Positions 1 through 64,000 of a stretch of 64,000 bases of DNA are shown here, piece by piece. The notes beneath the pieces were generated by a model that saw nothing but the letters and a program-made list of their open reading frames with translations, was not told where the DNA came from and made no database searches. Within the stretch, counting starts at the first letter, position 1, and every line of letters starts with the position of its first letter. The position numbers and the translations under genes were made by a program. This DNA comes from Bacteroidales bacterium (GTDB taxonomy: Bacteria; Bacteroidota; Bacteroidia; Bacteroidales; JAHJDW01). The stretch is taken from contig JBAZBZ010000002.1 in NCBI GenBank assembly GCA_041671145.1, positions 16,854 through 80,853 of the forward strand, given 5' to 3'.

Positions 1-915
1 AAAAAAAGAAAAATATATTAAAGGAGAAAAATAAGTACGAATCATTTTTTTGTGAGGTGGCAAATCAATTTTTCCTAATAATGGCTCAAAATAGTTAATG
101 TTATTTACCAAACCTTGATTAATACCACCCCAAATTCTGGGATTTGATTCAATTAAATAAATTTGATTATCGTCACTTAATTTAAATTCAAACATAAAAA
201 AACCAGACCACGATGTGTATTTTAGTAACTTTTCAGAAACTTCTTTTATTTCATCATTATAAAAAGATTCTCTGAATACACTTCCGCCCCCTGTAATGGG
301 ATATTCAATTATTCTTTTATGTCCATATCCCATTTGGATATTCCCTTCTTTCGAAAAACCTGAGTACCCAACACCATTTCCTTTAATATATTGTTGAATT
401 ACATAGTCATCAGAATTTTCAATTTCACTTAAAACTTTTTCCCTGTGAGCTTCATTAAGTATATATTTTACTCCTTTTGAAGAGCTTAATTTTTTGGGTT
501 TTATTATAAAAGGAATTTTTGCTTCATGTATATTATTAAATTTTTCAGGTTGTTGTATTTGCAATTTTTCTGCTATTAAATATAGTTTTGACTTATCATT
601 TAATAAATCAAAGGACTCGAATGAACCATAAAAATTAAAATATGGTTTGCCATTAAAATTTTTCAGTATAATTTCTAAATTATTGTTATTTGTTGGTAAA
701 AATAAATCAATTTTGTTTTTTTCAATAATTTCAATTATTTCGTCAATATAATTATTTTTATTTATTACATAATGATGGTCAACATATTTCGTATGAAAGA
801 ATTTTGATTTTTTTCTATAATCAAAGCTATATATTAATGAATTATAATTTTTTTTAATAAATCTAGCTATAATAATTGATTTACAACTTGTAATATCGCT
901 AATTAAAATTTTCAT
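1..915 (-). CDS. ATP-grasp domain protein (C-terminus cut by window edge)
   Basis: Not in the ORF track. My translation from ATG (complement of 913-915) gives MKILISDITSCKSIIIARFIKK... It has ATP-grasp-like blocks FIIKPKKLSSSKGV, VIQQYIKGNGVGYSGF and GFFMFEFKLSDDNQIYLIESNPRIWGG, and the frame stays open to position 1. Confidence 0.7.
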   Translation of the reverse strand, partial: MKILISDITSCKSIIIARFIKKNYNSLIYSFDYRKKSKFFHTKYVDHHYVINKNNYIDEIIEIIEKNKIDLFLPTNNNNLEIILKNFNGKPYFNFYGSFESFDLLNDKSKLYLIAEKLQIQQPEKFNNIHEAKIPFIIKPKKLSSSKGVKYILNEAHREKVLSEIENSDDYVIQQYIKGNGVGYSGFSKEGNIQMGYGHKRIIEYPITGGGSVFRESFYNDEIKEVSEKLLKYTSWSGFFMFEFKLSDDNQIYLIESNPRIWGGINQGLVNNINYFEPLLGKIDLPPHKKMIRTYFSPLIYFSFF

Positions 916-963
916 AGTTCACTAATTAAGAAAAAATATTAAAATAAAATAATTATTTTATTT

Positions 964-2055
964 TTATTTATACAACCGCTCATTATCCTGAATGTCCATC
1001 CACATCGCAAACAACAAAAACTGAATACCGGTGATAAATAAAAAAACAAAAGCTAATATTGGAAGATTAGATATGTCATAACCAAATAAAACCGCCTTAA
1101 AAATTTTCAACATATATGGTATGCATATTAAAAACAATATTAAGCCAAGATGATATAATATAAATAAAGGATGAAAATCGCGAAAAAGATATTTTATCCA
1201 CAATCTTTTAAAAAATGATATAAAAAGCAACCATGAAATCCGTGGAATTACTTTAATTAATTTCATTTTTGATTTCTCACCTATGTTGTAAACAGGTTTT
1301 ATTTCGACTTCCTTTAAAGTACAAAAAGCTATATTTAATTTTACCATGATATCATTAGGCCAGCCATAACTCCTGTATATTTCATTTAAACGAATTGATT
1401 CAAGTGCCTTCAATCCCATTGCCGTATAACCGGTTTGAGTGTCGGAAACCCGCCAATAACCCGAAGCAATCTTAGTAAATATGGAAAGAATGGAATTCCC
1501 AATATACCTTGACTTAGGCATAATAAGCCATGCACTTCGGTGAATAAGCCGATTCCCTTTAACATAATCAATATTTTCTTCTATAACTGGTTTGCAAATA
1601 TCAATAAGTTCATTGGGGTCCATTTGTCCATCGCCATCCATAACGGCAGTACAATCAATTCTATTTTCCAGTGCCCATAAATATCCTCTGGCAATAGCTT
1701 TTCCATTACCTTGATTTTTTTTATAATTAATAAGAATAATCCTGCTATCTAAATTTTTAAATATCACTTCTGATTCGGGAAATAAATTTTTTGCATCTAA
1801 AATCTTTTCCTGCTGTAATATTTCCGCCCTATTATATTTATTTTCTTTTTTTAATTCTCTACTTTTTAATTCACATTCAGGGTTTTCTTTTTTATCAAAA
1901 TAACTTTTTACAACATCGGCAGTATTATCTTTCGAACAATCATTAACAACAATTATCCTGTCAACAAAATCAGGCATGGTTTCTATCACCATACTTATTT
2001 GCTTTTCCTCATTATAGGCGGGAACTATTACTGCTATGGTTTTATTGTTGAGCAT
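964..2055 (-). CDS. GT2 polyprenyl-phosphate glycosyltransferase (GtrB/ArnC/DPM1-like)
   Basis: N-terminal GT-A block IAVIVPAYNEEKQI...VVNDCSKDNT, then DGDGQMDP. Two C-terminal TM helices match GtrB-type architecture. It overlaps the upstream GT-C-like gene by 22 nt. Confidence 0.75.
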   Translation of the reverse strand: MLNNKTIAVIVPAYNEEKQISMVIETMPDFVDRIIVVNDCSKDNTADVVKSYFDKKENPECELKSRELKKENKYNRAEILQQEKILDAKNLFPESEVIFKNLDSRIILINYKKNQGNGKAIARGYLWALENRIDCTAVMDGDGQMDPNELIDICKPVIEENIDYVKGNRLIHRSAWLIMPKSRYIGNSILSIFTKIASGYWRVSDTQTGYTAMGLKALESIRLNEIYRSYGWPNDIMVKLNIAFCTLKEVEIKPVYNIGEKSKMKLIKVIPRISWLLFISFFKRLWIKYLFRDFHPLFILYHLGLILFLICIPYMLKIFKAVLFGYDISNLPILAFVFLFITGIQFLLFAMWMDIQDNERLYK

Positions 2056-3518
2056 TCTTTTTTATTTAAATATATAATGTATAAATTATAGAATAAAAAT
2101 ATTGATAAAAGATAAACAATAAATTCCGTGTAAAAAGTGTACCTGTAATACAAAGCTGCATGCAATGCAAGCACAATTAAATTTAATTCTCTTATAAAGA
2201 AAAGAAAAATAATTAAAATATTTAATTCAACATTCTTTTTCTTAATTATTTGTATAATTGAAAAAATAAAACTTGTAATAAATAACAAAATCCAAAACTT
2301 CATAGCAAACACCTGCACATATATTCTATGAAACAAGTTCACAGCTCCCAGCCATTTATTCCACCAAAATCCAAAACCCTTTTCGCTTTCAAGATTGTAA
2401 GCGCATTTTGTATATCTGAAAAAGAATGGCTCATGTTTTATTAAAAAATTTTCCTTATATTCATTTAAAGTAAATTTATTAAAATCATCAGCACGTTTGT
2501 AATCCTCCGGTATTAAATAAAAATACAACCTTGAATATCCTATTGTGTCAGTGCAGTTATTAAAGCCCCATATATAAAAGTATCTTTTAATTGGTTCATA
2601 GTAGTAAAATAATCTTTTACCTGAATCAGCATTGTTAAATTTTTTAAATCTGTAAACAATATTGTTTTCTTTTTTATTTAAAGAGCGTGTTTTGTCTTCA
2701 GTCGCTTGTTGTTTTATTCCTTCTAATTGAATTGGGTTAAGTTTATAAATAGGATAACCTAACTCTTTATATAAATTAATGCGTACACCCGCTTTTAATG
2801 ACTTAATCTCATAAGCACTACCGGGTATAAACAAAGTTTTGTAAACAAACAGATTAACAGAAGACCACGTAATACAAAGAATAATAAGGGAAACAAATAC
2901 ACTTTTTGTAATTTTCTTGTACGACTTATCAATAAAATAAAGAATTATAAAAAAGACCGGAATAATAAAAGTATAAATACCTTCAGAACGAGCAAATAAA
3001 CCGAGAATTATAAATATTGAAATCAATATGCCATTTGTAATTGTTTTTTTTGAAAGAGAAATTACAAGTAAAACTGTTAAAACAAAATAAATAGTTCGGC
3101 TTATCGATTCCGTCATCATTTTTGTTTCAAATGTTAAACTATTCGGGTCAGATATTAATATTAAAATTAAAAAGATAAAAAAGAATTTGAATTTATTAAA
3201 ATGCTTTTCAATTAACCGTATTGATAATAAAGAGACAAAAAGAAATAATAAACTTTGAAGTACCATTACTAAAAATATACTTCTTTTTATGCAAAAAACC
3301 AAATAGCAAAAGAAAGAGAATGCACCGGGCAAAACATCAAATCTGGGTAATTGACCATAATAGAGTTGCTTTGCCATAAAAAAGTATGCCGGAAAATCTT
3401 CATTTAAATCCGGTAATGGAAACAGCACATAAAATGGAATTCTTGTGAATAGAAATACACAAATAACTAAAAAGTAAGGAAAATATTTAATTGTTTTTTT
3501 TCCAATATAATGATTCAT
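2034..3518 (-). CDS. Polytopic membrane protein, GT-C (ArnT/PMT-like) candidate
   Basis: 494 aa with more than 10 hydrophobic segments. An acidic motif LNEDFPAYF follows TM1, as in GT-C first-loop catalytic motifs. It sits directly upstream of, and is translationally overlapped with, the GtrB-like GT2. Confidence 0.5.
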   Translation of the reverse strand: MNHYIGKKTIKYFPYFLVICVFLFTRIPFYVLFPLPDLNEDFPAYFFMAKQLYYGQLPRFDVLPGAFSFFCYLVFCIKRSIFLVMVLQSLLFLFVSLLSIRLIEKHFNKFKFFFIFLILILISDPNSLTFETKMMTESISRTIYFVLTVLLVISLSKKTITNGILISIFIILGLFARSEGIYTFIIPVFFIILYFIDKSYKKITKSVFVSLIILCITWSSVNLFVYKTLFIPGSAYEIKSLKAGVRINLYKELGYPIYKLNPIQLEGIKQQATEDKTRSLNKKENNIVYRFKKFNNADSGKRLFYYYEPIKRYFYIWGFNNCTDTIGYSRLYFYLIPEDYKRADDFNKFTLNEYKENFLIKHEPFFFRYTKCAYNLESEKGFGFWWNKWLGAVNLFHRIYVQVFAMKFWILLFITSFIFSIIQIIKKKNVELNILIIFLFFIRELNLIVLALHAALYYRYTFYTEFIVYLLSIFLFYNLYIIYLNKKECSTIKP

Positions 3519-3743
3519 TTTTCCTTAATATTTAAAAATTTATAACAAAACTAAACAAAATAACCAATAAAAAAACAGCAACTAAATTTCAATTGTTTGA
3601 AAAGTTATCTTATATACTCATGGGCATCTCTAATAAACCCGTATATCAAGGCAAACAAGAAATTCAAACTTGAGTTGACTATTTGTTAATAAGAATTTGA
3701 ATTTTGAAGTCCGATGAAAAGGGGCTGGTTTTTAAAGATAATC

Positions 3744-4589
3744 TTATTGGATATCTACAATAGTTCTTGCCCATTTATTATAATTAATCAGCCCTCCGAA
3801 AAAAAGAATAAATAAAAAAGCATACGCAATATACACATTATTTCCGATATGAACAGGTGTTCCAAGAATGCACCATCTGAATGCTTCAACAAAAAATGTA
3901 AAAGGATTCATAAAATATAGAATCTGCCATTTCGGCGGTATTCTCATTATAAGCTCACTTGATGAATAAATAACAGGTGAAAAATACAAAAGAAAAGAAA
4001 CCAAATAAGAAACCAAGTTAGATATATCCCTGTATTTTATTGAAGGACCTGCAAACCACAATCCCATGCTCCATCCGCAGAAAATAGTTACTATGATTAC
4101 TAAGGGCAGAAAAATCATATTAATTGAAATACTTATTTTATAAAACCACAGGAAAAAAAACATTATTACAAAAGACACAAAAAAATCAACTAACCCCGAC
4201 ATGGTACCAGATATAACAGGAATCAACCTTGGAATATACACTTTCGACATGAGTGAAGATTCCTGCTTCAATCCGTTTGCAGACGCATTAACGCTCCGGT
4301 TGAAAACCGTCCAGATAAGAAATCCTAAATAAGTAAAAAGAAAATATGGAACATTATCCGAAGAAAGATTTCCTAACTTTTGAAATAAAAAACTGAATAT
4401 TATTGTGCTAATAATAGGACTAAATATAATCCACAACGGACCAAATGCTGTTTGCTTATATTTTCCTTTCAAATCGCGGACAAATAACATATAAGTCAGA
4501 TAGCCGTTGTCAAGCAATTCTCTTATATTTATAATTTTAAGAGTTTTGGTTCTTTCAATCACATGATATTCCTGTCCCTTTTCGAGCAT
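3744..4589 (-). CDS. wzm: ABC-2 type polysaccharide export permease
   Basis: 281 aa with six TM segments. The N-terminal cytoplasmic stretch LTYMLFVRDLKGKYKQTAFGPLWIIFSP is typical of Wzm/TagG/KpsM ABC-2 permeases. Confidence 0.8.
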   Translation of the reverse strand: MLEKGQEYHVIERTKTLKIINIRELLDNGYLTYMLFVRDLKGKYKQTAFGPLWIIFSPIISTIIFSFLFQKLGNLSSDNVPYFLFTYLGFLIWTVFNRSVNASANGLKQESSLMSKVYIPRLIPVISGTMSGLVDFFVSFVIMFFFLWFYKISISINMIFLPLVIIVTIFCGWSMGLWFAGPSIKYRDISNLVSYLVSFLLYFSPVIYSSSELIMRIPPKWQILYFMNPFTFFVEAFRWCILGTPVHIGNNVYIAYAFLFILFFGGLINYNKWARTIVDIQ

Positions 4590-4870
4590 AAATAATTTGA
4601 ATTAAAAAAAAGCAAAGATACAAAAAAACGAAGGATTTAAAATAGTTTGTCCAACTTCGTTAAAACAATTCTGTGCAAAACATTTCAAATTAATGTAGAT
4701 TCACCGTGTATTGTAAATCTAAAAAAAAATAGCTTACTTTGTACTGCATTAAAAGAAAATTATAAATACCGAAGCGGTAACGATGTATTTGTACAAACTA
4801 ATATTCTGTCTGTTAAACCAAAAACCAATTATAAATAGATTGTTAGGTAATGTCCTAAATAGAGAAAACC

Positions 4871-5977
4871 ATGAATAGCAGTAGTCGTAATTGGATTAAT
4901 AGCATTAACTGGCAAATTGACTTTTATAGAAATACTAATCCTAAACCCCGAACTGATCCGGAATTTCCTTGGACATTAGTAGATGATAAAATCAAGCGCG
5001 TTCAAATCTTTCGCGATATGACCAAGCAGACTTTACTTATGCTTAGATGTCAGCAGCGTACTCAACCACAAGAATGGCTGAACAGCAATTATGCAGAAAG
5101 ATTATGGGAATCCAGATCTTTACTTAAAGACGATTTAAGTAAACTTCTTTGTGATGAAACTATTGTCCTCCGCTTAACCGGGCATCAACGATTCTACTTT
5201 CCCCGTATTGATTTCAACGATTTTTTTGATATCATAGATGAAAAACCATTTCACAATTCCAACCTCCCTGATGACTACGTTGGCATGGCGTTAAGGATTT
5301 TTGAAATACAATTGAAAGAACATCCGAATATAGCACCAATAAAAGTGGTTACATGTAAAGAAAATTTAACTTTGCTCAACAGTTATCGCCAATATTTTGT
5401 AAAACGAAATTCCATTGATATATCCCCGACACAAGGAGATGTTGTTCTTGACTGTGGATCCTGTATCGGAGATATATCTTTACTATTCGCCGGACTTGTT
5501 GCCATGCATGGCGAAGTTCACATGTTCGACCCAATACCGCTTCACGCACGCTATTGCCAACTTCAATCTTCACTAAATCCATTGCTGGCTCATGTGCTTC
5601 ACATCAACGAACTATCGGTTAGTAATCGTACGTTTGTTACGAATGGAGACAAGAAAGATTCGGATAAAATTGCTCCTGGCGGTTTAGCCATCAACTCTTT
5701 TGCCAGTATAAGCATAGATGACTATGCAAACCGCAATCTTAATCGTGTTGATTTCATTAAAATGGACATTGAGGGGGCTGAAATGGATGCAATTGAAGGA
5801 GCAGCTAAAGTCATTAAAGAATTTAAGCCCCGGCTCGCAATCTCTGCTTATCACAAAACCGACGATTTATGGGAAATACCAATCAAGCTTAAATCTCTAA
5901 ACCCAAGTTACGAATTGTATTTCGGACATCACAGTCCAGTTAGTTGGGAAAGTGTATTCTATGCTGTTAATCATTAA
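4871..5977 (+). CDS. FkbM-family SAM methyltransferase with a ~190-aa N-terminal extension
   Basis: VLDCGSCIGDISLLFA (SAM motif I) and VDFIKMDIEGAEMDAIEGAAKVIKEFKPRLAISAYH (FkbM signature). G+C is clearly higher than in its neighbours. Confidence 0.75.
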   Translation: MNSSSRNWINSINWQIDFYRNTNPKPRTDPEFPWTLVDDKIKRVQIFRDMTKQTLLMLRCQQRTQPQEWLNSNYAERLWESRSLLKDDLSKLLCDETIVLRLTGHQRFYFPRIDFNDFFDIIDEKPFHNSNLPDDYVGMALRIFEIQLKEHPNIAPIKVVTCKENLTLLNSYRQYFVKRNSIDISPTQGDVVLDCGSCIGDISLLFAGLVAMHGEVHMFDPIPLHARYCQLQSSLNPLLAHVLHINELSVSNRTFVTNGDKKDSDKIAPGGLAINSFASISIDDYANRNLNRVDFIKMDIEGAEMDAIEGAAKVIKEFKPRLAISAYHKTDDLWEIPIKLKSLNPSYELYFGHHSPVSWESVFYAVNH

Positions 5978-6147
5978 CTTTGTTCATTAATCAAACTAAA
6001 ATCATTAAATTGAAATTAATATGAATGCTATAGAATGTTTTTATCATATACATGTATATAACATACATTATATGCTTAATAGTTTAAAGTATAAATAATA
6101 AATTTATTGAAAATTATTAAAATAGCTAAATTAATTATATTTGCAGG

Positions 6148-7398
6148 ATGCCAGTTATTAAAGTAGAAAACATAAGCAAGAAATACAGAATAGGATTAAA
6201 TAAGCAAAAGTATTCAGCAAAAAGTAATCTCATTCGTACTTTAACATCACCATTCAATTATCTTTTTGATACATTAAGACCGTTAAAAGAAGAAGAAATA
6301 TTCTGGGCATTGAAAGACATTAGTTTCGATGTACAGCAAGGCGATGTTATAGGTATTATAGGAAAAAACGGAGCAGGCAAAAGCACTTTATTAAAAATAC
6401 TTTCCAAAATAACGGAACCCACATCGGGAAGAGTATTAACAAGAGGCAGAGTAGGTTCATTGCTCGAAGTTGGTACAGGTTTTCATCCTGAATTAACCGG
6501 CAAAGAAAATATTTACCTGAATGGTACAATTCTTGGAATGACAAAAAAAGAAATAACTAAAAAATTTGATGAAATAGTGGATTTTTCGGGAGTAGAAAAA
6601 TTTCTTAACACTCCCGTAAAACGATATTCAAGCGGAATGTATGTAAGATTGGCATTTGCCGTTGCAGCTCATCTTGAACTGGAGATATTGGTGATAGATG
6701 AAGTTCTTTCAGTGGGGGATGCTGAATTTCAAAAAAAATGTTTGGGTAAAATGAGTAATGTTGCAAAGGAAGGAAGGACGGTTTTGTTTGTTAGTCATAA
6801 TATGACTGCCATACAAAGTTTATGTGAAAAATGCATTTTATTATCTGATGGTACCATTAAAAGTATTGGCGACACGGCTTCTGTAATTAATACTTATTTG
6901 TCAAAAGCAATTGAAAATAATCCCGATAACTCATGGAACAATATCAAAGATGCCCCGGGTAATGATTTTATTAGGGTTAGAAAAACAAATGTTTTGAAAA
7001 ATGATTCAAATGTAAGCAACACATGTATATATGTTTCATCACCTGTTAAAATCGAAATAGAATTCTGGAATTTGCTTGAAAATAAAATAAATATTAGTTT
7101 AATGTTATTTTCAGTTAGCGGTGTACTTATTTTTAATGTTGCATCAAAATCCGAAAAATTAGATAAAGGACTATATAAAGCAATTTGCTACATACCCGAG
7201 AATTTTTTAAATGATGACAAATATTACATAAGTAATATGTATGTTAAGGATGATTCAACATGTTTGTTTTATCATGAAGAAGCTGCATTTTTCGAAGTAC
7301 ATGATGAATCAAGAAAAGATACCGCTTGGTTTGGAAAGTGGCAAGGTGCTGTCAGACCTACTTTTCTAAAATGGGATTATTTTAAGGTTAACAATTAA
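6148..7398 (+). CDS. wzt: Polysaccharide ABC transporter ATP-binding protein with C-terminal carbohydrate-binding (Wzt_C-like) domain
   Basis: Walker A GKNGAGKST, signature YSSGMYVRLAF and Walker B LVIDEVLSVGD. About 165 extra C-terminal residues are beta-rich. Confidence 0.85.
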   Translation: MPVIKVENISKKYRIGLNKQKYSAKSNLIRTLTSPFNYLFDTLRPLKEEEIFWALKDISFDVQQGDVIGIIGKNGAGKSTLLKILSKITEPTSGRVLTRGRVGSLLEVGTGFHPELTGKENIYLNGTILGMTKKEITKKFDEIVDFSGVEKFLNTPVKRYSSGMYVRLAFAVAAHLELEILVIDEVLSVGDAEFQKKCLGKMSNVAKEGRTVLFVSHNMTAIQSLCEKCILLSDGTIKSIGDTASVINTYLSKAIENNPDNSWNNIKDAPGNDFIRVRKTNVLKNDSNVSNTCIYVSSPVKIEIEFWNLLENKINISLMLFSVSGVLIFNVASKSEKLDKGLYKAICYIPENFLNDDKYYISNMYVKDDSTCLFYHEEAAFFEVHDESRKDTAWFGKWQGAVRPTFLKWDYFKVNN

Positions 7399-7409
7399 AG
7401 AATAAAAAC

Positions 7410-8246
7410 ATGCAATTCTTAAAAAAAGTAATTCCTGTTTCAATAAAAAACATTTCAAAAAAGAAAATTATTAACTTAGAGAAATTTCCAAAAAATACTC
7501 AGCAAAATGATAGTATAAATGCTTATTATTGTCCTGCTTGTGGTAATTCCATAAATATTTTTAATCGTTTTCCACAATGGCATTTAGATGAATTAGATGA
7601 AAATAATTTCATTCATTCTATTTATAACTTCGAAACACTTAACTTGAAAAATAGTTCTTGTCCTATATGCAATACAGGTGATAGCACAAGATTATACATG
7701 CTTTTTTTAAAATCTTTTTTTAATAAAATTGATACAAGTAAAATACACAAACTTATAGAATTTGCTCCTGTACCTGTTATTGCAAACTATTTGAAAACCC
7801 TTAAATTTATTGAATATAGAAGTGCTGATTTAAACGATAAAAATGTTAATGACACTGTTGATTTAACTGATATGAGAATATATGATGATTGTTCTTATAA
7901 TATATTTATTTGCACTCATGTTTTGGAACACATAGCTGACGATATAAAAGCAATGAAAGAACTTTACAGGATTTTAAAACCAGGCGGATGGGGAATTATA
8001 AATGTGCCTATATTGCTAACTTTAACGGAAGATTACGAAAATCACAACATTACATCAGAAAATGAACGGTTGAAACATTTTGGACAGAAAGACCATGTAA
8101 GAATATATTCAAAAAATGGATTTGTAAAGAAGCTCAACTTTGCTGGTTTTAAAGTTAAACAATACGGAATGGATTATTTCGGAACAGATGTATTTGAAAA
8201 ATGCGGAATAAAAAAGGGTTCCATATTATATATTGTCGAAAAATAA
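7410..8246 (+). CDS. Class I SAM methyltransferase (Methyltransf_11-like) with N-terminal CxxC...CxxC zinc-ribbon-like segment
   Basis: CPACGNS and CPICNTG pairs, then FICTHVLEHIADDIKAMKELYRILKPGGWGIINVP. Confidence 0.75.
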   Translation: MQFLKKVIPVSIKNISKKKIINLEKFPKNTQQNDSINAYYCPACGNSINIFNRFPQWHLDELDENNFIHSIYNFETLNLKNSSCPICNTGDSTRLYMLFLKSFFNKIDTSKIHKLIEFAPVPVIANYLKTLKFIEYRSADLNDKNVNDTVDLTDMRIYDDCSYNIFICTHVLEHIADDIKAMKELYRILKPGGWGIINVPILLTLTEDYENHNITSENERLKHFGQKDHVRIYSKNGFVKKLNFAGFKVKQYGMDYFGTDVFEKCGIKKGSILYIVEK

Positions 8247-8266
8247 ATTAAATACTTAGTAAAGTT

Positions 8267-9373
8267 ATGATAAATGTAACCCAACCATACCTGCCTCCAT
8301 TAGAAGAGTTTCAAGAATATCTCAAAAAAATCTGGGATAGCAAATGGCTTACAAATAACGGAAAGTTTCATGAAGAATTCGAACAAAAATTATCTGAATA
8401 TCTTGGTGTCAAATATGTTTCATTATTTGCAAACGGAACTCTGGCTTTAATAACAGCATTGAAAGTTTTAAACATAAAAGGAGAAGTAATTACAACACCT
8501 TACAGTTTTGTTGCCACAGCTCATTCTCTTTTGTGGAATAACATAAAGCCGGTTTTTGTTGATATTGAAAATGACTATTGCAATATAGATCCGGAAAAAA
8601 TCGAATCCGCAATTACACCACAAACCACTGCCATACTCCCTGTTCATGTTTATGGCAATTCCTGCCAGACAGAAAAAGTTCAAAAAATTGCAAAAAAAAA
8701 CAATTTAAAAGTAATTTATGATGCAGCACATTCTTTCGGTGTAAAACAAAACGGGCAAAGTATTTTAAACTTTGGAGATTTATCGATACTTAGTTTTCAT
8801 GCAACAAAAATTTTTACAACATTTGAAGGTGGAGCAATAGTAAGTCATGATGCAGAAACAAAACAAAAAATAGACCAACTGAAAAATTTCGGCTTTATGG
8901 ACGAAGTAACTGTTATAGGAACCGGAATTAATGCAAAGATGAGCGAATTTCAATCTGCATTTGGTTTATTGAGTTTGAAATATATTGATAAAGCAATTGA
9001 AAAAAGAAAATTAATTTCAGAAACATATCAAAGTGCTCTTGCAAACATAAAAGGAATAAGTTTTTTAAAAAGCATGAAAGATGTGAAGCACAATTACTCT
9101 TATTTTCCGATATTTATTAACCAAAGTGAATACGGAATTTCAAGAGATAAAATTTACGAAAAATTAAAACAGAATAATATTTATTGCCGCCGATATTTTT
9201 ATCCGCTAATCAGTGAATTTCCGGCATATAACGGACTTTCTTCATCTCCCCGTGAAAACCTACCAGTAGCATATAAAAAAGCAGAGCAAGTTTTATGTCT
9301 GCCTATTTATCCCGATTTGGAAATAGAGCAAGTACAATATATTTGTAAAATCATCAATAAATTTTCCGAATAA
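8267..9373 (+). CDS. DegT/DnrJ/EryC1/StrS-family sugar aminotransferase (PLP-dependent)
   Basis: MINVTQPYLPPLEEF..., VITTPYSFVATAH, VIYDAAHSFG and SFHATKIFTTFEGGAIV (PLP lysine context). Confidence 0.85.
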   Translation: MINVTQPYLPPLEEFQEYLKKIWDSKWLTNNGKFHEEFEQKLSEYLGVKYVSLFANGTLALITALKVLNIKGEVITTPYSFVATAHSLLWNNIKPVFVDIENDYCNIDPEKIESAITPQTTAILPVHVYGNSCQTEKVQKIAKKNNLKVIYDAAHSFGVKQNGQSILNFGDLSILSFHATKIFTTFEGGAIVSHDAETKQKIDQLKNFGFMDEVTVIGTGINAKMSEFQSAFGLLSLKYIDKAIEKRKLISETYQSALANIKGISFLKSMKDVKHNYSYFPIFINQSEYGISRDKIYEKLKQNNIYCRRYFYPLISEFPAYNGLSSSPRENLPVAYKKAEQVLCLPIYPDLEIEQVQYICKIINKFSE

Positions 9374-9376
9374 AAT

Positions 9377-9751
9377 TTGCAGTACGGTTTGAATAAAGAA
9401 AAAACAACATATAAAATACCCAAATCAGAAAGCGAAACTAATGCATTTTTAAATTATGGATGCCCATCCCCTGTTTTTGAAAACTTCCAACATGGATTTA
9501 GAGTTACAGTATTTTCGAGACAAAACAATAACAAAAAAACCGACCTGAAAAATATAGGTGGCAATGTTATTGTATTAAAAAAAATAATCGAATTAATGAG
9601 AGCCAATCCTTCAATTTCAATTCCTGACATATCTGCAATTTGTAATAAAGGTGTTACAATCGTGAAGGAATATATAAATAAACTAAAAAGTAAAAATATA
9701 ATCAGAAGAATTGGTCCAGACAAAGGCGGGCATTGGGAGGTAATAAAATGA
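9377..9751 (+). pseudogene. Remnant (C-terminal ~120 aa) of an AlbA_2/HATPase_c_4-type HTH regulator, or a minimal wHTH protein
   Basis: TTG-initiated ORF. It ends ...IIELMRANPSISIPDISAICNKGVTIVKEYINKLKSKNIIRRIGPDKGGHWEVIK, which resembles the C-terminal wHTH tail (..RIGxxKGGxWEV) of ~480-aa ATP-binding putative regulators. The N-terminal domains are missing. Confidence 0.45.
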
Positions 9752-10437
9752 AATTAGCTATAATGCAACCATATTTTTTCCCGTATATTGGATATTTCCA
9801 GCTAATAAATGCTGTTGATAAATTTGTAATTTACGATGATGTAACTTTTATAAAACAAGGTTGGATTAACCGAAACCGCATATTACTTAACAGCAAAGAA
9901 CATTTAATTACACTAAATTTAAAAAAAGCCAGTTCATTTAAATTTATTAATGACATCGAAATTCATGATAATAGAAATAAGATATTAAAAACAATTGAAA
10001 TGGCATATAAAAAAGCTCCATTTTATAATAATACATTTTCGTTAATCGAAGAAATTATTTTTTTTAATGAAAAAAATTTATCTTATTTTCTTAAAAACAG
10101 CATTAATAAATTAGCTGCTTTTCTTAATATTAAAACTGAATTTATTTTATCGTCAACTTTAATAAAAAACAACGATATAAAAGGACAGAACAAAGTAATT
10201 GATATATGCAAAAAAATGAATACTTCCACTTATATAAATTCTATTGGAGGACAAGAACTATACTCTAAAGAGATTTTTTTAAAAAATAACATATACTTGA
10301 AATTCATAAAATCAAAACCAATAATTTACAACCAATTTAAAAATGAATTTGTATCTTGTCTTTCAATTATAGATATATTGATGTTTAATTCAAAAGAAGA
10401 AATTGCAGGAATGCTTAACCAATATGAATTAATATGA
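9748..10437 (+). CDS. WbqC-family protein
   Basis: MKLAIMQPYFFPYIGYFQLI is the characteristic WbqC N-terminus. I chose the ATG at 9748 (ATGA overlap with the preceding ORF) rather than the TTG at 9733. Confidence 0.75.
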   Translation: MKLAIMQPYFFPYIGYFQLINAVDKFVIYDDVTFIKQGWINRNRILLNSKEHLITLNLKKASSFKFINDIEIHDNRNKILKTIEMAYKKAPFYNNTFSLIEEIIFFNEKNLSYFLKNSINKLAAFLNIKTEFILSSTLIKNNDIKGQNKVIDICKKMNTSTYINSIGGQELYSKEIFLKNNIYLKFIKSKPIIYNQFKNEFVSCLSIIDILMFNSKEEIAGMLNQYELI

Positions 10438-11381
10438 ACTCTACGGGAGGATATTTCGAATTAGAACTTCGTAAGGGTAAAGAATTTCACCCTTATGCTA
10501 TTGCTTTAAATACCGGAAGAAACGCCTTGGAATTAATTTTAAAATTAAAAAAATACAAAAAAGTTCATGTCCCGTATTACACTTGTGATGTTATTCTTGA
10601 ACCATTAAAAAAAACCAAAACTCTTTATGAATTTTATTCAGTTGATAAAAATTTTGAACCTATATTTGATTATTCAATTTTAAAACGTGAAGATGGTTTT
10701 TTATACATTAATTATTTCGGGTTAAAAGATATTTTTATTTGTGAAATTGCAAAAAAATGCAATAATTTGATTATTGATAATTCACAAGCATTTTTTTCCG
10801 AACCAACAGCTAATATCCCGACATTTTATTCATGTCGTAAATTTTTTGGTGTTCCGGACGGTGCTTACTTATATATTGATGGTGCTGATGATATCGCTTT
10901 CCCAATAGACCATTCTGAAAGCAGATTTACTCATTTAATAAAAAGAATAGATTATGGTGCTGAAACCGGATTTAATGATTTTAAAAATAATGAAAATAAT
11001 ATGATTGGACAGCCCATAAAAAAAATGTCTAAATTAACCCAAGCTTTGCTTTGTAATATTGATTATAAATCCGTATCTAAAAAACGAAGAGAAAATTTTT
11101 TGTTTTTACACAAACAATTATCAAATTATAACGAAATTGAAATTGATTTTTGCAAAGAACTTGTTCCGATGGTTTATCCATTTTTGTCTAATCAATCTGA
11201 CTTAAAACAAAACCTTCTCAAACATAAAATTTTTATTGCAACATATTGGCAAAATGTGTCGGAATGGACTAATAAAGATAGTTTGGAGTATAAATATGCA
11301 CAACAAATTATTCATTTACCCATTGACCAAAGATATAATTTTGAAAATTTAAAAGAAATAATCAACCTGATTTTAAAATGA
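10434..11381 (+). CDS. Short DegT-like PLP-dependent aminotransferase-fold protein
   Basis: LNTGRNALELIL, VPYYTCDVI, IIDNSQAFF and FYSCRKFFGVPDGAYL (candidate PLP lysine). ATGA overlap with wbqC. Confidence 0.5.
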   Translation: MNSTGGYFELELRKGKEFHPYAIALNTGRNALELILKLKKYKKVHVPYYTCDVILEPLKKTKTLYEFYSVDKNFEPIFDYSILKREDGFLYINYFGLKDIFICEIAKKCNNLIIDNSQAFFSEPTANIPTFYSCRKFFGVPDGAYLYIDGADDIAFPIDHSESRFTHLIKRIDYGAETGFNDFKNNENNMIGQPIKKMSKLTQALLCNIDYKSVSKKRRENFLFLHKQLSNYNEIEIDFCKELVPMVYPFLSNQSDLKQNLLKHKIFIATYWQNVSEWTNKDSLEYKYAQQIIHLPIDQRYNFENLKEIINLILK

Positions 11382-11851
11382 AAGTTACAATCAGACCACT
11401 CGAAGAAAGCGATGCTTTATTATCTTATAAATGGAGAAATGATGAAGATATTTGGAAATACACTGGAAATAAGCCTGACAAAAAAATAACATTAAAAATC
11501 GAAAAAGAATGGATTAAGAAAGTTATTGTTAAACACAATGAAAAAAGATTTGCAATCTGTGTTGGAAACGAAATGGAATATGTAGGAAATGTTCAGCTAA
11601 CAGATATAACAAAAGATAATGCACAATTCCATATATTCATAGGTAAAAAAAAATATCACGGATTAGGAATTGGAACGCAGGCAACAAAACTGATTATTGA
11701 TTATGGATTTAAAAAAATAAAAATAAAAACAATATACCTGACAGTAAATCCCGAAAATATTGCCGCTGTTAGGTCATACGAAAAATGCGGTTTTAAAATA
11801 ATATCAAAATCTGATAATGAATTAAAAATGGAAATAAAAAATTATGACTGA
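11378..11851 (+). CDS. GNAT family N-acetyltransferase
   Basis: 157 aa. HIFIGKKKYHGLGIGTQATKLIIDYGF (acetyl-CoA motif A) and NIAAVRSYEKCGFK. Confidence 0.75.
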   Translation: MKVTIRPLEESDALLSYKWRNDEDIWKYTGNKPDKKITLKIEKEWIKKVIVKHNEKRFAICVGNEMEYVGNVQLTDITKDNAQFHIFIGKKKYHGLGIGTQATKLIIDYGFKKIKIKTIYLTVNPENIAAVRSYEKCGFKIISKSDNELKMEIKNYD

Positions 11852-12854
11852 ATGCTTAAATCGTATGGTTTCAGTTTTCATGATTACTTATAACCATGAA
11901 AAATATATTGCAAAAGCATTAGAAAGCATTTTGATGCAAAAAGTCGAATTTGATTTTGAAGTTGTTATAGGTGAAGATTGCTCAACAGACAATACCCGCA
12001 ATATTATTTTAAAATATGCAGACAAGTATCCGGATAAGTTTAAATTACTGCTTCATGAGAGAAATATTGGACCAATGGCTAACCATATCGCAGTGCTAAA
12101 TGCATGCACCGGCAAATATATTGCAATGCTTGAAGGCGATGATTACTGGATAAGCCCTCTCAAATTAAAGACACAAGTTGATTTTTTAGAAGCTAATCCT
12201 GAATACTCAATATGTTCTCACAATGCTATTGTTGAGTATGAAGAAACAGGCGAAAAAATCGAATGGCTTGGCAGAGAACAAAAGGAAACTATAACACTTG
12301 ATGATTTATTAGCTTTTGGAAGTGGAGGCGCAACATGCTCTTTAATTTTCAGAAATAAAATATTTAGAAACTCACTTGATTTATTTTATACTTTGCCCAG
12401 CCTTGACTGGATATCACAAATATTATGCGCCAGCAAAGGAAAAATGAAATATTTTAAAGAACCTATGGGGGTTTACAGAAGAACAATCAGTGGAAATTCA
12501 ACCGATGCCGGAATAAAAGAAGCAAAAAAGCAGAATAAAGAATGGCTCGGTATTCCGTATAAAAATACACTGAAAATAATTGATGCAATAGATAAATATT
12601 TTGATTATAAAAAAAAGATGCTTTTGAATAATCAAAGAATTTATTGTTACTATGTTTTGGCAAAAACTTTTGACGAGCACAACAAATCAATAAAAGCAAT
12701 TTTATTTTCATTAAAAACATTAAAATATTACTTTGGTAATTATCCATTTCTCACAAAAGAAATAAAAAAAGACACAAAGAAAACACTATGTAAAAACAGT
12801 ATTATAAAAATCAAACAAATTATTATTACTTTTATAAATAAATGCAGAATATGA
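11844..12854 (+). CDS. GT2 glycosyltransferase
   Basis: VSVFMITYNHEKYIAKALESILMQ...VVIGEDCSTDNT and MLEGDDYW (DxD). Confidence 0.8.
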   Translation: MTECLNRMVSVFMITYNHEKYIAKALESILMQKVEFDFEVVIGEDCSTDNTRNIILKYADKYPDKFKLLLHERNIGPMANHIAVLNACTGKYIAMLEGDDYWISPLKLKTQVDFLEANPEYSICSHNAIVEYEETGEKIEWLGREQKETITLDDLLAFGSGGATCSLIFRNKIFRNSLDLFYTLPSLDWISQILCASKGKMKYFKEPMGVYRRTISGNSTDAGIKEAKKQNKEWLGIPYKNTLKIIDAIDKYFDYKKKMLLNNQRIYCYYVLAKTFDEHNKSIKAILFSLKTLKYYFGNYPFLTKEIKKDTKKTLCKNSIIKIKQIIITFINKCRI

Positions 12855-12879
12855 TTAGCATATTAACAGAAACAAAAAA

Positions 12880-13875
12880 ATGACAAACAAAATATTATCA
12901 CATAATGAGATTTCTGAAAACCCTCCGGTATTAATTGATATCGGAGCTTCGGCTCATTTACCCGAAGATTGGAGGGTAATAGCTCCATATTCAATCTGTA
13001 TTGCTTTTGATGCCGATAACAGAGATATTGACTATATTGTTAACGAAGAAAAAAAATACAAAAAACTTTATACATTTAACTCAATTGTTGTTGATAGCAA
13101 TGAAGAATTAACTGATTTCTTTTTAACAAAATCACCATATTGTTCAAGTACTTTAAAACCATTAAACAAGCAATTGGAAGAATGGAGTTTCTACAAGTTT
13201 TTTGAAATTGAAAAAAGCGTAAAAATTAAATCTACTAATCTGCAAACTGTTTTAAACAAATTAAATGTTAAACAAATTGATTGGTTTAAAACAGATTCCC
13301 AAGGCACCGATTTAATGATTTTTAAAAGCTTGGGACAAGATATTTATTCTAACATACTTGTTGCAGATTTCGAACCGGGCATTATTGATGCTTACCAAAA
13401 TGAAGATAAATTATATCATTTATTGGAATTCATGGATAAATCTAATTTTTGGATTTCTGATATAAATATAGGTGGAAATCAAAAAATAAATAAAACAATA
13501 AAAGAATTATTTTTTAATGATATGAATGAATTCCAACTTCAGTCAATATTAAAATACTCACCTACTTGTGCGGAAATAACATATATAAATAATTTCAAAA
13601 AAAACAATTTAACAAAAAGAGATTTTTTGCTTGGAATAGTTTTTTCAATTATTAAAAATCAATTACCGTTTGCATTAGAATTAGCATATTTGGGAAAGCA
13701 AAGATTTAATGAATCTTTCTTTGATGAAATTAAAGATTATTTATTACAATTAATTAAAAATAAATTATGTACTTTAAATAATTCTTCACAAAAATCATCA
13801 ATAAATAATAAAAAAGATTTTATTAAGGATTTTATTCCGCCAATTTTATTGAAATTTTATAGAAAAACATTGTAA
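12880..13875 (+). CDS. FkbM-like methyltransferase candidate
   Basis: VLIDIGASAHL (motif I-like) and IDWFKTDSQGTDLMIFKSLG (analogous to the FkbM KiDvEGaE block). Divergent. Confidence 0.45.
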   Translation: MTNKILSHNEISENPPVLIDIGASAHLPEDWRVIAPYSICIAFDADNRDIDYIVNEEKKYKKLYTFNSIVVDSNEELTDFFLTKSPYCSSTLKPLNKQLEEWSFYKFFEIEKSVKIKSTNLQTVLNKLNVKQIDWFKTDSQGTDLMIFKSLGQDIYSNILVADFEPGIIDAYQNEDKLYHLLEFMDKSNFWISDINIGGNQKINKTIKELFFNDMNEFQLQSILKYSPTCAEITYINNFKKNNLTKRDFLLGIVFSIIKNQLPFALELAYLGKQRFNESFFDEIKDYLLQLIKNKLCTLNNSSQKSSINNKKDFIKDFIPPILLKFYRKTL

Positions 13876-13916
13876 AAGGTCACATAGTAGCAGATAAAAA
13901 AACATATTTTTAATTT

Positions 13917-14804
13917 ATGGAAAATAACGTCAGTTTTATTGTTCCCGCATATAATTGTTCACAAACAATTGCTGAAGCAATAGAATCTATTTATAAAGGA
14001 AACATAATTTCCGGTGATGAGATAATAATTATTGACGATGCTTCAACAGATAATACTAAAGAAATAATTTTAGATTTACAAAATAAACATAAAGAAATAA
14101 AACTCTTAAAACATAATTATAATAAGGGTACTGCGGCTGCCGGAAGAAATACCGGAATTGATAATTCAATAAATAATTTAATTTTTTGTTTAGATTCAGA
14201 TAATGTTTTAGCTCCCGATAGTATTCCGAAACTTAAAGATTTTTTATTGTCAAGCAAAATAGATGCTGCCGCATTTGGCGAAATCCATTACTTTATAAAC
14301 AATATAGAAAACGTAACTAACAAATGGATTTTAAACGAAGAAATAACTTTCATTGACACTATTAATGAAGGAGAAAAAGCTCCTTGCTCAAGCGGAAATT
14401 ATATGTTTACAAAAGAAAGCTGGATAAAAGCAGGAAAATATTTCGAACCAACTTTGATTAATCAAACCATTGATTCGTGGGCTTTTGGTTTAAGACAACT
14501 TGCTACAGGAAGCAAAATGCTGACTTTAAAAAACTCATTTTATTTGCACAGACATGGTTACAATTCTCATTTTGTGTTAAACTACGACAAAGGAAATTTA
14601 TCTTTAGCATTTACTTCTGTTTTAATACCTTTTTTACATTTAATTGATGATAGGGATGTAAATTATATTTTCAGCAAAAAACATCGTTATAATTGGTTTA
14701 AAAATATTAAAAACAGACCTATTAAATTAAAAACCTCAAATGATTTTTTTTTAAAAAAGATTATAAAAAAAATATTGAAGCATATAAAACACAAGATAGC
14801 ATAA
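13917..14804 (+). CDS. GT2 glycosyltransferase
   Basis: VSFIVPAYNCSQTIAEAIESI...IIIDDASTDNT and LDSDN. Confidence 0.8.
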   Translation: MENNVSFIVPAYNCSQTIAEAIESIYKGNIISGDEIIIIDDASTDNTKEIILDLQNKHKEIKLLKHNYNKGTAAAGRNTGIDNSINNLIFCLDSDNVLAPDSIPKLKDFLLSSKIDAAAFGEIHYFINNIENVTNKWILNEEITFIDTINEGEKAPCSSGNYMFTKESWIKAGKYFEPTLINQTIDSWAFGLRQLATGSKMLTLKNSFYLHRHGYNSHFVLNYDKGNLSLAFTSVLIPFLHLIDDRDVNYIFSKKHRYNWFKNIKNRPIKLKTSNDFFLKKIIKKILKHIKHKIA

Positions 14805-14834
14805 GAATAATATTAAAATGTAAATAAAATAATA

Positions 14835-15572
14835 ATGAAATATTTTTTTAATAAATTATTTACTAAAAACAAAAAAAGTAATTATAACGCAAATTTAATT
14901 AATGTTCAAAACAGAGAAGCATGGCTTGAAAAAACATTAAAAGAAATTCCTCATGGAGAAAAAATATTAGATGCCGGTGCCGGAGAACTGCAATATAAAA
15001 AATTTTGTTCCCATCTAAACTATGTTTCGCAAGATTTCGGGCAATATAAAGGTACGGGCAATAATTGCGGCTTGCAAACACAAACATGGAATAATGATAA
15101 AATCGATATAATATCCGATATCACAAATATTCCTGTTGCTGACAATTCATTTGATGCTATTTTGTGTATTGAAGTTTTAGAACATGTTCCCGCTCCCATT
15201 TCAGCTATTAAAGAATTCTCAAGAATATTGAAAAAAAATGGAAAACTAATTATAACCGCACCATTTGCAAGTTTAACACACTTCGCTCCTTATCACTATT
15301 ATTCGGGATTTAATAAATATTTTTTCGAAAAATATTTACAGGAAAATTCACTATCAATAATTGAAATTTTACCAAATGGAAACTATTTCGATTTTTTGAA
15401 TCAGGAATTATCATTAAGAATACCAAATAAATATTCTGAACTCAAACTATCAAAGAAAGAAAAAAATTCATTAAAAACAGTTATGAACCTTTTATATAAG
15501 TTAAGCATGACAGACAAAGGTTCTTCTGATTTATTATGTTTTGGTTTTAATATTAAAGCCGTAAAAATATGA
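14835..15572 (+). CDS. Class I SAM methyltransferase
   Basis: ILDAGAGELQ and FDAILCIEVLEHVPAPISAIKEFSRILKKNGKLIITAP. Confidence 0.75.
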   Translation: MKYFFNKLFTKNKKSNYNANLINVQNREAWLEKTLKEIPHGEKILDAGAGELQYKKFCSHLNYVSQDFGQYKGTGNNCGLQTQTWNNDKIDIISDITNIPVADNSFDAILCIEVLEHVPAPISAIKEFSRILKKNGKLIITAPFASLTHFAPYHYYSGFNKYFFEKYLQENSLSIIEILPNGNYFDFLNQELSLRIPNKYSELKLSKKEKNSLKTVMNLLYKLSMTDKGSSDLLCFGFNIKAVKI

Positions 15573-16441
15573 TTGTTGTTAAATTAATAGGTGGTCTCGG
15601 AAATCAATTGTTTCAATACGCTTTGGGCAGACATTTGGCAATTAAAAATAACACTTTGCTAAAACTTGATTTGAGTTTTCTCAGAGCCAGACCGGAAAAC
15701 GCAGATTATATTTTTAGGGATTATGAATTAAATGTTTTCAAAATAAACGAAAATTTCGCAACAGATAAAGAAATTGCAAAATATCATACTATGTCAAAAG
15801 CCACAAAGGGCTTAAATAAGATTATTCAAAAAATAATGCAATATAAAATCGTGAATGAAAAAGAACCTTTTGTATATGATGAAGAAATTTTAAATTCTCC
15901 AAAAAAATCACTTTTATGCGGTTTTTGGCAAAATGAAAAATATTTTTCGGAAATTGAAAATATTATCAGAAAAGAATTTGCTTTCAAACAAAATCCCGAT
16001 TCAATAAATTTAAAATCTATTGAAAAAATAAAATCCACAGAATCTATAAGTATTCACATCAGAAGATACAATCCTGCTTCAGATATATATCATGGACTAT
16101 GCGATATGGAATATTATGAAAAAGCAATAAAGGTTATATCTCAAAAATCATCCAATCCATACTTTTACATATTTTCAGACGACATTAGCTGGTGCAAGAA
16201 AAATTTCAAATCAGAAAATCATACATTTGATTTTATTGAACATAATGCAGATAGAAGTTACGAAGACCTGAGATTAATGCTCAATTGCAAGCATCATATT
16301 ATTGCAAACAGCACATTCAGTTGGTGGGGAGCATGGTTATGTGCAAATAAAGATAAAATAATTATTGCTCCTCAAAAATGGTTAAATACCGATAAATATC
16401 AAACAAAAGAATTATTTTTACAAAACTGGATAAAACTATAA
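15569..16441 (+). CDS. GT11 alpha-1,2-fucosyltransferase-like (divergent motif I)
   Basis: MIVVKLIGGLGNQLFQYALGRHLA, GFWQNEKYF, HIRRYN (in place of HxRRGDY) and IIANSTFSWWGAWL. Confidence 0.8.
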   Translation: MIVVKLIGGLGNQLFQYALGRHLAIKNNTLLKLDLSFLRARPENADYIFRDYELNVFKINENFATDKEIAKYHTMSKATKGLNKIIQKIMQYKIVNEKEPFVYDEEILNSPKKSLLCGFWQNEKYFSEIENIIRKEFAFKQNPDSINLKSIEKIKSTESISIHIRRYNPASDIYHGLCDMEYYEKAIKVISQKSSNPYFYIFSDDISWCKKNFKSENHTFDFIEHNADRSYEDLRLMLNCKHHIIANSTFSWWGAWLCANKDKIIIAPQKWLNTDKYQTKELFLQNWIKL

Positions 16442-16445
16442 AACC

Positions 16446-17444
16446 ATGGAACAAAAATTTTTAGATATTCTATGTTGCCCTATCACCAAACAATCACTAT
16501 ACCTTGAAACAACTAAATTATTTGATAATGGCACAGTAGAGGAAGGATTTTTAACAACAAAAAATAAAGAATATAAATACCCTATTTTAAAAGGTATTCC
16601 AAGATTTGTATCAAAAGAAAATTATGCAAAAAGTTTCGGATTTGAATGGAAAAAATGGGCTTTAGTTCAATACGAATCAGAGAATATTGGAAAACCAATG
16701 GAAAATTGGACAACAAAAATGTTCGAGAAAATAACAAGCTTGCCAGATGAATATTTTAAAAATAAATTAATAATTGATTTCGGATGCGGCGGCGGAAGAT
16801 TTATAGATGTAGTTAGAAAAAAAGGAGGAACTGTTGTTGGAATAGATATGAGCTTGGCAGTTGAGCCGGCGAAAGAATATTTTATAAATGACAAAAATGT
16901 TTTAATAATACAAGGCGATATTTTGAATCCGCCATTTAAAGAGAATGCATTTGATATGGGGTACGCTATAGGAGTATTGCATCATACACCTAATCCATTT
17001 TCTGCATTTAAAGAACTACATAAAACATTAAAAAAAGGAGCATATTTGGCATGTTGTGTGTATACAAAAAAAGGATATTACGACTTTAAATCAGTCCGAA
17101 GATTCAGAAAACTTATTCAAATCACCAGATTTTTATTCGGTTACAATCTGGCAATATTATACGCTAAGTTTTCCGCAACATTTCTTTTCAAGTATTTCCC
17201 TTACTTTTCAAAAGTACCAAAATATGGAGGAGACAAAATAAAATATTATTTAGAACAGAACTGGTTTCCTGTACTGTATCTGCCTGATAAGAGATGGAGG
17301 ATTTTGGATGTATTCGATTCCATAACTCCTAAATATGCATCAGCTCATACCGAAGAGGAAGTATTTTCGTGGTACACTAATACTAACTGTTCCGACATTA
17401 AAAATACTGATTTTTTTAAATCATCTTTTTCGGGTATCAAATAA
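16446..17444 (+). CDS. SAM methyltransferase with Trm112-like N-terminal segment
   Basis: LDILCCPITKQSL (Trm112-like), IIDFGCGGGRF (motif I) and FDMGYAIGVLHHTPNP. Confidence 0.7.
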   Translation: MEQKFLDILCCPITKQSLYLETTKLFDNGTVEEGFLTTKNKEYKYPILKGIPRFVSKENYAKSFGFEWKKWALVQYESENIGKPMENWTTKMFEKITSLPDEYFKNKLIIDFGCGGGRFIDVVRKKGGTVVGIDMSLAVEPAKEYFINDKNVLIIQGDILNPPFKENAFDMGYAIGVLHHTPNPFSAFKELHKTLKKGAYLACCVYTKKGYYDFKSVRRFRKLIQITRFLFGYNLAILYAKFSATFLFKYFPYFSKVPKYGGDKIKYYLEQNWFPVLYLPDKRWRILDVFDSITPKYASAHTEEEVFSWYTNTNCSDIKNTDFFKSSFSGIK

Positions 17445-17453
17445 AATGTTTAT

Positions 17454-19277
17454 ATGTGCGGAATAGCAGGTATAGTTGTAAATAATTCAAAGGAGTATAC
17501 TGAGCATTTGAAGAAAATGCTCAGCATAATTAATCATCGTGGTCCTGATAACGAAGGTTTTTTGCACTTTGATAATTGTTTACTGGGGCACACGCGCCTG
17601 AGCATAATCGACCTTTTCACCGGCAATCAACCAATGCTGAACAATAATAAAAATACCGGTATAACTTTCAACGGTGAAATATATGGTTTCGATGAAATAA
17701 AAAAAAAAATTAAAGATTATAATTTTAAAACAAAATCCGATACCGAAGTAATTCTTGCATTGCATGAAAAATACGGAACAAAAATGCTTCAATATCTTCC
17801 CGGTGCTTTCTCTTTTGCTATTTGGGACAATAACGAAAAACAATTATTTTGTGCAAGAGACAGATTCGGCGAAAAACCTTTCTATTACGCTTTAGGAAAA
17901 AATAACGAACTGATTTTTGCATCAGAAATCAAATCAATACTATCGACAAATCTTGTATCTCCGGAATTAGATATTGACTCTCTTGTTCATTATTTAAAAC
18001 ATTTATATGTTCACCCTCAAAAAACTATTTATAAAAATATTCATACCATACCCCCGGCTCATTGTTTAATATATAAAGAAGGAAATTTAATCATTGAAAA
18101 ATATTGGCATTTACCCCAAACAAATGAAAAAATAAAATTCAATGATGCAGTTTCACAATTCACTGAATTATTTGACAAAGCCGTAAATAAATGCATGGTT
18201 GCTGACGTCCCTGTTGGAATATTCTTAAGCGGCGGTGTTGATTCATCAAGCATTGTAGCTTCAGCAAGTCAATTCAGCAACAATGTTCATACTTTCTCAT
18301 GCGGATTCGGTGAAGCTATTAATGAATTGCCTTTTGCAAAAGAAATTGCGAAAAAATACAAAACAAATCATGTTGAATTGCAGGTTAAAGAAAGTAATAT
18401 AGCCGAACTAATATTGGAAATGCAGAATATTTATGACGAGCCATTTGCCGATTCTTCAAATATTCCAACCTACCTGATTTCAAAAGAAGCTAAAAAATAT
18501 GTTAAAGTTATCTTGGGAGGTGACGGTGGCGACGAACTTTTAGCCGGTTACTCTTTTTGGTATAGAAGAATTTTTAAATTGGAAAGAGCATTGAATAGAA
18601 AAATCAGTTACTTTGAATTCATGCATTTAATTGATAAATTTAATTATAAGTTTAAATTAAATCTCCCTTTATCCAATTATTACGAGCAACTTAAATTAAA
18701 GAAGGATTTCAAAACAATTCAGGATTTATATAATATTACAAATTTATATTTTTATGACTCGGAAATTTCAAGTATTCTTAAAAATAATAATTCTAAAACT
18801 GAAGCAAAAAAAGTTGACTCTTTGAATGATGTCTTGTTTGAAGATATTCAGAATTATTTACCGGGAGATATTTTAACTAAAACAGACAGAGCTTCTTTAT
18901 CAAATAGTTTGGAATTGCGAACACCTTTCTTAGAAATTAATTTTGCTGAATTTTGCATATCTTTACCTTTAAGTTTTAAAATGAATACCGAAAAAGACAA
19001 ATTGATAATGCGTAAGGCATTTGCTGATAGATTAACTCCATCAATTTTAAACAGAAGAAAACAAGGTTTCGGTGCTCCGGTAGAAATATGGTTAAAAAAC
19101 AAAGATGTTGTTCAATTAAAAGAAAAATTTCTGAAAAATCAAAATTCTAAAATATATTCTATTTTTGATTATAAAAATACAATGACTTGTTATAGCGAAG
19201 ATAATTACAAAACATGGATATTACTGATTTTATCTATTTGGTTTGAAAAGCAAAATTTTTCCACAACAAATGACTGA
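17454..19277 (+). CDS. Asparagine synthase (glutamine-hydrolysing)-like amidotransferase
   Basis: MCGIAGIV N-terminal nucleophile, HRGPD, and a SGGVDSS PP-loop. 607 aa. Confidence 0.85.
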   Translation: MCGIAGIVVNNSKEYTEHLKKMLSIINHRGPDNEGFLHFDNCLLGHTRLSIIDLFTGNQPMLNNNKNTGITFNGEIYGFDEIKKKIKDYNFKTKSDTEVILALHEKYGTKMLQYLPGAFSFAIWDNNEKQLFCARDRFGEKPFYYALGKNNELIFASEIKSILSTNLVSPELDIDSLVHYLKHLYVHPQKTIYKNIHTIPPAHCLIYKEGNLIIEKYWHLPQTNEKIKFNDAVSQFTELFDKAVNKCMVADVPVGIFLSGGVDSSSIVASASQFSNNVHTFSCGFGEAINELPFAKEIAKKYKTNHVELQVKESNIAELILEMQNIYDEPFADSSNIPTYLISKEAKKYVKVILGGDGGDELLAGYSFWYRRIFKLERALNRKISYFEFMHLIDKFNYKFKLNLPLSNYYEQLKLKKDFKTIQDLYNITNLYFYDSEISSILKNNNSKTEAKKVDSLNDVLFEDIQNYLPGDILTKTDRASLSNSLELRTPFLEINFAEFCISLPLSFKMNTEKDKLIMRKAFADRLTPSILNRRKQGFGAPVEIWLKNKDVVQLKEKFLKNQNSKIYSIFDYKNTMTCYSEDNYKTWILLILSIWFEKQNFSTTND

Positions 19278-20148
19278 AAATATTCCTGATATTACCGTTT
19301 TAATGCCTGTTTATAATTGCGAGAAATATATTAAAGAGTCCGTTGAAAGCATTCTAAACCAAACATTCGTTAATTTTGAATTTTTAATAATAAATGATGC
19401 TTCAACTGACAATACAAGAAACATTATTTCATCATACAATGACAAAAGAATTATTTTAATTGACAATAATGAAAATATAGGATTGTCAAAATCATTAAAC
19501 AAAGGGATTGAAATAGCGAAAGGAAAATATATTGCCAGAATGGATGCAGATGATATTTCATTGCCCACAAGATTAGAAAAGCAATTTTATTTTTTAAATA
19601 ATAATATTGAATATTGTCTTGTTGCTGCCAAAATAATTGGAATCAATGAAAAAAGTAAAGAAACAAGCATGTGGGATAATGATAATAACAATATTACATA
19701 TCGTGATATTTATTATTTTTTGCCTAAAGCCAACTGTATAGCACATCCAACAGTTCTAATCAGAAAAGAGATATTGATTGAATACAAATATTCGGAAAAA
19801 CCATATTTTTCGCAAGATTGGGATTTGTGGTTAAGATTAATATCCGATAAAAAGAAAATAGCAAAGCTCGATGAAGTTTTGCTCAAATACAGAGTTCACA
19901 ATTCTTCTGTTTCTAATTTTAGTGAAAATAAAAACAAAGGAAAAAAAAGCATAATTTTGAGGTATAATTTTTTGAAGAATCAATTCTATAAATTAAAAAT
20001 AAACACTATATTTTTAAAGGTTTCTTTCTTTTTATTAATTGAAATAAAAATATTTTACCTGAATAAAATTAAAAGTATTTTTAAACATGCATACAATTAT
20101 TTTTATTCAATAATTGAGTATAAAATAATAAAAAAAATATATTATTAA
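19270..20148 (+). CDS. GT2 glycosyltransferase
   Basis: ITVLMPVYNCEKYIKESVESILNQ...LIINDASTDNT and ARMDADD. I chose the ATG at 19270, which gives an 8-nt overlap with the asnB-like stop. Confidence 0.8.
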   Translation: MTENIPDITVLMPVYNCEKYIKESVESILNQTFVNFEFLIINDASTDNTRNIISSYNDKRIILIDNNENIGLSKSLNKGIEIAKGKYIARMDADDISLPTRLEKQFYFLNNNIEYCLVAAKIIGINEKSKETSMWDNDNNNITYRDIYYFLPKANCIAHPTVLIRKEILIEYKYSEKPYFSQDWDLWLRLISDKKKIAKLDEVLLKYRVHNSSVSNFSENKNKGKKSIILRYNFLKNQFYKLKINTIFLKVSFFLLIEIKIFYLNKIKSIFKHAYNYFYSIIEYKIIKKIYY

Positions 20149-20149
20149 A

Positions 20150-20887
20150 ATGCCAAGTAATTTATTTAATAGAAAGAAAAAAACAAAAGTAGGAATACTA
20201 TATCTATGTACAGGAAAATATGATTTATTTTTTAAAAAGTTCTATTATACCTGTGAAAAATATTTTTTAAGAAACTGCGAAAAACATTATTTCATCTTTA
20301 CCGATTCCAAATTACATTTCCCCGGAAACAAAAGGATTCACAAGATTTTTCAGGAGCATCTTGGTTGGCCGAACATGGCATTAAAAAGATATCATATATT
20401 TATTAATTGTTTAAATTTATTTGAAGAATTTGATTACCTCTTTTTTTGTAATGCAAATTTAGTTTTCATTAATTATATTGATGAAGAAATTCTGCCGAAA
20501 AAAGAAGGTCTGCTTGCTGTTAAGCATCCACATTCATATGGTACAGAAAGAAAAGATTTTCTTTATGAAAAAAATCCCTTATCTACTGCTTATATTAATG
20601 ATAATGAAGGCGAATATTATTTCATGTCAGGATTTATTGGAGGAAAAACAGAAAATTTTATTGAATTAATTAAAACCATAAAACAAAATACAGATAAGGA
20701 TTTAGAAAAAAATATTATTGCAGCATGGCACGATGAGTCACATTGGAATAGATATTTAATAGGTAAGAATGCTAAAATTCTTGATTATTTTTATTGTGCG
20801 GCAGAGGGTATGACAACACGTAACTTCACGAAAATAATAATTATCGACAAACGTAACTATGGTGGACATAAATATTTGAGACAATAG
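20150..20887 (+). CDS. GT6 family glycosyltransferase (ABO / alpha-1,3-Gal(NAc) transferase-like, bacterial NxN type)
   Basis: GILYLCTGKYDLFF, LGWPN, LKRYHIF, DYLFFCNANLVF (NAN replaces DxD), AAWHDESHWNRYL and YGGHKYLRQ. Confidence 0.85.
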   Translation: MPSNLFNRKKKTKVGILYLCTGKYDLFFKKFYYTCEKYFLRNCEKHYFIFTDSKLHFPGNKRIHKIFQEHLGWPNMALKRYHIFINCLNLFEEFDYLFFCNANLVFINYIDEEILPKKEGLLAVKHPHSYGTERKDFLYEKNPLSTAYINDNEGEYYFMSGFIGGKTENFIELIKTIKQNTDKDLEKNIIAAWHDESHWNRYLIGKNAKILDYFYCAAEGMTTRNFTKIIIIDKRNYGGHKYLRQ

Positions 20888-21016
20888 CAAAACCACCAAA
20901 TTAAATGGAAAATCTATTATTTCAATACACAGAAGAAAAATCATTGACAATATTGGGCAACAAAGAATTAAAATTTCACCTTCCTACATTTAATAAAGGT
21001 AATTCATCTGAAAGTT

Positions 21017-22309
21017 ATGAAAATTAATTATCGAAATATTTTCAGATATTCTGATTACAGATGGCTACTTGCTATCGGAATACTTGCTTATTTTGCGGTT
21101 GTAATTTATAATATTATTGCATGGAACGATTATGCCAGAACATGGGAAGGATGGTTAAATATAAGTCCAGAGAGACCTGGCTTTGCCGATTTCAGGAGTA
21201 TTGCAAAAGCATGTGAGATTTTTCGTAACAGGCATTATTCAATTTTTACTGATTTTAATAGTATGTCATTAGGTTTTGGATACCCTAAAATTTGGTTTCT
21301 ACTATCTTATTTAGGAATTAAGGAATCTCATACAAATATTATAAGTATTATTTTTATTACTTTGTTTTTTATTGCAATTTTTAAAATAATAGAAAAAATA
21401 GGATTTGTGGAATCCTTATTTTACTTTATTACTATTACTTCTTTTCCTTTCATATTAGCAATCGAAAGGGCTAATGCTGATTTGATTATTTTTTTATTGT
21501 TATTCTTATCTTTTTTATTTTTCAAAAAAAATAAAATATTCTTGTCTGTCTTTAATATTATATTATCTGTTTTTCTCAAATATTATACAATTTTCACATT
21601 AGTAGTTTTCGCTGACAAAAAAAAATCTTTTGTTAAAATATTAATGATTTCATTTTTAGCATTTGGCATTTATTCATATTTATTTTTTAGTGATATTTCC
21701 TTTATGTTAAATATGAAAAACAAATACTACAATTCAATATGGCATTCATACGGAATGTTTATTTATGTTGATTATATAAAACTGTTCATTTCAAATTCAT
21801 TGGCAATTCACAACAAAGCTGAATATTTATATTTATTAAAATATTTTCATGGCATTTCATTATTTGTAGTTATTTTAATTTTTCTGAGCGTTTTTTATTT
21901 TTCTATAAAGAATAAAAACTCATCAGCTTTTAAAAGCCCTTATATTAATGAATTCAGAATAGGAACTTCTGTTTATATCGGTAGTTTTTTTCTTGGATAT
22001 AATTTTGATTACAGATTAATTTTTCTGATATTTACATTGCCACAGATATTTTATTGGATAAAACACGAAAAAAAATTAAAATTTATATGTTTAATTATTT
22101 TAACATCAATTTTAGTTAGTTTTAATTATTACTACTTTGCTGTAGATTATTTTTTATTATTTAAATGGAATAGAATATTTTCATTTAATGTCTTATTGTT
22201 TACTTTGCGAGAGTTGTCTTTATGGGTAATGTTTTCACTATATTTATATATAATTGTTATTACCATGCCTGAAAACATCAAAGAAAAAATAATATTATTT
22301 AATAAATGA
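21017..22309 (+). CDS. Polytopic membrane protein (GT-C/DUF2029-like or Wzy-like; function unresolved)
   Basis: 430 aa with more than 10 hydrophobic segments. It lies within the glycan operon and has an ATGA overlap with the downstream GT11. Confidence 0.55.
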   Translation: MKINYRNIFRYSDYRWLLAIGILAYFAVVIYNIIAWNDYARTWEGWLNISPERPGFADFRSIAKACEIFRNRHYSIFTDFNSMSLGFGYPKIWFLLSYLGIKESHTNIISIIFITLFFIAIFKIIEKIGFVESLFYFITITSFPFILAIERANADLIIFLLLFLSFLFFKKNKIFLSVFNIILSVFLKYYTIFTLVVFADKKKSFVKILMISFLAFGIYSYLFFSDISFMLNMKNKYYNSIWHSYGMFIYVDYIKLFISNSLAIHNKAEYLYLLKYFHGISLFVVILIFLSVFYFSIKNKNSSAFKSPYINEFRIGTSVYIGSFFLGYNFDYRLIFLIFTLPQIFYWIKHEKKLKFICLIILTSILVSFNYYYFAVDYFLLFKWNRIFSFNVLLFTLRELSLWVMFSLYLYIIVITMPENIKEKIILFNK

Positions 22310-23148
22310 TAATAGTTAAACTTCAAGGCGGAATAGGCAATCAAATGTTCCAATATGCGATAGGAAAACATATTGCAATATTGAACAATATGGAATTAAA
22401 GCTTGATATTTCTTCATTTGAAAAAGATTCTCTAAACAGAAAATACGAACTGCATAATTTTAATATTTCAGAAAGTATTGCTTCAGAAAAGGAAATTAAA
22501 AAAATTATTAATAAAAGGTTTTTTGCTTTTTCACAAAACAACACTATAATAAAGCAACGATTTTTTGAATACGATGCTGAAGTATTGAAAAAATACAATA
22601 ACAACATTTACCTTGACGGTTTTTGGCAAAGCGAAAAATATTTCTTTCAAATTAAAAATATCATACAAAAAGAATTTACATTAAAATACGCAAATGACTT
22701 CAACAAAAATTTCGAACATATTTTAAATAAAACCGAAACCCTCAATTCTGTTGCAGTTCACGTTCGCCGCGGCGACTATGTGAATTCAAAATTCGGACAA
22801 AATAATTACCGAAACATTCACTCTGAAGGATATTATAAAAAAGCATTTGAAATAATTTCAAAAAAAACATCCGCTCCCGTTTATTTTATGTTTTCAGATG
22901 ATATCGAATGGTGCAAGAATGAATTTAAAAAAATAAAAGATTTAATTTTTATCGAATCCCATAAACCTCATGAAGACCTTATATTAATGAGCTTATGCAA
23001 ACATCAGATAACAGCAAACAGTTCGTTCAGCTGGTGGGCGGCATGGCTGAATAATAATCCTTATAAAACTATTATAGCTACTGATAAATGGTTTTATAAT
23101 AACTGGAATACAATTAATTTAATATCCGAAAATTGGACAAAAATTTAA
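22306..23148 (+). CDS. GT11 alpha-1,2-fucosyltransferase
   Basis: MIIVKLQGGIGNQMFQYAIGKHIA, GFWQSEKYF, HVRRGDYV and ITANSSFSWWAAWL. Confidence 0.85.
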   Translation: MIIVKLQGGIGNQMFQYAIGKHIAILNNMELKLDISSFEKDSLNRKYELHNFNISESIASEKEIKKIINKRFFAFSQNNTIIKQRFFEYDAEVLKKYNNNIYLDGFWQSEKYFFQIKNIIQKEFTLKYANDFNKNFEHILNKTETLNSVAVHVRRGDYVNSKFGQNNYRNIHSEGYYKKAFEIISKKTSAPVYFMFSDDIEWCKNEFKKIKDLIFIESHKPHEDLILMSLCKHQITANSSFSWWAAWLNNNPYKTIIATDKWFYNNWNTINLISENWTKI

Positions 23149-23151
23149 ATA

Positions 23152-23916
23152 TCATTTTATAGCTTCTACAACAATACTTTCATAATTATTCATTTCTATT
23201 GAAGTATCAAGATGATGAGTTTCTATGCCATTTAAATTATCGTCTTCGCTGGAACCAATTTTACATTGTTTAATTTTCCTAAAACCGCATTTATTTATTA
23301 CGTATTTCAAAGTTTTTAAATCATAAATAAATTTATGACCCCAGCTATAAAAAAAATTATTAATAGTAAAAACATCAAAAAGTTCACTCTGTTTAGGAAA
23401 ATCATTAGATTTCAACCACATTTCATAAGTATTTTCTAAATATTTTTTTTGAATTTCAGTAATATTATTGTTATTGTGAAGAATTGTTAATGCTTCAAGA
23501 TTAGGGGTAACAATTCTTATTTTACCTCCATGTTTTAGAATCCTGAAACATTCATTTAAATGAAATACAGCTTGTTCAAACGTAATATGTTCAATAAAAT
23601 GTTCAGAGAAAATATAGTCGAACTTATTATTTTCAATCGGGAATGATTTGGTAGCATCAAGATAAATTGTTTTCCCAGAATCACAAATACAGGTATTCAG
23701 CCATCCATCAATAAAATGGGATTTTCCTCCAGTACCTATTTGAAGCTTCGGAATCTTGTTGTTTTTGATAAATTCATTAATTTTATTTTTTGCATTTTTA
23801 AGCTTTTTATTAAATTTATATTTCTCATAATATTTTGTTGGAACATTCCATAAAATAACATCAAAAAATAAAAATATTTTTTTTATAATTTTCATAAAAT
23901 CAAGATGTTTTATCAA
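23152..23916 (-). CDS. Class I SAM methyltransferase
   Basis: FDYIFSEHFIEHITFEQAVFHLNECFRILKHGGKIRIVTPN. An alternative start 21 nt downstream (MKIIKK) would remove the overlap with the GT14 gene. Confidence 0.7.
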   Translation of the reverse strand: MIKHLDFMKIIKKIFLFFDVILWNVPTKYYEKYKFNKKLKNAKNKINEFIKNNKIPKLQIGTGGKSHFIDGWLNTCICDSGKTIYLDATKSFPIENNKFDYIFSEHFIEHITFEQAVFHLNECFRILKHGGKIRIVTPNLEALTILHNNNNITEIQKKYLENTYEMWLKSNDFPKQSELFDVFTINNFFYSWGHKFIYDLKTLKYVINKCGFRKIKQCKIGSSEDDNLNGIETHHLDTSIEMNNYESIVVEAIK

Positions 23917-24883
23917 TTAATTTCAATATTTCATTATCAATATTTGTTTCAAATTTTCTTGCGAAAAGTTTTTTTGAATTCATTAATTCCTCAAAATCAT
24001 TTATTGTAAATGTTTTTGGATGTGAACTATTTTCATTAAAAACAATATATCTTAAATTGTCATTTACAATTTCACTTTTATATCTCGAATTCATGAGGCA
24101 GGTTGCTGCAAACATTTCATCAGAAAGCAACGTACGTTTATAAAATCTTATAAGAAATTTATTTTTTTTATAAAATTCCAGAATATATTCAGCACAATCT
24201 TTTGTTACGCTCCACCATTGACTGCCACCATAAGGTTCAATGCCTTCAGGAAAATTACGATGCTTTGGAAAAATAGCACTTAAAATAAAATTCATCAAAT
24301 CTGTTTTTAATGTCTTTTCTCCGATTTTTTTTGGGATCTCGAAAATAAAAATTTTCAGATTCACAAAAAAATTGTGTGGCATATAATGATTATCGGGAAT
24401 ATAAAAATATTTGCCGAAAATTTTCATTCGTCGCTTTTCAATTCTTCTTACACCAAACTCTTTCCATATTTGCTCTTCGGCATATTCGCCATTTTCAGCA
24501 GGTAACATTTTCCAGTATTTCAAAAACTGTTTTCCATAGTTATCCTTAAAATATTTCTTAATGTTTTCATTTGATTTCAAAGGATAATCCTGAGCACTTA
24601 TAACATTAAAATAATCATAATTTATATTTTTTTCATTTAATAGCACTATGGAATGAAATACCGCTTTAACAATTCCTACCTCGCCCCAAGCCCCATTTCC
24701 CCTTTTACAGAAAAATACATTTTTGTGATTGCAATATTTATTTTTTATTTCTCTAAATATTTTATTGGAAGATTTTTTACAAAAGTGTATCACAAAAATC
24801 GTATCATCCGAAGAAAGACGTGAGAGCAAACGAAATAATTGTTCGGGTTCTTTATGTGCTAATATTAAATAAACAAGTTTCAT
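23900..24883 (-). CDS. GT14 (core-2/I-branching enzyme family) glycosyltransferase
   Basis: VYLILAHKEPEQLFRLLSRL, WGEVGIVKA, ISAQDYPLKSNENI, GGSQWWSVTKDCAEYIL and SDEMFAATCLMNS. These match Branch-domain blocks. Confidence 0.8.
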   Translation of the reverse strand: MKLVYLILAHKEPEQLFRLLSRLSSDDTIFVIHFCKKSSNKIFREIKNKYCNHKNVFFCKRGNGAWGEVGIVKAVFHSIVLLNEKNINYDYFNVISAQDYPLKSNENIKKYFKDNYGKQFLKYWKMLPAENGEYAEEQIWKEFGVRRIEKRRMKIFGKYFYIPDNHYMPHNFFVNLKIFIFEIPKKIGEKTLKTDLMNFILSAIFPKHRNFPEGIEPYGGSQWWSVTKDCAEYILEFYKKNKFLIRFYKRTLLSDEMFAATCLMNSRYKSEIVNDNLRYIVFNENSSHPKTFTINDFEELMNSKKLFARKFETNIDNEILKLIDKTS

Positions 24884-25050
24884 CTGAAATTATTTCTATA
24901 ATGCAATATTAGAAAAAAAATATTTGTTATGTATTGTTAATTTCAATTCTATCTCGTTGCTCTATGTTTGTAGTTCAAAGCCATGATTGTTAAAATTACT
25001 ATTAACAACTCATGATTATAAATGCAAATTTAAAACAATTAAACTAATAA

Positions 25051-25080
25051 AATATTTAATGATATTTAATAATATTTAAT
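25051..25080. repeat. 3 x 10-bp perfect direct repeat ([a/g]atatttaat) just upstream of a GT2 gene
   Basis: aatatttaat gatatttaat aatatttaat, followed by a partial unit attttta. It ends 15 nt before the ATG at 25096, in the divergent intergenic region with the GT14 gene. Confidence 0.7.
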
Positions 25081-25095
25081 ATTTTTACAAGAATT

Positions 25096-26115
25096 ATGAT
25101 TAACGAAGGAATATCAGTTGCAGTTTGTTGTTACAACAGCGAAAAGCGTTTACCTCATACTTTGAAACATTTATTCAATCAAAAGGTTGATTTAAATTTC
25201 AAATGGGAAATTATTATTATAAACAATAATTCTTCTGACAATACGAAAGAAGCGGCTTTAAAGTCATATAAAGATTCCGGCGGTAATATTCCCTTTTCAG
25301 TTGTTTATGAATTTAGACAGGGACTAATTTTTGCGAGAGAAAAAGCATTTGAAGCTGCAAAATATAATTTTGTTTGCTTTGTTGATGATGACAATTATCT
25401 TGACGAAAATTATATTAAAACTGCGTTCGATATCATGAGCAAAAACAGCGAAATTGCTGTTTTGGGTGGGTATAGTGAACCAATTGCCGAAATTGATTTT
25501 CCCGAATGGTTCAGCAAATTCAAGAACGCTTATGCTATAGGAAAACAAAATACATTTTCAGGCGATATAACAAAAATAAAAGGATATGTTTACGGTGCCG
25601 GCTTCATTGTAAATAAAAAATGCTGGAACTATATAAAAGCAAAAGGATTCAGATGCTTTACAACTGGCAGAAAAGGAAAAAGTTTTTCTTCAGGTGAAGA
25701 TGTTGAAATTTGTATTGCAATGCAAATTGCAGGATATAAAATATGGTATGATGAAAACCTTAAATTAAAACATTTTACTCCGAATGAAAGATTAACCGCA
25801 ACATATTTAAAAAAATTTTATAAAGGAAATGGAAAAACATACCCTCTCTTAAATATTTACAAATATTATCTCTATTATGACACTCATCCCTCGGAATATC
25901 TGAAGCTACCTTTATGGTTTGACAGGTTTTTATTTATGCTAAAAGATTTTCAGAAATACTTTAATTTCTTTTTATTTAAAAACAAGTTAAGTATCGAACA
26001 TTTTGAGGCAGTAGAATATTTCGAAGAATTAAAATCGCTTTTAAAAATAAATTTCAGATTAAAAAAGCATTATTCTGAAATTCTTGAATTAAAAAGAAAT
26101 TTACAAAGGAAATGA
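25096..26115 (+). CDS. GT2 glycosyltransferase
   Basis: ISVAVCCYNSEKRLPHTLKHLFNQ...IIINNNSSDNT and FVDDDN. Confidence 0.8.
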   Translation: MINEGISVAVCCYNSEKRLPHTLKHLFNQKVDLNFKWEIIIINNNSSDNTKEAALKSYKDSGGNIPFSVVYEFRQGLIFAREKAFEAAKYNFVCFVDDDNYLDENYIKTAFDIMSKNSEIAVLGGYSEPIAEIDFPEWFSKFKNAYAIGKQNTFSGDITKIKGYVYGAGFIVNKKCWNYIKAKGFRCFTTGRKGKSFSSGEDVEICIAMQIAGYKIWYDENLKLKHFTPNERLTATYLKKFYKGNGKTYPLLNIYKYYLYYDTHPSEYLKLPLWFDRFLFMLKDFQKYFNFFLFKNKLSIEHFEAVEYFEELKSLLKINFRLKKHYSEILELKRNLQRK

Positions 26116-27299
26116 AAAAAGTTCTGGTAATATCACCGGTTCACACACATCCCATTAATGGTGGAAGCAGCTTTGGAGTTAATAATGTTTGCAATAACTT
26201 GAAGAGTATCGGCATGGATGTTCATTTTTTATATATCGCAAATAGTCCGGGTTTTGATACAAAACAACTGTACATTGATGAAATGGGAAAAATATTTAGG
26301 GAGAGGTTTTTTACTTTCGAATCTAAAAATAAATTTCCTTTTGCACCAATTGCTCCAAAAAATATTTTTCAAAAAATAAAACAGAAATTCTTATTCGAAA
26401 TCAAGTCAAATAAATTTTATACAAATAAAATTGATGATTTTTTTGATGACGGGATTAATGAGTTTCTGCAAGATTTGCAATCAAAAGAAAATTTCAAAGC
26501 AGTTATTGTTAATTATGTTTTTTATTCAAAGGCATTAACAATATTTGGCAAAAATGTATTAAAAATATTGGAAACGCATGATTTGTTTGCAAACAGACAT
26601 TTAATATTTCACAAAAAAAGATTACCTAATACGTGGTTTTCATTTTCACCAAATGCAGAAATAAAAGGATTAAAACGTGCTGATGTTATAATTGCCGTTC
26701 AAAAAAGCGAAAAGGTTTATTTTTCGGAAAAATTAAAAAATAAAAAAGTTATATCAGTAGGAAGAATACTTGATATTTCCGAATTCAAACCAAAAGAAAA
26801 AACAACAAATAAATTACTTTATATTGCTTCCGGAAATAATACAAATCTTGCTTCTTATAATTATTTCCTCGAAAATATTTTCCCTATAATCATTAAAAAA
26901 AATCCTGAAGTTGAACTTTTAGTTGCAGGTAGTATTTGCAATTTAATTGATGACAACAAAAATATTAGAAAGCTCGGAAATATTGATAAGCTAAATGATA
27001 TTTATGATAGCTGTGATGTTGTTGTTAATCCTGTGATTTTAGGAACAGGTTTAAAAATCAAAACAGTTGAAGCACTGTTTCATAATAAACCTTTAGTAAC
27101 AACATCAATAGGTGCAGAAGGACTGGAAGAAGGAATTAATACTGCCTTTTTTGTTGAAGACAAACCCGAAAAATTTGCTGATAGAGTTGTTGAATTGCTC
27201 GAAAACATTGAATCATACAACAAAACCTCAAAAAATGCTTTTGAATTTATAAAAAAATATAAAGATGATAATCTTAATGAATTGAAAAATATTTTCTGA
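26112..27299 (+). CDS. GT4 (Glycos_transf_1, GT-B fold) glycosyltransferase
   Basis: C-terminal block VVVNPVILGTGLKIKTVEALFHNKPLVTTSIGAEGL. Confidence 0.8.
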   Translation: MKKVLVISPVHTHPINGGSSFGVNNVCNNLKSIGMDVHFLYIANSPGFDTKQLYIDEMGKIFRERFFTFESKNKFPFAPIAPKNIFQKIKQKFLFEIKSNKFYTNKIDDFFDDGINEFLQDLQSKENFKAVIVNYVFYSKALTIFGKNVLKILETHDLFANRHLIFHKKRLPNTWFSFSPNAEIKGLKRADVIIAVQKSEKVYFSEKLKNKKVISVGRILDISEFKPKEKTTNKLLYIASGNNTNLASYNYFLENIFPIIIKKNPEVELLVAGSICNLIDDNKNIRKLGNIDKLNDIYDSCDVVVNPVILGTGLKIKTVEALFHNKPLVTTSIGAEGLEEGINTAFFVEDKPEKFADRVVELLENIESYNKTSKNAFEFIKKYKDDNLNELKNIF

Positions 27300-28187
27300 T
27301 TATTTTTCCCACGTAATAAATTTTGTTCTGTTAATTTTTCTGAAGAATATTTTATGAAGAAGTTTTGAAAGAAAAATAAATATTTGCGCTCCGTGACCAA
27401 AAAGCTCCCTTTTTCCGAGAATTTTCACAAATCTATATAAGCCAATAGTTTTTTTTGTAAGTTGAGTATTCTTGTTAAAATTTTCATAATGAATAAAACA
27501 TGGCTGGTATTTCCATTCAAGAGTTTCGAGTTTGTATCCAAAATCTTCTTTCAATGATTTCTGAAAATAGCCCGAACTATCCCACGATATTGTTTTACCA
27601 TTTATAATTTCCTTATGATATAAATGAGAAACTCTGCATTTAAAAGCACCTTTTTTATAAATACAAAACCATGGACTCCATCTCTCACTTAATGTCATAT
27701 AGCTTTCGGAGTATGTATCGTAATAATTTTCATTCAATGGATTATAATCAGTTGATATTGCAATTAAATTGATATCACTTTTCAATTTATCAAGCATTCT
27801 GTATATAAATTTCGGATTCAGTATTTCAAAATCAGAATCAACAGTTGCAACATAAGGTGTATTTATTTTTGAAAGCTCATTATCCCAAACAACATCATTT
27901 CTGTCAAAGGGTCCCATCAAATGATATTTTGAAGTTTTACGATTAGGTTTTTTATCATCAGTTTGATGCGTATTTTCAATAATGTCAACAAACTTATATT
28001 TTCTCCATTTTTGAAAATGAACTTTTTTCAACTCTTCATCAATCCAATTTGAATAGAGCAATAACCTGAAATTAATATTTTTTAATTTCTCATAACTTTT
28101 TATTGTATAATCGGTAATTAATAAACACTTATTAGTTACCACCATGAAAAAAGTAATTTCGGGTTCTTCCATTTTTTTTATAACCAA
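27300..28187 (-). CDS. Hypothetical protein, possible GT-A-like glycosyltransferase
   Basis: 295 aa and soluble. Contains YVATVDSDFEILNP (DxD-like). I recognise no family with confidence. Confidence 0.4.
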   Translation of the reverse strand: MVIKKMEEPEITFFMVVTNKCLLITDYTIKSYEKLKNINFRLLLYSNWIDEELKKVHFQKWRKYKFVDIIENTHQTDDKKPNRKTSKYHLMGPFDRNDVVWDNELSKINTPYVATVDSDFEILNPKFIYRMLDKLKSDINLIAISTDYNPLNENYYDTYSESYMTLSERWSPWFCIYKKGAFKCRVSHLYHKEIINGKTISWDSSGYFQKSLKEDFGYKLETLEWKYQPCFIHYENFNKNTQLTKKTIGLYRFVKILGKRELFGHGAQIFIFLSKLLHKIFFRKINRTKFITWEK

Positions 28188-28774
28188 TTTTCAATTTCCT
28201 CAAAACTTTTTAATCTAAGCCATCTTTCATTGTTTTCAATATAGTCATTCCAAGTAAGTTCGGTATATTTTTTATTTAAATTAATTATATCAGTATTTTG
28301 TCTTATTTTAATAATGCCGCAACCCCAGTCAAAATTGGCAGTTACAATATCAATATCGGGATTTTGCCTATAATAAACCAAAGCTTTCCAAACATCACCG
28401 TTCCAATTTTTAGTTCCCTGGTCAGGAAATAATGCTTCTTTTTCATTTATGGGATGGCAGTCATGTACAATAATTGTTCCTGCTTTATTCAGAATTTTTA
28501 AAGAATTTTTAATGTCCTTGTATGTCTGAACAGAATAATGCAGCCCATCAATAAAAACGATATCGAAATTTTGTTTATTAAAAACATTTAATTTGTTCAA
28601 TAAAAAATATTTATTTGAATTCATCCTGACATTTCCGCCATTATATGGGTCAACACCAATTTTATTTTCGCAAATTATATTATCAAAACATTCATTTTTA
28701 TTGCATCCTATTTCAAGATATTTTTTATAATTATATCTTTTTATTAAATAATTTATCAATTCAATTCTATTCAT
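28178..28774 (-). CDS. Class I SAM methyltransferase (Methyltransf_24/CmcI-like)
   Basis: YLEIGCNKNECF and FDIVFIDGLHYSVQTYKDIKNSLKILNKAGTIIVHDCHP. Confidence 0.7.
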   Translation of the reverse strand: MNRIELINYLIKRYNYKKYLEIGCNKNECFDNIICENKIGVDPYNGGNVRMNSNKYFLLNKLNVFNKQNFDIVFIDGLHYSVQTYKDIKNSLKILNKAGTIIVHDCHPINEKEALFPDQGTKNWNGDVWKALVYYRQNPDIDIVTANFDWGCGIIKIRQNTDIINLNKKYTELTWNDYIENNERWLRLKSFEEIENWL

Positions 28775-28831
28775 GCTAATGATAATATTTTATTTTTTTT
28801 ATTATTTGGTTTTATTTATTCTTTACGTTTT

Positions 28832-30343
28832 CTATAATTTTGCTACCTTCTTTTTCTTTAACGGTCTAATCAAAGGTCTGTTAATTTTTCCTCCTGTAAA
28901 ATCAAATATTTCAATTTCTCTGTTATTATTCCTGTTGCGTAATATAACTTTATTTATGTTTATTGAAGTGTCAACTTTTTGAATTATTGTTTTATTTGAT
29001 TTAAGATGAAAATTTGTCTGTTGCGCATCGGTAAAATAATAATAAAAAACAGTATCATTTTTTTCGTAGACATTATCTATTTTCTTTGCAATTACATTGA
29101 AGAATTTATTCCTTGTTACAAAATAAGTATTGAAATCATAAATTATCATTACACCGATATACACTGTGAACAAAACAAAAAGGAAGTACTTAAGAATATT
29201 TCTCACAAAGAATATCTCGTAAATTCCAATTGATAAAGAAATTATTATAAAAGGAACAGAAAATTGCGAATATTGAAATGAATAAGAAAGAGTGTGCCCT
29301 GATTTAACAGCTAAAATATTAGCCAATAAAAAACATGAAAACCCAAGAGTTAGAATTAATGATATTTTTTTTAATTCAAATGTCTTTTTATTTTTAAAAG
29401 AAAGCAAAATAAAAGCCATCGGGATTAAAAGTATTAGAGCAAGGTATCTCATTTTATAGCCCCAGCCAAGCATATCCCAATGTAAATAGTCGCCAATCAA
29501 ATATGTGTATAATTGATATGTATATAAAATCATTATTTTTATACTTATAACTTTTTCCCACAAATCAAATTCCCTTGCTTCTTTGAGCCACATTTCATTT
29601 CTTTGAGTCATCAATTGAAATCCCTGGTATCCATAAATAAAATACCATAACAAGAACACAACGAGCACAATCACACCACATATAAAAAGATTTTTCCACT
29701 TAACTTTATCTCTTAAAAATAAAATTGCAAATAATGCATGAACTAGAATTATGTAGAATGCCGAATAATGTGCAAACAGCAGCGCAATAGATGAAATTGC
29801 GTACAAAAAATAATTTATTTTTTTATCTTTTTCATAAAATATTTTAACAAAATAAAATGATGAAATAAGTGAAAGTAAAATTGCAAATTCGTATGAACGA
29901 GTTAGCACACCGAACTGAATTAGCGAAGGATGAATAATAGCAATCGCAGAGCTAATGTATGCAACATTTATATTGAATAATTTCTTTGCAAGTAAAAAAG
30001 TAAATAAAACAACTAATGCACCGCAAATTACAGAAAATAACCTTGTAGCAAAATCGCTGCTTCCAAAAACAGATGACCAGTAATATAGAATAATATTATA
30101 TAACAAACAATTTCCCGATTCGCATCTCATATTACTACTAATAACACTTTTGATATTATTATTATTATATGACTTATTATCAAAAGCCGAAAAAGTATTA
30201 AAAGGCACCTGACAATTTGAAGAAGTGTATGTAATCATAAACTCATCCCATGTCTTGGAGTTATAGTTTATTGAAATTATTCTCACAGCAAAAGCCATTA
30301 TGAATATTGATAAAACAATTAATATTTCTCTGTTAAATTTCAT
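28832..30343 (-). CDS. GT-C (ArnT/PMT_2-like) polytopic glycosyltransferase candidate, paralog A
   Basis: 503 aa, multi-TM, with WDEF acidic motif just after TM1. By eye it is about three-quarters identical to 32299..33798, with long identical runs. Confidence 0.65.
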   Translation of the reverse strand: MKFNREILIVLSIFIMAFAVRIISINYNSKTWDEFMITYTSSNCQVPFNTFSAFDNKSYNNNNIKSVISSNMRCESGNCLLYNIILYYWSSVFGSSDFATRLFSVICGALVVLFTFLLAKKLFNINVAYISSAIAIIHPSLIQFGVLTRSYEFAILLSLISSFYFVKIFYEKDKKINYFLYAISSIALLFAHYSAFYIILVHALFAILFLRDKVKWKNLFICGVIVLVVFLLWYFIYGYQGFQLMTQRNEMWLKEAREFDLWEKVISIKIMILYTYQLYTYLIGDYLHWDMLGWGYKMRYLALILLIPMAFILLSFKNKKTFELKKISLILTLGFSCFLLANILAVKSGHTLSYSFQYSQFSVPFIIISLSIGIYEIFFVRNILKYFLFVLFTVYIGVMIIYDFNTYFVTRNKFFNVIAKKIDNVYEKNDTVFYYYFTDAQQTNFHLKSNKTIIQKVDTSININKVILRNRNNNREIEIFDFTGGKINRPLIRPLKKKKVAKL

Positions 30344-30555
30344 CTGTTTAAATTTTGTAAGTGATTGAAATTACTGCTGTTAATTTGATGTTTTGTTTAT
30401 TTAACTTTTTTAGTTGCTCCCTCCCCACAACCTAAACACATGCTGATCGCGAATACCCATGCCTTTCTTCGTTGAAAACAGCACTGAATTTTTAATCATT
30501 TACGGTTTCTGCAACCTATTTTGTTTGCATGGATATTTCATATATTTTAATTTTA
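30305..30555 (-). repeat. Duplicated 5' module, copy A (leader + start codon + first ~12 codons)
   Basis: Aligns by eye with 35113..35365. Shared strings on the + strand include cttacaaaatttaaa (read on the minus strand), aacttttttagtt, aatcatttacggttt and ttgtttgcatggatatttca. It is GC-enriched relative to its flanks. Confidence 0.75.
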
Positions 30556-30593
30556 GTTTCTTATAATTTATTTTTCGCAGCATTTAATCTGTT

Positions 30594-31544
30594 TTAATGT
30601 ACATTCCCGTTAAAAAAAGAATTCACAAAGCTACGGGTATTAATCAACTCATATCGTTCCATTAAATTAGATATTATTCTTTCCGATTTTTGTATTTTAT
30701 TTTTAACGGAAATTTTGATATTTGGGTGAACCGCAAGTTCATTAGGAATACCATCACTCAAATCCATAAATTCAATTATATGGAACAAATACATCATATA
30801 CGGCTTATTTATTTTTTTTGAAATATAGTTTGAATATATGGAAGGAGCCCATAAATTAAAACTATTATAAAACGGAAGTCCCAGTACATTAGTCCTTGAA
30901 AATGGCAATTCCAAAAATTTATGGGATTTCGCATCTGGAACCAACCAATTATTTGCACTTGGTGTGTATGGATATTGTTCAAGTTTATTAGTAACAGTTC
31001 CGAAATCTGCATTATTGAGTCCGTTTTTAAAAAGCGCTCCATGCAAGATTCTAATAATAGGCACCACAATTGACCAAAATCCCGAAGAATCATATTTAAG
31101 CCCCAAATCTACAGCAATATTAATTACCTTTGAATTGACACTACAGCCGGGAGAGCGAAAACCTATTGGAGTAATACCGGTTATTTTCGCTATTATTTGA
31201 TTACACATTTTAATTTCTTCCTTTATTTTTTCTTCAGGCAAATTTGCCAACCCAAAAGGATGAGAATAGGTGTGGTTTTCTATTTCATGACCATACTTGT
31301 GCGCTTGCAAAATAATATTTTTAATAGCTTCACTGCTTTCAAGCTCGTCTCCAACCACAAAGAAAGTAACTTTTATATTTCGCTGGTTAAAAAAGTCCAA
31401 TGCTCTATTCCAAGCTGTTTTGTAAAACAATTCAAGCTTATTCTGATCGAAAACCACATTATTAATCTTATAGAAATTCATGAGTTTTACCGGTGAATCC
31501 ACATCAACAGTGATAATTAGTTTTCGTTCGTTATGATTATTCAT
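30594..31544 (-). CDS. Polysaccharide deacetylase (CE4 / NodB homology domain)
   Basis: ITVDVDSP and VTFFVVGDELESSEAIKNIILQAHKYGHEIENHTYSHP. Confidence 0.8.
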   Translation of the reverse strand: MNNHNERKLIITVDVDSPVKLMNFYKINNVVFDQNKLELFYKTAWNRALDFFNQRNIKVTFFVVGDELESSEAIKNIILQAHKYGHEIENHTYSHPFGLANLPEEKIKEEIKMCNQIIAKITGITPIGFRSPGCSVNSKVINIAVDLGLKYDSSGFWSIVVPIIRILHGALFKNGLNNADFGTVTNKLEQYPYTPSANNWLVPDAKSHKFLELPFSRTNVLGLPFYNSFNLWAPSIYSNYISKKINKPYMMYLFHIIEFMDLSDGIPNELAVHPNIKISVKNKIQKSERIISNLMERYELINTRSFVNSFFNGNVH

Positions 31545-31568
31545 CTATTCTATTATTAATTTTTAGTA

Positions 31569-32237
31569 TCAAATGCTTTTCGTTTGTATGATAATTGCAA
31601 CTTCATTTGGGTTATCAGATTGAATAAAAATCACTGAGTGTTTTTGATAAAACTTTATTGCCCTGTCATTAGTTTTTAAAATTCGTCCCAATATGTTTTG
31701 TATATTGTTTATTTTAAAATGAGCTATAACAGTTTTCAATATTACATTTGGAATACTTATTTTTTCAATCGGGTCGATGCTTTTTCGGAAATTCTCCAAT
31801 ACTCCACATGACAAATACTCACCCATTTTATAACAATACTCATTTTGTTGTAATTTCCCCAATAATGTATCTTTTTTCATTTTTAATAAAAATTTCAAAA
31901 ATAATATTATTCTATTGGGTTTTGATACCATAATAATCCCTAACAATACAAAAACCAGAATAAAATATTTCCTCATTCCTTCTTTCATAAATGTAAAAGG
32001 TTTATTTGTACATGAACCGAATCCAACATATTCCTCATTTTGTTTATACAGATAAACTTCAATTAAATTGTTCTTTGTAAGTTTAGAATAATAAAACTTT
32101 GAAAGAAATAAATAGCCGAGTTTTGAAAGAATGCTTTCGGGTAATAGTTTAATGTGCAGATTACTCACTGCTTTCACATGTTCTTTATTATCCCACTTTA
32201 AATAGATAATATTTTGATTGTTTGTTTTGTACTCCAT
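31569..32237 (-). CDS. GNAT-like acetyltransferase candidate with a central hydrophobic insert
   Basis: EEYVGFGSCT and C-terminal ILGRILKTNDRAIKFYQKHSVIFIQ (GNAT motif B-like). Weak. Confidence 0.45.
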   Translation of the reverse strand: MEYKTNNQNIIYLKWDNKEHVKAVSNLHIKLLPESILSKLGYLFLSKFYYSKLTKNNLIEVYLYKQNEEYVGFGSCTNKPFTFMKEGMRKYFILVFVLLGIIMVSKPNRIILFLKFLLKMKKDTLLGKLQQNEYCYKMGEYLSCGVLENFRKSIDPIEKISIPNVILKTVIAHFKINNIQNILGRILKTNDRAIKFYQKHSVIFIQSDNPNEVAIIIQTKSI

Positions 32238-32298
32238 GTTTATTTAGTTTTATATTTTGACTTACGGAGTGACATTGAGGCACTCCGTAAGTTAAATT

Positions 32299-33798
32299 TC
32301 AATTACTTTTTTTCTTAAGCATTTTATTCAAAGGTCTGTCAATTATTGCATTTGTAAAATCAAAAATTTCAATTTTTCTATTATTTTTTCTGTTAAAAAG
32401 CATTACTTTATTTATATTTATTGAAGTGTCAACTTTTTGGATTATTGTTTTATTTGATTTAAGATGAAAATTTGTTTGTTGGGCATCAGTATCATAATAA
32501 TAACAAACAGTATCATTTTTTTCATAAGCATTATCAATATTCTTTGCAATCACACTGAAAAATTTATTCTTTGATACAAAATAATTATTAAAATCATAAA
32601 TTATCATTATGCCAAAATACACTACAAGCAAAATAAAAAGGATATACCTAAAAATATTTTTCATGAAAAACATTTCATAAATTCCTATTGATAAAAAAAT
32701 TATTATAAAAGGGATAGAAAATTGCGAATATTGTTTTGCAAAAGAAGCAGTGTGTCCTGTTTTAATTGCTATCAAGTCAGCCAACAAAAAACATGAAAAA
32801 CCAGTAGTAAAAATCAGAAACAACTTACTCATTTCATTTTTTTTTATATTTTTAAATGAGAATAAAATGAAAACTATGGGTATGAAAAGAACTAAAATCA
32901 GATACCTCATTTTATAGCCCCATCCAAGCATATCCCAATGCAAACTGTCGCCAATGAGGTATGTAAATAACTGATATGTATATAAAATCATAATTTTAAT
33001 GCTTATTACTTTAGTCCATTTATTCATTTCTTTTGCATCTTTCAGCCTCATTTCACTTCTGTATGCTATCTGCTGAAACCCTTTATATCCATACGCAAAA
33101 TACCATGCAAGAAAAACCACTATTACAATTGCAGCGCATATCAATAGATTTTTCCATTTAACTTTGTCTCTTAAAAATAAAATTGCAAATAGTGCATGAA
33201 CTATAATTATATAGAAAGCAGAATAATGCGCAAACAGTAATGCAATAGTTGAAATTATATATAAAAAATAATTTATTGTTTTATCTTTTTCATAAACTAT
33301 TTTAACAAAATAAAATGACGAAATAAGCGAAAGCAAAGTCGCAAACTCATAAGTACGAGATAACGCACTGAATTGAATTAGCGAAGGATGTATAATAGCA
33401 ATCGCAGAACTGATGTATGCTACATTTATATTGAATAATTTCCTTGCAAGCAAAAAAGTAAATAAAACAACTAATGCACCGCAAATTACAGAAAGCAATC
33501 TTGTTGCAAAATCGCTGCTTCCGAATGCACATGACCAGTAATACAGAACAATATTATACAACAAGCAATTTCCCGATTCGAAAAAGAAGTTATTATTTAT
33601 AACCTTTGTAATATTATTTTCAATAAACGACTTGTTATCAAAAGTGGAAGAAGAATAAAGTATCTGGTTATTTGAAGAAGTGTACGTAATAATATATTCA
33701 TCCCAGTTCTTTGGTGTACTATTTATTGAAATTATTCTCATAGCAAAAGCTACTATGAATATTGTTAAAGCAATTAATGTTTCTTTTTTATATCTCAT
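32299..33798 (-). CDS. GT-C (ArnT/PMT_2-like) polytopic glycosyltransferase candidate, paralog B
   Basis: 499 aa with WDEY after TM1. It shares NINVAYISSAIAIIHPSLIQF, HALFAILFLRDKVKWKNL and DAQQTNFHLKSNKTIIQKVDTSININKV identically with paralog A. Confidence 0.65.
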   Translation of the reverse strand: MRYKKETLIALTIFIVAFAMRIISINSTPKNWDEYIITYTSSNNQILYSSSTFDNKSFIENNITKVINNNFFFESGNCLLYNIVLYYWSCAFGSSDFATRLLSVICGALVVLFTFLLARKLFNINVAYISSAIAIIHPSLIQFSALSRTYEFATLLSLISSFYFVKIVYEKDKTINYFLYIISTIALLFAHYSAFYIIIVHALFAILFLRDKVKWKNLLICAAIVIVVFLAWYFAYGYKGFQQIAYRSEMRLKDAKEMNKWTKVISIKIMILYTYQLFTYLIGDSLHWDMLGWGYKMRYLILVLFIPIVFILFSFKNIKKNEMSKLFLIFTTGFSCFLLADLIAIKTGHTASFAKQYSQFSIPFIIIFLSIGIYEMFFMKNIFRYILFILLVVYFGIMIIYDFNNYFVSKNKFFSVIAKNIDNAYEKNDTVCYYYDTDAQQTNFHLKSNKTIIQKVDTSININKVMLFNRKNNRKIEIFDFTNAIIDRPLNKMLKKKSN

Positions 33799-33861
33799 GA
33801 GTTGTATCTATTTTCTTAATTAATTATTAAGATATATTTCCTATTCAAAAATCATATAAAA

Positions 33862-35151
33862 TCAAATTATTCTTATACTTTTAATATATTTTTCAAACAA
33901 TAATATATTTGCAATTACAACAATACTTATCCCACCAATATAATACATCGGAAAAGGATATACCAATACTCCGGGAATAATATAAAAACCAAAAGTAATC
34001 AGAAAAATTAAAATTGTTTTAAATGAAGATTTTGTTTTAAAGAAATAGTAGATTCCTAAATTAAACGAAATGAAAATAAACATCAAAACATATATGAATT
34101 TTTGAAATAATGTTTTCAAAAAAAATATTTTATCATTTATTATTATTTTCAAACACACATTTTTCATGATGTCTTCATATTCTTTAGGATATTTGTAAAA
34201 ATCAATTTCTAATTTCTTATTTATTTTCTTTGCGACATTAAAACCCGTGGTATCATGGCATGTTATACCATATTTATTATTACCAAAACCCATACCTAAA
34301 TATAAACTATGCCATAAAACATGTTTGTTATTTACTAAATTAATTTTATTTTCATACTTATGTTCAATAAGCCAATTGTTTCTTTTATTAATTAAATGAT
34401 TAAAATATATTGAAGGAATATATATAGGCATTGTAATAAATAGCAAACAAATAATTTTATACTTAATGCTAAAGTTATTTTTATTATAAAACAAAACATA
34501 TAAAATAAAAAACAACAATAAACCTGTTCCTGAATTGCTTCTGAATTTATTTGAAATTCCAATAAAAACTCCTATAAAAAACAATATCAATAAAAACAAC
34601 TTGCTTTTACTGCTATCAGCTTTTTTTAAAAAATATATTATTAAAGGAATAAATGAAATAATAAAAAAAGACAGAATATAAACATTCATAACAAAGAAGC
34701 AAAACAAAGATAACAAGCAATACAATGAATAAGAGTATATTTTGCTCAATTTATCATCGAACAACAAAGAAAATCCTATTGTAGCGACAAAAAATCCGGA
34801 AATAATAAATAGAGAAAATAATAATAAATAAGCATTAGGGATAGTTGAAATATTTAAACTATTTTTTACTGCTACTACAAAAAAATAAATACCCATATCA
34901 TCGCCAAAAAGCTCAACAGGATTATACTCTTCTACACGTTCTCCTTTATCATTTGAATTTTCAAGGTAATATAACAAATATGTATTGGTTTTATTAAATG
35001 CTTCATCTGTTTTAATTAGTGCATTTATCCTGAATCCCTGATTTGCAAATTTCAAATTATTAAATAAATCTTTTTCATCAAGTTTATAAAAAGCAAATAG
35101 TATTAAAATAAAAACTAAGGACGGAACAATTAATTTGATATTTTTTTTCAT
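33862..35151 (-). CDS. Polytopic membrane protein of unknown function
   Basis: About 429 aa from ATG (MKKNIKLIVPSLVF...); the ORF track begins at an upstream TTG (35172). Many TM segments. Only its N-terminal ~20 aa resemble GT-C paralog A. Confidence 0.55.
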   Translation of the reverse strand: MKKNIKLIVPSLVFILILFAFYKLDEKDLFNNLKFANQGFRINALIKTDEAFNKTNTYLLYYLENSNDKGERVEEYNPVELFGDDMGIYFFVVAVKNSLNISTIPNAYLLLFSLFIISGFFVATIGFSLLFDDKLSKIYSYSLYCLLSLFCFFVMNVYILSFFIISFIPLIIYFLKKADSSKSKLFLLILFFIGVFIGISNKFRSNSGTGLLLFFILYVLFYNKNNFSIKYKIICLLFITMPIYIPSIYFNHLINKRNNWLIEHKYENKINLVNNKHVLWHSLYLGMGFGNNKYGITCHDTTGFNVAKKINKKLEIDFYKYPKEYEDIMKNVCLKIIINDKIFFLKTLFQKFIYVLMFIFISFNLGIYYFFKTKSSFKTILIFLITFGFYIIPGVLVYPFPMYYIGGISIVVIANILLFEKYIKSIRII

Positions 35152-35365
35152 GCTTTTAAATTTTGTAAGCAATTAAAATTTCTGCTTTTAATTTTCTATT
35201 TTAGTTAATAAACTTTTTTAGTTACTCACTCCCGCAAAAGCCAACCGCACAACCTGCTCGTGAATATCCATGCCTTACTTTGTTAAAAGTTGCGTTGCTC
35301 ATTTAATCATTTACGGTTTGTGCATTTTTTTTGTTTGCATGGATATTTCAGCATATTTATTTTTA
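35113..35365 (-). repeat. Duplicated 5' module, copy B
   Basis: Homologous to 30305..30555. Contains the inverted repeat gaatatccatgc (35262-35273) / gcatggatattt (35337-35348). Confidence 0.75.
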
Positions 35366-35402
35366 AAATATTATCAAAATTTCTGATTTCAGGTTGTTTG
35401 GT

Positions 35403-36473
35403 TTATCTCAACTCCAAATATTCAAAATGATTGTGTATATTATTAATAAAGCCGCTCGGTGAAATATATTCTTCATAAAGTTTTCTTATATTCAATTGAA
35501 GATTTAAAAATTCCTCATCGGAAATGCTGTTATGAAAATCCAAAAGTATCTTGTCGATTTTATTTATTTCGTTTTCTTCAACCCAAACTACATATTTTTT
35601 CCAGTCGATGCAAAAATCATAAGGCAACACACAATCGGTATTAATAAAAACAGGAATTCTTCCGCAAATAATAGTTTCATAAAAACGATAGGAATAATTT
35701 CCTCCTCCTCTTGTGCATAGCACATAATTATTATTTATTATATTATCGATAAACATTTTTTTATTCTGCGACATGGTAAGCTTTTTATCGCCAAACATAC
35801 TGGTTATTGTTATATCTGAATTTATTTTATCATTATTTTTCAAAATTTTTAATGCATCAGCTCTGAATTTATAACCATCGTAATACCACTTTTCATGCAA
35901 CAAACATTTTTTTGAAATCTTATAAGAAACCCTGTTAATATTATTTTTTAATTTCTTTTTAAATATCTCCAGTGCATCAATAGGCTGCGAACAACCTCTG
36001 AAACCTATTTTAGGTTTTTCTTCTTTTTTGCTTAAAAAATAATTATCTTTAAAATTTATTACTTTTATATCTTCTCTCCACGAAGGCATTGCAAAATTTA
36101 TCGAATTTGCGGTTCTCTGTTTTGATTTATTTAATGAAGTTCTGAAAACAATCGAATTTTCTAAACCTATATCTTTATCATCATCATCATAATAAAATAC
36201 AATTATCTTTTTATTCTTTTCGTTTGCAAGATTTATAAGGAATTTCGACTTTTCGAGTAAATTCAATGCTTTAAGCCATTCCCAGTTTATTGGCAAAATA
36301 AAAAAGTCGGCATTATCTGGTTCATGCACCAGTTCAAAACCGAAATTTGATTGAGAACATGGATTATTTTTATTGTCATTAAAAAGAATAGATGTTAAAA
36401 TAAATGATAAATTCTCAATATTATTCTTTGCAATATTAAAATCCGTAAACAATTTAATTTTTGTTGAATCCAT
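35403..36473 (-). CDS. Exostosin-like (GT47-type) glycosyltransferase
   Basis: YVLCTRGGGNYSYRFYETIICGRIPVFINTDCVLPYDFCIDWKKYVVWVEENEI matches the exostosin C-terminal block (F.L.PRG....S.R..E....GCIPV...D...LP....W..F). Confidence 0.65.
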   Translation of the reverse strand: MDSTKIKLFTDFNIAKNNIENLSFILTSILFNDNKNNPCSQSNFGFELVHEPDNADFFILPINWEWLKALNLLEKSKFLINLANEKNKKIIVFYYDDDDKDIGLENSIVFRTSLNKSKQRTANSINFAMPSWREDIKVINFKDNYFLSKKEEKPKIGFRGCSQPIDALEIFKKKLKNNINRVSYKISKKCLLHEKWYYDGYKFRADALKILKNNDKINSDITITSMFGDKKLTMSQNKKMFIDNIINNNYVLCTRGGGNYSYRFYETIICGRIPVFINTDCVLPYDFCIDWKKYVVWVEENEINKIDKILLDFHNSISDEEFLNLQLNIRKLYEEYISPSGFINNIHNHFEYLELR

Positions 36474-36496
36474 CTTGTAAAAATAAGTTTTAATCT

Positions 36497-37999
36497 CTAC
36501 ACTTTATTATCAGGTATATTATATCTACTTATGAAAGAATTAAAAAATTTAATTTTTCTAAGAAAAAACATTATGAAGTACACTACGCCCATAGCAGCAA
36601 AAGGGTAGAATGGCATAAAGTAACGGGCTTCACAATATCTGAAAATGACAGGGTATATTATAATTAAAAACAAAGGAATTGATAAAAAAATAAAATATTT
36701 TCGTTTTTTAATAGTAAGCATTACTAATCCGGTAATTCCAAATAATAAAGCAATGTAATACAAAAGTGATTGGACAAATTTTATATAAAACTGATAGGGT
36801 TTATAGTAGCTGAAATTCTTACTTATTGGCAGGTAATACGAACCGCTGTGAATTGTATAATTCCTTATTAGCCGTATGTATGATAAAAAATAATACTGAA
36901 AGGGTTTTTCTCTGATAAAAGCTTGTTTATGTTGATTAAATCTTGCAACTATGAACTTTTCAAGTGAGTCGTTTTTATGCAATTTAAATTCCAATAATAA
37001 ATCACGGGTTTTTTCTATATCTTTTTTTGTGCATGAACTGCTTTCGACAAAATCGGGAAGGGTATAATCGTTTCCAAAAATCCATGGCCAAAAATAATTC
37101 CCCGCAGTTTTTTTATCCCAATTTATAAAATTTTCACCCCATGCCCTAATTAGTGCTTGGCACGCCAAATCGGCTTCCGGCATCATATAACCCGCATTTT
37201 TAGTTTCAAAAAACATAATTGGTTTTTTAAAAAGCAAATAGTTGCGAATTGTCCATGGAGTAATTAACATAAAAAATGGTACCGAGATGATAATACAATT
37301 TTTCGATAAAACTTTAATTGCATTAAAAAAAGAAAGTTTTCTGTAATACATTATTAAATCTGCAAATATTAGCAAATAAGCAAATATATAAGGAGGCTTT
37401 ATTGTAGCAATGTACCCCAGAAAAAATGAAGAAACAATAAGGTATTTTATTTTTCTGCCTTCTTCAATGTATTTGTAATAAAAATATACTGCAAAAATGA
37501 CAAATGAAGCTGTTATACTGCTTGTCAACAATGTAAAACTATAAAAAGTTACATAAAAGCTGAACAGCATGAATATGATATATGTCCAGAAAAACAAAAT
37601 ATTCCGGAATAGTGCAAGTATCATTTTTGAAAAAACAAAAATAGCTATACTTTCAAGCAATACCTGAAATACCACAACTGCTGTTGAAGCATTTTCATAA
37701 GAAAAAAATAATCTAAAAAAAAGAAAAAACAAACCATAAAACGGAGTTCTTCCTGCAAAAACTTTTCTTTCACCATTCCACCAGTAATATGATTTTTTCT
37801 GAAGAAAATTTTCTATCGGTTCAATATATGATGAAGCATCGCCAGAATAAGATGCTATGCCATGAATTAAGTTTGGCGATTGCTTTTTTATAAGAGAAGA
37901 TAACCAAAGTACTGTTAATAATTTTATAAAAAAAATTATTAAAATAATTATTATGCTTTTTTGAATAGAAATATCGATATTTATCGATTGTTTGTTCAT
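36497..37999 (-). CDS. Polytopic membrane protein, GT-C (ArnT/PMT_2-like) candidate
   Basis: About 500 aa with more than 10 TM segments. YSGDASSYIEP follows TM1. I chose the ATG at 37999; the track starts at the TTG at 38005. Confidence 0.55.
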   Translation of the reverse strand: MNKQSINIDISIQKSIIIILIIFFIKLLTVLWLSSLIKKQSPNLIHGIASYSGDASSYIEPIENFLQKKSYYWWNGERKVFAGRTPFYGLFFLFFRLFFSYENASTAVVVFQVLLESIAIFVFSKMILALFRNILFFWTYIIFMLFSFYVTFYSFTLLTSSITASFVIFAVYFYYKYIEEGRKIKYLIVSSFFLGYIATIKPPYIFAYLLIFADLIMYYRKLSFFNAIKVLSKNCIIISVPFFMLITPWTIRNYLLFKKPIMFFETKNAGYMMPEADLACQALIRAWGENFINWDKKTAGNYFWPWIFGNDYTLPDFVESSSCTKKDIEKTRDLLLEFKLHKNDSLEKFIVARFNQHKQAFIREKPFQYYFLSYIRLIRNYTIHSGSYYLPISKNFSYYKPYQFYIKFVQSLLYYIALLFGITGLVMLTIKKRKYFIFLSIPLFLIIIYPVIFRYCEARYFMPFYPFAAMGVVYFIMFFLRKIKFFNSFISRYNIPDNKV

Positions 38000-38138
38000 T
38001 AACAAAAATAAAAAAATAATTTCCTGAAAGGAATTTTCACAAAAGTAATGATTTTTAATTTATTTTATACGCAAGCAAAAACAGAAAAGATAACAAATTT
38101 CACAATTAATTATTTAAAAATTTTAATTTTGCATTAAA

Positions 38139-38210
38139 GCGGAAGTAGTTCAGCGGTAGAATATCGGCTTCCCAAGCCGAGGGTCGCGGGTTCGAATCCC
38201 GTTTTCCGCT
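38139..38210 (+). tRNA. tRNA-Gly (anticodon CCC)
   Basis: GCGGAAGTAGTTCAGCGGTAGAATA... The anticodon arm is TCGGC-TTCCCAA-GCCGA, with GGTTCGAATCC as the T-loop. The acceptor pairs GCGGAAG/TTTCCGC, and no CCA is encoded. Confidence 0.9.
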
Positions 38211-38221
38211 CAAAAAAATCT

Positions 38222-38803
38222 TTATTCGGTTTTTGTTTTCTTTGTAAAATAATTTCCGGCACTAAATCCCAAACCAAGCTTCTCCCCTATTGTCCAATAC
38301 TCACGAATTGTCGAACAATAAACAAGTGGATTTATTTTTTTTATATCAATCTTATTATTACTAAATTTATCCGAATCAACGTGTGTTTCGAGAATTTCAC
38401 CAAAAATAATTATTCTTTCGCCAAGTTCCATTTCCTTTATAACTCTACATTCCATATTCAGCGGACATTCTTTTATAAGCGGCACATCTACTTTTAAGCT
38501 TTCCATTGCTGTAAAATTCACATCTTTGAACTTGTTCGTATTTTTTCCGGAAACTATTCCGCAATAATCGGCTTCTTTATATTTATCTGCCGGAGGAATA
38601 TTAACCGTAAAGACAGAATTTTTTCTTATTAGTTGCAATGAATGTCTTTTATTTAACAGTGAAAAGGCGATTGTTGGCGGATTACCACTAACAATACTTA
38701 TCCAGCCAATAGTAATTATATTTGGATTTTCAGCAGTGCCCGTTACCACCAAAGCAGCAGGCATGGGAAAAAATGTGGTCGAAGGACCTATTTGCTTTTT
38801 CAT
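38222..38803 (-). CDS. Flavin reductase-like (FMN-binding split-barrel) protein
   Basis: FFPMPAALVVTG...NIITIGWISIVSGNPPTIAFSL...HSLQLIRKNSVFTVNIP. Confidence 0.75.
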   Translation of the reverse strand: MKKQIGPSTTFFPMPAALVVTGTAENPNIITIGWISIVSGNPPTIAFSLLNKRHSLQLIRKNSVFTVNIPPADKYKEADYCGIVSGKNTNKFKDVNFTAMESLKVDVPLIKECPLNMECRVIKEMELGERIIIFGEILETHVDSDKFSNNKIDIKKINPLVYCSTIREYWTIGEKLGLGFSAGNYFTKKTKTE

Positions 38804-39153
38804 TTTTATAAAATTTAATCAATAATACAAATTAACAATATAAAAAGCAAAAATATTAAAATTAAATATATATAAAAACAGATAAAACAGATGAATGTTT
38901 TTTTAATCAAAAAAATTATTAATATGTATTATTAAGTTGTAATTTATTTTTCTTAATTTTGTTACATTAATTTTTTAATGTTATTAAACATACTCTATTA
39001 AATTTTTACTAAATAAAAATAATAATGTACTCATTAATGCAACTTTTTTATATTAATTAGTGTCTTAACAGTAAAATTCTAAAAAAAACCAAACCAACTT
39101 ACATACTAAACAGTATAACTCATTTTTATTTTAAAATAATAATAAAATTCATC

Positions 39154-42100
39154 ATGAAAAAATCAATATTAACTTCAGCATTACTGTTAATTGGAAGTTT
39201 CATTTTTGCACAAGACGGAACACGTAAACCAATCAGTGACCCTACGGTAAACGGGCAAACCATAGACCTAACAACAGGTATGGAAATTACATCGAGCGGA
39301 GCAAACGCCTCTACATCTCCTTCTCCTAATTATCACCCGGTAACATATGCTGCAAATGAATATTATACTGTTGTTTTGCACTCAGCAAATCATACCAAAT
39401 TGAAATTTTCTTTCAGAACGATTAGTCAATTAGCTCCTGATGTTTCTCATGTTCCAATTGAGCACGTTGATATAAAAAGCACCGACCACTTAAAAGTATA
39501 TGAGGGAATTGGCACAGGAGGCACTGTGTTATTTGATTATACAGATTTATCTTATACAACTACAGCTTCATATCCAGCTTTAAACGGGAGTGCAGTTGTT
39601 TCTATGGGGGAGTATATAACTATTGAATGGACATCTGCTTCTGCAAGCGCAGGTTATGGATTCAGGGTCGCTGTGGGTTGTCCTCCCGATAATTGTAATG
39701 GAAACAAGCCCGCTGCGGATTCGTGTCAAAACGCTACACCTATTTGTGATTTAACAAACTATTGCGGAAACACAAGTTATTGGTATTCCCGCGATTTGCC
39801 GGGAACCACAGGAGCCATGTGCGACGGGAACTTTTCATATCCTACTACCTGTGCCCTTTTCAATGGTGCTGTTGATAACAATTCGTGGCTTATTTTTCAG
39901 GCAGCCAGTTCTGCAGTTAACTTGCAGGTAACTGTTAGTAATTGCACAAACAGTACCAATAATGGAATTCAATTTGCAGTATATAATGGTTCAAATTGTA
40001 ACAATTTTACTTTAGTATCAGATGCAGTATATATTAGTCCTACTGGCATTCCACCTCCTGGTACAACTGTTTCTTTAACGGGGCTAACTCCAGGTAATAA
40101 TTATTACATTATGATAGATGGAAGGAACGGGGATGTTTGTGATTATACAATTAAAGCAAGCAGTGGTGTATCTGTTATTAGTGCAAATTCTACAAATAAT
40201 AACATTTGCTTGGGAACATCTACCACTCTTTGTGCAAGCGGGGGAAATAATTTTACATGGAGTAATGGTGGCGGATTAGGGAGTTGCGTAACAATTTCTC
40301 CAACAATTACTACTACATATACAGTTACAGGTGTTCCTGATTTTCAGTTATGTGGTCTTCTTGGAACGGCTTCTGTTGTGGTTACTATTAATACACCACC
40401 TGCTGTATTAGCAACAGGAAACTCAATTTGCAGTGGAGCATGCACAACAGTTACTGCAACTGGAGGATTAACATATACATGGAGTACAAGCCCTGTGCAA
40501 TACGGCTCTGCAATAACAGTTTGCCCCACAGCTACAACCACATATTATGTTACAGGAACAAATTCATCGGGATGCACCAACACTTCTTCAACAGTTGTTA
40601 CTGTAAATACTTTTACTGCGTTTGGAGCTACGGGAAATTCAGTTTGTAACGGAGGATGTACAACAGTTACGGCAACAGGAGGAAGTTTTTATACGTGGAA
40701 TACAAGTCCGCCACAAACAAGTTCTACTATTACTGTTTGTCCATCAGCAACAACAACATATATAGTCACCATTACAAATTCTTTAGGGTGTTCGGCAACT
40801 ACTTCAGCAGTTGTAACAGTAAACCTCTTTACTACAATTGGAGCTACGGGAAATGTAGTTTGTAGTGGAGGTTGCACAACAATCTCGGCAACAGGCGGAG
40901 ATACATATACATGGAGTACAAGTCCAACGAAAACAGGTGCTACTATTACTGTTTGTCCTACAGCAACAATAACTTATACCGTTACCGGTGCAAATTTTTC
41001 AGGATGTTCAGGAACTTCTTCAACAGTAGTAAATATAAACACAATACCTAACATCACTGCAACAGGTGGTCAAGCTTGTAAAGGAATATGTACGACAATT
41101 TCAGCAAATGGACCTAATTTATTTATGTGGAGTACAGGACAGAGTGGTAATATCATATCAGTTTGTCCTACAACTACTACCACATATACTGTTACCGGAA
41201 CAACTGCAAACTGTACAAATTCGACGTCTGCAATAGTAACAATATTTGCAAACCCAACAATAACTGCAAACGGAGGAGCAATATGTATTGGCAATTCATT
41301 TGTTATCACTGCTTCAGGAGGTAGTTTGTACACGTGGAATATAGGACCAAATACTCCCGGCATAACTGTCAGCCCTACTACTATCACAACTTATTGCGTA
41401 ACAGGCACCGACTCGCATACTTGTTCAAATACTTATTGTGTTATAGTTAATGTTAACCAAAAGCCCGGTATAACTTTAAATGGAACACCATCATCTATAT
41501 GTTATGGTAATAATACTATTTTAACAGCTAGCGGAGGTAATTCATATAGTTGGAATAATGGATTAGGTACGGGACAGCCTAAAACAGTTTCACCAACACA
41601 AACAATTATGTATATCGTAACTGGTACTAATAATAACGGATGCTCTAATACCATACAAACAACTATTACTGTCTTTCCACAACTTTTTGCAAGTACAATC
41701 CCGACTGATGAAATTTGCAATAATGACAGCGGAGCAGCTTGTATAACAGTTACAGGCGGAGTACCCACATATTCATATTTGTGGAATACAGGAGCAAATA
41801 CAAGTTGCATTAATAATTTACATACAGGAAGTTTTACTGTATCAGTAGTTGATTTGAATGGATGTCCAATAATAAGAACTATAGTTGTTAATAACATAAT
41901 GACAGACCCTGATGGTACTCCAACTGCCGATAAATATCTTGATGTCATAACTCACAAATTTTTATTTGACTGGAATGGAACAAACGGCTCAAATTATCAT
42001 TGGAATTTTGGCGACGGAGATACAAGCAATCTAAAAAATCCAAATCATACTTACGAAAAAAGTGGTAAGTACACAGTAAAACTTATTGTAATGTCAGCGA

Positions 42101-42411
42101 ATGGCTGTTTAATGGAATACACTTTCACAGTTGAAGTTGTAGTACCATTCAAAATTGAAGTTTTCAATGTTTTCACTCCGAATAATGATAACATTAATGA
42201 CAGATACAAGGTTAAATATACTGGTGATTATTTATATTTCCGAATGTTGATTTTCGACCGATGGGGAAGAAAATTACATGAAACAAAAGATATTGATGCA
42301 GGATGGAAATGCGATAATTGTTCCGATGGAACATATTATTATATAATTTACGCAAAAGGAAAAGACGGAAGTGAATATGATTTTCACGGAGCTCTTACTT
42401 TAATAAAATAA
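39154..42411 (+). CDS. T9SS-secreted repeat adhesin with type-B (CHU_C / gliding-motility-associated) C-terminal sorting domain
   Basis: Signal peptide MKKSILTSALLLIGSFIFAQ. Seven ~72-aa Cys-containing repeats, an SprB-type repeat (ACITVTGGVPTYSYLWNTG) and a PKD domain (WNFGDGDTSNLKNPNHTYEKSGKYTVKL). The C-terminus is FNVFTPNNDNINDRY...IFDRWGRKLHE...GWKCDNCSDGTYYYIIY...GALTLIK. Confidence 0.85.
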   Translation: MKKSILTSALLLIGSFIFAQDGTRKPISDPTVNGQTIDLTTGMEITSSGANASTSPSPNYHPVTYAANEYYTVVLHSANHTKLKFSFRTISQLAPDVSHVPIEHVDIKSTDHLKVYEGIGTGGTVLFDYTDLSYTTTASYPALNGSAVVSMGEYITIEWTSASASAGYGFRVAVGCPPDNCNGNKPAADSCQNATPICDLTNYCGNTSYWYSRDLPGTTGAMCDGNFSYPTTCALFNGAVDNNSWLIFQAASSAVNLQVTVSNCTNSTNNGIQFAVYNGSNCNNFTLVSDAVYISPTGIPPPGTTVSLTGLTPGNNYYIMIDGRNGDVCDYTIKASSGVSVISANSTNNNICLGTSTTLCASGGNNFTWSNGGGLGSCVTISPTITTTYTVTGVPDFQLCGLLGTASVVVTINTPPAVLATGNSICSGACTTVTATGGLTYTWSTSPVQYGSAITVCPTATTTYYVTGTNSSGCTNTSSTVVTVNTFTAFGATGNSVCNGGCTTVTATGGSFYTWNTSPPQTSSTITVCPSATTTYIVTITNSLGCSATTSAVVTVNLFTTIGATGNVVCSGGCTTISATGGDTYTWSTSPTKTGATITVCPTATITYTVTGANFSGCSGTSSTVVNINTIPNITATGGQACKGICTTISANGPNLFMWSTGQSGNIISVCPTTTTTYTVTGTTANCTNSTSAIVTIFANPTITANGGAICIGNSFVITASGGSLYTWNIGPNTPGITVSPTTITTYCVTGTDSHTCSNTYCVIVNVNQKPGITLNGTPSSICYGNNTILTASGGNSYSWNNGLGTGQPKTVSPTQTIMYIVTGTNNNGCSNTIQTTITVFPQLFASTIPTDEICNNDSGAACITVTGGVPTYSYLWNTGANTSCINNLHTGSFTVSVVDLNGCPIIRTIVVNNIMTDPDGTPTADKYLDVITHKFLFDWNGTNGSNYHWNFGDGDTSNLKNPNHTYEKSGKYTVKLIVMSANGCLMEYTFTVEVVVPFKIEVFNVFTPNNDNINDRYKVKYTGDYLYFRMLIFDRWGRKLHETKDIDAGWKCDNCSDGTYYYIIYAKGKDGSEYDFHGALTLIK
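40180..41690 (+). repeat. In-frame tandem array, ~7 units of ~210-216 nt, inside the adhesin gene
   Basis: Unit consensus ATGNxxCxGxCTTxxATGGxxYTWSTSPxxxGxxITVCPTATTTYxVTGTNxxGCxxTSSxVVTVN. DNA-level similarity between adjacent units is visible. Confidence 0.8.
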
Positions 42412-42448
42412 ATTTTAAAACTGCGTTAAACTTTTTAATATTTTTTTG

Positions 42449-42480
42449 AAACCGGGATAAAAATAAATTCCGGTTTTTTT
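42449..42480 (+). terminator. Possible intrinsic terminator after the adhesin gene
   Basis: AAACCGG (42449-42455) pairs with CCGGTTT (42470-42476) around a 14-nt loop, followed by a T-run. The loop is long, so the call is weak. Confidence 0.4.
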
Positions 42481-43728
42481 ATTCTTTTATTCAAATTTGA
42501 ATCAAAGTAAAACAAAAATGATTTCCAACAAATTATTTCGCTATTATAATTTAAGCTCAACTATAGCATTATTTCGCTTCATGCCTAAAGTTTAATTTGG
42601 GTTTAAGATACATTACAAAATCTCAAAAAAATATTGAGAAAAAATCATTCATCTATATTCTAACATTATTATATGTTCACAAAAAATATTTTTTGCGAAT
42701 TGCTAAAGTTGTTTCAAGTATAAAAAAATATTTTATATTTTGATATAAGATAGTATATGTTTTAAATTTAAAGACACATAATTTCAAACATCTAATTTAT
42801 AACTTCTATTTTAATATCAATCAAGATTTCAATAATTTTTATTTTCAGATAACCATTTTTCTTTTTTTCATTTCTTCAAATAAAATCTTTTAAACTTTCC
42901 ATATTCATTTTTTTACATCATATTTTTAATACAACAAATAACTTCAATATAGTTAAACTACAAAGAAGTCAAACACAAAAATTGAAATTACTTTCAGCAA
43001 AATAAAAATATGATATTTTTTATAGCAGTTTATTTTTGAAAAAGAATTAAATAAATCTACAAATCTCATTAAATGAAAAAGTAATATAATAAAGAGTTTA
43101 CAATACTTTTCATTCAGAACATAAATGCAAACACAAAAACTTTTTTAATAAAAAATAGATTTTTCATTTCGTTAAATTATTTTTTAAAAAAATCAGTTTT
43201 ATTAATCTCAAAAAATAAAAAAACATTTCGTTTTTTTCTATTTTAATTTCATTTTAATTAAGAAAATCAGCAAATACTTGTCATTATTGATGTGTATATA
43301 CTATGATTTTATGACTATCATTAAATTTTTCTTTGTTTCTCAAAAAAAATAAAAATTTTTAACTTACAAAAAACATAAAAATAAATTTTGCATTTATAAT
43401 TTCATAAAAATCAAATTCAAAAATTATTTTTTTTCTTACAAAGAAATATTTTTCATTCTTCTATTTTCCTTTATTAATAATACTTTCCGTTATTGAAAAA
43501 AAAATAAAAAAATATTTTCAAAAAAAAAGTTAATAACTTGTTTATATTATTAATAACAAATTTAAATCTATGATTAAATTTAATATTATTTTTGTTTCAT
43601 TAAAACTCAGGAAAGTTGTTTGGAATTTTTAACCTGAATTAAAAAATCAAACTGTAATAAGTTTGAAAATGAAAATTTCAGCAGAGATTATTCCACTCTG
43701 ATAATTGGAATTAAAATGTATACATATC

Positions 43729-43809
43729 ATGGCAAAAAAAGTTGTTAAAAAAGCTGTTAAAAAAGCAGTAGCAAAAAAGAAACCTGCAGCAAAAAAGAAA
43801 AAAAAGTAA
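43729..43809 (+). CDS. 26-aa lysine/alanine-rich histone-H1-tail-like small protein (candidate)
   Basis: My translation is MAKKVVKKAVKKAVAKKKPAAKKKKK*. A strong hairpin terminator follows 13 nt later. Confidence 0.45.
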   Translation: MAKKVVKKAVKKAVAKKKPAAKKKKK

Positions 43810-43821
43810 GTAGGTTAAACT

Positions 43822-43850
43822 AAAAAGGGGGATTTAATCCCCCTTTTTTA
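43822..43850. terminator. Bidirectional intrinsic terminator
   Basis: AAAAA-GGGGGAT-tta-ATCCCCC-TTTTTT. A-run and T-run flanks let it serve both the small + strand ORF and the convergent Omp28-like gene. Confidence 0.7.
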
Positions 43851-43865
43851 TTTTGTAAAATTATC

Positions 43866-44720
43866 TTACAAAATTATTTTTTCCTCTTCCGCCTGAACAA
43901 TTTCATAATTAAAAGTATTATAAACAAAAACCACAACAGTGCAATTTTTTTCTTTCCACTCATTGTTTAAAACAATACTATAATTTTTAAAAATAGTAAA
44001 TCCGGTTGGCGTATTTCCACTTATCAAAGTATCGCCCCACGTTGAATTAACTGCACATCTCAAAACATGCTGATGAACATAATCGGCAATATCAGGAACT
44101 ATTCCTAACGCAGGTGAATTATTTTTCTGATATTTTATTATGCTATCTTCCGTGAGATAAACACAAAGTTTATAAGTTCCGGTAAATGATTTTAAAAATT
44201 CTGTTTTTACATTTACATTAAGATTTCTATTTGTGTTTGAGTAATTATTTGTGATTTCGATATGTGCATCGGGAGAAATATTTATTATTTCATTTATTTT
44301 TGTTCCCCAGTCAGCATAACTGAAAATATAATCTGTATTATAACCTTTTCTGTTTATCATTCCGCTGGGAACTCCAAATGCACTTACTCCGAAAAAATTA
44401 TAAATATCGGTGCCGGTTGTTGTTCTGAAATCATAAATATAATTTCCGCTGGCATCCGGTTCAGCAAAATATCCGGCATGAAGAGAAATCACTACCAATC
44501 TTTCACCGAATTGTTGTTTCAGTTCCATAATAGTGTTAGCTGCACCGGGACAATTAACACATTTATGTCCGGTAAAATCTTCAAGTAAAATTTTTCTTTG
44601 CTTTAAAGTATCATTATTTTGTTCGGTATTTTTTTTCTTATACGGAGGTTCAATTTTATCGCAAGAAATAAATGCAATAAAAAAAATAAATATTACAAAA
44701 TAAATAAATCTATTTCTCAT
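43866..44720 (-). CDS. Omp28-related thioredoxin-fold outer-membrane lipoprotein
   Basis: Lipobox-like FIAFISCDK. LLEDFTGHKCVNCPGA carries a CxxC in the Omp28-family context. Confidence 0.65.
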   Translation of the reverse strand: MRNRFIYFVIFIFFIAFISCDKIEPPYKKKNTEQNNDTLKQRKILLEDFTGHKCVNCPGAANTIMELKQQFGERLVVISLHAGYFAEPDASGNYIYDFRTTTGTDIYNFFGVSAFGVPSGMINRKGYNTDYIFSYADWGTKINEIINISPDAHIEITNNYSNTNRNLNVNVKTEFLKSFTGTYKLCVYLTEDSIIKYQKNNSPALGIVPDIADYVHQHVLRCAVNSTWGDTLISGNTPTGFTIFKNYSIVLNNEWKEKNCTVVVFVYNTFNYEIVQAEEEKIIL

Positions 44721-44722
44721 TT

Positions 44723-46375
44723 TTAAAAATTACTTGTAATTGACATTGTAATTCCATTCATTGAAGGAACATTTCTGCAAACGCCACCTGCGCATATAAC
44801 TCCTTCATTTTGTCTTCCGTAATTTATTGCAATTCTTGTTGCATTTTTCACAAAACCTAATGAAGCCGTATAATAATGAATTTGTTTTTTGCTATTGCTG
44901 TTTCCATAATTCCAATCATCAGAAACTGTAAAAAACCATTTCGGACTAATTGTATATTCCAACAAACCGGATGCCCAATTACCTTTATCCTGTTCAGTAT
45001 ATAAATGTTGCAGTTCCATTCTCAAGTTATTTTTTTCATCAAGTTTGTATGATAAATCAAGAGCGAAAGTATTTGCATAAACAATACCTTCGCCAGTATG
45101 ACCTTCGATAATATCTTTATTATAAACCAGATTTGCAAAAAATAATATCACTTTTATTTTTTTGCTGAATTTATGAGTTACCTCCGCATTAAAATCCTCA
45201 AAATATTTTTCATTTCCTATTTTAAAGAAATCGGATTTATAACCCAACGTTCCTTTTTCATTTAATGGAATGGTATCATTAGTTTTTTCCTTATCAATTG
45301 AATTTGCAATTGAATAATTCAAATTTATTACAGTACCATAATTACCACCCAGCCATGTATTTTTTTTAACAGTATAAATAACCTGTGCATAAAAACCAAT
45401 TTCTCCGTTTGGTTGTGTTGCATAAGGATACATTGATGCCAATGAATAGGTGTGTTGTTTTGTTAAAGCAGGCAAATAATTTATTAATAAATTATTTCCG
45501 GTTGCATTTCTCTCAGAACGAAAATCCATATTGTCAACTCTCTTTGCCGATAATAAAATGCCAAGTCCTTTTTGTGAAAATGTAATTGATGAATAAATTG
45601 CATTGCCGGGTTTGTATATTAAATTATTAACTGCCGAAGGGTCATTTATTTTGTATGCATATTCTCCGTATAAATTAATTTTTCCTGAAGTAAAATTTAA
45701 CCTTCCGGCACAAGCAGCCACATTCTCCGGAAAATAATATATCGGGTCATTACTATTCTGATATTTACTTACAAAGCTTCCGCCGAAAGTTAATTTTGTT
45801 TTCTTTTCCGAAAGTTTTTTAAAAATATCATTTAAAAAAAATTCTCCGTCAGCACCTCTCACGATTCCTTCACCTTTAGTGAAAAATGAACGCTGATTCC
45901 CGACAAGTCCTTTTAAGGTAATTCCTTTTATAAGTTCTGATTTTATTCTTATTCCATCAATTGAATTATCAAAACCAAGTCCCCGGTCCTCATAAGTTCT
46001 CAATATCATTCCGCTTCCGAACTGTTCATAAAAATTTCCGACAGTTATTTCAACATTATCGGTTTTATATGAAGCAAATCTGTATGGTATCCCATTCCCT
46101 TTATACCTTACATCAAATCCTTTAAGTGCATTCTGATAACTTTCGAATCTAAATCCCGCATTAAATTTTGAATTTGTATATAAAAAATTTGCAAAACCAT
46201 TCATTAAAAAATCTTCAGGAACTTTAGTGGCTCCAATTGCAGTATCTTTAAAATAATATTGACAATCCGTTTGAAAGCTTCCATGAATTTCCCCATTTTT
46301 TAAAAAATTCTGAGCGGAAATACTTATTTTAAATCCAAATATCAACAAAAATAATATTACTGATTTATTTTTCAA
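44723..46375 (-). CDS. Outer-membrane beta-barrel protein (DUF6029-like)
   Basis: Signal peptide, alternating beta-strand pattern and a C-terminal ...ITMSITSNF aromatic terminus. It sits between TlpA and Omp28-like genes. Confidence 0.5.
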   Translation of the reverse strand: MKNKSVILFLLIFGFKISISAQNFLKNGEIHGSFQTDCQYYFKDTAIGATKVPEDFLMNGFANFLYTNSKFNAGFRFESYQNALKGFDVRYKGNGIPYRFASYKTDNVEITVGNFYEQFGSGMILRTYEDRGLGFDNSIDGIRIKSELIKGITLKGLVGNQRSFFTKGEGIVRGADGEFFLNDIFKKLSEKKTKLTFGGSFVSKYQNSNDPIYYFPENVAACAGRLNFTSGKINLYGEYAYKINDPSAVNNLIYKPGNAIYSSITFSQKGLGILLSAKRVDNMDFRSERNATGNNLLINYLPALTKQHTYSLASMYPYATQPNGEIGFYAQVIYTVKKNTWLGGNYGTVINLNYSIANSIDKEKTNDTIPLNEKGTLGYKSDFFKIGNEKYFEDFNAEVTHKFSKKIKVILFFANLVYNKDIIEGHTGEGIVYANTFALDLSYKLDEKNNLRMELQHLYTEQDKGNWASGLLEYTISPKWFFTVSDDWNYGNSNSKKQIHYYTASLGFVKNATRIAINYGRQNEGVICAGGVCRNVPSMNGITMSITSNF

Positions 46376-46456
46376 TTTGAAAATTTTAACTTATACCTTT
46401 TTAAAAAATATTATGCCTTATTAGCGAAGTTGTTTGTTGAAATCTTGCAATTTTTC

Positions 46457-46484
46457 TAACTTCCAACATCCAACTTCTAACTTC
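46457..46484. repeat. 4 x 7-nt degenerate heptamer array (TAACTTC CAACATC CAACTTC TAACTTC)
   Basis: Read directly from the intergenic spacer between the TlpA stop and the barrel-gene start. Confidence 0.7.
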
Positions 46485-46515
46485 GAATTAACGTAGTTTT
46501 ATAATTAACATAATT

Positions 46516-47043
46516 CTATTTATCTATTGCTTCTCCCTTAATGATTTTTCTTATAATATTGATTAATTCGATTTCAGAGCCCTCGGTAAATGAAGTGTGC
46601 TGCCATACAACTTGTCCTTTACCGTTTAAAATAAAAGTATGCGGTATTAAATTCACATTCATTGCTCTTTTAAAATCGCTGTTTGCGTCAAGCAATACTT
46701 CGTACGTCCAATCATTACCTTCAACAAACGGCTTAACATTCAGAGTTGTTCTCGAATCATCAACGGAAACGATAATTATTTTAACACCGGTTTCCTTTTG
46801 CCAATCACCATATAATTCGGCAATTGTTGTGAGCTCCTTAATACATGGTTTGCACCATGTTGACCAAAAACTTAATATTATAGGTTTACCGTCATTAGAA
46901 ATTGAAGAAGTATTAAAAGATTTTCCATCTATTGTTTTAATATCCACTGAAGGCAATACTTTATTATTATCTTGTGAAAAGCCACCATTTGCAATTAAAA
47001 TCAAAATGATTATTATCAGAATATTTTTTTTACTTTTTATCAT
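46516..47043 (-). CDS. TlpA/ResA-family thiol:disulfide oxidoreductase
   Basis: Signal peptide and FWSTWCKPC (CxxC). 175 aa. Confidence 0.8.
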   Translation of the reverse strand: MIKSKKNILIIIILILIANGGFSQDNNKVLPSVDIKTIDGKSFNTSSISNDGKPIILSFWSTWCKPCIKELTTIAELYGDWQKETGVKIIIVSVDDSRTTLNVKPFVEGNDWTYEVLLDANSDFKRAMNVNLIPHTFILNGKGQVVWQHTSFTEGSEIELINIIRKIIKGEAIDK

Positions 47044-47203
47044 AAAAAATATATTAAATAAAATTATAAATGAAACAAATACAAACTTAAGAAAATAATT
47101 AATTAGTTACAACAAGTATCAATTTCGTTATTAAGCCAAAATAAGAAATTTACTACAACAAAATTTCATTTTTATCGTTTAAAGAATAATTAAAACGCTA
47201 TAA

Positions 47204-47902
47204 TTGAAGACAAAAACAGTCATATTGTTTTTTTTTATTACTTCGATAGTTTTGGCACAAAAGCCAAGAGTTGAAAACATGCCTAAATTTGACCGAAGAC
47301 CATATCATTTCGGCTTTTGTTTCGGCTTCAACAAATACGATTTTACAGTACGCACATATCCTGATTTTTTTAAGAATGATTCAATGGCCATTCTGGAAAC
47401 AACTCCGACATGGGGTTTTAATCTCGGCATATTGGGTAATCTGAGAATTGGAAATCATTTCGATTTAAGATTGACTCCCACATTAACCTTTGGCGACAGA
47501 AATCTCGACTATACTTTTCTGAAAGGAGACACGATAAAAATCAAAAAATCAATAAAAGTTGAATCTTCAATACTTGAATTTCCTTTAAGTTTAAAATACA
47601 AATCTGCAAGGGTAAACAATTTCAGAGCTTATGTGCTTGGTGGAGCAAAATACAGCATAGACCTTGCTTCCCAGGCGAAAAAGAAAACATTTGATAAAGA
47701 CATTGTTAAAATAAAAAAAAATAATATTTCTTTTGAACTGGGTTTTGGTCTTGATATGTATTTCGAGTATTTCAAACTTTCTCCCGAAATAAAATTTTCA
47801 GTCGGAATACCCGATTTACTTGTAAGAGAAAATACAGTTTACACAAATTCTATTCGCAATCTTACTTCCAAAGTTCTGTTTCTTACATTTTATTTCGAAT
47901 AA
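47204..47902 (+). CDS. PorT/SprT-like outer-membrane beta-barrel protein (T9SS-associated) candidate
   Basis: TTG start and signal peptide MKTKTVILFFFITSIVLAQ. NMPKFDRRPYHFGFCFGFNKYDF resembles the PorT-family N-terminal block. About 230 aa. Confidence 0.5.
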   Translation: MKTKTVILFFFITSIVLAQKPRVENMPKFDRRPYHFGFCFGFNKYDFTVRTYPDFFKNDSMAILETTPTWGFNLGILGNLRIGNHFDLRLTPTLTFGDRNLDYTFLKGDTIKIKKSIKVESSILEFPLSLKYKSARVNNFRAYVLGGAKYSIDLASQAKKKTFDKDIVKIKKNNISFELGFGLDMYFEYFKLSPEIKFSVGIPDLLVRENTVYTNSIRNLTSKVLFLTFYFE

Positions 47903-47907
47903 TTAAG

Positions 47908-49464
47908 ATGAGAAAAATTATAGAAATTTCACTTTCTCCCGAACAGGCCGCAGAAGAAAATTTATTTTCAAAATACATTTCATCAAAATATGATATTATT
48001 GAAAAAGATATTTCCCATATTGAAATACTTAAAAAATCAATTGATTCACGCTCTTCTGATATAAAAATAATTTTTCGTCTTGAAATATTTTGTAATGAAT
48101 CTCCTCCTGAAAAAATAAATCCCCTTACTGCATATCAGAAAAATGTTTCGGAAAAACCCAAAATATTAATAATTGGGGCGGGACCGGCAGGATTATTTGC
48201 CGCACTTAAATTAATTGAAAATAATTTCAAGCCCGTAATTATTGAACGCGGAAAAGATGTTTCAAGCAGAAAAATCGATATTGCACTACTTAACAGAAAT
48301 ATTGAACTTAATTCCGATTCGAATTATTGCTTCGGTGAAGGGGGTGCAGGTACATTTTCCGATGGTAAGCTATACACACGTTCGACAAAAAAAGGGGATG
48401 TAAAAAAAATTATTAATATTCTTGTTGCTCACGGTGCTGATAAAAATATTCTTTTCGATTCACATCCACATATTGGCAGCGATAAATTGCCTGAAATAAT
48501 TTCTTCTATCCGAAAAACAATTTTAAATGCAGGTGGCGAATTTCATTTTAATTCAAGAGCTACCGATTTTATAATAAAAAATAATTCCATTGAAGGTGTT
48601 GTAACAAACAATAATGAAAAATATTCGGGCAAAGCTGTAATTCTTGCAACCGGACATTCTGCAAGTAATATTTATGAATTACTGCAATCGAAAAATATCA
48701 TCATCGAAGTAAAACCTTTTGCAATTGGAGTTAGAATAGAACATCCTCAATCGTTGATTGATTCCATTCAGTATCACACAAAAAAAAGAAATCCACTTTT
48801 ACCGGCTGCCAGCTATATGTTAACTCATCAAACAAACAACAAAGGAGTGTTTTCTTTTTGCATGTGTCCAGGGGGAATTATTGTGCCTTCGGCAACTTCA
48901 AATAATGAAATTGTTGTAAACGGAATGTCAAATTCAAAAAGAAACTCACCTTTTGCTAATTCAGGAATAGTGGTTACTGTGGATATTGAAGATTTTAAAA
49001 ACTTTTCGAAACATAATGCACTTGCCGGTTTGAAATTCCAACGTGACATAGAATCGAAAGCATTCGAAGCTGGCGGAAAGTCAATGAAAGCACCTGCTCA
49101 AAGATTAATGGATTTTTTAAATAATAAATCATCTGCTGATTTACCAAAAACATCTTACAATCCGGGAATAGCATCAACAGATATTTCGGAAATTTTACCG
49201 AAAAACATTTCTCTTTACCTCAAAGAAGGATTTAGAGCTTTCAACAACAAAATGAGAGGTTTTTTGACAAACGAAGCAGTGATTATAGGCGTTGAATCGA
49301 GAACTTCATCGCCTGTCAGAATTCCAAGAAACAAAGAAACTTTCGAACACATACAAATAAAAAATCTTTTTCCTTGCGGTGAAGGCGCAGGTTATTCGGG
49401 AGGCATTATTTCTTCGGCTATTGATGGGGGTAATGTTGCTGATGCAATCAGTACTCGTACATAA
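47908..49464 (+). CDS. NAD(P)/FAD-dependent oxidoreductase (COG2509-like)
   Basis: ILIIGAGPAGLFAALKL dinucleotide fold, and C-terminal LFPCGEGAGYSGGIISSAIDG. Confidence 0.8.
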   Translation: MRKIIEISLSPEQAAEENLFSKYISSKYDIIEKDISHIEILKKSIDSRSSDIKIIFRLEIFCNESPPEKINPLTAYQKNVSEKPKILIIGAGPAGLFAALKLIENNFKPVIIERGKDVSSRKIDIALLNRNIELNSDSNYCFGEGGAGTFSDGKLYTRSTKKGDVKKIINILVAHGADKNILFDSHPHIGSDKLPEIISSIRKTILNAGGEFHFNSRATDFIIKNNSIEGVVTNNNEKYSGKAVILATGHSASNIYELLQSKNIIIEVKPFAIGVRIEHPQSLIDSIQYHTKKRNPLLPAASYMLTHQTNNKGVFSFCMCPGGIIVPSATSNNEIVVNGMSNSKRNSPFANSGIVVTVDIEDFKNFSKHNALAGLKFQRDIESKAFEAGGKSMKAPAQRLMDFLNNKSSADLPKTSYNPGIASTDISEILPKNISLYLKEGFRAFNNKMRGFLTNEAVIIGVESRTSSPVRIPRNKETFEHIQIKNLFPCGEGAGYSGGIISSAIDGGNVADAISTRT

Positions 49465-49513
49465 TGTAGATTTTTATAAAATAAAGAATGTCGAAGTTAT
49501 CAGAAAATTGCTG

Positions 49514-50965
49514 TCATTTCTGTTGCTTAGAACTTAAAACATATTTTGCAATAAAAATATCATTAGTACCAAAAGTGGTTCTTAAAGTAGTTTTCCCGAA
49601 ACTTGCCATACTTCCGAAAGCACCAAATGAACCGGTAACATAAATATTTTCGTTTTTACATATCTTTATCCCATTTGCCTCATCAATTCCTTTTCCGCCT
49701 GCATCAATCACATATTTAAAATCACCTGTAACACTATTATATTTTGCAATATAAACATCAATACTGTTAGTTTTGCTTGCAATTTTTGTAGAATCGAAAA
49801 TAGCTTTACCGCTATAACTTCCTGCAATATATACATTTCCCGAGTCATCCATTGTAATAGCATTAGCTTTGTCCCAGCCCTCGGCACCTGCCTGTTTTGT
49901 CCACTGTAAATTTCCGATACTATCGTATTTTGACAGAAAAATATCAGCTCTGCCTCGACTTGTAAGAAGTTTCGTACCAAAAAGTGCTATACCCGAAAAA
50001 TATCCGGTTACAAAAACATTGCTGTTTGTATCAATTGCTATTCCCTTTGCGACATCTTCATCTCCTCCACCCGATTGCTTCGCCCATAGAACATTTCCTG
50101 ATTTATCAAGCTTTGCAATAAAAACATCCTGTTTACCATTGCTGTTAAGTAAAGTATTATCAAAATACGATAAATTCTCAAAAGTGCCGGTAAAAAAAAT
50201 ATCATTATTTCTGTCGCATGCTATACTATTACATTCATCGTTTTTTGCGCCTCCGAACCTTTTCACCCATATTAACATACCAAGAGAATCATACTTAGCA
50301 ATAAAAATATCTGATTTTCCCTTGCTTGTCAATGTATCTGTAGTATTATAAACCGAGTCACAGGTTATTTTTTTTCTATTAAAGTACGCGGTATCATAAA
50401 AGTTACCTGCAACATAAATATTTCCCGAATTATCAAAAGTTAAAGATGTGCCTTCCTGATAATAAGTTCCGTTAACCTGTGCTGCCCACAATGCCTTGCC
50501 GTTTTTGGGATTAATTTTTACAAGAAATGCACTTCTGTTAACTGGTGCAATAAATTTCAAAGGTTCAAAAGTCGCTACGTTGAAGAAACATCCTGTTATA
50601 AAAACATTATCTTTTTTATCAACGCAAATACAATTTCCTTTATCAAGCATCGCTCCTCCGGCGTTTTTAACCCATTTAATTTTTCCTAATGAATCGTATT
50701 TTACAAAAACAACATCCCAATCACCATAACTTTTTAGCTTTACCGAATCTGCAATAGCTACTCCAAAAAAATCGCCCATTGCGTACGCATTCCCCTTACT
50801 GTCAATGGTAATACCGCGTCCGATGTCGTGGTCATCTCCTCCTATTTGTTTCGCCCATTCCCAAACCTGAGAATATGAAGATATTCCGGAAAATAAAAAA
50901 AACAAAATAAAATAAAATCTTAGCTTCACAACACAATTTTTATCAAAACTTAATATTTTTCTCAA
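49514..50965 (-). CDS. SBBP (beta-propeller) repeat protein, secreted
   Basis: Repeated units of the form GGxxxDxGxxIxxDxxGNxYxxGxFxG...DxFxxKYDxxGxxxW, at least 7 copies. Has a signal peptide. Confidence 0.7.
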   Translation of the reverse strand: MRKILSFDKNCVVKLRFYFILFFLFSGISSYSQVWEWAKQIGGDDHDIGRGITIDSKGNAYAMGDFFGVAIADSVKLKSYGDWDVVFVKYDSLGKIKWVKNAGGAMLDKGNCICVDKKDNVFITGCFFNVATFEPLKFIAPVNRSAFLVKINPKNGKALWAAQVNGTYYQEGTSLTFDNSGNIYVAGNFYDTAYFNRKKITCDSVYNTTDTLTSKGKSDIFIAKYDSLGMLIWVKRFGGAKNDECNSIACDRNNDIFFTGTFENLSYFDNTLLNSNGKQDVFIAKLDKSGNVLWAKQSGGGDEDVAKGIAIDTNSNVFVTGYFSGIALFGTKLLTSRGRADIFLSKYDSIGNLQWTKQAGAEGWDKANAITMDDSGNVYIAGSYSGKAIFDSTKIASKTNSIDVYIAKYNSVTGDFKYVIDAGGKGIDEANGIKICKNENIYVTGSFGAFGSMASFGKTTLRTTFGTNDIFIAKYVLSSKQQK

Positions 50966-52184
50966 TATATTTCAAAATAATATCAGTAGCACCTTTGCGG
51001 TTATCCACGTAATTTAAGCAAATGTAAGAATTTCTTTTAAGTGCTTCTTCATTATTTAATAAACAACTCAGTTTTTCATTTAAGTTCTGAAAATCAGTTA
51101 TACTATATGCTCCACCACATTTGAGTAACTCTTTAGCTTCATTAAACTTTGTATAATTTGGACCAAAAAATACTGGCAATCCGAAAGTTGCAGGTTCAAG
51201 AATATTATGAATTCCTTTTCCAAATCCACCGCCAATTAAAGCAAGCGTTCCATATTGGTACAAATGCGAGAGAAAACCAATGCCGTCAATGAGCATAACT
51301 TTTGGAGCAACAACATTTTCTGTTGTAGCTTCCGAAAATTTAATTGCTTTTAAAGATATTTTGGAAATAAAATTATCAATATTTTCAGTTTTTATAAGAT
51401 GCGGAGCAATTATGTATTTAATATCAAACTCTGATTCATTTATAAGTTTTATTAAAAATTCCTCTTCCTTCTGCCAAATACTACCGGCAATTAATATTTT
51501 TTTATTTTGCCTGAACGCTTCAATAACAGGAAATTTCTTTACATTTTTTGAAATTTCATAAACCCTGTCAAAACGCGTATCACCGCTTACAATAACATTT
51601 ATAATACCAAGCGTTCCGAGTAATTCTTTTGATTTTTCATCCTGAACAAAAAAACACGAAATTTTTTTAAGCTGCTGCAGTGCCCATATTCCGTGTATTT
51701 TGAAAAAATACTGATTTTTTCTAAAAATTGACGAAACAGAATAAATCGGAATATTACGTTTATGCAATTCGCTTATATAATTAAACCAGAATTCATATTT
51801 TACAAACACTGCAATTTGCGGATTCACAAGTTCCACAAACTTCTTCGCATTCGAAATTGTATCAAGAGGAAGATAAAATATGTAATCAGTTTTTTCGTAA
51901 TTTTTTCTAATCTCGTACCCCGAAGGTGAAAAGAAAGTCAACAATATTTTATATTTTGGATATTCTGATTTTATTTTTTCGAGCAAAGGTCTACCCTGCT
52001 CAAATTCGCCAAGTGAAGAACAATGAAACCAAATGATATTATCATTTCCTGTTAAGGAAATTTTTATTTTATCAAAAATTCCCTTTCTTCCTTTGAGCCA
52101 TAATTTTGCTTTATCATTAAACAACGATGCAACAGTAATCGCAAAAAAATAAAGCCATATTGAAATGTTATAAATAAAACGCAT
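50943..52184 (-). CDS. waaA: 3-deoxy-D-manno-octulosonic acid (Kdo) transferase
   Basis: IIWFHCSSLGEFEQGRPLLEKIK is the characteristic GT30 N-terminal block. 413 aa. Confidence 0.85.
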   Translation of the reverse strand: MRFIYNISIWLYFFAITVASLFNDKAKLWLKGRKGIFDKIKISLTGNDNIIWFHCSSLGEFEQGRPLLEKIKSEYPKYKILLTFFSPSGYEIRKNYEKTDYIFYLPLDTISNAKKFVELVNPQIAVFVKYEFWFNYISELHKRNIPIYSVSSIFRKNQYFFKIHGIWALQQLKKISCFFVQDEKSKELLGTLGIINVIVSGDTRFDRVYEISKNVKKFPVIEAFRQNKKILIAGSIWQKEEEFLIKLINESEFDIKYIIAPHLIKTENIDNFISKISLKAIKFSEATTENVVAPKVMLIDGIGFLSHLYQYGTLALIGGGFGKGIHNILEPATFGLPVFFGPNYTKFNEAKELLKCGGAYSITDFQNLNEKLSCLLNNEEALKRNSYICLNYVDNRKGATDIILKYIEKNIKF

Positions 52185-52260
52185 CAGTAAGAATGTATTA
52201 GATAAATGTTTTTTGTCACCAAAACTAAAAAAATGGCTTAATGATTAAATTTTACGAATA

Positions 52261-52869
52261 TTATATTTCCGTAAAATTCTTCAATAGCTGAAGTCCGTAT
52301 TCATGGCTTTTTTCGGGATGAAACTGTGTGCCATAAATATTTTCACTTTGCAACGATGAAACAAAATTATACCCGTAGTCGGTAGTTGTCAGGGCATCAC
52401 TTTCATTACTGCACACCACATGATAGCTATGAACAAAATAAAACATTGAATCATCGAGAATATTTTTCAATAAAATATTTTCTTTTTTCTTAATTATAGA
52501 ATTCCAACCCATGTGAGGAACTTTAAGTTTTGCACTCTTCAAATTGAACCGAATTGTTTTTCCTTTAATCCAATTCAATCCGTCAACGTTTCCTTCTTCG
52601 CTGAACTCCGTGAGCAATTGCATTCCGAGACAAATCCCGATTACAGGTATTTTTTCATTCAGAACTTTTTCATTTAAAGCATGGAGCAATCCTAATTCTT
52701 TAAGATTTTTCATTCCGTTTGCAAAATGACCAACACCAGGAAGCACAAGCCTTGAAGCATTTTTTATATCATCAACTTTCGACGAAATAACTGCTTTAGT
52801 GCCGATTTTATTGAACTTATTCAAAACCGACCGCAAATTGCCCATTCCGTAGTCAATAATTACTATCAT
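52261..52869 (-). CDS. hisH: Imidazole glycerol phosphate synthase glutamine amidotransferase subunit (HisH family)
   Basis: MIVIIDYGMGNLRSV, GICLGMQLL (catalytic Cys), YFVHSY and GTQFHPEKS. Confidence 0.85.
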   Translation of the reverse strand: MIVIIDYGMGNLRSVLNKFNKIGTKAVISSKVDDIKNASRLVLPGVGHFANGMKNLKELGLLHALNEKVLNEKIPVIGICLGMQLLTEFSEEGNVDGLNWIKGKTIRFNLKSAKLKVPHMGWNSIIKKKENILLKNILDDSMFYFVHSYHVVCSNESDALTTTDYGYNFVSSLQSENIYGTQFHPEKSHEYGLQLLKNFTEI

Positions 52870-52914
52870 AATTTACAAACAAAAATCGTAATTCTTAAAT
52901 CCCAAATAATTTTG

Positions 52915-52988
52915 TCGGGATGGCGGGATTTGAACCCGCGACCACTACGTCCCGAACGTAGTACGCTACCAGGCTGCGCTACATCCCG
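52915..52988 (-). tRNA. tRNA-Pro (anticodon CGG)
   Basis: The reverse complement reads CGGGATGTAGCGCAGCCTGGTAGCGTA-CTACG-TTCGGGA-CGTAG-...GGTTCAAATCCCGCCATCCCGA. The acceptor pairs CGGGATG/CATCCCG. Confidence 0.9.
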
Positions 52989-53162
52989 AATAATTTGCAA
53001 AAATAAGGTTTATTTATTAAATATTGAATTTATTTTAATTGTTTAAAATTTAATTTTTAATGTTAATTTGTTGAATTGCTATAAGTCAACTATTAGTAAT
53101 ATGTACTTAAGTTAAAACAACAATTTGACAATTAAACAATTTAGCCATTTAAAGTATAATTA

Positions 53163-56100
53163 TTATTTTATTTTAACAACCTTGCTCTCATCAATATAAA
53201 TCAACACTCCCTCTTCAATCTCATATCCCAAATCCTGAAGCAAGCAGGCATATTCTTTGATTTGCTGTTTGTGTTTTTCTTTTTCTTTTCCTGTTTTAAA
53301 ATCAATAACTATTGCCCTGTTATTTTTTAAAATTATCCTGTCGGGACGGTATGTTTTACCGTCTTTTAATATTTCTCTTTCGGATTTAACATTTATTCCT
53401 TCTTCAAAATATGGCTTTATTTCAGGATTAGAAAGCAAAACAGTTATTTCTTCTTTTAATTTTTCCTTTTCGGTGTTTTTAATTAATCCTTCCGAATGAA
53501 TTAAATTTACAGCAAGTTCGACATCTGTGACAGTAAATATTTTTGAAAGAACTTCATGTATTAATATTCCTCTCTGTTTTTTTATGAATACTTTGTCATT
53601 CCATAAATCAGGAGCATTTCTTCTTAATAAAACTTTATCCTGCCAACTGTTATATATAAATGAATTTAATTTAACCATGTTTCCATTACTTTGCTTTCTC
53701 TTATCAGAGGGAGATACTTTCACGGCTTTTTCACCGTATTCGTAAAGAGTTTTATTTTCAATATAATCGCTTTTTGAAATAAAATATTTTTTTATAACAC
53801 CTGATATGTTTTCTTTCTTTCTTTCTTCTTTTGCAAAAACATGTAATCGTTCCTTCGGGCGAGTCATAGCAACATATAATACATTCAGTTCATCAAGAAA
53901 AGTTTTATTCACTTCTTCTTCATATACCCCGCTGTATTCCGAATGCAGAAGTTTTTTGTTTAATGAAACAAGAACAGAATTCATATTCTTAATTCCCTTG
54001 TTTTCGATATTCAGCCAAATATAATCTGCAAGCTTATTTGTTTTCCAGTCGGCAAAAGGTATAATGACAATAGGGAACTGCAATCCCTTTGCTTTATGGA
54101 TTGTCATTATCCTCACTGCATTAATTTCTTCCGGTATCATTAAAGATTTTTTACCTTTTTCTTCATCCCACCAAACAAGAAAATCAGATAAAATGCTATT
54201 GGATTTAGAATTGTATTCCAAAACCAAATCAAGAAAAAACTGAATATAAATATTTGAATTTACATTGAGTTTGAAAGTATCTATGAGCTTTTCCGCAAGG
54301 TCGAATAAATTAAAACTTGATAATCCCGAGAGAGAGAGAGTAAAATTATTTTTCCCGAGCAAATCAGTAAATTGCAAAACACTTAATTTGGCAGCATTTC
54401 CAAATATTTCTTCATACTCTATGTTGATGTAATTTTTACTTTTCAGATATTGTAATATTTCTGCTTTTGCAATATTATTATCATTATTTACTAAAAATTT
54501 CATGAACGACACAATGAAGCAAACATCGGGAGAATTGCATAACAAAAGCGATTCGGAAGAAACTACATTTATGTCATTCTCTAATAAAAAAATTGCTGTT
54601 TTTATTGCATGAACATTTGAGCGGCAGAGAATGGCAATATCGTTTAATTCATATCCGTCTTTTATTGCTTCCTCCACAACATCAATGATTTTTACTAATG
54701 TTAATTCATCGTAATCAACATTATCAATAAACTCAACACTAACATAACCACCTTCATTGTTTTCTTTTGTATTTTGCTTTACATCAGCATATATTTTTTT
54801 GTATTGAGCATTGAGCTGTTCTGAAGCCACGCCGAAAAAATCATTATTAAATTTTACTATAACATTTTTGCTTCTTCGGTTCACATCAAGCTTTTGCTCA
54901 GTATAATTTTGTTTCAGAATATTTTCTTTTTCGGAAATAATTTCACTTTGCGGTTTGTATATTTCCGGTAAATTGCCGAATTGCTCAACCTCTCCGCCAC
55001 GCCAACGATAAATTGCCTGCTTTCCGTCTCCAACAACCATATTGAAATCTGAATTTGCAAGCGAGTTTTCAATCATCGGCAGAAAATTTTGCCACTGCAT
55101 AACCGATGTATCTTGAAATTCATCAATTAAAAAATGATGATATTTAGTTCCTATTCGCTCGAATATAAACGGAACCGGCTCGTTAATGACAATATCTGAA
55201 ATTAATTTATTGAATTCAGAAATATGAATTTTGTTGGTTTGCTTTTTGTATTCTTCAACAAGTTTTTCAATTTCATTTAATAGCGCTGTTTCATAAATAT
55301 TCCTGTTGATTAACGAAAACAAAACATAATCGGATTTTTCTTTTTCTATTAACTGCTGTGCGTTTTCATAAATTAAAATTAATTCGGGCTTTATTTCATC
55401 AATCATTTTTTTTGTTACGCCATCAATTTTATTAATATAAAATTTCCCGTCATCAATGGCTGCCATAACGTATGAATTAGGCACCAGCAATTCACATCTT
55501 TTTCAAACAATGCAAGTTTTTCAAAATATTTCGGCAATCCCTTTTCTCCGTTTAAAAAATCTTTAAATTCAATATTCTTCGATTTTATTTTTTCAACTCC
55601 CTTCTTCCCGACTTCATTTATTTTATTTTCAAACAATTTTATTTTTTTGTAAAATAAACTTCTTAATGCAAGGAAGTCCTTTATTGAAATTTTTTTTAAA
55701 TTCCTAAAATGAGAGCAGGTATCTTCTTTGAAAAGATTTTTTGAAAAACCGAGAATGTTATTCTCAATTTTCCAACTTTTCTCATCTTCAATTTTTGATT
55801 CAATAAACTCAACAAGTACTTTGGTAATATCCTCATCACTTCCGGCTTTACTAATAAGCACATCGATTACATGTTCCAATATAAGTTCCGCATCAAGTTC
55901 GACTTCGAAATTAAAACCTATTTTCAAATCATTTGCAAAACTTCGTATTATTCTATGAGTGAACGAATCAATTGTGCCTATTGCAAAATCGGAATAGTTG
56001 TGAAGTATTGCATTAAGAATTTTCTTTGCTCTTGCTTTAATTATATTTTCATCAAGATTCAGCTCACTCTTTACTTGTTCCAACAAGCTTTTGGTTTGTT

Positions 56101-56311
56101 CATTTTTCAAAACAGTCAAATCATCTAACGTGTCAATTACACGCTGCTTCATTTCTTCAGCTGCTTTATTGGTGAATGTTATTGCAAGTATACCGCGGAA
56201 TTTATTGCAATCATCATCGGCAAGAATCAATTTCAGATATTCTTTTACAAGCGTAAAAGTTTTACCCGAACCGGCAGATGAACGATATACGGTGAAGTTT
56301 TTCTGAGACAC
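53163..56311 (-). pseudogene. AddA/UvrD-type helicase with C-terminal PD-(D/E)XK nuclease, split by a frameshift
   Basis: N-terminal piece (55415..56311): AGSGKTF and ITFTNKAA. C-terminal piece (53163..55490): LIDEFQDTS, VGDGKQAIYRWRGG, TIHKAKGLQFP, VAMTRPKERL and nuclease RPDRII...VIDFKTGK. The two frames overlap across 55415-55502. Confidence 0.75.
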
Positions 56312-56473
56312 TTTTTATTCTTCTAAATTTTATCAAAAGTACTATTTTGGTATGATGAAACAAAAAAAAGTAGTACGCCATAAGTACTTAGTCGTAAGCG
56401 GGGAAAAGCAAAGCGTTTTTATTGCGAAAGAACATTTGGATATTTCATACATACAAATTAGCAGGTTGGTTGG

Positions 56474-56514
56474 TAACAAAAAGAGATTCCACCTTTCAAA
56501 AAGATGGAATCTCT
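56474..56514 (-). terminator. Intrinsic terminator (minus strand)
   Basis: Perfect 10-bp stem AGAGATTCCA (56482-56491) / TGGAATCTCT (56505-56514), with a 13-nt loop. On the minus strand it is followed by TTTTTGTT. Confidence 0.55.
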
Positions 56515-56584
56515 TTCATATCAATAATATTTATACTTTACAATGATAATTGGCGGAAAGTTTCAATGTTTGCAGAAAACTTTC

Positions 56585-56800
56585 TTACTTTTTAAGTTTA
56601 ATTGGTTTATCGTGTTTAAGCGTATTAATATCATATTCGTTCCCTTCTTTTATAATTTCTTTTGACTTTTTTTGACGAACATTGACTTTATGCTGTTGTC
56701 TTATTTCGGATATTGCATCACTTGTATGCAATAAAAGTGCACCAGTTCCTGCTGTACAGAATGTGCTAATGCATAAATAAAAAGCTAATTTACAAATCAT
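56585..56800 (-). CDS. Small hypothetical protein (71 aa) with hydrophobic N-terminus
   Basis: The ORF is followed by the terminator at 56474-56514. The N-terminus MICKLAFYLCISTFCTAG is signal/lipobox-like. No family recognised. Confidence 0.35.
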   Translation of the reverse strand: MICKLAFYLCISTFCTAGTGALLLHTSDAISEIRQQHKVNVRQKKSKEIIKEGNEYDINTLKHDKPIKLKK

Positions 56801-56871
56801 ATTTTTTTATTTTAAAATACAAATTTAACATATTTTCATTAAAAAAGCAATTTTTTATTTTTTTTAGTGTA

Positions 56872-57981
56872 TTATATATTTGACATAGCAATAGCACCAT
56901 TATCAACATTAAAAATTTTATGTTCGCTTTTAACTTTTTCAAAAACATTTTGTATTCTCTGTATTTCGGTATCTGTAATAAAAATTTGCCCGAAATTATT
57001 ATCCGAAACAAGTTTAATAATTTGTTCAACCCTCAAATGGTCGAGTTTATCAAAAACATCATCAAATAAAATAACAGGTTTAAATTTTTTAATTTCTGCA
57101 AGCAAATCGAACTGGGCGAGCTTAAGGGCAATTATAAAAGATTTCTGTTGTCCCTGTGAGCCAAATTTCTTTACCGGAAATCCATCAAACATAAAAATAA
57201 GGTCGTCTTTATGAATGCCTGTTGATGTATATTGCAACATTCTGTCTTTTCCAATATTTTCGTTCAGTAATACTTTAAAATCATTTCCTTTGAGTTGTGA
57301 ATTGTATTCCAATTCAACTTTTTCATTATTTAAGGAAATAAATTTATAATGTTTCTCAAATACAGGTTTGAAATCATTAACAAATTCCGAACGCTTTTTA
57401 TAAATCTCATTGCCGAGAGGAACTATTTGCTCGTCCCATATTTCAAGATTTTCCTTATTATATGATTTGCTTTCTGCAAAACGTTTAAGAAGGTTATTTC
57501 TTTGAAAAATGAGTTTGTTATAATTTATAAGATTGTCGAGATAAACTTTATCGTACTGCGAAATTATGCTGTCAACAAATTTTCGTCTTATTTCGCTGCC
57601 GCCGGTAATTATTTCACTGTCATCAGGAGAAACTATTACAAGAGGGAAATAACCCACATGGTCGGCTAAACGTGAATATTCCTTTTTATTAAGTTTAAAT
57701 TGTTTTTTCTGGTTTAACTTCAATCCGCAGTAAACATTTTCCGAATTATCGTCTTTTACATAAGTTCCCTGAACTACAAAAAACGATTCATTGTGCTTTA
57801 TGTTTTGGCTATCCATTAAATTGAAATAACTTTTACAAAACGATAAATAATAAATGGCATCAAGAAGATTTGTCTTTCCCATTCCGTTATTGCCCACAAA
57901 ACAATTTATTTTTTCAGAAAATTCAATCTCAACTTCGTGGAAGTTCTTGAAATTTATAAGTGAAAGCTTTTGTAAATACAT
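56872..57981 (-). CDS. recF: DNA replication and repair protein RecF
   Basis: MYLQKLSLINFKNF...FVGNNGMGKTNLLDAIYYLS (Walker A), GSQGQQKS signature and ILFDDVFDKLD (Walker B). Confidence 0.9.
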   Translation of the reverse strand: MYLQKLSLINFKNFHEVEIEFSEKINCFVGNNGMGKTNLLDAIYYLSFCKSYFNLMDSQNIKHNESFFVVQGTYVKDDNSENVYCGLKLNQKKQFKLNKKEYSRLADHVGYFPLVIVSPDDSEIITGGSEIRRKFVDSIISQYDKVYLDNLINYNKLIFQRNNLLKRFAESKSYNKENLEIWDEQIVPLGNEIYKKRSEFVNDFKPVFEKHYKFISLNNEKVELEYNSQLKGNDFKVLLNENIGKDRMLQYTSTGIHKDDLIFMFDGFPVKKFGSQGQQKSFIIALKLAQFDLLAEIKKFKPVILFDDVFDKLDHLRVEQIIKLVSDNNFGQIFITDTEIQRIQNVFEKVKSEHKIFNVDNGAIAMSNI

Positions 57982-58126
57982 GTTTAGTTTACGGTTTGAA
58001 GTTTAAAGCTTGTTAGCTAAAGTTAAATTTTAGCCGTTTGTGATATACAAGTAAATTAAATTTGCTTAAAAACCAGTTTAAAATTAATATTTTGTAAATT
58101 TATTCCAAGAATTCGCAAAAAAAAAT

Positions 58127-58134
58127 TATTTTTG
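58127..58134 (+). promoter_or_regulatory. Bacteroidota-type -7 promoter element (TAttTTTG)
   Basis: Exact TAnnTTTG match 33 nt upstream of the ATG at 58167. No well-spaced -33 TTTG was seen. Confidence 0.3.
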
Positions 58135-58166
58135 CAAAAATAACCATTTTTAAAATCAATATAAGT

Positions 58167-58856
58167 ATGGCAAAAGAATCCGAAAATGCTGAAGTAAAAA
58201 AGAATTCGATAAAAGAAATTTTTACACGAACCGAAGAATACATAAACGAAAATCAAAAAACCGTATCAATAGTAGTAGGCGTTATTGTCGGTATTTTGTT
58301 AATTTATTTTGCATATAAGAAATTTTATCTAGCACCACGTGAAATAGAAGCACAGGCACAAATATTTAATGCCGAAAATTATTTCGAAAAAGATTCACTG
58401 AAATTTGCATTGAATGGCGATGGCAACAACCCTGGATTTATTGAAATTATTGACCAGTACGGCTCAACAAAATCAGGCAATTTGGCTCATTATTACGCCG
58501 GCATGTGTTACCTAAAACTCGGGCAATTCCAGAATGCAATAGACCAGCTTGAAAAATTTAAATCCGACGACCAGATTGTTAAGACACTTGCCATCGGAGC
58601 TATCGGCGATGCTTATCTGGAGCTCAAACAAACGGATAAAGCAATTGAATATTATACAAAAGCTTCTGAAAGAAAAATGAATATTCTTACTTCTCCCTAT
58701 TTTCTTAATAAACTTGCAAATACTTACGAGGACAACAATCAACTTGACAAAGCACTTGAAGTTTACAAACGCCTGAAAAATGATTATCCCAAATCTTATG
58801 AAGCAAAAGAAGCCGAAAAAGATATTGCTAAAATTAAAGCTAAAATGGGGCAATAA
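58167..58856 (+). CDS. Membrane-anchored tetratricopeptide-repeat protein (YfgM-like)
   Basis: An N-terminal TM (VSIVVGVIVGILLIYFAY) followed by TPR-like helices. The position between recF and ribH is common in Bacteroidota as far as I recall. Confidence 0.7.
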   Translation: MAKESENAEVKKNSIKEIFTRTEEYINENQKTVSIVVGVIVGILLIYFAYKKFYLAPREIEAQAQIFNAENYFEKDSLKFALNGDGNNPGFIEIIDQYGSTKSGNLAHYYAGMCYLKLGQFQNAIDQLEKFKSDDQIVKTLAIGAIGDAYLELKQTDKAIEYYTKASERKMNILTSPYFLNKLANTYEDNNQLDKALEVYKRLKNDYPKSYEAKEAEKDIAKIKAKMGQ

Positions 58857-58949
58857 AAAGGTTCAACGTAATTAGCCAATTGTCATTAGTAAAAAAATAA
58901 ATTCTCATAATTTGTTTGTGTTGTTAGTTTCAAATTTTTATAATTTATT

Positions 58950-59426
58950 ATGCCATTAAAGAAAACTAATTTATCATCATATAATAAAAAAGGCATAACA
59001 GTCCACCCCAAAACAATTATAGGAATTGTGGTTTCGGAATGGAATAAAGAGGTTACAGAAAAACTTTATCAGGGAGCGTTTAACACTTTAATAAAATCCG
59101 GAATAAAAAAAGAAAACATAATAAGAAAAAATGTACCCGGAAGTTTTGAGTTGCCTTATTGCGCAAAATTGTTGCTCGAAAATACTTTTGTTGATGCAGT
59201 GATTTGTCTTGGTTGTGTAATTCAAGGTGAAACCCGTCATTTCGAATTTATTTCAGGTGCCGTGGCAAATGGCATAATGCAGCTTAACATTAACCATGGT
59301 ATTCCGGTTATATTCGGAGTTCTTACCACCAATACAATTGAGCAAGCAATAGAAAGAGCAGGAGGCAAACACGGAAACAAAGGAGTTGAAGCAGCCGCTT
59401 CAGCACTAAAAATGATAAATTTATAG
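58950..59426 (+). CDS. ribH: 6,7-dimethyl-8-ribityllumazine synthase
   Basis: IGIVVSEWNKEVTEKL, VPGSFELP, LGCVIQGETRHFEFI and IFGVLTT. Confidence 0.9.
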   Translation: MPLKKTNLSSYNKKGITVHPKTIIGIVVSEWNKEVTEKLYQGAFNTLIKSGIKKENIIRKNVPGSFELPYCAKLLLENTFVDAVICLGCVIQGETRHFEFISGAVANGIMQLNINHGIPVIFGVLTTNTIEQAIERAGGKHGNKGVEAAASALKMINL

Positions 59427-59556
59427 AAAGTTTTATGACAGAATTTCGAAAATTTAATTTTTTTTCGTAACCTTTTAAATCATTTTACAGTATAAAAAAC
59501 AAAATCGAAAATATATCTCATAAAATATTTTAAGAATTAAGTTAAAACTAAATATT

Positions 59557-60549
59557 ATGGAAGAACTACAAGTAAATCAGGACCACGAATTAAATCCTGA
59601 AAACTCCGAAAAAAAGAAAAAATCAGGTGCAGTTATTTTTGTTATAATAATTGTCCTGTTGCTGGCTGGCTTAGGTGGCCTTGGCTGGTTATACAACCAA
59701 CAAAAAACTGAAAAAGAATCAGCAATTGCAAAGGAAAAACTAATAACTCTTAAAGCCGATTCTCTTTTAAAGGAAGTCGAAAAACTTAAGAGTGATTTAT
59801 TGACGGTAACTAAAGAAAGAGATTCATTGAATGATGTCGTAATTGCCGATTATATCAAGAAACTTGATGCTATTAAATCCGAACTGAGAGCAGCAAGAAG
59901 TTCAGGATATGGACCCTCCACCGGAACAGAAAATACAGGCGGCGGATATGCCAAAAGCGGCTTCAGAGCCAAATATGATGCTTTGAAAAAGGATTATGAC
60001 AATCTTTCTTTGGAAGTAGGTAAACTAATTGCTGAAAAGAAACAGTTACAAGCAGAACGCGACACCTTAAAAGTGCATTGCGACCAACTGCAAACACGTG
60101 CAGCCGAACTCGAAACTCAGAATAAAGAGCTCACTGATAAGGTTACTATGGGTTCAGTTCTTTCTGCATACAGCATAGATGCTGCAGGTGTTAGAGGAAG
60201 CGGCTCCAAAGAAAAAGCAACTCCTAAAGCAAGCAAAGTGCAAAAAATTAAGGTTAAATTTAAAGTGAGCAAGAATTTAATTACTCCAATGGGACCAAAA
60301 TCTGCTTATATACGAATTCTCGCACCAAACGGAAGTGTTTTAGCTCAAGGTATTGATGATTCAAATAAATTCAAATCAGGCGGCGAAGACCTTGTATTCA
60401 CAATAAAAAGAGATTACGATTATTCCAATGTTGAAATTGAGCTTACTACTTATTTCACGCCAAAAGAAAAACTGGCAACAGGTAACTATAAAGTTGAAAT
60501 TTATTCCGACAGTGACTTGATTGGTAACACAGGATTCACCCTCAAATAA
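59557..60549 (+). CDS. Hypothetical single-pass membrane protein with coiled-coil and C-terminal beta-rich domain
   Basis: TM AVIFVIIIVLLLAGLGGLGWL, a heptad-rich central region and a terminator immediately downstream. Confidence 0.6.
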   Translation: MEELQVNQDHELNPENSEKKKKSGAVIFVIIIVLLLAGLGGLGWLYNQQKTEKESAIAKEKLITLKADSLLKEVEKLKSDLLTVTKERDSLNDVVIADYIKKLDAIKSELRAARSSGYGPSTGTENTGGGYAKSGFRAKYDALKKDYDNLSLEVGKLIAEKKQLQAERDTLKVHCDQLQTRAAELETQNKELTDKVTMGSVLSAYSIDAAGVRGSGSKEKATPKASKVQKIKVKFKVSKNLITPMGPKSAYIRILAPNGSVLAQGIDDSNKFKSGGEDLVFTIKRDYDYSNVEIELTTYFTPKEKLATGNYKVEIYSDSDLIGNTGFTLK

Positions 60550-60572
60550 GTTATACTGAAATAAAACAAAAA

Positions 60573-60606
60573 AGCTATCGAAGAGTTCGGTAGCTTTTTT
60601 GTTTTA
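60573..60606. terminator. Intrinsic terminator (A-run / 9-bp stem / T-run)
   Basis: AGCTATCGA (60573-60581) pairs with TCGGTAGCT (60587-60595), including one G-U pair, around loop AGAGT. TTTTTTG follows. Confidence 0.65.
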
Positions 60607-60625
60607 TATTCCTTATAGCATTTCA

Positions 60626-60808
60626 TCACATAAGCGCAGTGCTGAAATACCGTTCGGCACGGTCGGGTAAAACTGTTACTATATTGCCTTTGATTTTTTT
60701 TACCAATTCTCTTGCTCCCCAAACATTTGCACCTGAAGATATTCCAACAAGCAAGCCATGCTCCCTGCCTAATTCACGAGTTGTTTCTATTGCGTCTTCA
60801 TCGGTAAT
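60626..60808 (-). pseudogene. 3' remnant of a cysteine synthase (CysK/CysM family) gene
   Basis: My translation is ITDEDAIETTRELGREHGLLVGISSGANVWGARELVKKIKGNIVTVLPDRAERYFSTALM*. It matches the conserved C-terminal ~60 aa of O-acetylserine sulfhydrylases. An in-frame TGA lies immediately upstream and there is no N-terminal part. Confidence 0.65.
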
Positions 60809-60867
60809 TCACAGTTTTATTTACATTCTTCAACAATTAGACAATTAAACAATAAAGCAATAAATTA

Positions 60868-60895
60868 ACAACTAACAACCGACAACCAACAACTA
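60868..60895. repeat. 4 x 7-nt degenerate heptamer array (ACAACTA ACAACCG ACAACCA ACAACTA)
   Basis: Read directly. Looser A/C-rich 7-8-nt words precede it from about 60833. Confidence 0.7.
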
Positions 60896-60938
60896 AATAA
60901 TGAATAATAAATTTCGAAGTTTAATTGCATTAATTGTA

Positions 60939-60946
60939 TACTTTTG
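60939..60946 (+). promoter_or_regulatory. Bacteroidota-type -7 promoter element (TActTTTG)
   Basis: TAnnTTTG match 24 nt upstream of the ATG at 60971. Confidence 0.3.
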
Positions 60947-60970
60947 TAAAAAATTCCGAAAGATTATTTT

Positions 60971-63688
60971 ATGCAGAAAAAATCAGTATTTATTTTTATA
61001 GAGTTTTTTTTTCTGACTTTTAAAATCTGCATTTCGCAAACCATTCCTATTTATGAAAACACTTCAAAGGGTTCGCAAACCATTAAATACATATCTTCAG
61101 TAAAAAGCGAAAGCAATATCATATTAAATTATTTTATAACAAAAATAGCTGAAAACATTTCAAAACCAATACAATCTTCTTCATTTACTTTATTTTTTAA
61201 TGAATTCATCAAGGTAAGGCAAAACAATCCTTATGAATATGATATAAGTGTTGAAATAAAGGATTTCACGCTTGTGGGAGATTACAAATATAAAGGGATT
61301 AAAATCTACGATGCTTTAATTCCCCGCAAAATTGCTCTGAATTTGAATATTTCCGGCAGAGATGGCAATGATATGAAATCAATAGGATTCAGGCATATCA
61401 GTTTATTAAAGGATAAAAATTTTATTTCTGACAAAATATTTTTTAAGGACTCGTTGAAAAATATTGAACTGAAATTTTCAATTCAGGATATTGATTTTAG
61501 TTATGATAATGAAAATAAAAAAATCTTTGACAATAGGTTAATGCTGGTAAAAAAATATTATGATTCTGAGAAAAAAACAAATCAGTTGTTAAAAGATATT
61601 GAAGCAATTGATGAGAAAAATATAGATTTAATACCAGTGAACGACATGGAAGTTCGCAGCATAAAAAAGAAAATGGACTCATTAAAGGAAGAAAGATTTG
61701 AGGAATTTCTTTATTTAAAAGACCACGACCCTATAGGTTTTTCGGCAAAATTAAATGACATTGAAAAACGCTTAACCATATTACTCGATAAGTTTGATAA
61801 ACTGATAAAAGGACTTGATGAAATTTATTACAGAAAAGGAATGGAAAATCTTATTTATAACAATAATTTGTCGGCATACAAATATTTTCAAAAATCCGTT
61901 GTTGCAAATTCCCTTTATGCGCCGTCAAATTACCAGATATCATTTCTTGATTTCGTTAATAACAGAAAGGAAGATGCATATAAAAAGACACTGAACATTT
62001 TGAGCAAAATGAGTCCTGATGCAAGATTAAAAGTGCAAACGATAAAACTCATGAATATTATTTTCAACAAATATATTTCTGAAAGTGAAGATTTAATTAA
62101 AAAAGAAAAATACCATGATGCTGTGGCTTTACTTGACAGTGCAGAGATACTATTCGGAAACTCAACCTTAATTTCAGAAAAAGAAAAATTATCAGCAAAT
62201 CTTTTTATTGCAAAACATGGAATTTACAACTCATTCATGTTGTTTTGCAAAAGGGCGATAGAAACAAAAAATTTCGATATTGCTGAAACTTATTTGCTCA
62301 GGGCAAGAGAATTTCAACAGAAAAATTCAAAATATATTACTAACGACAAGGAAGCAGTTGATTTGCTAAAAATAGTTTACGACAATCACATCGAAGTTGG
62401 AAATAAATATATTTCTTCATCGAAATTTTTAAGAGCGCTGGATGAATTTAAAAGTGCTGCGGAATTATGTAACAACAAATCTTTTATATGCAGCGAAGCT
62501 CTTGCTAAAGGTATTGCCGATGCAAAGAACGGCATTTACAAGGAAATTATAAGTGACGCCGGAAATGCTATTGCCAAAAAAGATTTTCTGCTTGCAGAAA
62601 TATTAATCAACCGCGCTAAAGCATATCAGCAACACAATGCCATAATTGTAATGCAGCTTTCGGTTGTTGATTCACTTGTTGGATTGACGATGTTTCAAAA
62701 ATATACACGGCTAATAGAAGATGCAAAACAGTTGTTGCTGTTGGACAGAAAAAAAGAAGCATTTAATAATCTTGTTGAAGCTGCTGATATGCAGGGTAAA
62801 TACTATTATTCCAAAAATAAAGAATTGGATGATTTACTGAAAGAATCGGCAAAACCGGTAATCATAGAAAAAATAAATAAAGCAAAATTCAACATTTGGG
62901 CAAATGAAAATAACATGGCAAGACAGCTTTTAAATGAAGCGGTATTGATGAAAGAAAAATACAAACTTAATGATGATAGCACTATTTCAACTTCAATAAA
63001 AGAATACAATAAATTTTCCAGAATGCAAGAATGTGTAAAAATAAAAAATGAATATGAAAATAATTTTTCTAAAATTCAGTATTTGTTGGTGCAAAAAAAA
63101 TATCTCGAAACAGATTCATTGTTGGCAAATATGCTAAGCAGTGTTAATAACATTTCGGATTGTGCTGTTAATACAAGCAAAGCAGAAGAATTAAAAAAAC
63201 AAAATATAATTCCTGCCGATTATCAAAGGTTTCTTATCAAAATAAATGAGTTTATTAAAAAAGCTGATTACAATAAAACGTACGAAGTTTATGAAAAAAT
63301 GAAAGATTACTATTCTCATTTTTCAGTAAATAAATATGGACTTGCAGATATTGATTTGTTCGATTTAGTTATGAAAAGTAATAATAATAATTTTATCAAT
63401 AATTCTGCAAACTATTACTTATCGAAAAAGGATTTTGCTAAATCATTGTTGTTGCTGAGAAAATTATATCAGCGCGATTTTCCTTATGCTGAAACAAAAA
63501 TATTACAGGAAAACCTCGGCAGAGAACTTGCACTGCACGATGTTGAAAGTGCAAAAATTTCAGACAGAAAAAATAAAATTATGGAATATACCCAAAATGC
63601 ACAATATTTCGACTTTCTTAAAGAAAGTTATAACAAAAATTTCAGAAAAAATAAAAATATTTTAACCGAAATAATTCACAAAAAATAG
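60971..63688 (+). CDS. Large hypothetical secreted/periplasmic protein (905 aa), helical-repeat rich
   Basis: Long uninterrupted ORF with a hydrophobic N-terminus. TPR-like A/L/K/E/Y-rich helices. No family recognised. Confidence 0.65.
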   Translation: MQKKSVFIFIEFFFLTFKICISQTIPIYENTSKGSQTIKYISSVKSESNIILNYFITKIAENISKPIQSSSFTLFFNEFIKVRQNNPYEYDISVEIKDFTLVGDYKYKGIKIYDALIPRKIALNLNISGRDGNDMKSIGFRHISLLKDKNFISDKIFFKDSLKNIELKFSIQDIDFSYDNENKKIFDNRLMLVKKYYDSEKKTNQLLKDIEAIDEKNIDLIPVNDMEVRSIKKKMDSLKEERFEEFLYLKDHDPIGFSAKLNDIEKRLTILLDKFDKLIKGLDEIYYRKGMENLIYNNNLSAYKYFQKSVVANSLYAPSNYQISFLDFVNNRKEDAYKKTLNILSKMSPDARLKVQTIKLMNIIFNKYISESEDLIKKEKYHDAVALLDSAEILFGNSTLISEKEKLSANLFIAKHGIYNSFMLFCKRAIETKNFDIAETYLLRAREFQQKNSKYITNDKEAVDLLKIVYDNHIEVGNKYISSSKFLRALDEFKSAAELCNNKSFICSEALAKGIADAKNGIYKEIISDAGNAIAKKDFLLAEILINRAKAYQQHNAIIVMQLSVVDSLVGLTMFQKYTRLIEDAKQLLLLDRKKEAFNNLVEAADMQGKYYYSKNKELDDLLKESAKPVIIEKINKAKFNIWANENNMARQLLNEAVLMKEKYKLNDDSTISTSIKEYNKFSRMQECVKIKNEYENNFSKIQYLLVQKKYLETDSLLANMLSSVNNISDCAVNTSKAEELKKQNIIPADYQRFLIKINEFIKKADYNKTYEVYEKMKDYYSHFSVNKYGLADIDLFDLVMKSNNNNFINNSANYYLSKKDFAKSLLLLRKLYQRDFPYAETKILQENLGRELALHDVESAKISDRKNKIMEYTQNAQYFDFLKESYNKNFRKNKNILTEIIHKK

Positions 63689-63754
63689 TTGAGATTTTTT
63701 AAAAGGTAGATTTATTATAAAAACAAAATTATTGGTTAAGAAGGCATATTTTTT

Positions 63755-63762
63755 TATTTTTG
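63755..63762 (+). promoter_or_regulatory. Bacteroidota-type -7 promoter element (TAttTTTG)
   Basis: TAnnTTTG match 25 nt upstream of the ATG at 63787. Confidence 0.3.
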
Positions 63763-63786
63763 TAAAAACGTTTTAAATTTAAAAAA

Positions 63787-64000
63787 ATGAAATCTGACAA
63801 AAAAATATTCAGCGGCAAAACACTTGCCATTCTCACAGGGGGCGGAGACACTTCTGCTTTGAATTCAAGCATCGAAGCAATAAGAAACAGAGCACAAGTA
63901 CTCGGCTATAAAGTTTACGGCATCAGAAAAGGATGGAAAGGATTACTTGGCGATGGCGACATTGTTGACCTTACAAATCAGCATTACGACGGTTGGCATG
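63787..64000 (+). CDS. Phosphofructokinase-family protein (ATP- or PPi-dependent), N-terminal fragment at window edge
   Basis: My translation is MKSDKKIFSGKTLAILTGGGDTSALNSSIEAIRNRAQVLGYKVYGIRKGWKGLL... The GGGD..LN block is the PFK nucleotide/phosphoryl-donor motif. Confidence 0.8.
   Translation, partial: MKSDKKIFSGKTLAILTGGGDTSALNSSIEAIRNRAQVLGYKVYGIRKGWKGLLGDGDIVDLTNQHYDGWH

What the first reader, a model, noticed from the sequence alone, without database searches (positions are those of the whole stretch)
15569..36473. Four animal-type GT families (GT11 x2, GT6, GT14, GT47-like) in one bacterial locus: candidate histo-blood-group / host-glycan mimic
The locus encodes several families best known from animal glycan synthesis.
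- Two alpha-1,2-fucosyltransferase-like GT11 enzymes (15569..16441 and 22306..23148).
- A GT6 ABO-type transferase (20150..20887).
- A core-2/I-branching GT14 (23900..24883).
- An exostosin-like protein (35403..36473).

Established enzymology says GT11 enzymes build Fuc-alpha1,2-Gal (H antigen). GT6 enzymes then add alpha1,3-Gal or GalNAc to that H structure to give B or A antigen. E. coli O86 makes a blood-group-B-like O antigen with exactly such a GT6 (WbnI) plus GT11 (WbnK) pair. A second GT11 with a divergent motif I (HIRRYN instead of HxRRGDY) plus a branching GT14 suggests a more elaborate, branched, doubly fucosylated epitope. The locus is ABC-transporter exported rather than Wzx/Wzy dependent. 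That this locus makes an A/B/H-like epitope is inference only.
Basis: partly seen in the sequence, partly recalled or inferred. Interest (0 to 1): 0.7.

Follow-up and report, generated by a model that had tools for sequence, protein, structure and literature searches.

The report
Bacterial blood-group-like sugar-chain gene cluster
An uncultured Bacteroidales bacterium carries a large surface-polysaccharide gene island containing the common bacterial GT2-GT6-GT11 trio, which probably makes a blood-group-A/B-like sugar motif; this is an ordinary new example of a known kind and gives no evidence of host mimicry.

Summary
All five family calls are correct at the stated coordinates: GT11 twice, GT6, GT14 and a GT47-like protein. 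NCBI's annotation already gives these genes the same names.

The "animal-type" label does not hold. GT11, GT14 and the exostosin-like family are large prokaryotic families. GT6 relatives occur in 522 species-level genomes from many phyla, including free-living soil, freshwater and CPR bacteria.

GT6 next to GT11 is the rule: 68 of the 80 best GT6 loci have one. A homologue of the upstream GT2 is usually present as well (46 of 80). The A/B/H-like trisaccharide inference is therefore reasonable, but it follows a known pattern (E. coli O86, B. ovatus BoGT6a).

GT14 and the GT47-like gene lie in separate, opposite-strand units and almost never accompany GT6 elsewhere.

Export by a Wzm/Wzt ABC transporter is supported. 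The membrane protein between GT6 and GT11-B has a GT-C (PimE-like) fold and is not Wzy.

Three features are unusual:
- GT11-A lacks the near-invariant Asp of motif I.
- GT6 has an untested MSG donor motif, a divergent acceptor loop and no C-terminal membrane tail.
- Eight methyltransferases argue against a faithful host mimic.

No GDP-fucose genes lie in the window. Verdict: a new member of a known kind, of low to moderate interest.

The parts
3744..4589 (-). Wzm, ABC-2 type permease of the polysaccharide exporter
   Evidence: Pfam ABC2_membrane E=3e-16. Six hydrophobic segments. Homologues in 19 of 80 GT6 loci.
6148..7398 (+). Wzt, exporter ATPase with a C-terminal carbohydrate-binding-type extension
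   Evidence: ABC_tran E=9e-22, with a sub-threshold Wzt_C hit. NCBIfam Wzt/TagH-like. Aligns to full-length Aquifex Wzt 8dku over residues 46-362, E=5e-64.
4871..23148 (+). Main tightly packed + strand operon. It holds the FkbM and SAM methyltransferases (4871, 7410, 12880, 14835, 16446), DegT aminotransferase 8267-9373, WbqC-like 9733-10437, GNAT 11378-11851, GT2 11844-12854 and 13917-14804, AsnB-type amidotransferase 17454-19277, and the GT2-GT6-GT-C-GT11 block.
   Evidence: ORF list with overlapping or very short gaps. Pfam and NCBIfam assignments.
15569..16441 (+). GT11-A, an alpha-1,2-fucosyltransferase-family paralogue with aberrant motif I (HIRRYN; the Asp is lost and a short deletion follows)
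   Evidence: PF01531 E=8e-31. 42% identical to GT11-B. The motif-I Asp is kept in 193 of 195 aligned GT11 sequences; this is one of the two exceptions.
19243..20148 (+). GT2 immediately upstream of GT6, the candidate maker of the beta-Gal acceptor (WbnJ-like role, inferred)
   Evidence: Glycos_transf_2 E=5e-34. Strong homologues (E<1e-25) within about 5 kb of GT6 in 46 of 80 loci.
20150..20887 (+). GT6, a metal-independent (NXN) retaining alpha-1,3-Gal/GalNAc transferase homologue
   Evidence: PF03414 E=1e-36. NF041524 above cut-off. BoGT6a 4ayj E=3e-57. N101-A-N103, H126, Y157, W193, E196 and K234 are conserved. Donor motif is MSG. H128, T132 and L138 are atypical. The C-terminal basic-hydrophobic tail is absent.
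21017..22309 (+). 430-aa polytopic membrane protein with a GT-C fold (GT87/PimE-like), not Wzy
   Evidence: Nine hydrophobic segments. AlphaFold2 model with 31-sequence alignment: pLDDT 82, pTM 0.85. Foldseek best matches are PimE 9dm7/9dm5 (E=6e-4, TM 0.52-0.60), then PIG-M and ALG6. Three of 31 homologues hit Pfam GT87. Elsewhere its homologues sit with small GT2, DegT and methyltransferase genes, not with GT6/GT11.
22306..23148 (+). GT11-B, a canonical alpha-1,2-fucosyltransferase-family protein (HVRRGDY); the likely partner of GT6
   Evidence: PF01531 E=1e-34. Motif I intact. GT11 lies next to GT6 in most of the 80 loci.
23152..24883 (-). Separate convergent two-gene unit: methyltransferase 23152-23916 and GT14/Branch-family transferase 23900-24883
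   Evidence: Pfam. Best solved relatives of the GT14 are xylosyltransferase-1 6ej7 (E=4e-13) and C2GnT 2gak (E=2e-6), with the catalytic DE kept. Bacterial plasmid homologues in 22 records. A GT14 homologue is present in only 3 of 80 GT6 loci.
25096..27299 (+). GT2 (25096-26115) and GT4 (26112-27299) pair, divergent from the GT14 unit
   Evidence: Pfam.
27300..38005 (-). Minus-strand block. It holds an unknown 295-aa protein, Methyltransf_24, two 75%-identical PMT_2/GT-C paralogues (28832-30343 and 32299-33798), polysaccharide deacetylase 30594-31544, an unknown 222-aa protein, an unassigned 436-aa membrane protein, the GT47-like protein 35403-36473, and an unassigned 502-aa membrane protein.
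   Evidence: Pfam. TM counts. Paralogy. GT47-like: PF03016 E=5e-13 for the C-terminal part only; EXT1 only E=0.02; 1281 representatives at E<=1e-10.
964..3518 (-). Polyprenyl-phosphate-sugar-synthase-like GT2 with C-terminal TM helices (964-2055) and an unassigned 494-aa 11-TM protein (2034-3518). Likely supply and use of lipid-linked sugar for periplasmic decoration (inferred).
   Evidence: Pfam GT2. NCBIfam weak AglJ/PpgS/ArnC-like hits. TM counts.

Best explanation
Window ~964-38005 is a ~37-kb surface-polysaccharide (O-antigen-type) biosynthesis island of an uncultured, ~27% GC Bacteroidales bacterium.

The polymer is assembled in the cytoplasm. It is exported by a Wzm/Wzt ABC transporter whose ATPase carries a carbohydrate-binding-type C-terminal extension.

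Inside the main + strand operon sits a cassette that is widespread in bacteria: GT2 (19243-20148), GT6 (20150-20887) and GT11-B (22306-23148). By homology with E. coli O86 WbnJ/WbnK/WbnI and B. ovatus BoGT6a, I infer three steps:
1. The GT2 lays down a beta-galactoside.
2. GT11-B adds alpha-1,2-fucose to it.
3. The metal-independent GT6 adds alpha-1,3-Gal, or possibly Gal and GalNAc. This follows from Met at the position equivalent to human residue 266.

The product would be an A/B-blood-group-like trisaccharide element within or on the polymer.

GT11-A is a paralogue whose donor-binding motif I has lost the near-invariant Asp. It is either impaired or has a changed specificity.

GT14, the GT47-like protein, GT2/GT4, at least three GT-C enzymes, eight methyltransferases, an amidotransferase and amino-sugar enzymes belong to the same island but to other transcription units. 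They add non-mammalian sugars and decorations, so the final glycan is not expected to be a faithful host mimic.

Shown here: family membership, conserved catalytic residues, the cassette's recurrence, the transporter, and the GT-C fold. Inferred: the linkages, the donors, the order of action, and that all units act on one glycan.
For: - Family assignments.
- GT6 versus BoGT6a: E=3e-57, with NAN, H126, Y157, W193, E196 and K234 conserved.
- GT6 loci in 522 species genomes.
- GT11 within the flanks in 68 of 80 loci, mostly adjacent on the same strand.
- Homologue of the upstream GT2 at E<1e-25 in 46 of 80 loci.
- A Wzt-type ATPase (E<1e-30, mostly 410-440 aa) in 22 of 80 GT6 loci. In Paludibacter locus L007 the order is wzt-GT6-GT11.
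- Two GT11 genes plus a methyltransferase around GT6 recur, e.g. L027: GT11-FkbM-GT2-Wzx-GT6-GT11.
- Wzt aligns with full-length Aquifex Wzt, including part of the CBD.
- The 430-aa protein has a GT-C fold.
- G+C content of the GT genes (0.24-0.28) matches the surrounding locus, so there is no sign of recent foreign origin.
- Literature: BoGT6a transfers GalNAc to 2'-fucosyllactose and is metal-independent through NXN (PMC3516806). In the code table, MGG gives dual A/B, MGA and MGS give B, and AGG gives A (PMC5377540). CBD-bearing Wzt proteins recognise capped O-antigen termini (PMC7685785).
Against: - No GDP-fucose synthesis genes (gmd, fcl) lie anywhere in the 64-kb window.
- The GT6 acceptor loop is atypical. 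H128 and L138 are each unique among the 63 aligned GT6 proteins and T132 is seen in 2 of 63, so the acceptor may not be a classical H structure.
- The MSG donor motif is not in the experimental code table.
- GT6 lacks the C-terminal membrane-association tail that most homologues have.
- A GT-C gene interrupts the usual GT6-GT11 adjacency.
- Three polytopic membrane proteins (494, 436 and 502 aa) remain unassigned, so a cryptic Wzy or Wzx cannot be excluded.
- No initiating transferase or ligase was seen in the window.
- No biochemical data exist for any of these proteins.
Confidence: 0.6

Rival explanations
1. Host-glycan mimicry. The five 'animal-type' transferases cooperate to display a genuine, branched, doubly fucosylated A/B/H histo-blood-group epitope that mimics an animal host's glycans.
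For: The GT6/GT11/GT2 triad is the one that makes the blood-group-B O-antigen of E. coli O86, and BoGT6a makes A antigen (PMC4202792, PMC3516806). GT6 keeps His126 and a small residue at the position that admits the 2'-fucose. Some GT6 loci are from host-associated bacteria such as Bacteroides cutis, Capnocytophaga, Helicobacter and Lachnospiraceae.
Against: - GT6-GT11 cassettes are equally common in free-living or non-animal lineages: Chitinophagales, Pedobacter, Mucilaginibacter, Geobacter, and groundwater Nomurabacteria, Parcubacteria and Saccharibacteria. The cassette therefore does not imply a host.
- The habitat of this MAG is unknown.
- GT14 and the GT47-like gene are in other transcription units and are absent from nearly all GT6 loci.
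- Eight methyltransferases, an amidotransferase, a deacetylase and several GT-C enzymes predict a heavily modified, non-mammalian glycan.
- GT11-A lacks a residue reported as important for activity (PMC8593560).
Confidence: 0.12
2. The GT6 and GT11 enzymes make a related but non-ABH structure. The divergent GT6 acceptor loop and the altered GT11-A motif reflect different acceptors or donors (for example another GDP-6-deoxyhexose, or a non-fucosylated acceptor). On this reading no Fuc-alpha1,2-(Gal/GalNAc-alpha1,3)-Gal motif is produced.
For: GT6 positions H128 and L138 are each unique to this protein among the 63 aligned GT6 sequences; T132 and S160 are each seen in 2 of 63. The MSG motif is untested. 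GT11-A lacks the motif-I Asp found in 193 of 195 relatives. No gmd/fcl lies in the window. GT11 is known to contain enzymes with other specificities, such as the alpha-1,3-FucT HhFT2 (PMC4202792).
Against: GT11-B is fully canonical. GT6 keeps the His/Trp/Glu/Lys set shared by fucosyl-galactoside-using enzymes. The very strong GT6-GT11 linkage across phyla argues that GT6 enzymes of this clade need a GT11 product.
Confidence: 0.25
3. The island is a mosaic of two or more independent pathways. One is the ABC-exported polymer (+ strand operon). The other is a periplasmic or lipid-linked decoration or other glycoconjugate system (minus-strand block 27300-38005 with GT-C x2, deacetylase and GT47-like protein, plus 964-3518). 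On this reading the five named transferases never act on one glycan.
For: Five changes of transcription direction. None of the minus-strand genes except the GT47-like protein (one weak hit, L036) and the 295-aa protein (L039) has a homologue in the 80 GT6 loci. GT-C homologues elsewhere sit in Arn-like contexts (small GT2 + DegT + methyltransferase + sulfatase-family enzyme) without GT6 or GT11. The PMT_2 genes were recently duplicated.
Against: The genes are packed contiguously with gaps of only a few bases at the convergent junctions (23148/23152 and 27299/27300) and uniform composition. This is typical of a single glycan island. Periplasmic GT-C decoration of an exported O-polysaccharide is an established theme. 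This reading is compatible with most of the best explanation.
Confidence: 0.35

Closest known systems
E. coli O86 O-antigen cluster (WbnI GT6, WbnK/WbwK GT11, WbnJ GT2), which makes a blood-group-B-like O-antigen
   Same: Same triad of families in one polysaccharide locus. The GT6 is the bacterial NXN type. The predicted order is beta-Gal, then alpha-1,2-Fuc, then alpha-1,3-Gal (PMC4202792, PMC5377540).
   Different: O86 is Wzx/Wzy-dependent (PMC7685785), whereas this locus has Wzm/Wzt. Here there are no GDP-fucose genes in the window, a second aberrant GT11, a GT-C gene between GT6 and GT11, eight methyltransferases, and only distant sequence relatedness.
Bacteroides ovatus BoGT6a (PDB 4ayj/4ayl/4cjb), a metal-independent blood-group-A synthase
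   Same: E=3e-57 over the whole catalytic domain. NAN motif, catalytic Glu, His/Tyr/Trp/Lys acceptor and catalytic residues all conserved. Same bacterial order.
   Different: Donor tripeptide is MSG rather than AGG, so Gal or dual specificity is predicted instead of GalNAc. Gly124->His, Lys128->Thr and Thr134->Leu in acceptor Loop1. The C-terminal basic-hydrophobic membrane tail is missing.
ABC-transporter-dependent O-polysaccharide systems with CBD-bearing Wzt (E. coli O9a, K. pneumoniae O12, Aquifex aeolicus Wzm/Wzt)
   Same: Wzm plus an extended Wzt. Methyltransferases lie next to the transporter genes, as expected for capped chains (PMC7685785).
   Different: No WbdD-like kinase/methyltransferase terminator was recognised. 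The Wzt_C Pfam hit is sub-threshold. The GT complement is much larger and includes GT6/GT11. No such system with a GT6 has been characterised experimentally, to my knowledge.
Other uncharacterised GT6 loci, e.g. L027 (Chitinophagales MAG: GT11-FkbM-GT2-Wzx-GT6-GT11), L007 (Paludibacter MAG: wzt-GT6-GT11) and L016 (Mucilaginibacter MAG: AsnB, Wzt, GT6, GT11 x2)
   Same: Same modules: two GT11, a methyltransferase, GT2, GT6, and in about a quarter of loci a Wzt.
   Different: Only about 50% protein identity. None has the GT-C insertion, the GT11-A motif change, or the GT14/GT47-like neighbours.
Mycobacterial PimE (GT87), a polyprenyl-phosphate-mannose-dependent GT-C mannosyltransferase
   Same: Best structural match to the 430-aa membrane protein (TM 0.52-0.60). 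A near-invariant Asp lies in the first extracytoplasmic loop of the family alignment.
   Different: About 10% sequence identity. The window protein itself has no Pfam hit. The substrate is unknown.

Membership tests
CAZy GT6, bacterial metal-independent subgroup | Significant match to the family models (Pfam PF03414, NCBIfam NF041524) above curated cut-offs | tested here: met
   PF03414 126.6 bits against cut-off 25. NF041524 261.7 bits against cut-off 250.
CAZy GT6, bacterial metal-independent subgroup | [quoted passage not shown] | tested here: met
   N101-A102-N103 and E196 in WHDES. Among the 63 aligned GT6 proteins, 43 read NAN; at the Glu position 62 have Glu and the other is a gap.
CAZy GT6, bacterial metal-independent subgroup | Residues that fit a 2'-fucosylated galactoside acceptor (His122, small residue at Ile228, Trp189, Lys231 of BoGT6a) | tested here: inconclusive
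   H126, W193, I231/I232 and K234 are conserved. Loop1 positions Gly124->His128, Lys128->Thr132 and Thr134->Leu138 are atypical.
CAZy GT6, bacterial metal-independent subgroup | C-terminal basic-hydrophobic-basic membrane-association tail (PMC3516806) | tested here: not met
   The protein ends at ...YGGHKYLRQ. Most homologues continue for about 15-30 basic/hydrophobic residues. A possible remnant follows the TAG stop in frame.
CAZy GT6, bacterial metal-independent subgroup | Alpha-1,3-Gal/GalNAc transfer activity and donor choice | not testable with these tools
   Only a prediction is possible. The 266-268-equivalent tripeptide MSG is absent from the experimental code table; the nearest entry, MGG, gives dual A/B.
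CAZy GT11 (alpha-1,2-fucosyltransferases) | Match to PF01531 above cut-off | tested here: met
   107.8 and 120.1 bits against cut-off 23.9.
CAZy GT11 (alpha-1,2-fucosyltransferases) | Motif I HxRRxD (GDP-fucose binding; Arg and Asp reported as important in WbsJ) | tested here: not met
   This row is for GT11-A, which reads HIRRYN: the Asp is replaced and a short deletion follows. The Asp is kept in 193 of 195 aligned GT11 sequences (PMC8593560). GT11-B (HVRRGD) meets this feature.
CAZy GT11 (alpha-1,2-fucosyltransferases) | C-terminal conserved motifs (FSDD..WC; ED..LM..C.h.I.ANS.FSWW.AWL) | tested here: met
   Both paralogues carry them in the pairwise alignment.
CAZy GT14 (Branch / core-2 / xylosyltransferase family) | Match to PF02485 above cut-off, with the catalytic acidic residue of the (S/P)-x-D/E-E motif | tested here: met
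   90.4 bits against cut-off 23.4. 'LLSDEMF' aligns with XT1 'LLPAESF'. XT1 E=4e-13, C2GnT E=2e-6.
CAZy GT14 (Branch / core-2 / xylosyltransferase family) | Beta-1,6-GlcNAc branching activity | not testable with these tools
   The best solved relative is a xylosyltransferase, not C2GnT, so the 'branching' function is a name only.
CAZy GT47 (exostosin) | Full-length similarity to the exostosin GT-B domain | tested here: inconclusive
   The PF03016 hit passes the cut-off (49.4 against 33.4 bits) but covers only profile positions 187-290 of 293. EXT1/EXTL3 score only E=0.02-0.04. The protein belongs to a large family of ~350-aa proteins.
E. coli O86-type blood-group-B O-antigen system | GT6 + GT11 + beta-GalT GT2 in one cluster | tested here: met
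E. coli O86-type blood-group-B O-antigen system | GDP-L-fucose synthesis genes in the cluster, and Wzx/Wzy processing | tested here: not met
   No gmd, fcl, Wzx or Wzy family hit anywhere in the window. Wzm/Wzt are present instead.
ABC-transporter-dependent O-polysaccharide pathway | Wzm permease plus Wzt ATPase in the locus | tested here: met
ABC-transporter-dependent O-polysaccharide pathway | Absence of a Wzy polymerase or Wzx flippase | tested here: inconclusive
   The 430-aa membrane protein is GT-C, not Wzy. The 494-, 436- and 502-aa membrane proteins have no family. The single-sequence model of the 436-aa protein failed.

The most novel reading that the evidence does not exclude
This would be a not-yet-described type of ABC-transporter-dependent O-polysaccharide. 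An A/B-like Fuc/Gal element made by GT2-GT11-GT6 would be further methylated and decorated in the periplasm by GT-C enzymes. GT11-A, with its motif-I Asp replaced, would be a neofunctionalised transferase using a different GDP-sugar or acceptor. The divergent GT6 loop would read that altered acceptor. The result would be a non-mammalian 'para-ABH' epitope, possibly serving as the chain-terminating cap sensed by the Wzt carbohydrate-binding domain.
Probability: 0.12. Interest if true: 0.55.

Novelty: new member of a known kind. Interest (0 to 1): 0.27.

Why it matters
If the prediction holds, this is one more source of A/B-like antigens in uncultured Bacteroidales. It would also supply enzymes of possible use in glycan synthesis: a GT6 with an untested Met-Ser-Gly donor motif, and a GT11 with a natural Asp-to-Asn change in the GDP-fucose motif.

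The comparative result has wider interest than the locus itself. The GT2-GT6-GT11 cassette occurs in hundreds of species, including free-living soil, freshwater and CPR bacteria. About a quarter of the loci examined use Wzm/Wzt export. Blood-group-like glycans in bacteria should therefore not be read automatically as host mimicry.

For this window specifically, the finding is a correct annotation that is already public, with an ordinary interpretation.

Tried and rejected
- **Wzy hypothesis for the 430-aa membrane protein between GT6 and GT11-B:** rejected. The AlphaFold2 model (pLDDT 82) matches PimE and other GT-C enzymes.
- **Relating the other unassigned membrane proteins (436, 502 and 494 aa) to that GT-C family by hhalign:** no similarity.
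- **Pfam at E<=10 and NCBIfam for those proteins:** nothing.
- **Single-sequence AlphaFold2 of the 436-aa protein:** pLDDT 48, unusable, so it was not fold-searched.
- **Shared cap hypothesis (Wzt CBDs conserved among GT6 loci):** only 4 of 22 Wzt-bearing loci reach E<1e-5 against this CBD, with a fifth at E=1e-4. Not supported.
- **TAG recoding as an explanation for the short GT6:** rejected. TAG ends 6 of 50 ORFs.
- **Sigma-70 promoter and terminator scan of 19000-28500:** fewer hits than in shuffles, so uninformative. Bacteroidota also use a different promoter consensus.
- **Nearest-neighbour analysis of the two GT11 paralogues:** both are about 45-52% identical to many homologues, with no informative clade.
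- **Habitat of the MAG:** not recoverable. Searching papers for run SRR18595301 found nothing, and contig look-ups returned only that run.
- **Brew et al. 2010 review (PMC2988317):** not held.
- **GT47-like protein against plasmids:** no match.
- **PDB sequence search for both GT11 proteins:** no solved relatives.

Full report
**1.

The window has low G+C (about 27%). It carries Bacteroidota markers downstream: a T9SS CHU_C cargo protein, Omp28 and DUF6029.

- GT11 at 15569-16441(+), E=8e-31.
- GT11 at 22306-23148(+), E=1e-34.
- GT6 at 20150-20887(+), E=1e-36.
- Branch/GT14 at 23900-24883(-), E=2e-25.
- Exostosin_GT47 at 35403-36473(-), E=5e-13, matching only the C-terminal third of the profile.

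The GT6 also passes NCBI's curated model NF041524.

All five proteins are exact matches to public NCBI MAG proteins (MFA6922776, MFA6922780, MFA6922783, MFA6922785 and MFA6922795) of a 'Bacteroidales bacterium'. NCBI already names them alpha-1,2-fucosyltransferase (twice), family 6 glucosyltransferase, beta-1,6-N-acetylglucosaminyltransferase and exostosin family protein.

A separate Logan assembly of run SRR18595301 is identical to window 14916-22760.

**2. Anatomy of the region**

The five genes lie in a ~37-kb glycan island (about 964-38005) with five changes of strand.

| Coordinates | Strand | Contents |
|---|---|---|
| 964-4589 | - | Polyprenyl-phosphate-sugar-synthase-like GT2 with TM helices; unassigned 11-TM protein; Wzm |
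| 4871-23148 | + | Tightly packed main operon (listed below) |
| 23152-24883 | - | Methyltransferase and GT14 |
| 25096-27299 | + | GT2 and GT4 |
| 27300-38005 | - | Minus-strand block (listed below) |

The main + operon contains, in order:
- an FkbM methyltransferase;
- Wzt;
- a methyltransferase;
- a DegT aminotransferase;
- a small HTH protein;
- a WbqC-like protein;
- an unknown protein;
- a GNAT;
- GT2;
- an FkbM methyltransferase;
- GT2;
- a methyltransferase;
- GT11-A;
- a methyltransferase;
- an AsnB amidotransferase;
- GT2;
- GT6;
- a 430-aa membrane protein;
- GT11-B.

The minus-strand block contains:
- an unknown protein;
- a methyltransferase;
- PMT_2;
- a polysaccharide deacetylase;
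- an unknown protein;
- PMT_2;
- a 436-aa membrane protein;
- the GT47-like protein;
- a 502-aa membrane protein.

GT14 and the GT47-like gene are therefore neighbours of the GT6/GT11 genes, not operon partners.

G+C content of the glycosyltransferase genes (0.24-0.28) matches the rest of the locus.

No gmd/fcl or other GDP-fucose genes occur anywhere in the window. A Kdo transferase at 50943-52184 shows that the organism makes LPS.

**3. The families are not animal-type**

- **GT11:** the search returned at least 7842 hits at E<=1e-10, from bacteria and archaea.
- **GT14:** homologues occur on plasmids of Persicobacter, Hymenobacter, Rhizobium, Paracoccus, Sphingobium and Lactiplantibacillus.
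- **GT47-like protein:** it has 1281 cluster representatives at E<=1e-10, almost all about 340-380 aa.
- **GT6:** a scan of one genome per species found 522 loci.

The 80 best GT6 loci include host-associated taxa: Bacteroides cutis, Capnocytophaga, [Haemophilus] felis, Helicobacter, Lachnospiraceae and Gastranaerophilales. They also include many environmental taxa: Pelobium, Pedobacter, Mucilaginibacter, Olivibacter, Paraflavisolibacter, Chitinophagales, Geobacter, and groundwater Nomurabacteria, Parcubacteria and Saccharibacteria.

The literature counted 36 bacterial species with GT6 and then 56 bacterial GT6 proteins, in two 2014 papers (PMC3961637, PMC5377540).

**4. The GT6-GT11 pair is a conserved bacterial cassette**

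I built profile HMMs from the retrieved homologues and searched the six-frame ORFs of the 80 loci.
- 68 loci have a GT11 in the flanks, mostly directly adjacent on the same strand. Several have two.
- A homologue of the GT2 immediately upstream of the window's GT6 is present at E<1e-25 in 46 of 80 loci. It typically lies in a GT6-GT11-GT2 run.
- A Wzt-type ATPase (E<1e-30, mostly 410-440 aa) is present in 22 of 80 loci. In a Paludibacter MAG the order is wzt-GT6-GT11.
- GT14 appears in only 3 of 80 loci and the GT47-like protein in 1 of 80.
- Locus L027 (Chitinophagales) reads GT11-FkbM methyltransferase-GT2-Wzx-GT6-GT11. This parallels the window's GT11-A, methyltransferase, AsnB, GT2, GT6, GT-C, GT11-B.

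This is strong comparative support for a functional GT2/GT11/GT6 unit. By established enzymology the unit builds Fuc-alpha1,2-Gal capped at O-3. The precedents are E. coli O86 WbnJ/WbnK/WbnI, H. mustelae BgtA and BoGT6a (PMC4202792, PMC3516806). It also shows that doubled GT11 genes and ABC export are not unusual for such loci.

**5. Details of the GT6**

It matches BoGT6a at E=3e-57.

*Conserved features.* These were mapped onto the BoGT6a structure papers (PMC3516806):
- the metal-independent N101-A-N103 motif;
- H126, which is His in fucosyl-acceptor enzymes and Gln in alpha3GT;
- Y157 and W193;
- the catalytic E196;
- the invariant K234.

*Donor choice.* The donor-determining tripeptide (human residues 266-268) is Met-Ser-Gly. 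In the experimental code table AGG gives A, MGA and MGS give B, and MGG gives dual A/B. MSG was not tested. Among the 63 aligned GT6 proteins, 28 are AGG and the window protein is the only MSG. I therefore predict Gal or dual Gal/GalNAc transfer, with low certainty.

*Acceptor loop.* H128 and L138 are each unique to this protein among the 63 sequences. T132 and S160 are each seen in 2 of 63.

*C-terminus.* The protein stops right after the catalytic domain. It lacks the basic-hydrophobic C-terminal tail that most homologues carry and that is thought to anchor bacterial GT6 to the membrane (PMC3516806). The in-frame peptide after the TAG stop (QNHQIKWKIYYFNTQKKNH) could be a remnant. TAG is an ordinary stop codon here. 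Truncated BoGT6a is active in vitro, so the catalytic function is probably intact.

**6. Details of the GT11 pair**

The paralogues are 42% identical. GT11-B has the canonical HVRRGDY.

GT11-A has HIRRYN followed by a short deletion. In a profile alignment of 195 GT11 sequences, the motif-I Asp is present in 193. GT11-A is one of the two exceptions.

R154, R155 and D157 of E. coli WbsJ are reported to be important for activity (PMC8593560, citing Li et al. 2008; PMC4202792). GT11-A keeps both Arg residues and the C-terminal motifs. It may be impaired or it may have a changed specificity. 'Doubly fucosylated' is not established.

**7. Export and the membrane proteins**

Wzm and Wzt are clear. 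Wzt aligns with full-length Aquifex Wzt into the carbohydrate-binding domain. This fits a capped, ABC-exported chain (PMC7685785), and methyltransferase genes flank the transporter genes.

The 430-aa protein between GT6 and GT11-B has no Pfam hit. An alignment-based AlphaFold2 model (pLDDT 82, pTM 0.85) matches PimE (GT87) best, followed by PIG-M, ALG6 and related enzymes. Three of 31 homologues hit Pfam GT87. It is therefore a GT-C glycosyltransferase, not Wzy.

Its homologues elsewhere sit with a small GT2, DegT and methyltransferase genes in Arn-like contexts, without GT6 or GT11. None of the 80 GT6 loci has it. It is therefore an insertion into the cassette.

The island also holds the two PMT_2 paralogues and the polyprenyl-phosphate GT2. 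Together with the 430-aa GT-C enzyme, they point to periplasmic decoration of the exported polymer. That is an inference.

Three further membrane proteins (494, 436 and 502 aa) could not be assigned. 'No Wzx/Wzy' is therefore likely but not proven.

**8. Verdict**

The core inference, an A/B/H-like element made by GT6 and GT11, is plausible and comparatively well supported. It belongs to a known class.

Three parts of the interpretation are not supported:
- the 'four animal-type families' framing;
- the recruitment of GT14 and GT47-like proteins into one branched epitope;
- host mimicry.

The habitat is unknown. The many methyltransferases and other modifying enzymes predict a non-mammalian final structure.

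This is a new member of a known kind. Its minor points of interest are the GT11-A motif change, the GT6 MSG motif with its divergent loop and missing tail, the GT-C insertion, and Wzm/Wzt export.

Noticed in passing
window 28832-30343(-) and 32299-33798(-): Two PMT_2 (GT-C, ArnT-like) membrane proteins are 75% identical paralogues lying 3.46 kb apart. DNA identity reaches 78-85% at the gene ends. This looks like a recent tandem-type duplication with different genes in between.
   Followed up: partly
window 20885-20947: GT6 ends at a TAG directly after the catalytic domain and lacks the basic-hydrophobic C-terminal tail of most bacterial GT6. The in-frame continuation (QNHQIKWKIYYFNTQKKNH*) might be a remnant of that tail cut off by a nonsense mutation. 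NCBI accession numbering also implies a small ORF called between GT6 and the GT-C gene.
   Followed up: partly
window 53163-55490(-) and 55415-56311(-): A UvrD/AddA-like helicase-nuclease is split into two overlapping ORFs: one carries the N-terminal helicase part, the other the rest plus a PD-(D/E)XK/Cas4-like end. This is probably a frameshift or an assembly error.
   Followed up: no
window 4871-28774 (eight methyltransferase ORFs: 4871, 7410, 12880, 14835, 16446, 23152(-), 28178(-), plus FkbM types): The island has an unusually high density of SAM-dependent methyltransferases, including two FkbM-type enzymes. This suggests a heavily O-methylated glycan and/or methyl capping for Wzt recognition.
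   Followed up: no
window 8267-11851(+): A DegT (DesI-like, below the equivalog cut-off), a small HTH_24-like ORF, a WbqC-like protein, an unknown 315-aa protein and a GNAT form a block. It is probably a pathway for an N-acylated 4-amino-4,6-dideoxy sugar, with the nucleotide sugar unidentified.
   Followed up: no
L018, L020, L022, L029, L036, L067, L075 (CPR/Patescibacteria loci), GT6 ORFs of about 530-580 aa: In several Nomurabacteria, Parcubacteria and Paceibacterota genomes the open frame containing GT6 is about twice the normal length (for example L020 10001-11587). This suggests fusion of GT6 to a second domain.
   Followed up: no
L057 3774-5363; L053 8235-9995; L068 9977-12862: Single long open frames hit both GT11 and GT6 (L057). 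Others join GT11/GT2-like and GT6 regions back to back (L053, L068). These are possible natural GT11-GT6 or GT2-GT6 fusion proteins in Gastranaerophilales and Dysgonamonadaceae.
   Followed up: no
window 39154-42411(+): Immediately beyond the glycan island lies a 1085-aa T9SS cargo protein with PKD, Ig-like and CHU_C sorting domains. Its G+C is higher (0.33-0.38) than that of the island.
   Followed up: no

Follow-up and report, generated by a model that had tools for sequence, protein, structure and literature searches.

Two look-alike 5' modules in a Bacteroidales polysaccharide operon are probably copies of a miniature IS110-family derivative that inserts at gene starts

We analysed a 64 kb stretch of Bacteroidales DNA (64,000 nt; "the window") in which two similar modules precede two membrane-protein genes. 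Both modules are probably copies of a non-autonomous, MITE-like derivative of the IS110 (DEDD) family, about 195 nt in length, that circulates in uncultured Bacteroidales. Comparison of empty with filled sites shows that insertion takes place in a single orientation immediately behind a gene's ATG-AAA, that the host promoter region, original ATG and Lys codon remain at the element's 5' edge, and that the element's own ATG becomes the new start of the gene. Since it brings a replacement start signal, such an element could spread through Bacteroidales genomes without inactivating its target genes.

The sequence-only reading had taken the two modules for a duplication, and this proved to be real: the copies are about 80% identical, lie 4.8 kb apart on the minus strand in direct orientation, and each occupies the spacer 5' of a membrane-protein gene within a polysaccharide-biosynthesis operon (Table 1). 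They share identical blocks of 18-21 nt (GAAATATCCATGCAAACAAAA, AAACCGTAAATGATTAAA and AAGGCATGGRTATTCRCGA), each found exactly twice in the window; two matches occurred in 0 of 100 shuffles for the 21-mer and 19-mer blocks and in 15 of 100 for the 18-mer, which is weaker when taken alone. A covariance-model scan of the window returned just two strong copies (132 and 114 bits), and no transposase gene was found in it. The GC enrichment described earlier was borne out (0.38 in the copies against about 0.28 in the surrounding DNA), as were the sense-strand G-rich runs, which belong to the family's conserved GGGAGnGAG block, and the absence of the ops sequence GGCGGTAG. The extent of the module, by contrast, was only partly as claimed. 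The similarity does run from upstream to the ATG, but its supposed continuation over about 35 nt of coding sequence is attributable to chance: the two host genes, compared by local alignment over the 45 nt that follow their ATG, score 10, against a mean of 7.9 (sd 2.4) over 820 window ORF pairs, among which this pair ranks 161st. Family-wide, homology ends at the ATG, and GT-C paralog A has an N-terminus orthologous to its counterpart in a relative without the element. The refined boundaries are given in Table 1; those of copy A were set from the empty/filled pairs of other copies and from the empty orthologous site in locus L004. GT-C paralog A now starts at the last three bases of copy A, and the orphan polytopic gene at the terminal ATG of copy B (35149-35151). 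The latter gene is missing from the syntenic relative, and for its product we found no Pfam family and no homologue.

Table 1. Features of the two element copies and their host genes (window positions).
Feature	Position	Strand	Remark
Element copy A, 195 nt, 5'-TATCCATGC...AAACAGATG-3'	30341..30535	-	covariance-model match, 113.9 bits
ATGAAA 5' of copy A	30536..30541	-	ATGAAA at the same position carries native flank in three other copies
Decoy uORF of copy A, 13 codons, MKYPCKQNRLQKP*	30500-30541	-	translation; opens at ATGAAA
P1 5' arm, copy A (UGAAAUAUCCAUGC)	30527..30540	-	across the insertion junction: 5 flank and 9 element bases
P1 3' arm, copy A (GCAUGGGUAUUCG)	30450..30462	-	two U.G pairs; A.C mismatches on the other strand
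Block 2, copy A (AAACCGTAAATGATTAAA)	30491..30508	-	conserved; stops in all three frames (UAA, UGA, UAA)
G-rich block and A-run, copy A (GGGGAGGGAGCAAC-TAAAAAA)	30406..30426	-	3' end of the conserved core
3'-terminal A/U-rich initiation motif, copy A (CTTACAAAATTTAAACAG)	30344..30361	-	directly 5' of the terminal ATG
Host gene of copy A: PMT_2 (GT-C/GT39-like) glycosyltransferase	28832..30343	-	paralog of 32299-33798
Element copy B, 197 nt	35149..35345	-	covariance-model match, 131.8 bits
CTGAAA 5' of copy B	35346..35351	-	read as a decayed remnant of native ATGAAA
P1 5' arm, copy B	35337..35350	-	
P1 3' arm, copy B (GCAUGGAUAUUCA)	35261..35273	-	
Block 2, copy B	35302..35319	-	
G-rich block and A-run, copy B (GCGGGAGTGAGTAAC-TAAAAAA)	35214..35235	-	
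3'-terminal initiation motif, copy B (CTTACAAAATTTAAAAGC)	35152..35169	-	
Host gene of copy B: 429-aa polytopic protein	33862..35151	-	

A count of copies across relatives, which had been suggested as a check, found a dispersed element rather than one confined to the two window sites. Counted on the sense strand, the family has 25 matches in contigs from Bacteroidales MAGs and metagenomes (by covariance model, 23 in 21 sources plus two in L050 and L052), homologues with the same architecture being present in the Bacteroidales MAG STD1_214 and at 19 metagenome loci; one Bacteroidales MAG holds at least five copies. Tandem copies are joined as ...CACATG AAA TATCC..., and 22 of the 23 short copies have no transposase gene beside them. 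The copies always lie 5' of a gene, on its sense strand. The genes downstream are functionally unrelated to one another; ATGAAA starts 15 of 17 distinct ones, against 9 of 41 window ORFs, and about three quarters of their products have a signal-peptide-like or membrane-spanning N-terminus, as judged by eye from the translations. The earlier idea of a portable 5' module thus survives in part: a mobile leader with an ATG does stand before unrelated genes, but the direction is reversed, the element moving to the genes rather than genes being exchanged behind one constant signal. Recombination between the two window copies is neither needed nor indicated.

Three empty/filled comparisons, one of them at strain level, identify the element as an insertion. 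Between L023 and L043, which share about 90 nt of identical upstream flank, the empty site reads CACATT ATGAAA AAAGAA and the filled one CACATT ATGAAA [TATCC...CACATG] AAAGAA, the protein starting MKKEKK (288 aa, three cluster mates) without the element and MKEKK (287 aa) at the filled site. In the comparison of L024 with L037, L035 and L038, what lies 5' of the element is still the flank CGTTATTTTTT ATGAAA, the orthologues (418 aa) start MKK and the filled gene (417 aa) starts MKT, and the covariance model found nothing at the empty loci. The native upstream flank is again kept in L013 relative to L044-L049. The two closest pairs have neither a duplicated target nor a base shared at the crossover, the cut being defined only to within an A-run, and the protein is one Lys shorter (MKK to MK); in the more diverged comparisons (L013; window copy A versus L004) ATGAAA stands on both sides. 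At the syntenic locus in STD1_214 (L004), the places of copies A and B are taken by a spacer of 20 nt and a gene overlap of 4 nt, and the covariance model matches at neither orthologous site. The new ATG and the AAA that follows it recreate the ATGAAA target, which accounts for the tandem arrays and also for the surplus, downstream of the element, of ATGAAA starts and of exported proteins of the MKK type.

The element starts with TATCC, ends with an A/U-rich initiation region and ATG, and has no terminal inverted repeats; no promoter was detected inside it. The ATGAAA 5' of copy A is presumably the gene's original start and Lys codon. Such a retained ATGAAA opens a short, non-conserved uORF (MKYPCK...); copy B is alone among 23 copies in having a C at its first position. 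The covariance analysis proposed by the sequence-only reading identified a 13-bp helix, P1, that is 99.7% paired across the family and has compensatory changes: three pairs are changed on both sides, a result matched in 0 of 500 shuffles, with all three changes coming from a single sequence (L005:654-795). Its U.G wobbles are specific to the sense strand. We note that the metagenome search pattern demanded the P1 sequence, so that P1 conservation in those matches is partly ascertainment.

The link to the IS110 family comes from a 1494-bp unit, seen in three contexts (L050, L051 and L052), whose left boundary reads ATGAAA-TATCCAT and whose right boundary reads ACAGATG-AAA. It encodes PF01548 and PF02371, that is, an IS110-family (DEDD) transposase. 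Its left end (65 nt) can be aligned with the initial ~65 nt of a short copy (a score reached in 0 of 300 shuffles) and its right end with the final ~95 nt (6 of 300), and the CCAACCG-type box of block 2 is common to both of its ends. Since termini and target are the same and the ends homologous, the window copies are best read as miniature derivatives mobilised in trans. In this unit, the only full-length element seen, the transposase is broken into two frames at an A9 run and the P1 3' arm is missing, and the unit is therefore a relative of the short family rather than its direct parent. Members of the IS110 family have no terminal inverted repeats, choose their insertion sites by sequence, leave as circles without a scar and house a bridge RNA in a non-coding end (PMC11208160); a MITE-like derivative of a family member, MITEPpu9, is documented (PMC12288879). 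It seems reasonable to suggest that the transposase of the 1494-bp unit would mobilise the short copies in trans, through the circular-intermediate, RNA-guided recombination of the family. On this reading, GT-C paralog A received copy A at its start, and the orphan polytopic gene copy B. The conserved core (P1, block 2 and the G-rich block) would be required as a bridge/seek-RNA-like guide and/or as recombination-site structure, and the stop codons together with the initiation region would render the insertion harmless.

Several observations would also suit a vertically conserved cis-regulatory leader RNA for polysaccharide or envelope genes, the window copies being paralogous leaders under selection: the conserved, partly covarying helix with its long invariant single-stranded blocks, the constant sense-strand position 5' of a gene, the many exported or membrane-like N-termini noted by eye, and a Bacteroidetes -7 box (TAnnTTTG) 14-32 nt upstream of 6 of the 23 copies, which places the element at the 5' end of those transcripts. 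We nevertheless consider this unlikely, and find no support for the conserved polysaccharide-operon leader of antitermination, riboswitch or UpxY/RfaH type proposed earlier. The element is missing at both STD1_214 sites and from orthologues and strain variants of the carrier genes, the downstream functions are unrelated, and core and start codon lie anywhere from 16 to about 150 nt apart; nor was a terminator-like or sequestering hairpin found after the element. Rfam gave no matching family, and the bias towards exported proteins follows from the target, ATGAAA(AAA), which encodes MKK. The conserved core itself may act as a bridge-RNA-like guide or a cis-acting leader, and may have an RNA-level role.

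We regard it as quite improbable that a Y1 HUH transposase moves the element as single-stranded DNA, which would make it a non-autonomous member of the IS200/IS605 type (PATE) whose P1 hairpin and internal TTCA "guide" read the target TGAA(A). Lack of terminal inverted repeats and target duplication, fixed-sequence insertion, a strand-specific hairpin and guide-target pairing define IS200/IS605 elements (PMC7290912). Here, too, inverted repeats are missing, the two closest pairs have no duplicated target, the element sits 3' of a short fixed sequence, and its strand-specific hairpin tolerates G.T/G.U pairs and has a 3' arm complementary to flanking target bases. However, only one element with a transposase gene has the same ends and target, and its enzyme is of the IS110-family DEDD type, not Y1, a tblastn search of 360 kb of sequence with an IS200 TnpA probe found nothing, and a matching right-end hairpin is missing, the right end of some copies being just 16-26 nt and A/T-rich.

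An intron-like element, excised from RNA as UAUCC...AUG to restore the AUG-AAA-AAA frame as with IStrons, is very unlikely. It would fit the two closest pairs, where the element sits exactly and without a scar between codons 2 and 3; it would also fit the pairing in P1 of the 5' flank with internal sequence, which resembles an internal guide, and the final G of the element. Against this, not even a permissive threshold brought a match to group I or group II intron models, the junction is preceded by A where a group I 5' splice site has U, the in-frame stops, initiation region and invariant terminal ATG would be superfluous if spliced out, and the full-length relative carries a DNA transposase gene. 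Finally, a local segmental duplication or gene conversion that placed one leader before a second gene of the operon would suit two direct copies 4.8 kb apart on either side of a region with a duplicated GT-C gene of similar divergence (~80% identity between the copies), but a purely local event is contradicted by the dispersed family, with equally similar copies at unrelated loci of other genomes, by STD1_214, which has the GT-C paralog pair and neither element, and by A/B homology that stops exactly at the family boundaries, and we discard it as extremely improbable.

Among known systems, polysaccharide-operon leaders (ops/RfaH, UpxY 5' UTRs, EAR RNA) share with the window copies an intergenic position in a polysaccharide operon; here, however, there is no ops and no NusG-like gene at the operon head, orthologous sites lack the element, and the carrier genes are not just polysaccharide genes. 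IStrons, which are IS605/IS607 elements fused to a group I intron, likewise combine mobility with a built-in RNA-level device that limits damage to genes, but the device here would be translational (a decoy uORF with stops, an initiation region and an ATG) rather than splicing, with no intron core. "Mobile promoters", near-identical 5' regions before unrelated genes within and between prokaryotic genomes (PMC3575422), are similar in placement, whereas in our case the native promoter and start codon stand upstream of the element. IS200/IS605 elements and their PATE derivatives (PMC7290912) resemble it in lacking inverted repeats and target duplication, in inserting 3' of a fixed sequence, and in end hairpins and guide-to-target pairing; they differ in hairpin architecture and in their Y1 transposase, which was not found here, the associated enzyme being DEDD.

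Closer are the IS110/IS1111 elements with bridge (seek) RNAs. IS110 recombination is usually centred on a core common to donor and target, which is not evident here, and to our knowledge insertion at a start codon with a replacement start is undescribed for these elements. As in, for example, IS621 (PMC11208160, PMC11208158), the full-length relative has DEDD_Tnp_IS110 and Transposase_20 domains, and there are no terminal inverted repeats, insertion is specific in sequence and orientation, and long, structured non-coding ends are present; the short left and long right ends of the 1494-bp unit resemble the IS1111 group. Unlike in those elements, a bridge RNA is here a putative role of the core, and P1, the most conserved helix of the short element, is missing from the full-length relative. 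MITEPpu9 of Pseudomonas putida KT2440 is a transposase-less module with an RNA gene, bounded by ISPpu9 ends and found linked, alone or in tandem, for which minicircles were shown and use of the IS transposase in trans was proposed, and ISPpu9 itself inserts into REP/BIME palindromes, a shared AG dinucleotide being the point of recombination (PMC12288879). Our element, from a different phylum, without sequence similarity and known from sequence alone, targets ATGAAA at gene starts instead, and in the two best pairs no base is common to both sides of the crossover. Like MITEPpu9 it is a short transposase-less module with the ends of an IS110-family IS, for which we likewise propose mobilisation in trans; unlike MITEPpu9, it brings a new ATG, together with stop codons and an initiation region, to the gene it enters.

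The duplication described by the sequence-only reading is real: the two minus-strand spacers that hold it can be aligned for about 215 nt. Copies A and B have three blocks of 18-21 nt in common without any difference, and these blocks are absent elsewhere in the window even with 3 mismatches allowed; two matches of the 21-mer and of the 19-mer were reached in 0/100 shuffles, the 18-mer on its own being weaker (15/100). The GC enrichment of the copies was likewise borne out (0.38 versus about 0.28). The exception is the claimed extension of the similarity over about 35 nt of coding sequence: its alignment score is 10, versus a mean of 7.9 (sd 2.4), and the copy A/B pair ranks 161st by alignment score among the 820 pairs of window ORF starts. 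In addition, a relative that lacks the element has an N-terminus orthologous to the one of GT-C paralog A. In the window the element is 195-197 nt long, without a conserved ORF; GT-C paralog A received copy A at its start, and the orphan polytopic gene received copy B, where the old start has decayed to CTG. Both copies lie inside a minus-strand polysaccharide-biosynthesis operon, with which they must be co-transcribed. Nothing suggests that they regulate this operon in a polysaccharide-specific manner, nor does anything point to copies A and B recombining with each other, as had been envisaged. When positions 30100-35600 were scanned for sigma-70 promoters and intrinsic terminators, promoters were not in excess and no terminators were found.

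Positions of the element copies, neighbouring genes and other features in the window and in homologous or comparison loci (L0xx)
Feature	Sequence	Position	Strand	Remarks
Copy A	window	30341-30535	-	before GT-C paralog A
Copy B	window	35149-35345	-	before the polytopic gene
Spacer A	window		-	250 nt, between deacetylase gene and GT-C paralog A
Spacer B	window		-	251 nt, between GT47-like gene and polytopic gene
GT-C paralog A (PMT_2/GT-C)	window	28832-30343	-
Polysaccharide-deacetylase gene	window	30594-31544
Second PMT_2/GT-C gene	window	32299-33798	-
Polytopic gene	window	33862-35151	-	429 aa
GT47-like gene	window	35403-36473
PMT_2/GT-C pair	L004 (STD1_214)	3770-5257; 6958-8460		paralog pair
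tRNA gene	window	38139-38210	+
Repeat-containing ORF	window	39154-42411	+	1085 aa
tRNA gene	window	52915-52988	-
UvrD/Rep-like helicase ORFs	window	53163-55490; 55415-56311	-	overlapping
Diverged short copy	L005	654-795
Tandem element array	L009/L051	1-1837
Tandem element array	L050	332-2030
Tandem element array	L052	1-1814
Element copy (hairpin module GCCTGCCCGACTGGCAAGGCGGG)	L013	8593-8778		also in other copies
Element copy (hairpin module GCCTGCCCGACTGGCAAGGCGGG)	L014	485-670
Gene pair, 107 aa + 273 aa	L044-L049	about 1201-2358		also in L013

Compared beyond the window, the module proved to be a dispersed family and not a local duplicate. A two-block pattern scan over one genome per GTDB species found it twice in the Bacteroidales MAG STD1_214 (GCA_029004185.1), once before a signal-peptide protein gene and once between two convergent genes, where ATA replaces ATG. 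In JGI metagenomes the long-range-stem pattern identified 30 loci, with the full architecture in 19 of them, and a covariance model built on these full-architecture loci recovered 23 sense-strand copies in the collected loci (in the window, copies A and B only), as well as two further copies in L050 and L052. By source names the carriers are Bacteroidales, with at least 5 copies in one MAG. The three-block pattern had no match in the viral or metagenome collections, the P1 pattern (P1 being the long-range helix) had none in viral contigs, copy B was unmatched by blastn against plasmids, and a literature search with conserved 12-mers returned chance matches only. GT-C paralog A had no exact entry in the contig index. 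With Rfam 15, only tRNAs reached the gathering score over the window, and nothing credible fell on copies A and B, 10 homologous loci or L050 at E<=10 or E<=1; no Rfam family (riboswitch, ribozyme, intron, HEARO or sRNA) is therefore matched by its covariance model.

Comparison of empty and filled alleles, down to strain level, established that the element is an insertion at the start codon. The first pair comprises the universal-stress-protein gene of L023 and its counterpart in MAG GCA_041643025.1 (L043), which share about 90 nt of identical upstream sequence: the empty allele reads CACATT ATGAAA AAAGAAAAA, and the filled allele CACATT ATGAAA, then the element (TATCCATGC...ATACACATG), then AAAGAAAAA. 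Three cluster mates encode 288 aa beginning MKKEKK, and the filled gene 287 aa beginning MKEKK. In the second pair, the filled gene encodes the 417-aa protein of L019/L024, which was compared with orthologues that are 96%, 93% and 83% identical to it; every close orthologue has 418 aa and begins MKK. Here the element is preceded by the native flank CGTTATTTTTT ATGAAA, and the coding sequence picks up again at ...TATAG ATG AAAACATTT. In both pairs (L023/L043 and L024/L037) the insert is exactly TATCC...ATG, with zero duplicated bases and a boundary that cannot shift. In the third, the 107-aa membrane protein of L013 was set against six empty loci, and the native upstream flank is again found 5' of the element. 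The fourth comparison is that of the window with STD1_214, whose syntenic locus holds the only relatives of the window GT-C genes and runs flavin reductase, 500-aa membrane protein, GT47, GT-C, 218-aa protein, deacetylase, GT-C, methyltransferases; there the GT47 gene overlaps the next gene by 4 nt, a 20-nt spacer follows the deacetylase gene, and the element is missing at both sites, as is the polytopic gene. The covariance model had no match in any empty locus of the three pairs or in the syntenic locus, and no orthologues of the flanks of L002/L003 were found in the window.

In the third pair and at copy A the gene still has ATGAAA after the element, which would mean that the right cut is able to fall behind ATGAAA, or else that these lineages had one AAA more. 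No model with a fixed boundary (a 6-bp duplication, a 3-bp duplication or an element-borne AAA) fits all four comparisons; AAA or ATGAAA stands at both ends of most copies. The 393-394-aa 'truncated' orthologues in L039 and L040 were considered as insertions and proved to be gene-calling differences. What is unusual about the element is that start codons are both targeted and replaced. After insertion, the old ATG-AAA stands at the head of a decoy uORF, the terminal ATG, behind the A/U-rich region of the element, serves as the start of the gene, and this ATG together with the following AAA rebuilds the ATGAAA target. Such rebuilding explains the tandem arrays (...CACATG AAA TATCC...) and the bias towards MKK-type exported proteins.

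Apart from one orphan copy and the tandem arrays, every copy sits on the sense strand with a start codon immediately downstream. The genes that follow are unrelated to one another and encode a GT-C glycosyltransferase, an S9 peptidase, a universal stress protein, a redoxin, a holin-like membrane protein, a TPR/PD40 protein, an epimerase-like N-terminus, a transposase and several unknowns; 15 of 17 distinct ones start with ATGAAA, whereas among the ORFs of the window 9 of 41 do so. In 6/23 copies a -7 box of the Bacteroidetes type (TAnnTTTG) stands, without mismatch, 14-32 nt upstream of the 5' ATG of the element, about 0.35 being expected by chance in that interval by our own base-composition estimate, and most copies lacking the box lie 1-90 nt behind a co-directional gene, like both window copies.

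In the 19 full-architecture JGI loci the element begins with (T)ATGAAATATCCATGCAAAC and a small variable hairpin, followed by CACyAACCGnRATGAwTAAA and a variable region, by GGCATGGATATTCACGAGC with optional GC-rich hairpins at fixed positions, by GGGAGnGAGyAAC with an A-run, and finally by a 16-150-nt A/U-rich spacer ending in a AAAATTTAAACAG-like sequence before the ATG. The only robust helix is P1, formed across 55-85 nt by UGAA(A)UAUCCAUGC and GCAUGGAUAUUCA; over the 23 copies its pairing stands at 99.7%, the JGI metagenome matches having been chosen by P1 sequence. A diverged copy in L005 has three P1 pairs changed on both sides (UAUCC/GGAUA to CCUUC/GAAGG), a level of compensatory change reached in 0/500 shuffles, all of it coming from this one copy. 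Five P1 cells are U.G wobbles, which would be A.C mismatches if read on the opposite strand. The same pattern would also be expected of a hairpin in single-stranded DNA, or if the 3' arm served as a guide able to pair with the left end of the element itself. RNAalifold on the aligned copies recovered P1 and no other helix. The optional hairpins, with unrelated sequences, share insertion points across copies and include some C-G to U-A changes; for the conserved block 2 the candidate long-range pairings CAACCG/CGGUUG and GCACnA/UnGUGU are mutually exclusive and weakly above shuffles. A 23-nt GC-rich hairpin module (GCCTGCCCGACTGGCAAGGCGGG) also occurs as 0, 1 or 2 tandem units at one fixed position inside elements and may be a separate mini-repeat nested in them. 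The short element also contains junction-like motifs of either polarity (GCAUGGAUAUUCA, and AUGA(A/U)UAAA / GAUGAAUAUC), and TTCA/GCATGGATA is a further segment within it. Block 2 (UAAAUGAUUAA) places stops in all three frames in window-type copies, and the uORFs from the 5' ATG run from 6 to >70 codons in frames broken by indels. A small protein gene (MKYPCK...) was accordingly rejected, since its frame is not conserved and only its first 6 codons are constant, these being the bases that form P1.

A link to a known transposase family came from L009, in which a partial element copy adjoins an IS110-family transposase gene (DEDD_Tnp_IS110, PF01548, N-terminal, 3e-26; Transposase_20, PF02371, C-terminal, 1.3e-12). 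One 1494-bp unit occurs in three different contexts (L050, L051 and L052), bounded on the left by ATGAAA followed by TATCCATAAAC... and on the right by ...AAAAAATATACAGATG, then AAA, then unrelated sequence; in all three contexts the boundaries also read ATGAAA/TATCCAT... and ...ACAGATG/AAA. The long element thus combines DEDD recombinase domains with recurrence of the same unit in different contexts at a specific target, as is characteristic of the IS110 family. By sequence comparison its ends are not inverted repeats, and a CCAACCG box is found in both non-coding ends. A short copy on the same contig aligns over its first ~65 nt with the 65-nt left end of the long element (score reached in 0/300 shuffles) and over its last ~95 nt with the right end (6/300 shuffles), and the junctions of the short and long elements are identical. 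The covariance model matches the long element weakly and the adjacent short copies strongly. The long element lacks the 3' arm of P1, which makes it a relative and not the direct parent of the short family. Its transposase ORF is split at an A9 run into 322 aa and 69 aa in all contigs carrying it, which could reflect a programmed frameshift or a shared inactivating mutation. No transposase gene was found in the window. A crossover core shared by donor and target is not evident, the two closest empty/filled pairs leaving no duplicated base.

Copies A and B are short, multicopy and without a transposase gene, with ends homologous to those of the IS and the same target, and on these features they fit as miniature (MITE-like) derivatives of an IS110-family IS. 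The conserved structured core may be a guide RNA, a recombination-site structure or a cis-acting leader. In the most specific version of the first of these, the conserved ~135-nt core would serve as a bridge/seek-type guide RNA that the element encodes itself and that is expressed from the invaded gene's promoter, and with it the transposase-less ~195-nt element would programme its own recombination into ATG-AAA starts with a DEDD recombinase acting in trans; the element would double as a portable translation module supplying a decoy uORF, stop codons, a new initiation region and an ATG. We regard this combination of RNA-guided, programmed start-site inserter and translation module as rather unlikely. 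If it is true, the family would be a 'start-codon hopper' guided by RNA, rewiring many Bacteroidales genes, mostly for exported proteins, at their 5' ends.

The MITE-like derivation from IS110 has to be weighed against an IS200/IS605-like, single-strand mechanism, since palindrome-associated elements of that kind (PATEs) insert 3' of a specific tetra- or pentanucleotide with neither inverted repeats nor target duplication (PMC7290912), all of which the short element shares with its fixed target. We nevertheless disfavour it, because the linked transposase is of the DEDD type, an IS200 TnpA probe was unmatched in 360 kb of collected sequence, and the right-end hairpin is lacking in copies of the L013/L014/L032 type. 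A classical MITE is rejected, as the ends TATCCATGC... and ...AAACAGATG show no relation when one is reverse-complemented, and target duplication is lacking in L023/L043 and L024/L037. The antitermination leader of RfaH/UpxY/NusG type that had been proposed is not supported either: the ops sequence GGCGGTAG is absent, as the sequence-only reading itself stated, the copies are operon-internal, the element is missing from the orthologous operon, and a scan of flanking ORFs found no KOW/NusG family. A 'leader plus gene cassette' was dropped when homologues of the polytopic gene were sought and the gene turned out to be an orphan. Finally, promoter motifs of sigma-54-like or Bacteroidetes type within the element, an inverton or integron attC identity, and anti-initiation pairing between the 3' domain and the start region were discarded, since inspection of the aligned copies by eye showed the motifs or pairings not to be conserved.

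Several other features of the region and loci were recorded. No Pfam family matches the polytopic protein, and a search of 5.8 billion proteins gave no homologue; its gene, an indel in the comparison with STD1_214, sits in the kilobase with the lowest GC of the region (0.215) and is probably a recent acquisition or fast-evolving. PMT_2/GT-C genes form a paralog pair (75-80% aa identity) in the window genome and in STD1_214 alike; the four proteins have no other relatives in the database searched and represent a lineage-restricted duplicated enzyme. Of two tRNA genes, the first is located close upstream of the point where the minus-strand operon with both elements begins. The 1085-aa ORF contains at least 5 tandem coding repeats of 210-216 nt, and in the related MAG the 5' end of L002 codes for a similar repeat domain. 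The UvrD/Rep-like helicase is split, with the N-terminal domain in one ORF and the rest in the other, and may reflect a frameshift, a pseudogene or an assembly error. The 107-aa and 273-aa gene pair, with a conserved ~45-nt upstream segment, recurs at >=90% protein identity behind different upstream genes in MAGs labelled Paludibacteraceae, Tenuifilaceae, Bacteroidota and even Candidatus Paceibacterota, which suggests a cassette spread horizontally, or else an artefact of binning.

The element accounts for a near-identical 5' leader and start on unrelated Bacteroidales genes, a pattern that could otherwise be annotated as a regulatory RNA or a recombination hotspot. The short element shows presence/absence polymorphism at orthologous sites. 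It illustrates how a mobile element can sit in the first codons of a gene without inactivating it, by donating an initiation region and an ATG, with the loss of one lysine as the price. In annotations, the start codons and N-termini of genes behind such elements (MK versus MKK), spurious uORFs and extended ORFs need correcting; in L014 (P0132-P0134), for instance, public gene calls stretch a 129-aa ORF to 161-179 aa, an annotation artefact caused by read-through of the element.

IS110 elements encode a DEDD recombinase, lack terminal inverted repeats, insert sequence-specifically, excise without a scar and form circles (PMC11208160). Their bridge RNA is encoded in a non-coding end, which is the long left end in the IS110 group and the long right end in the IS1111 group, where the left end is short (PMC11208160). 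If the link to an IS110 recombinase holds, the short elements would be natural compact (~195 nt) donor/guide modules with a defined 6-9-nt target, relevant to the biology and engineering of bridge recombinases. For ISPpu9, a MITE-like derivative bearing an RNA gene has been shown to move in trans (PMC12288879), and the family described here would provide a second, phylogenetically distant example of modular transposition as in ISPpu9/MITEPpu9.
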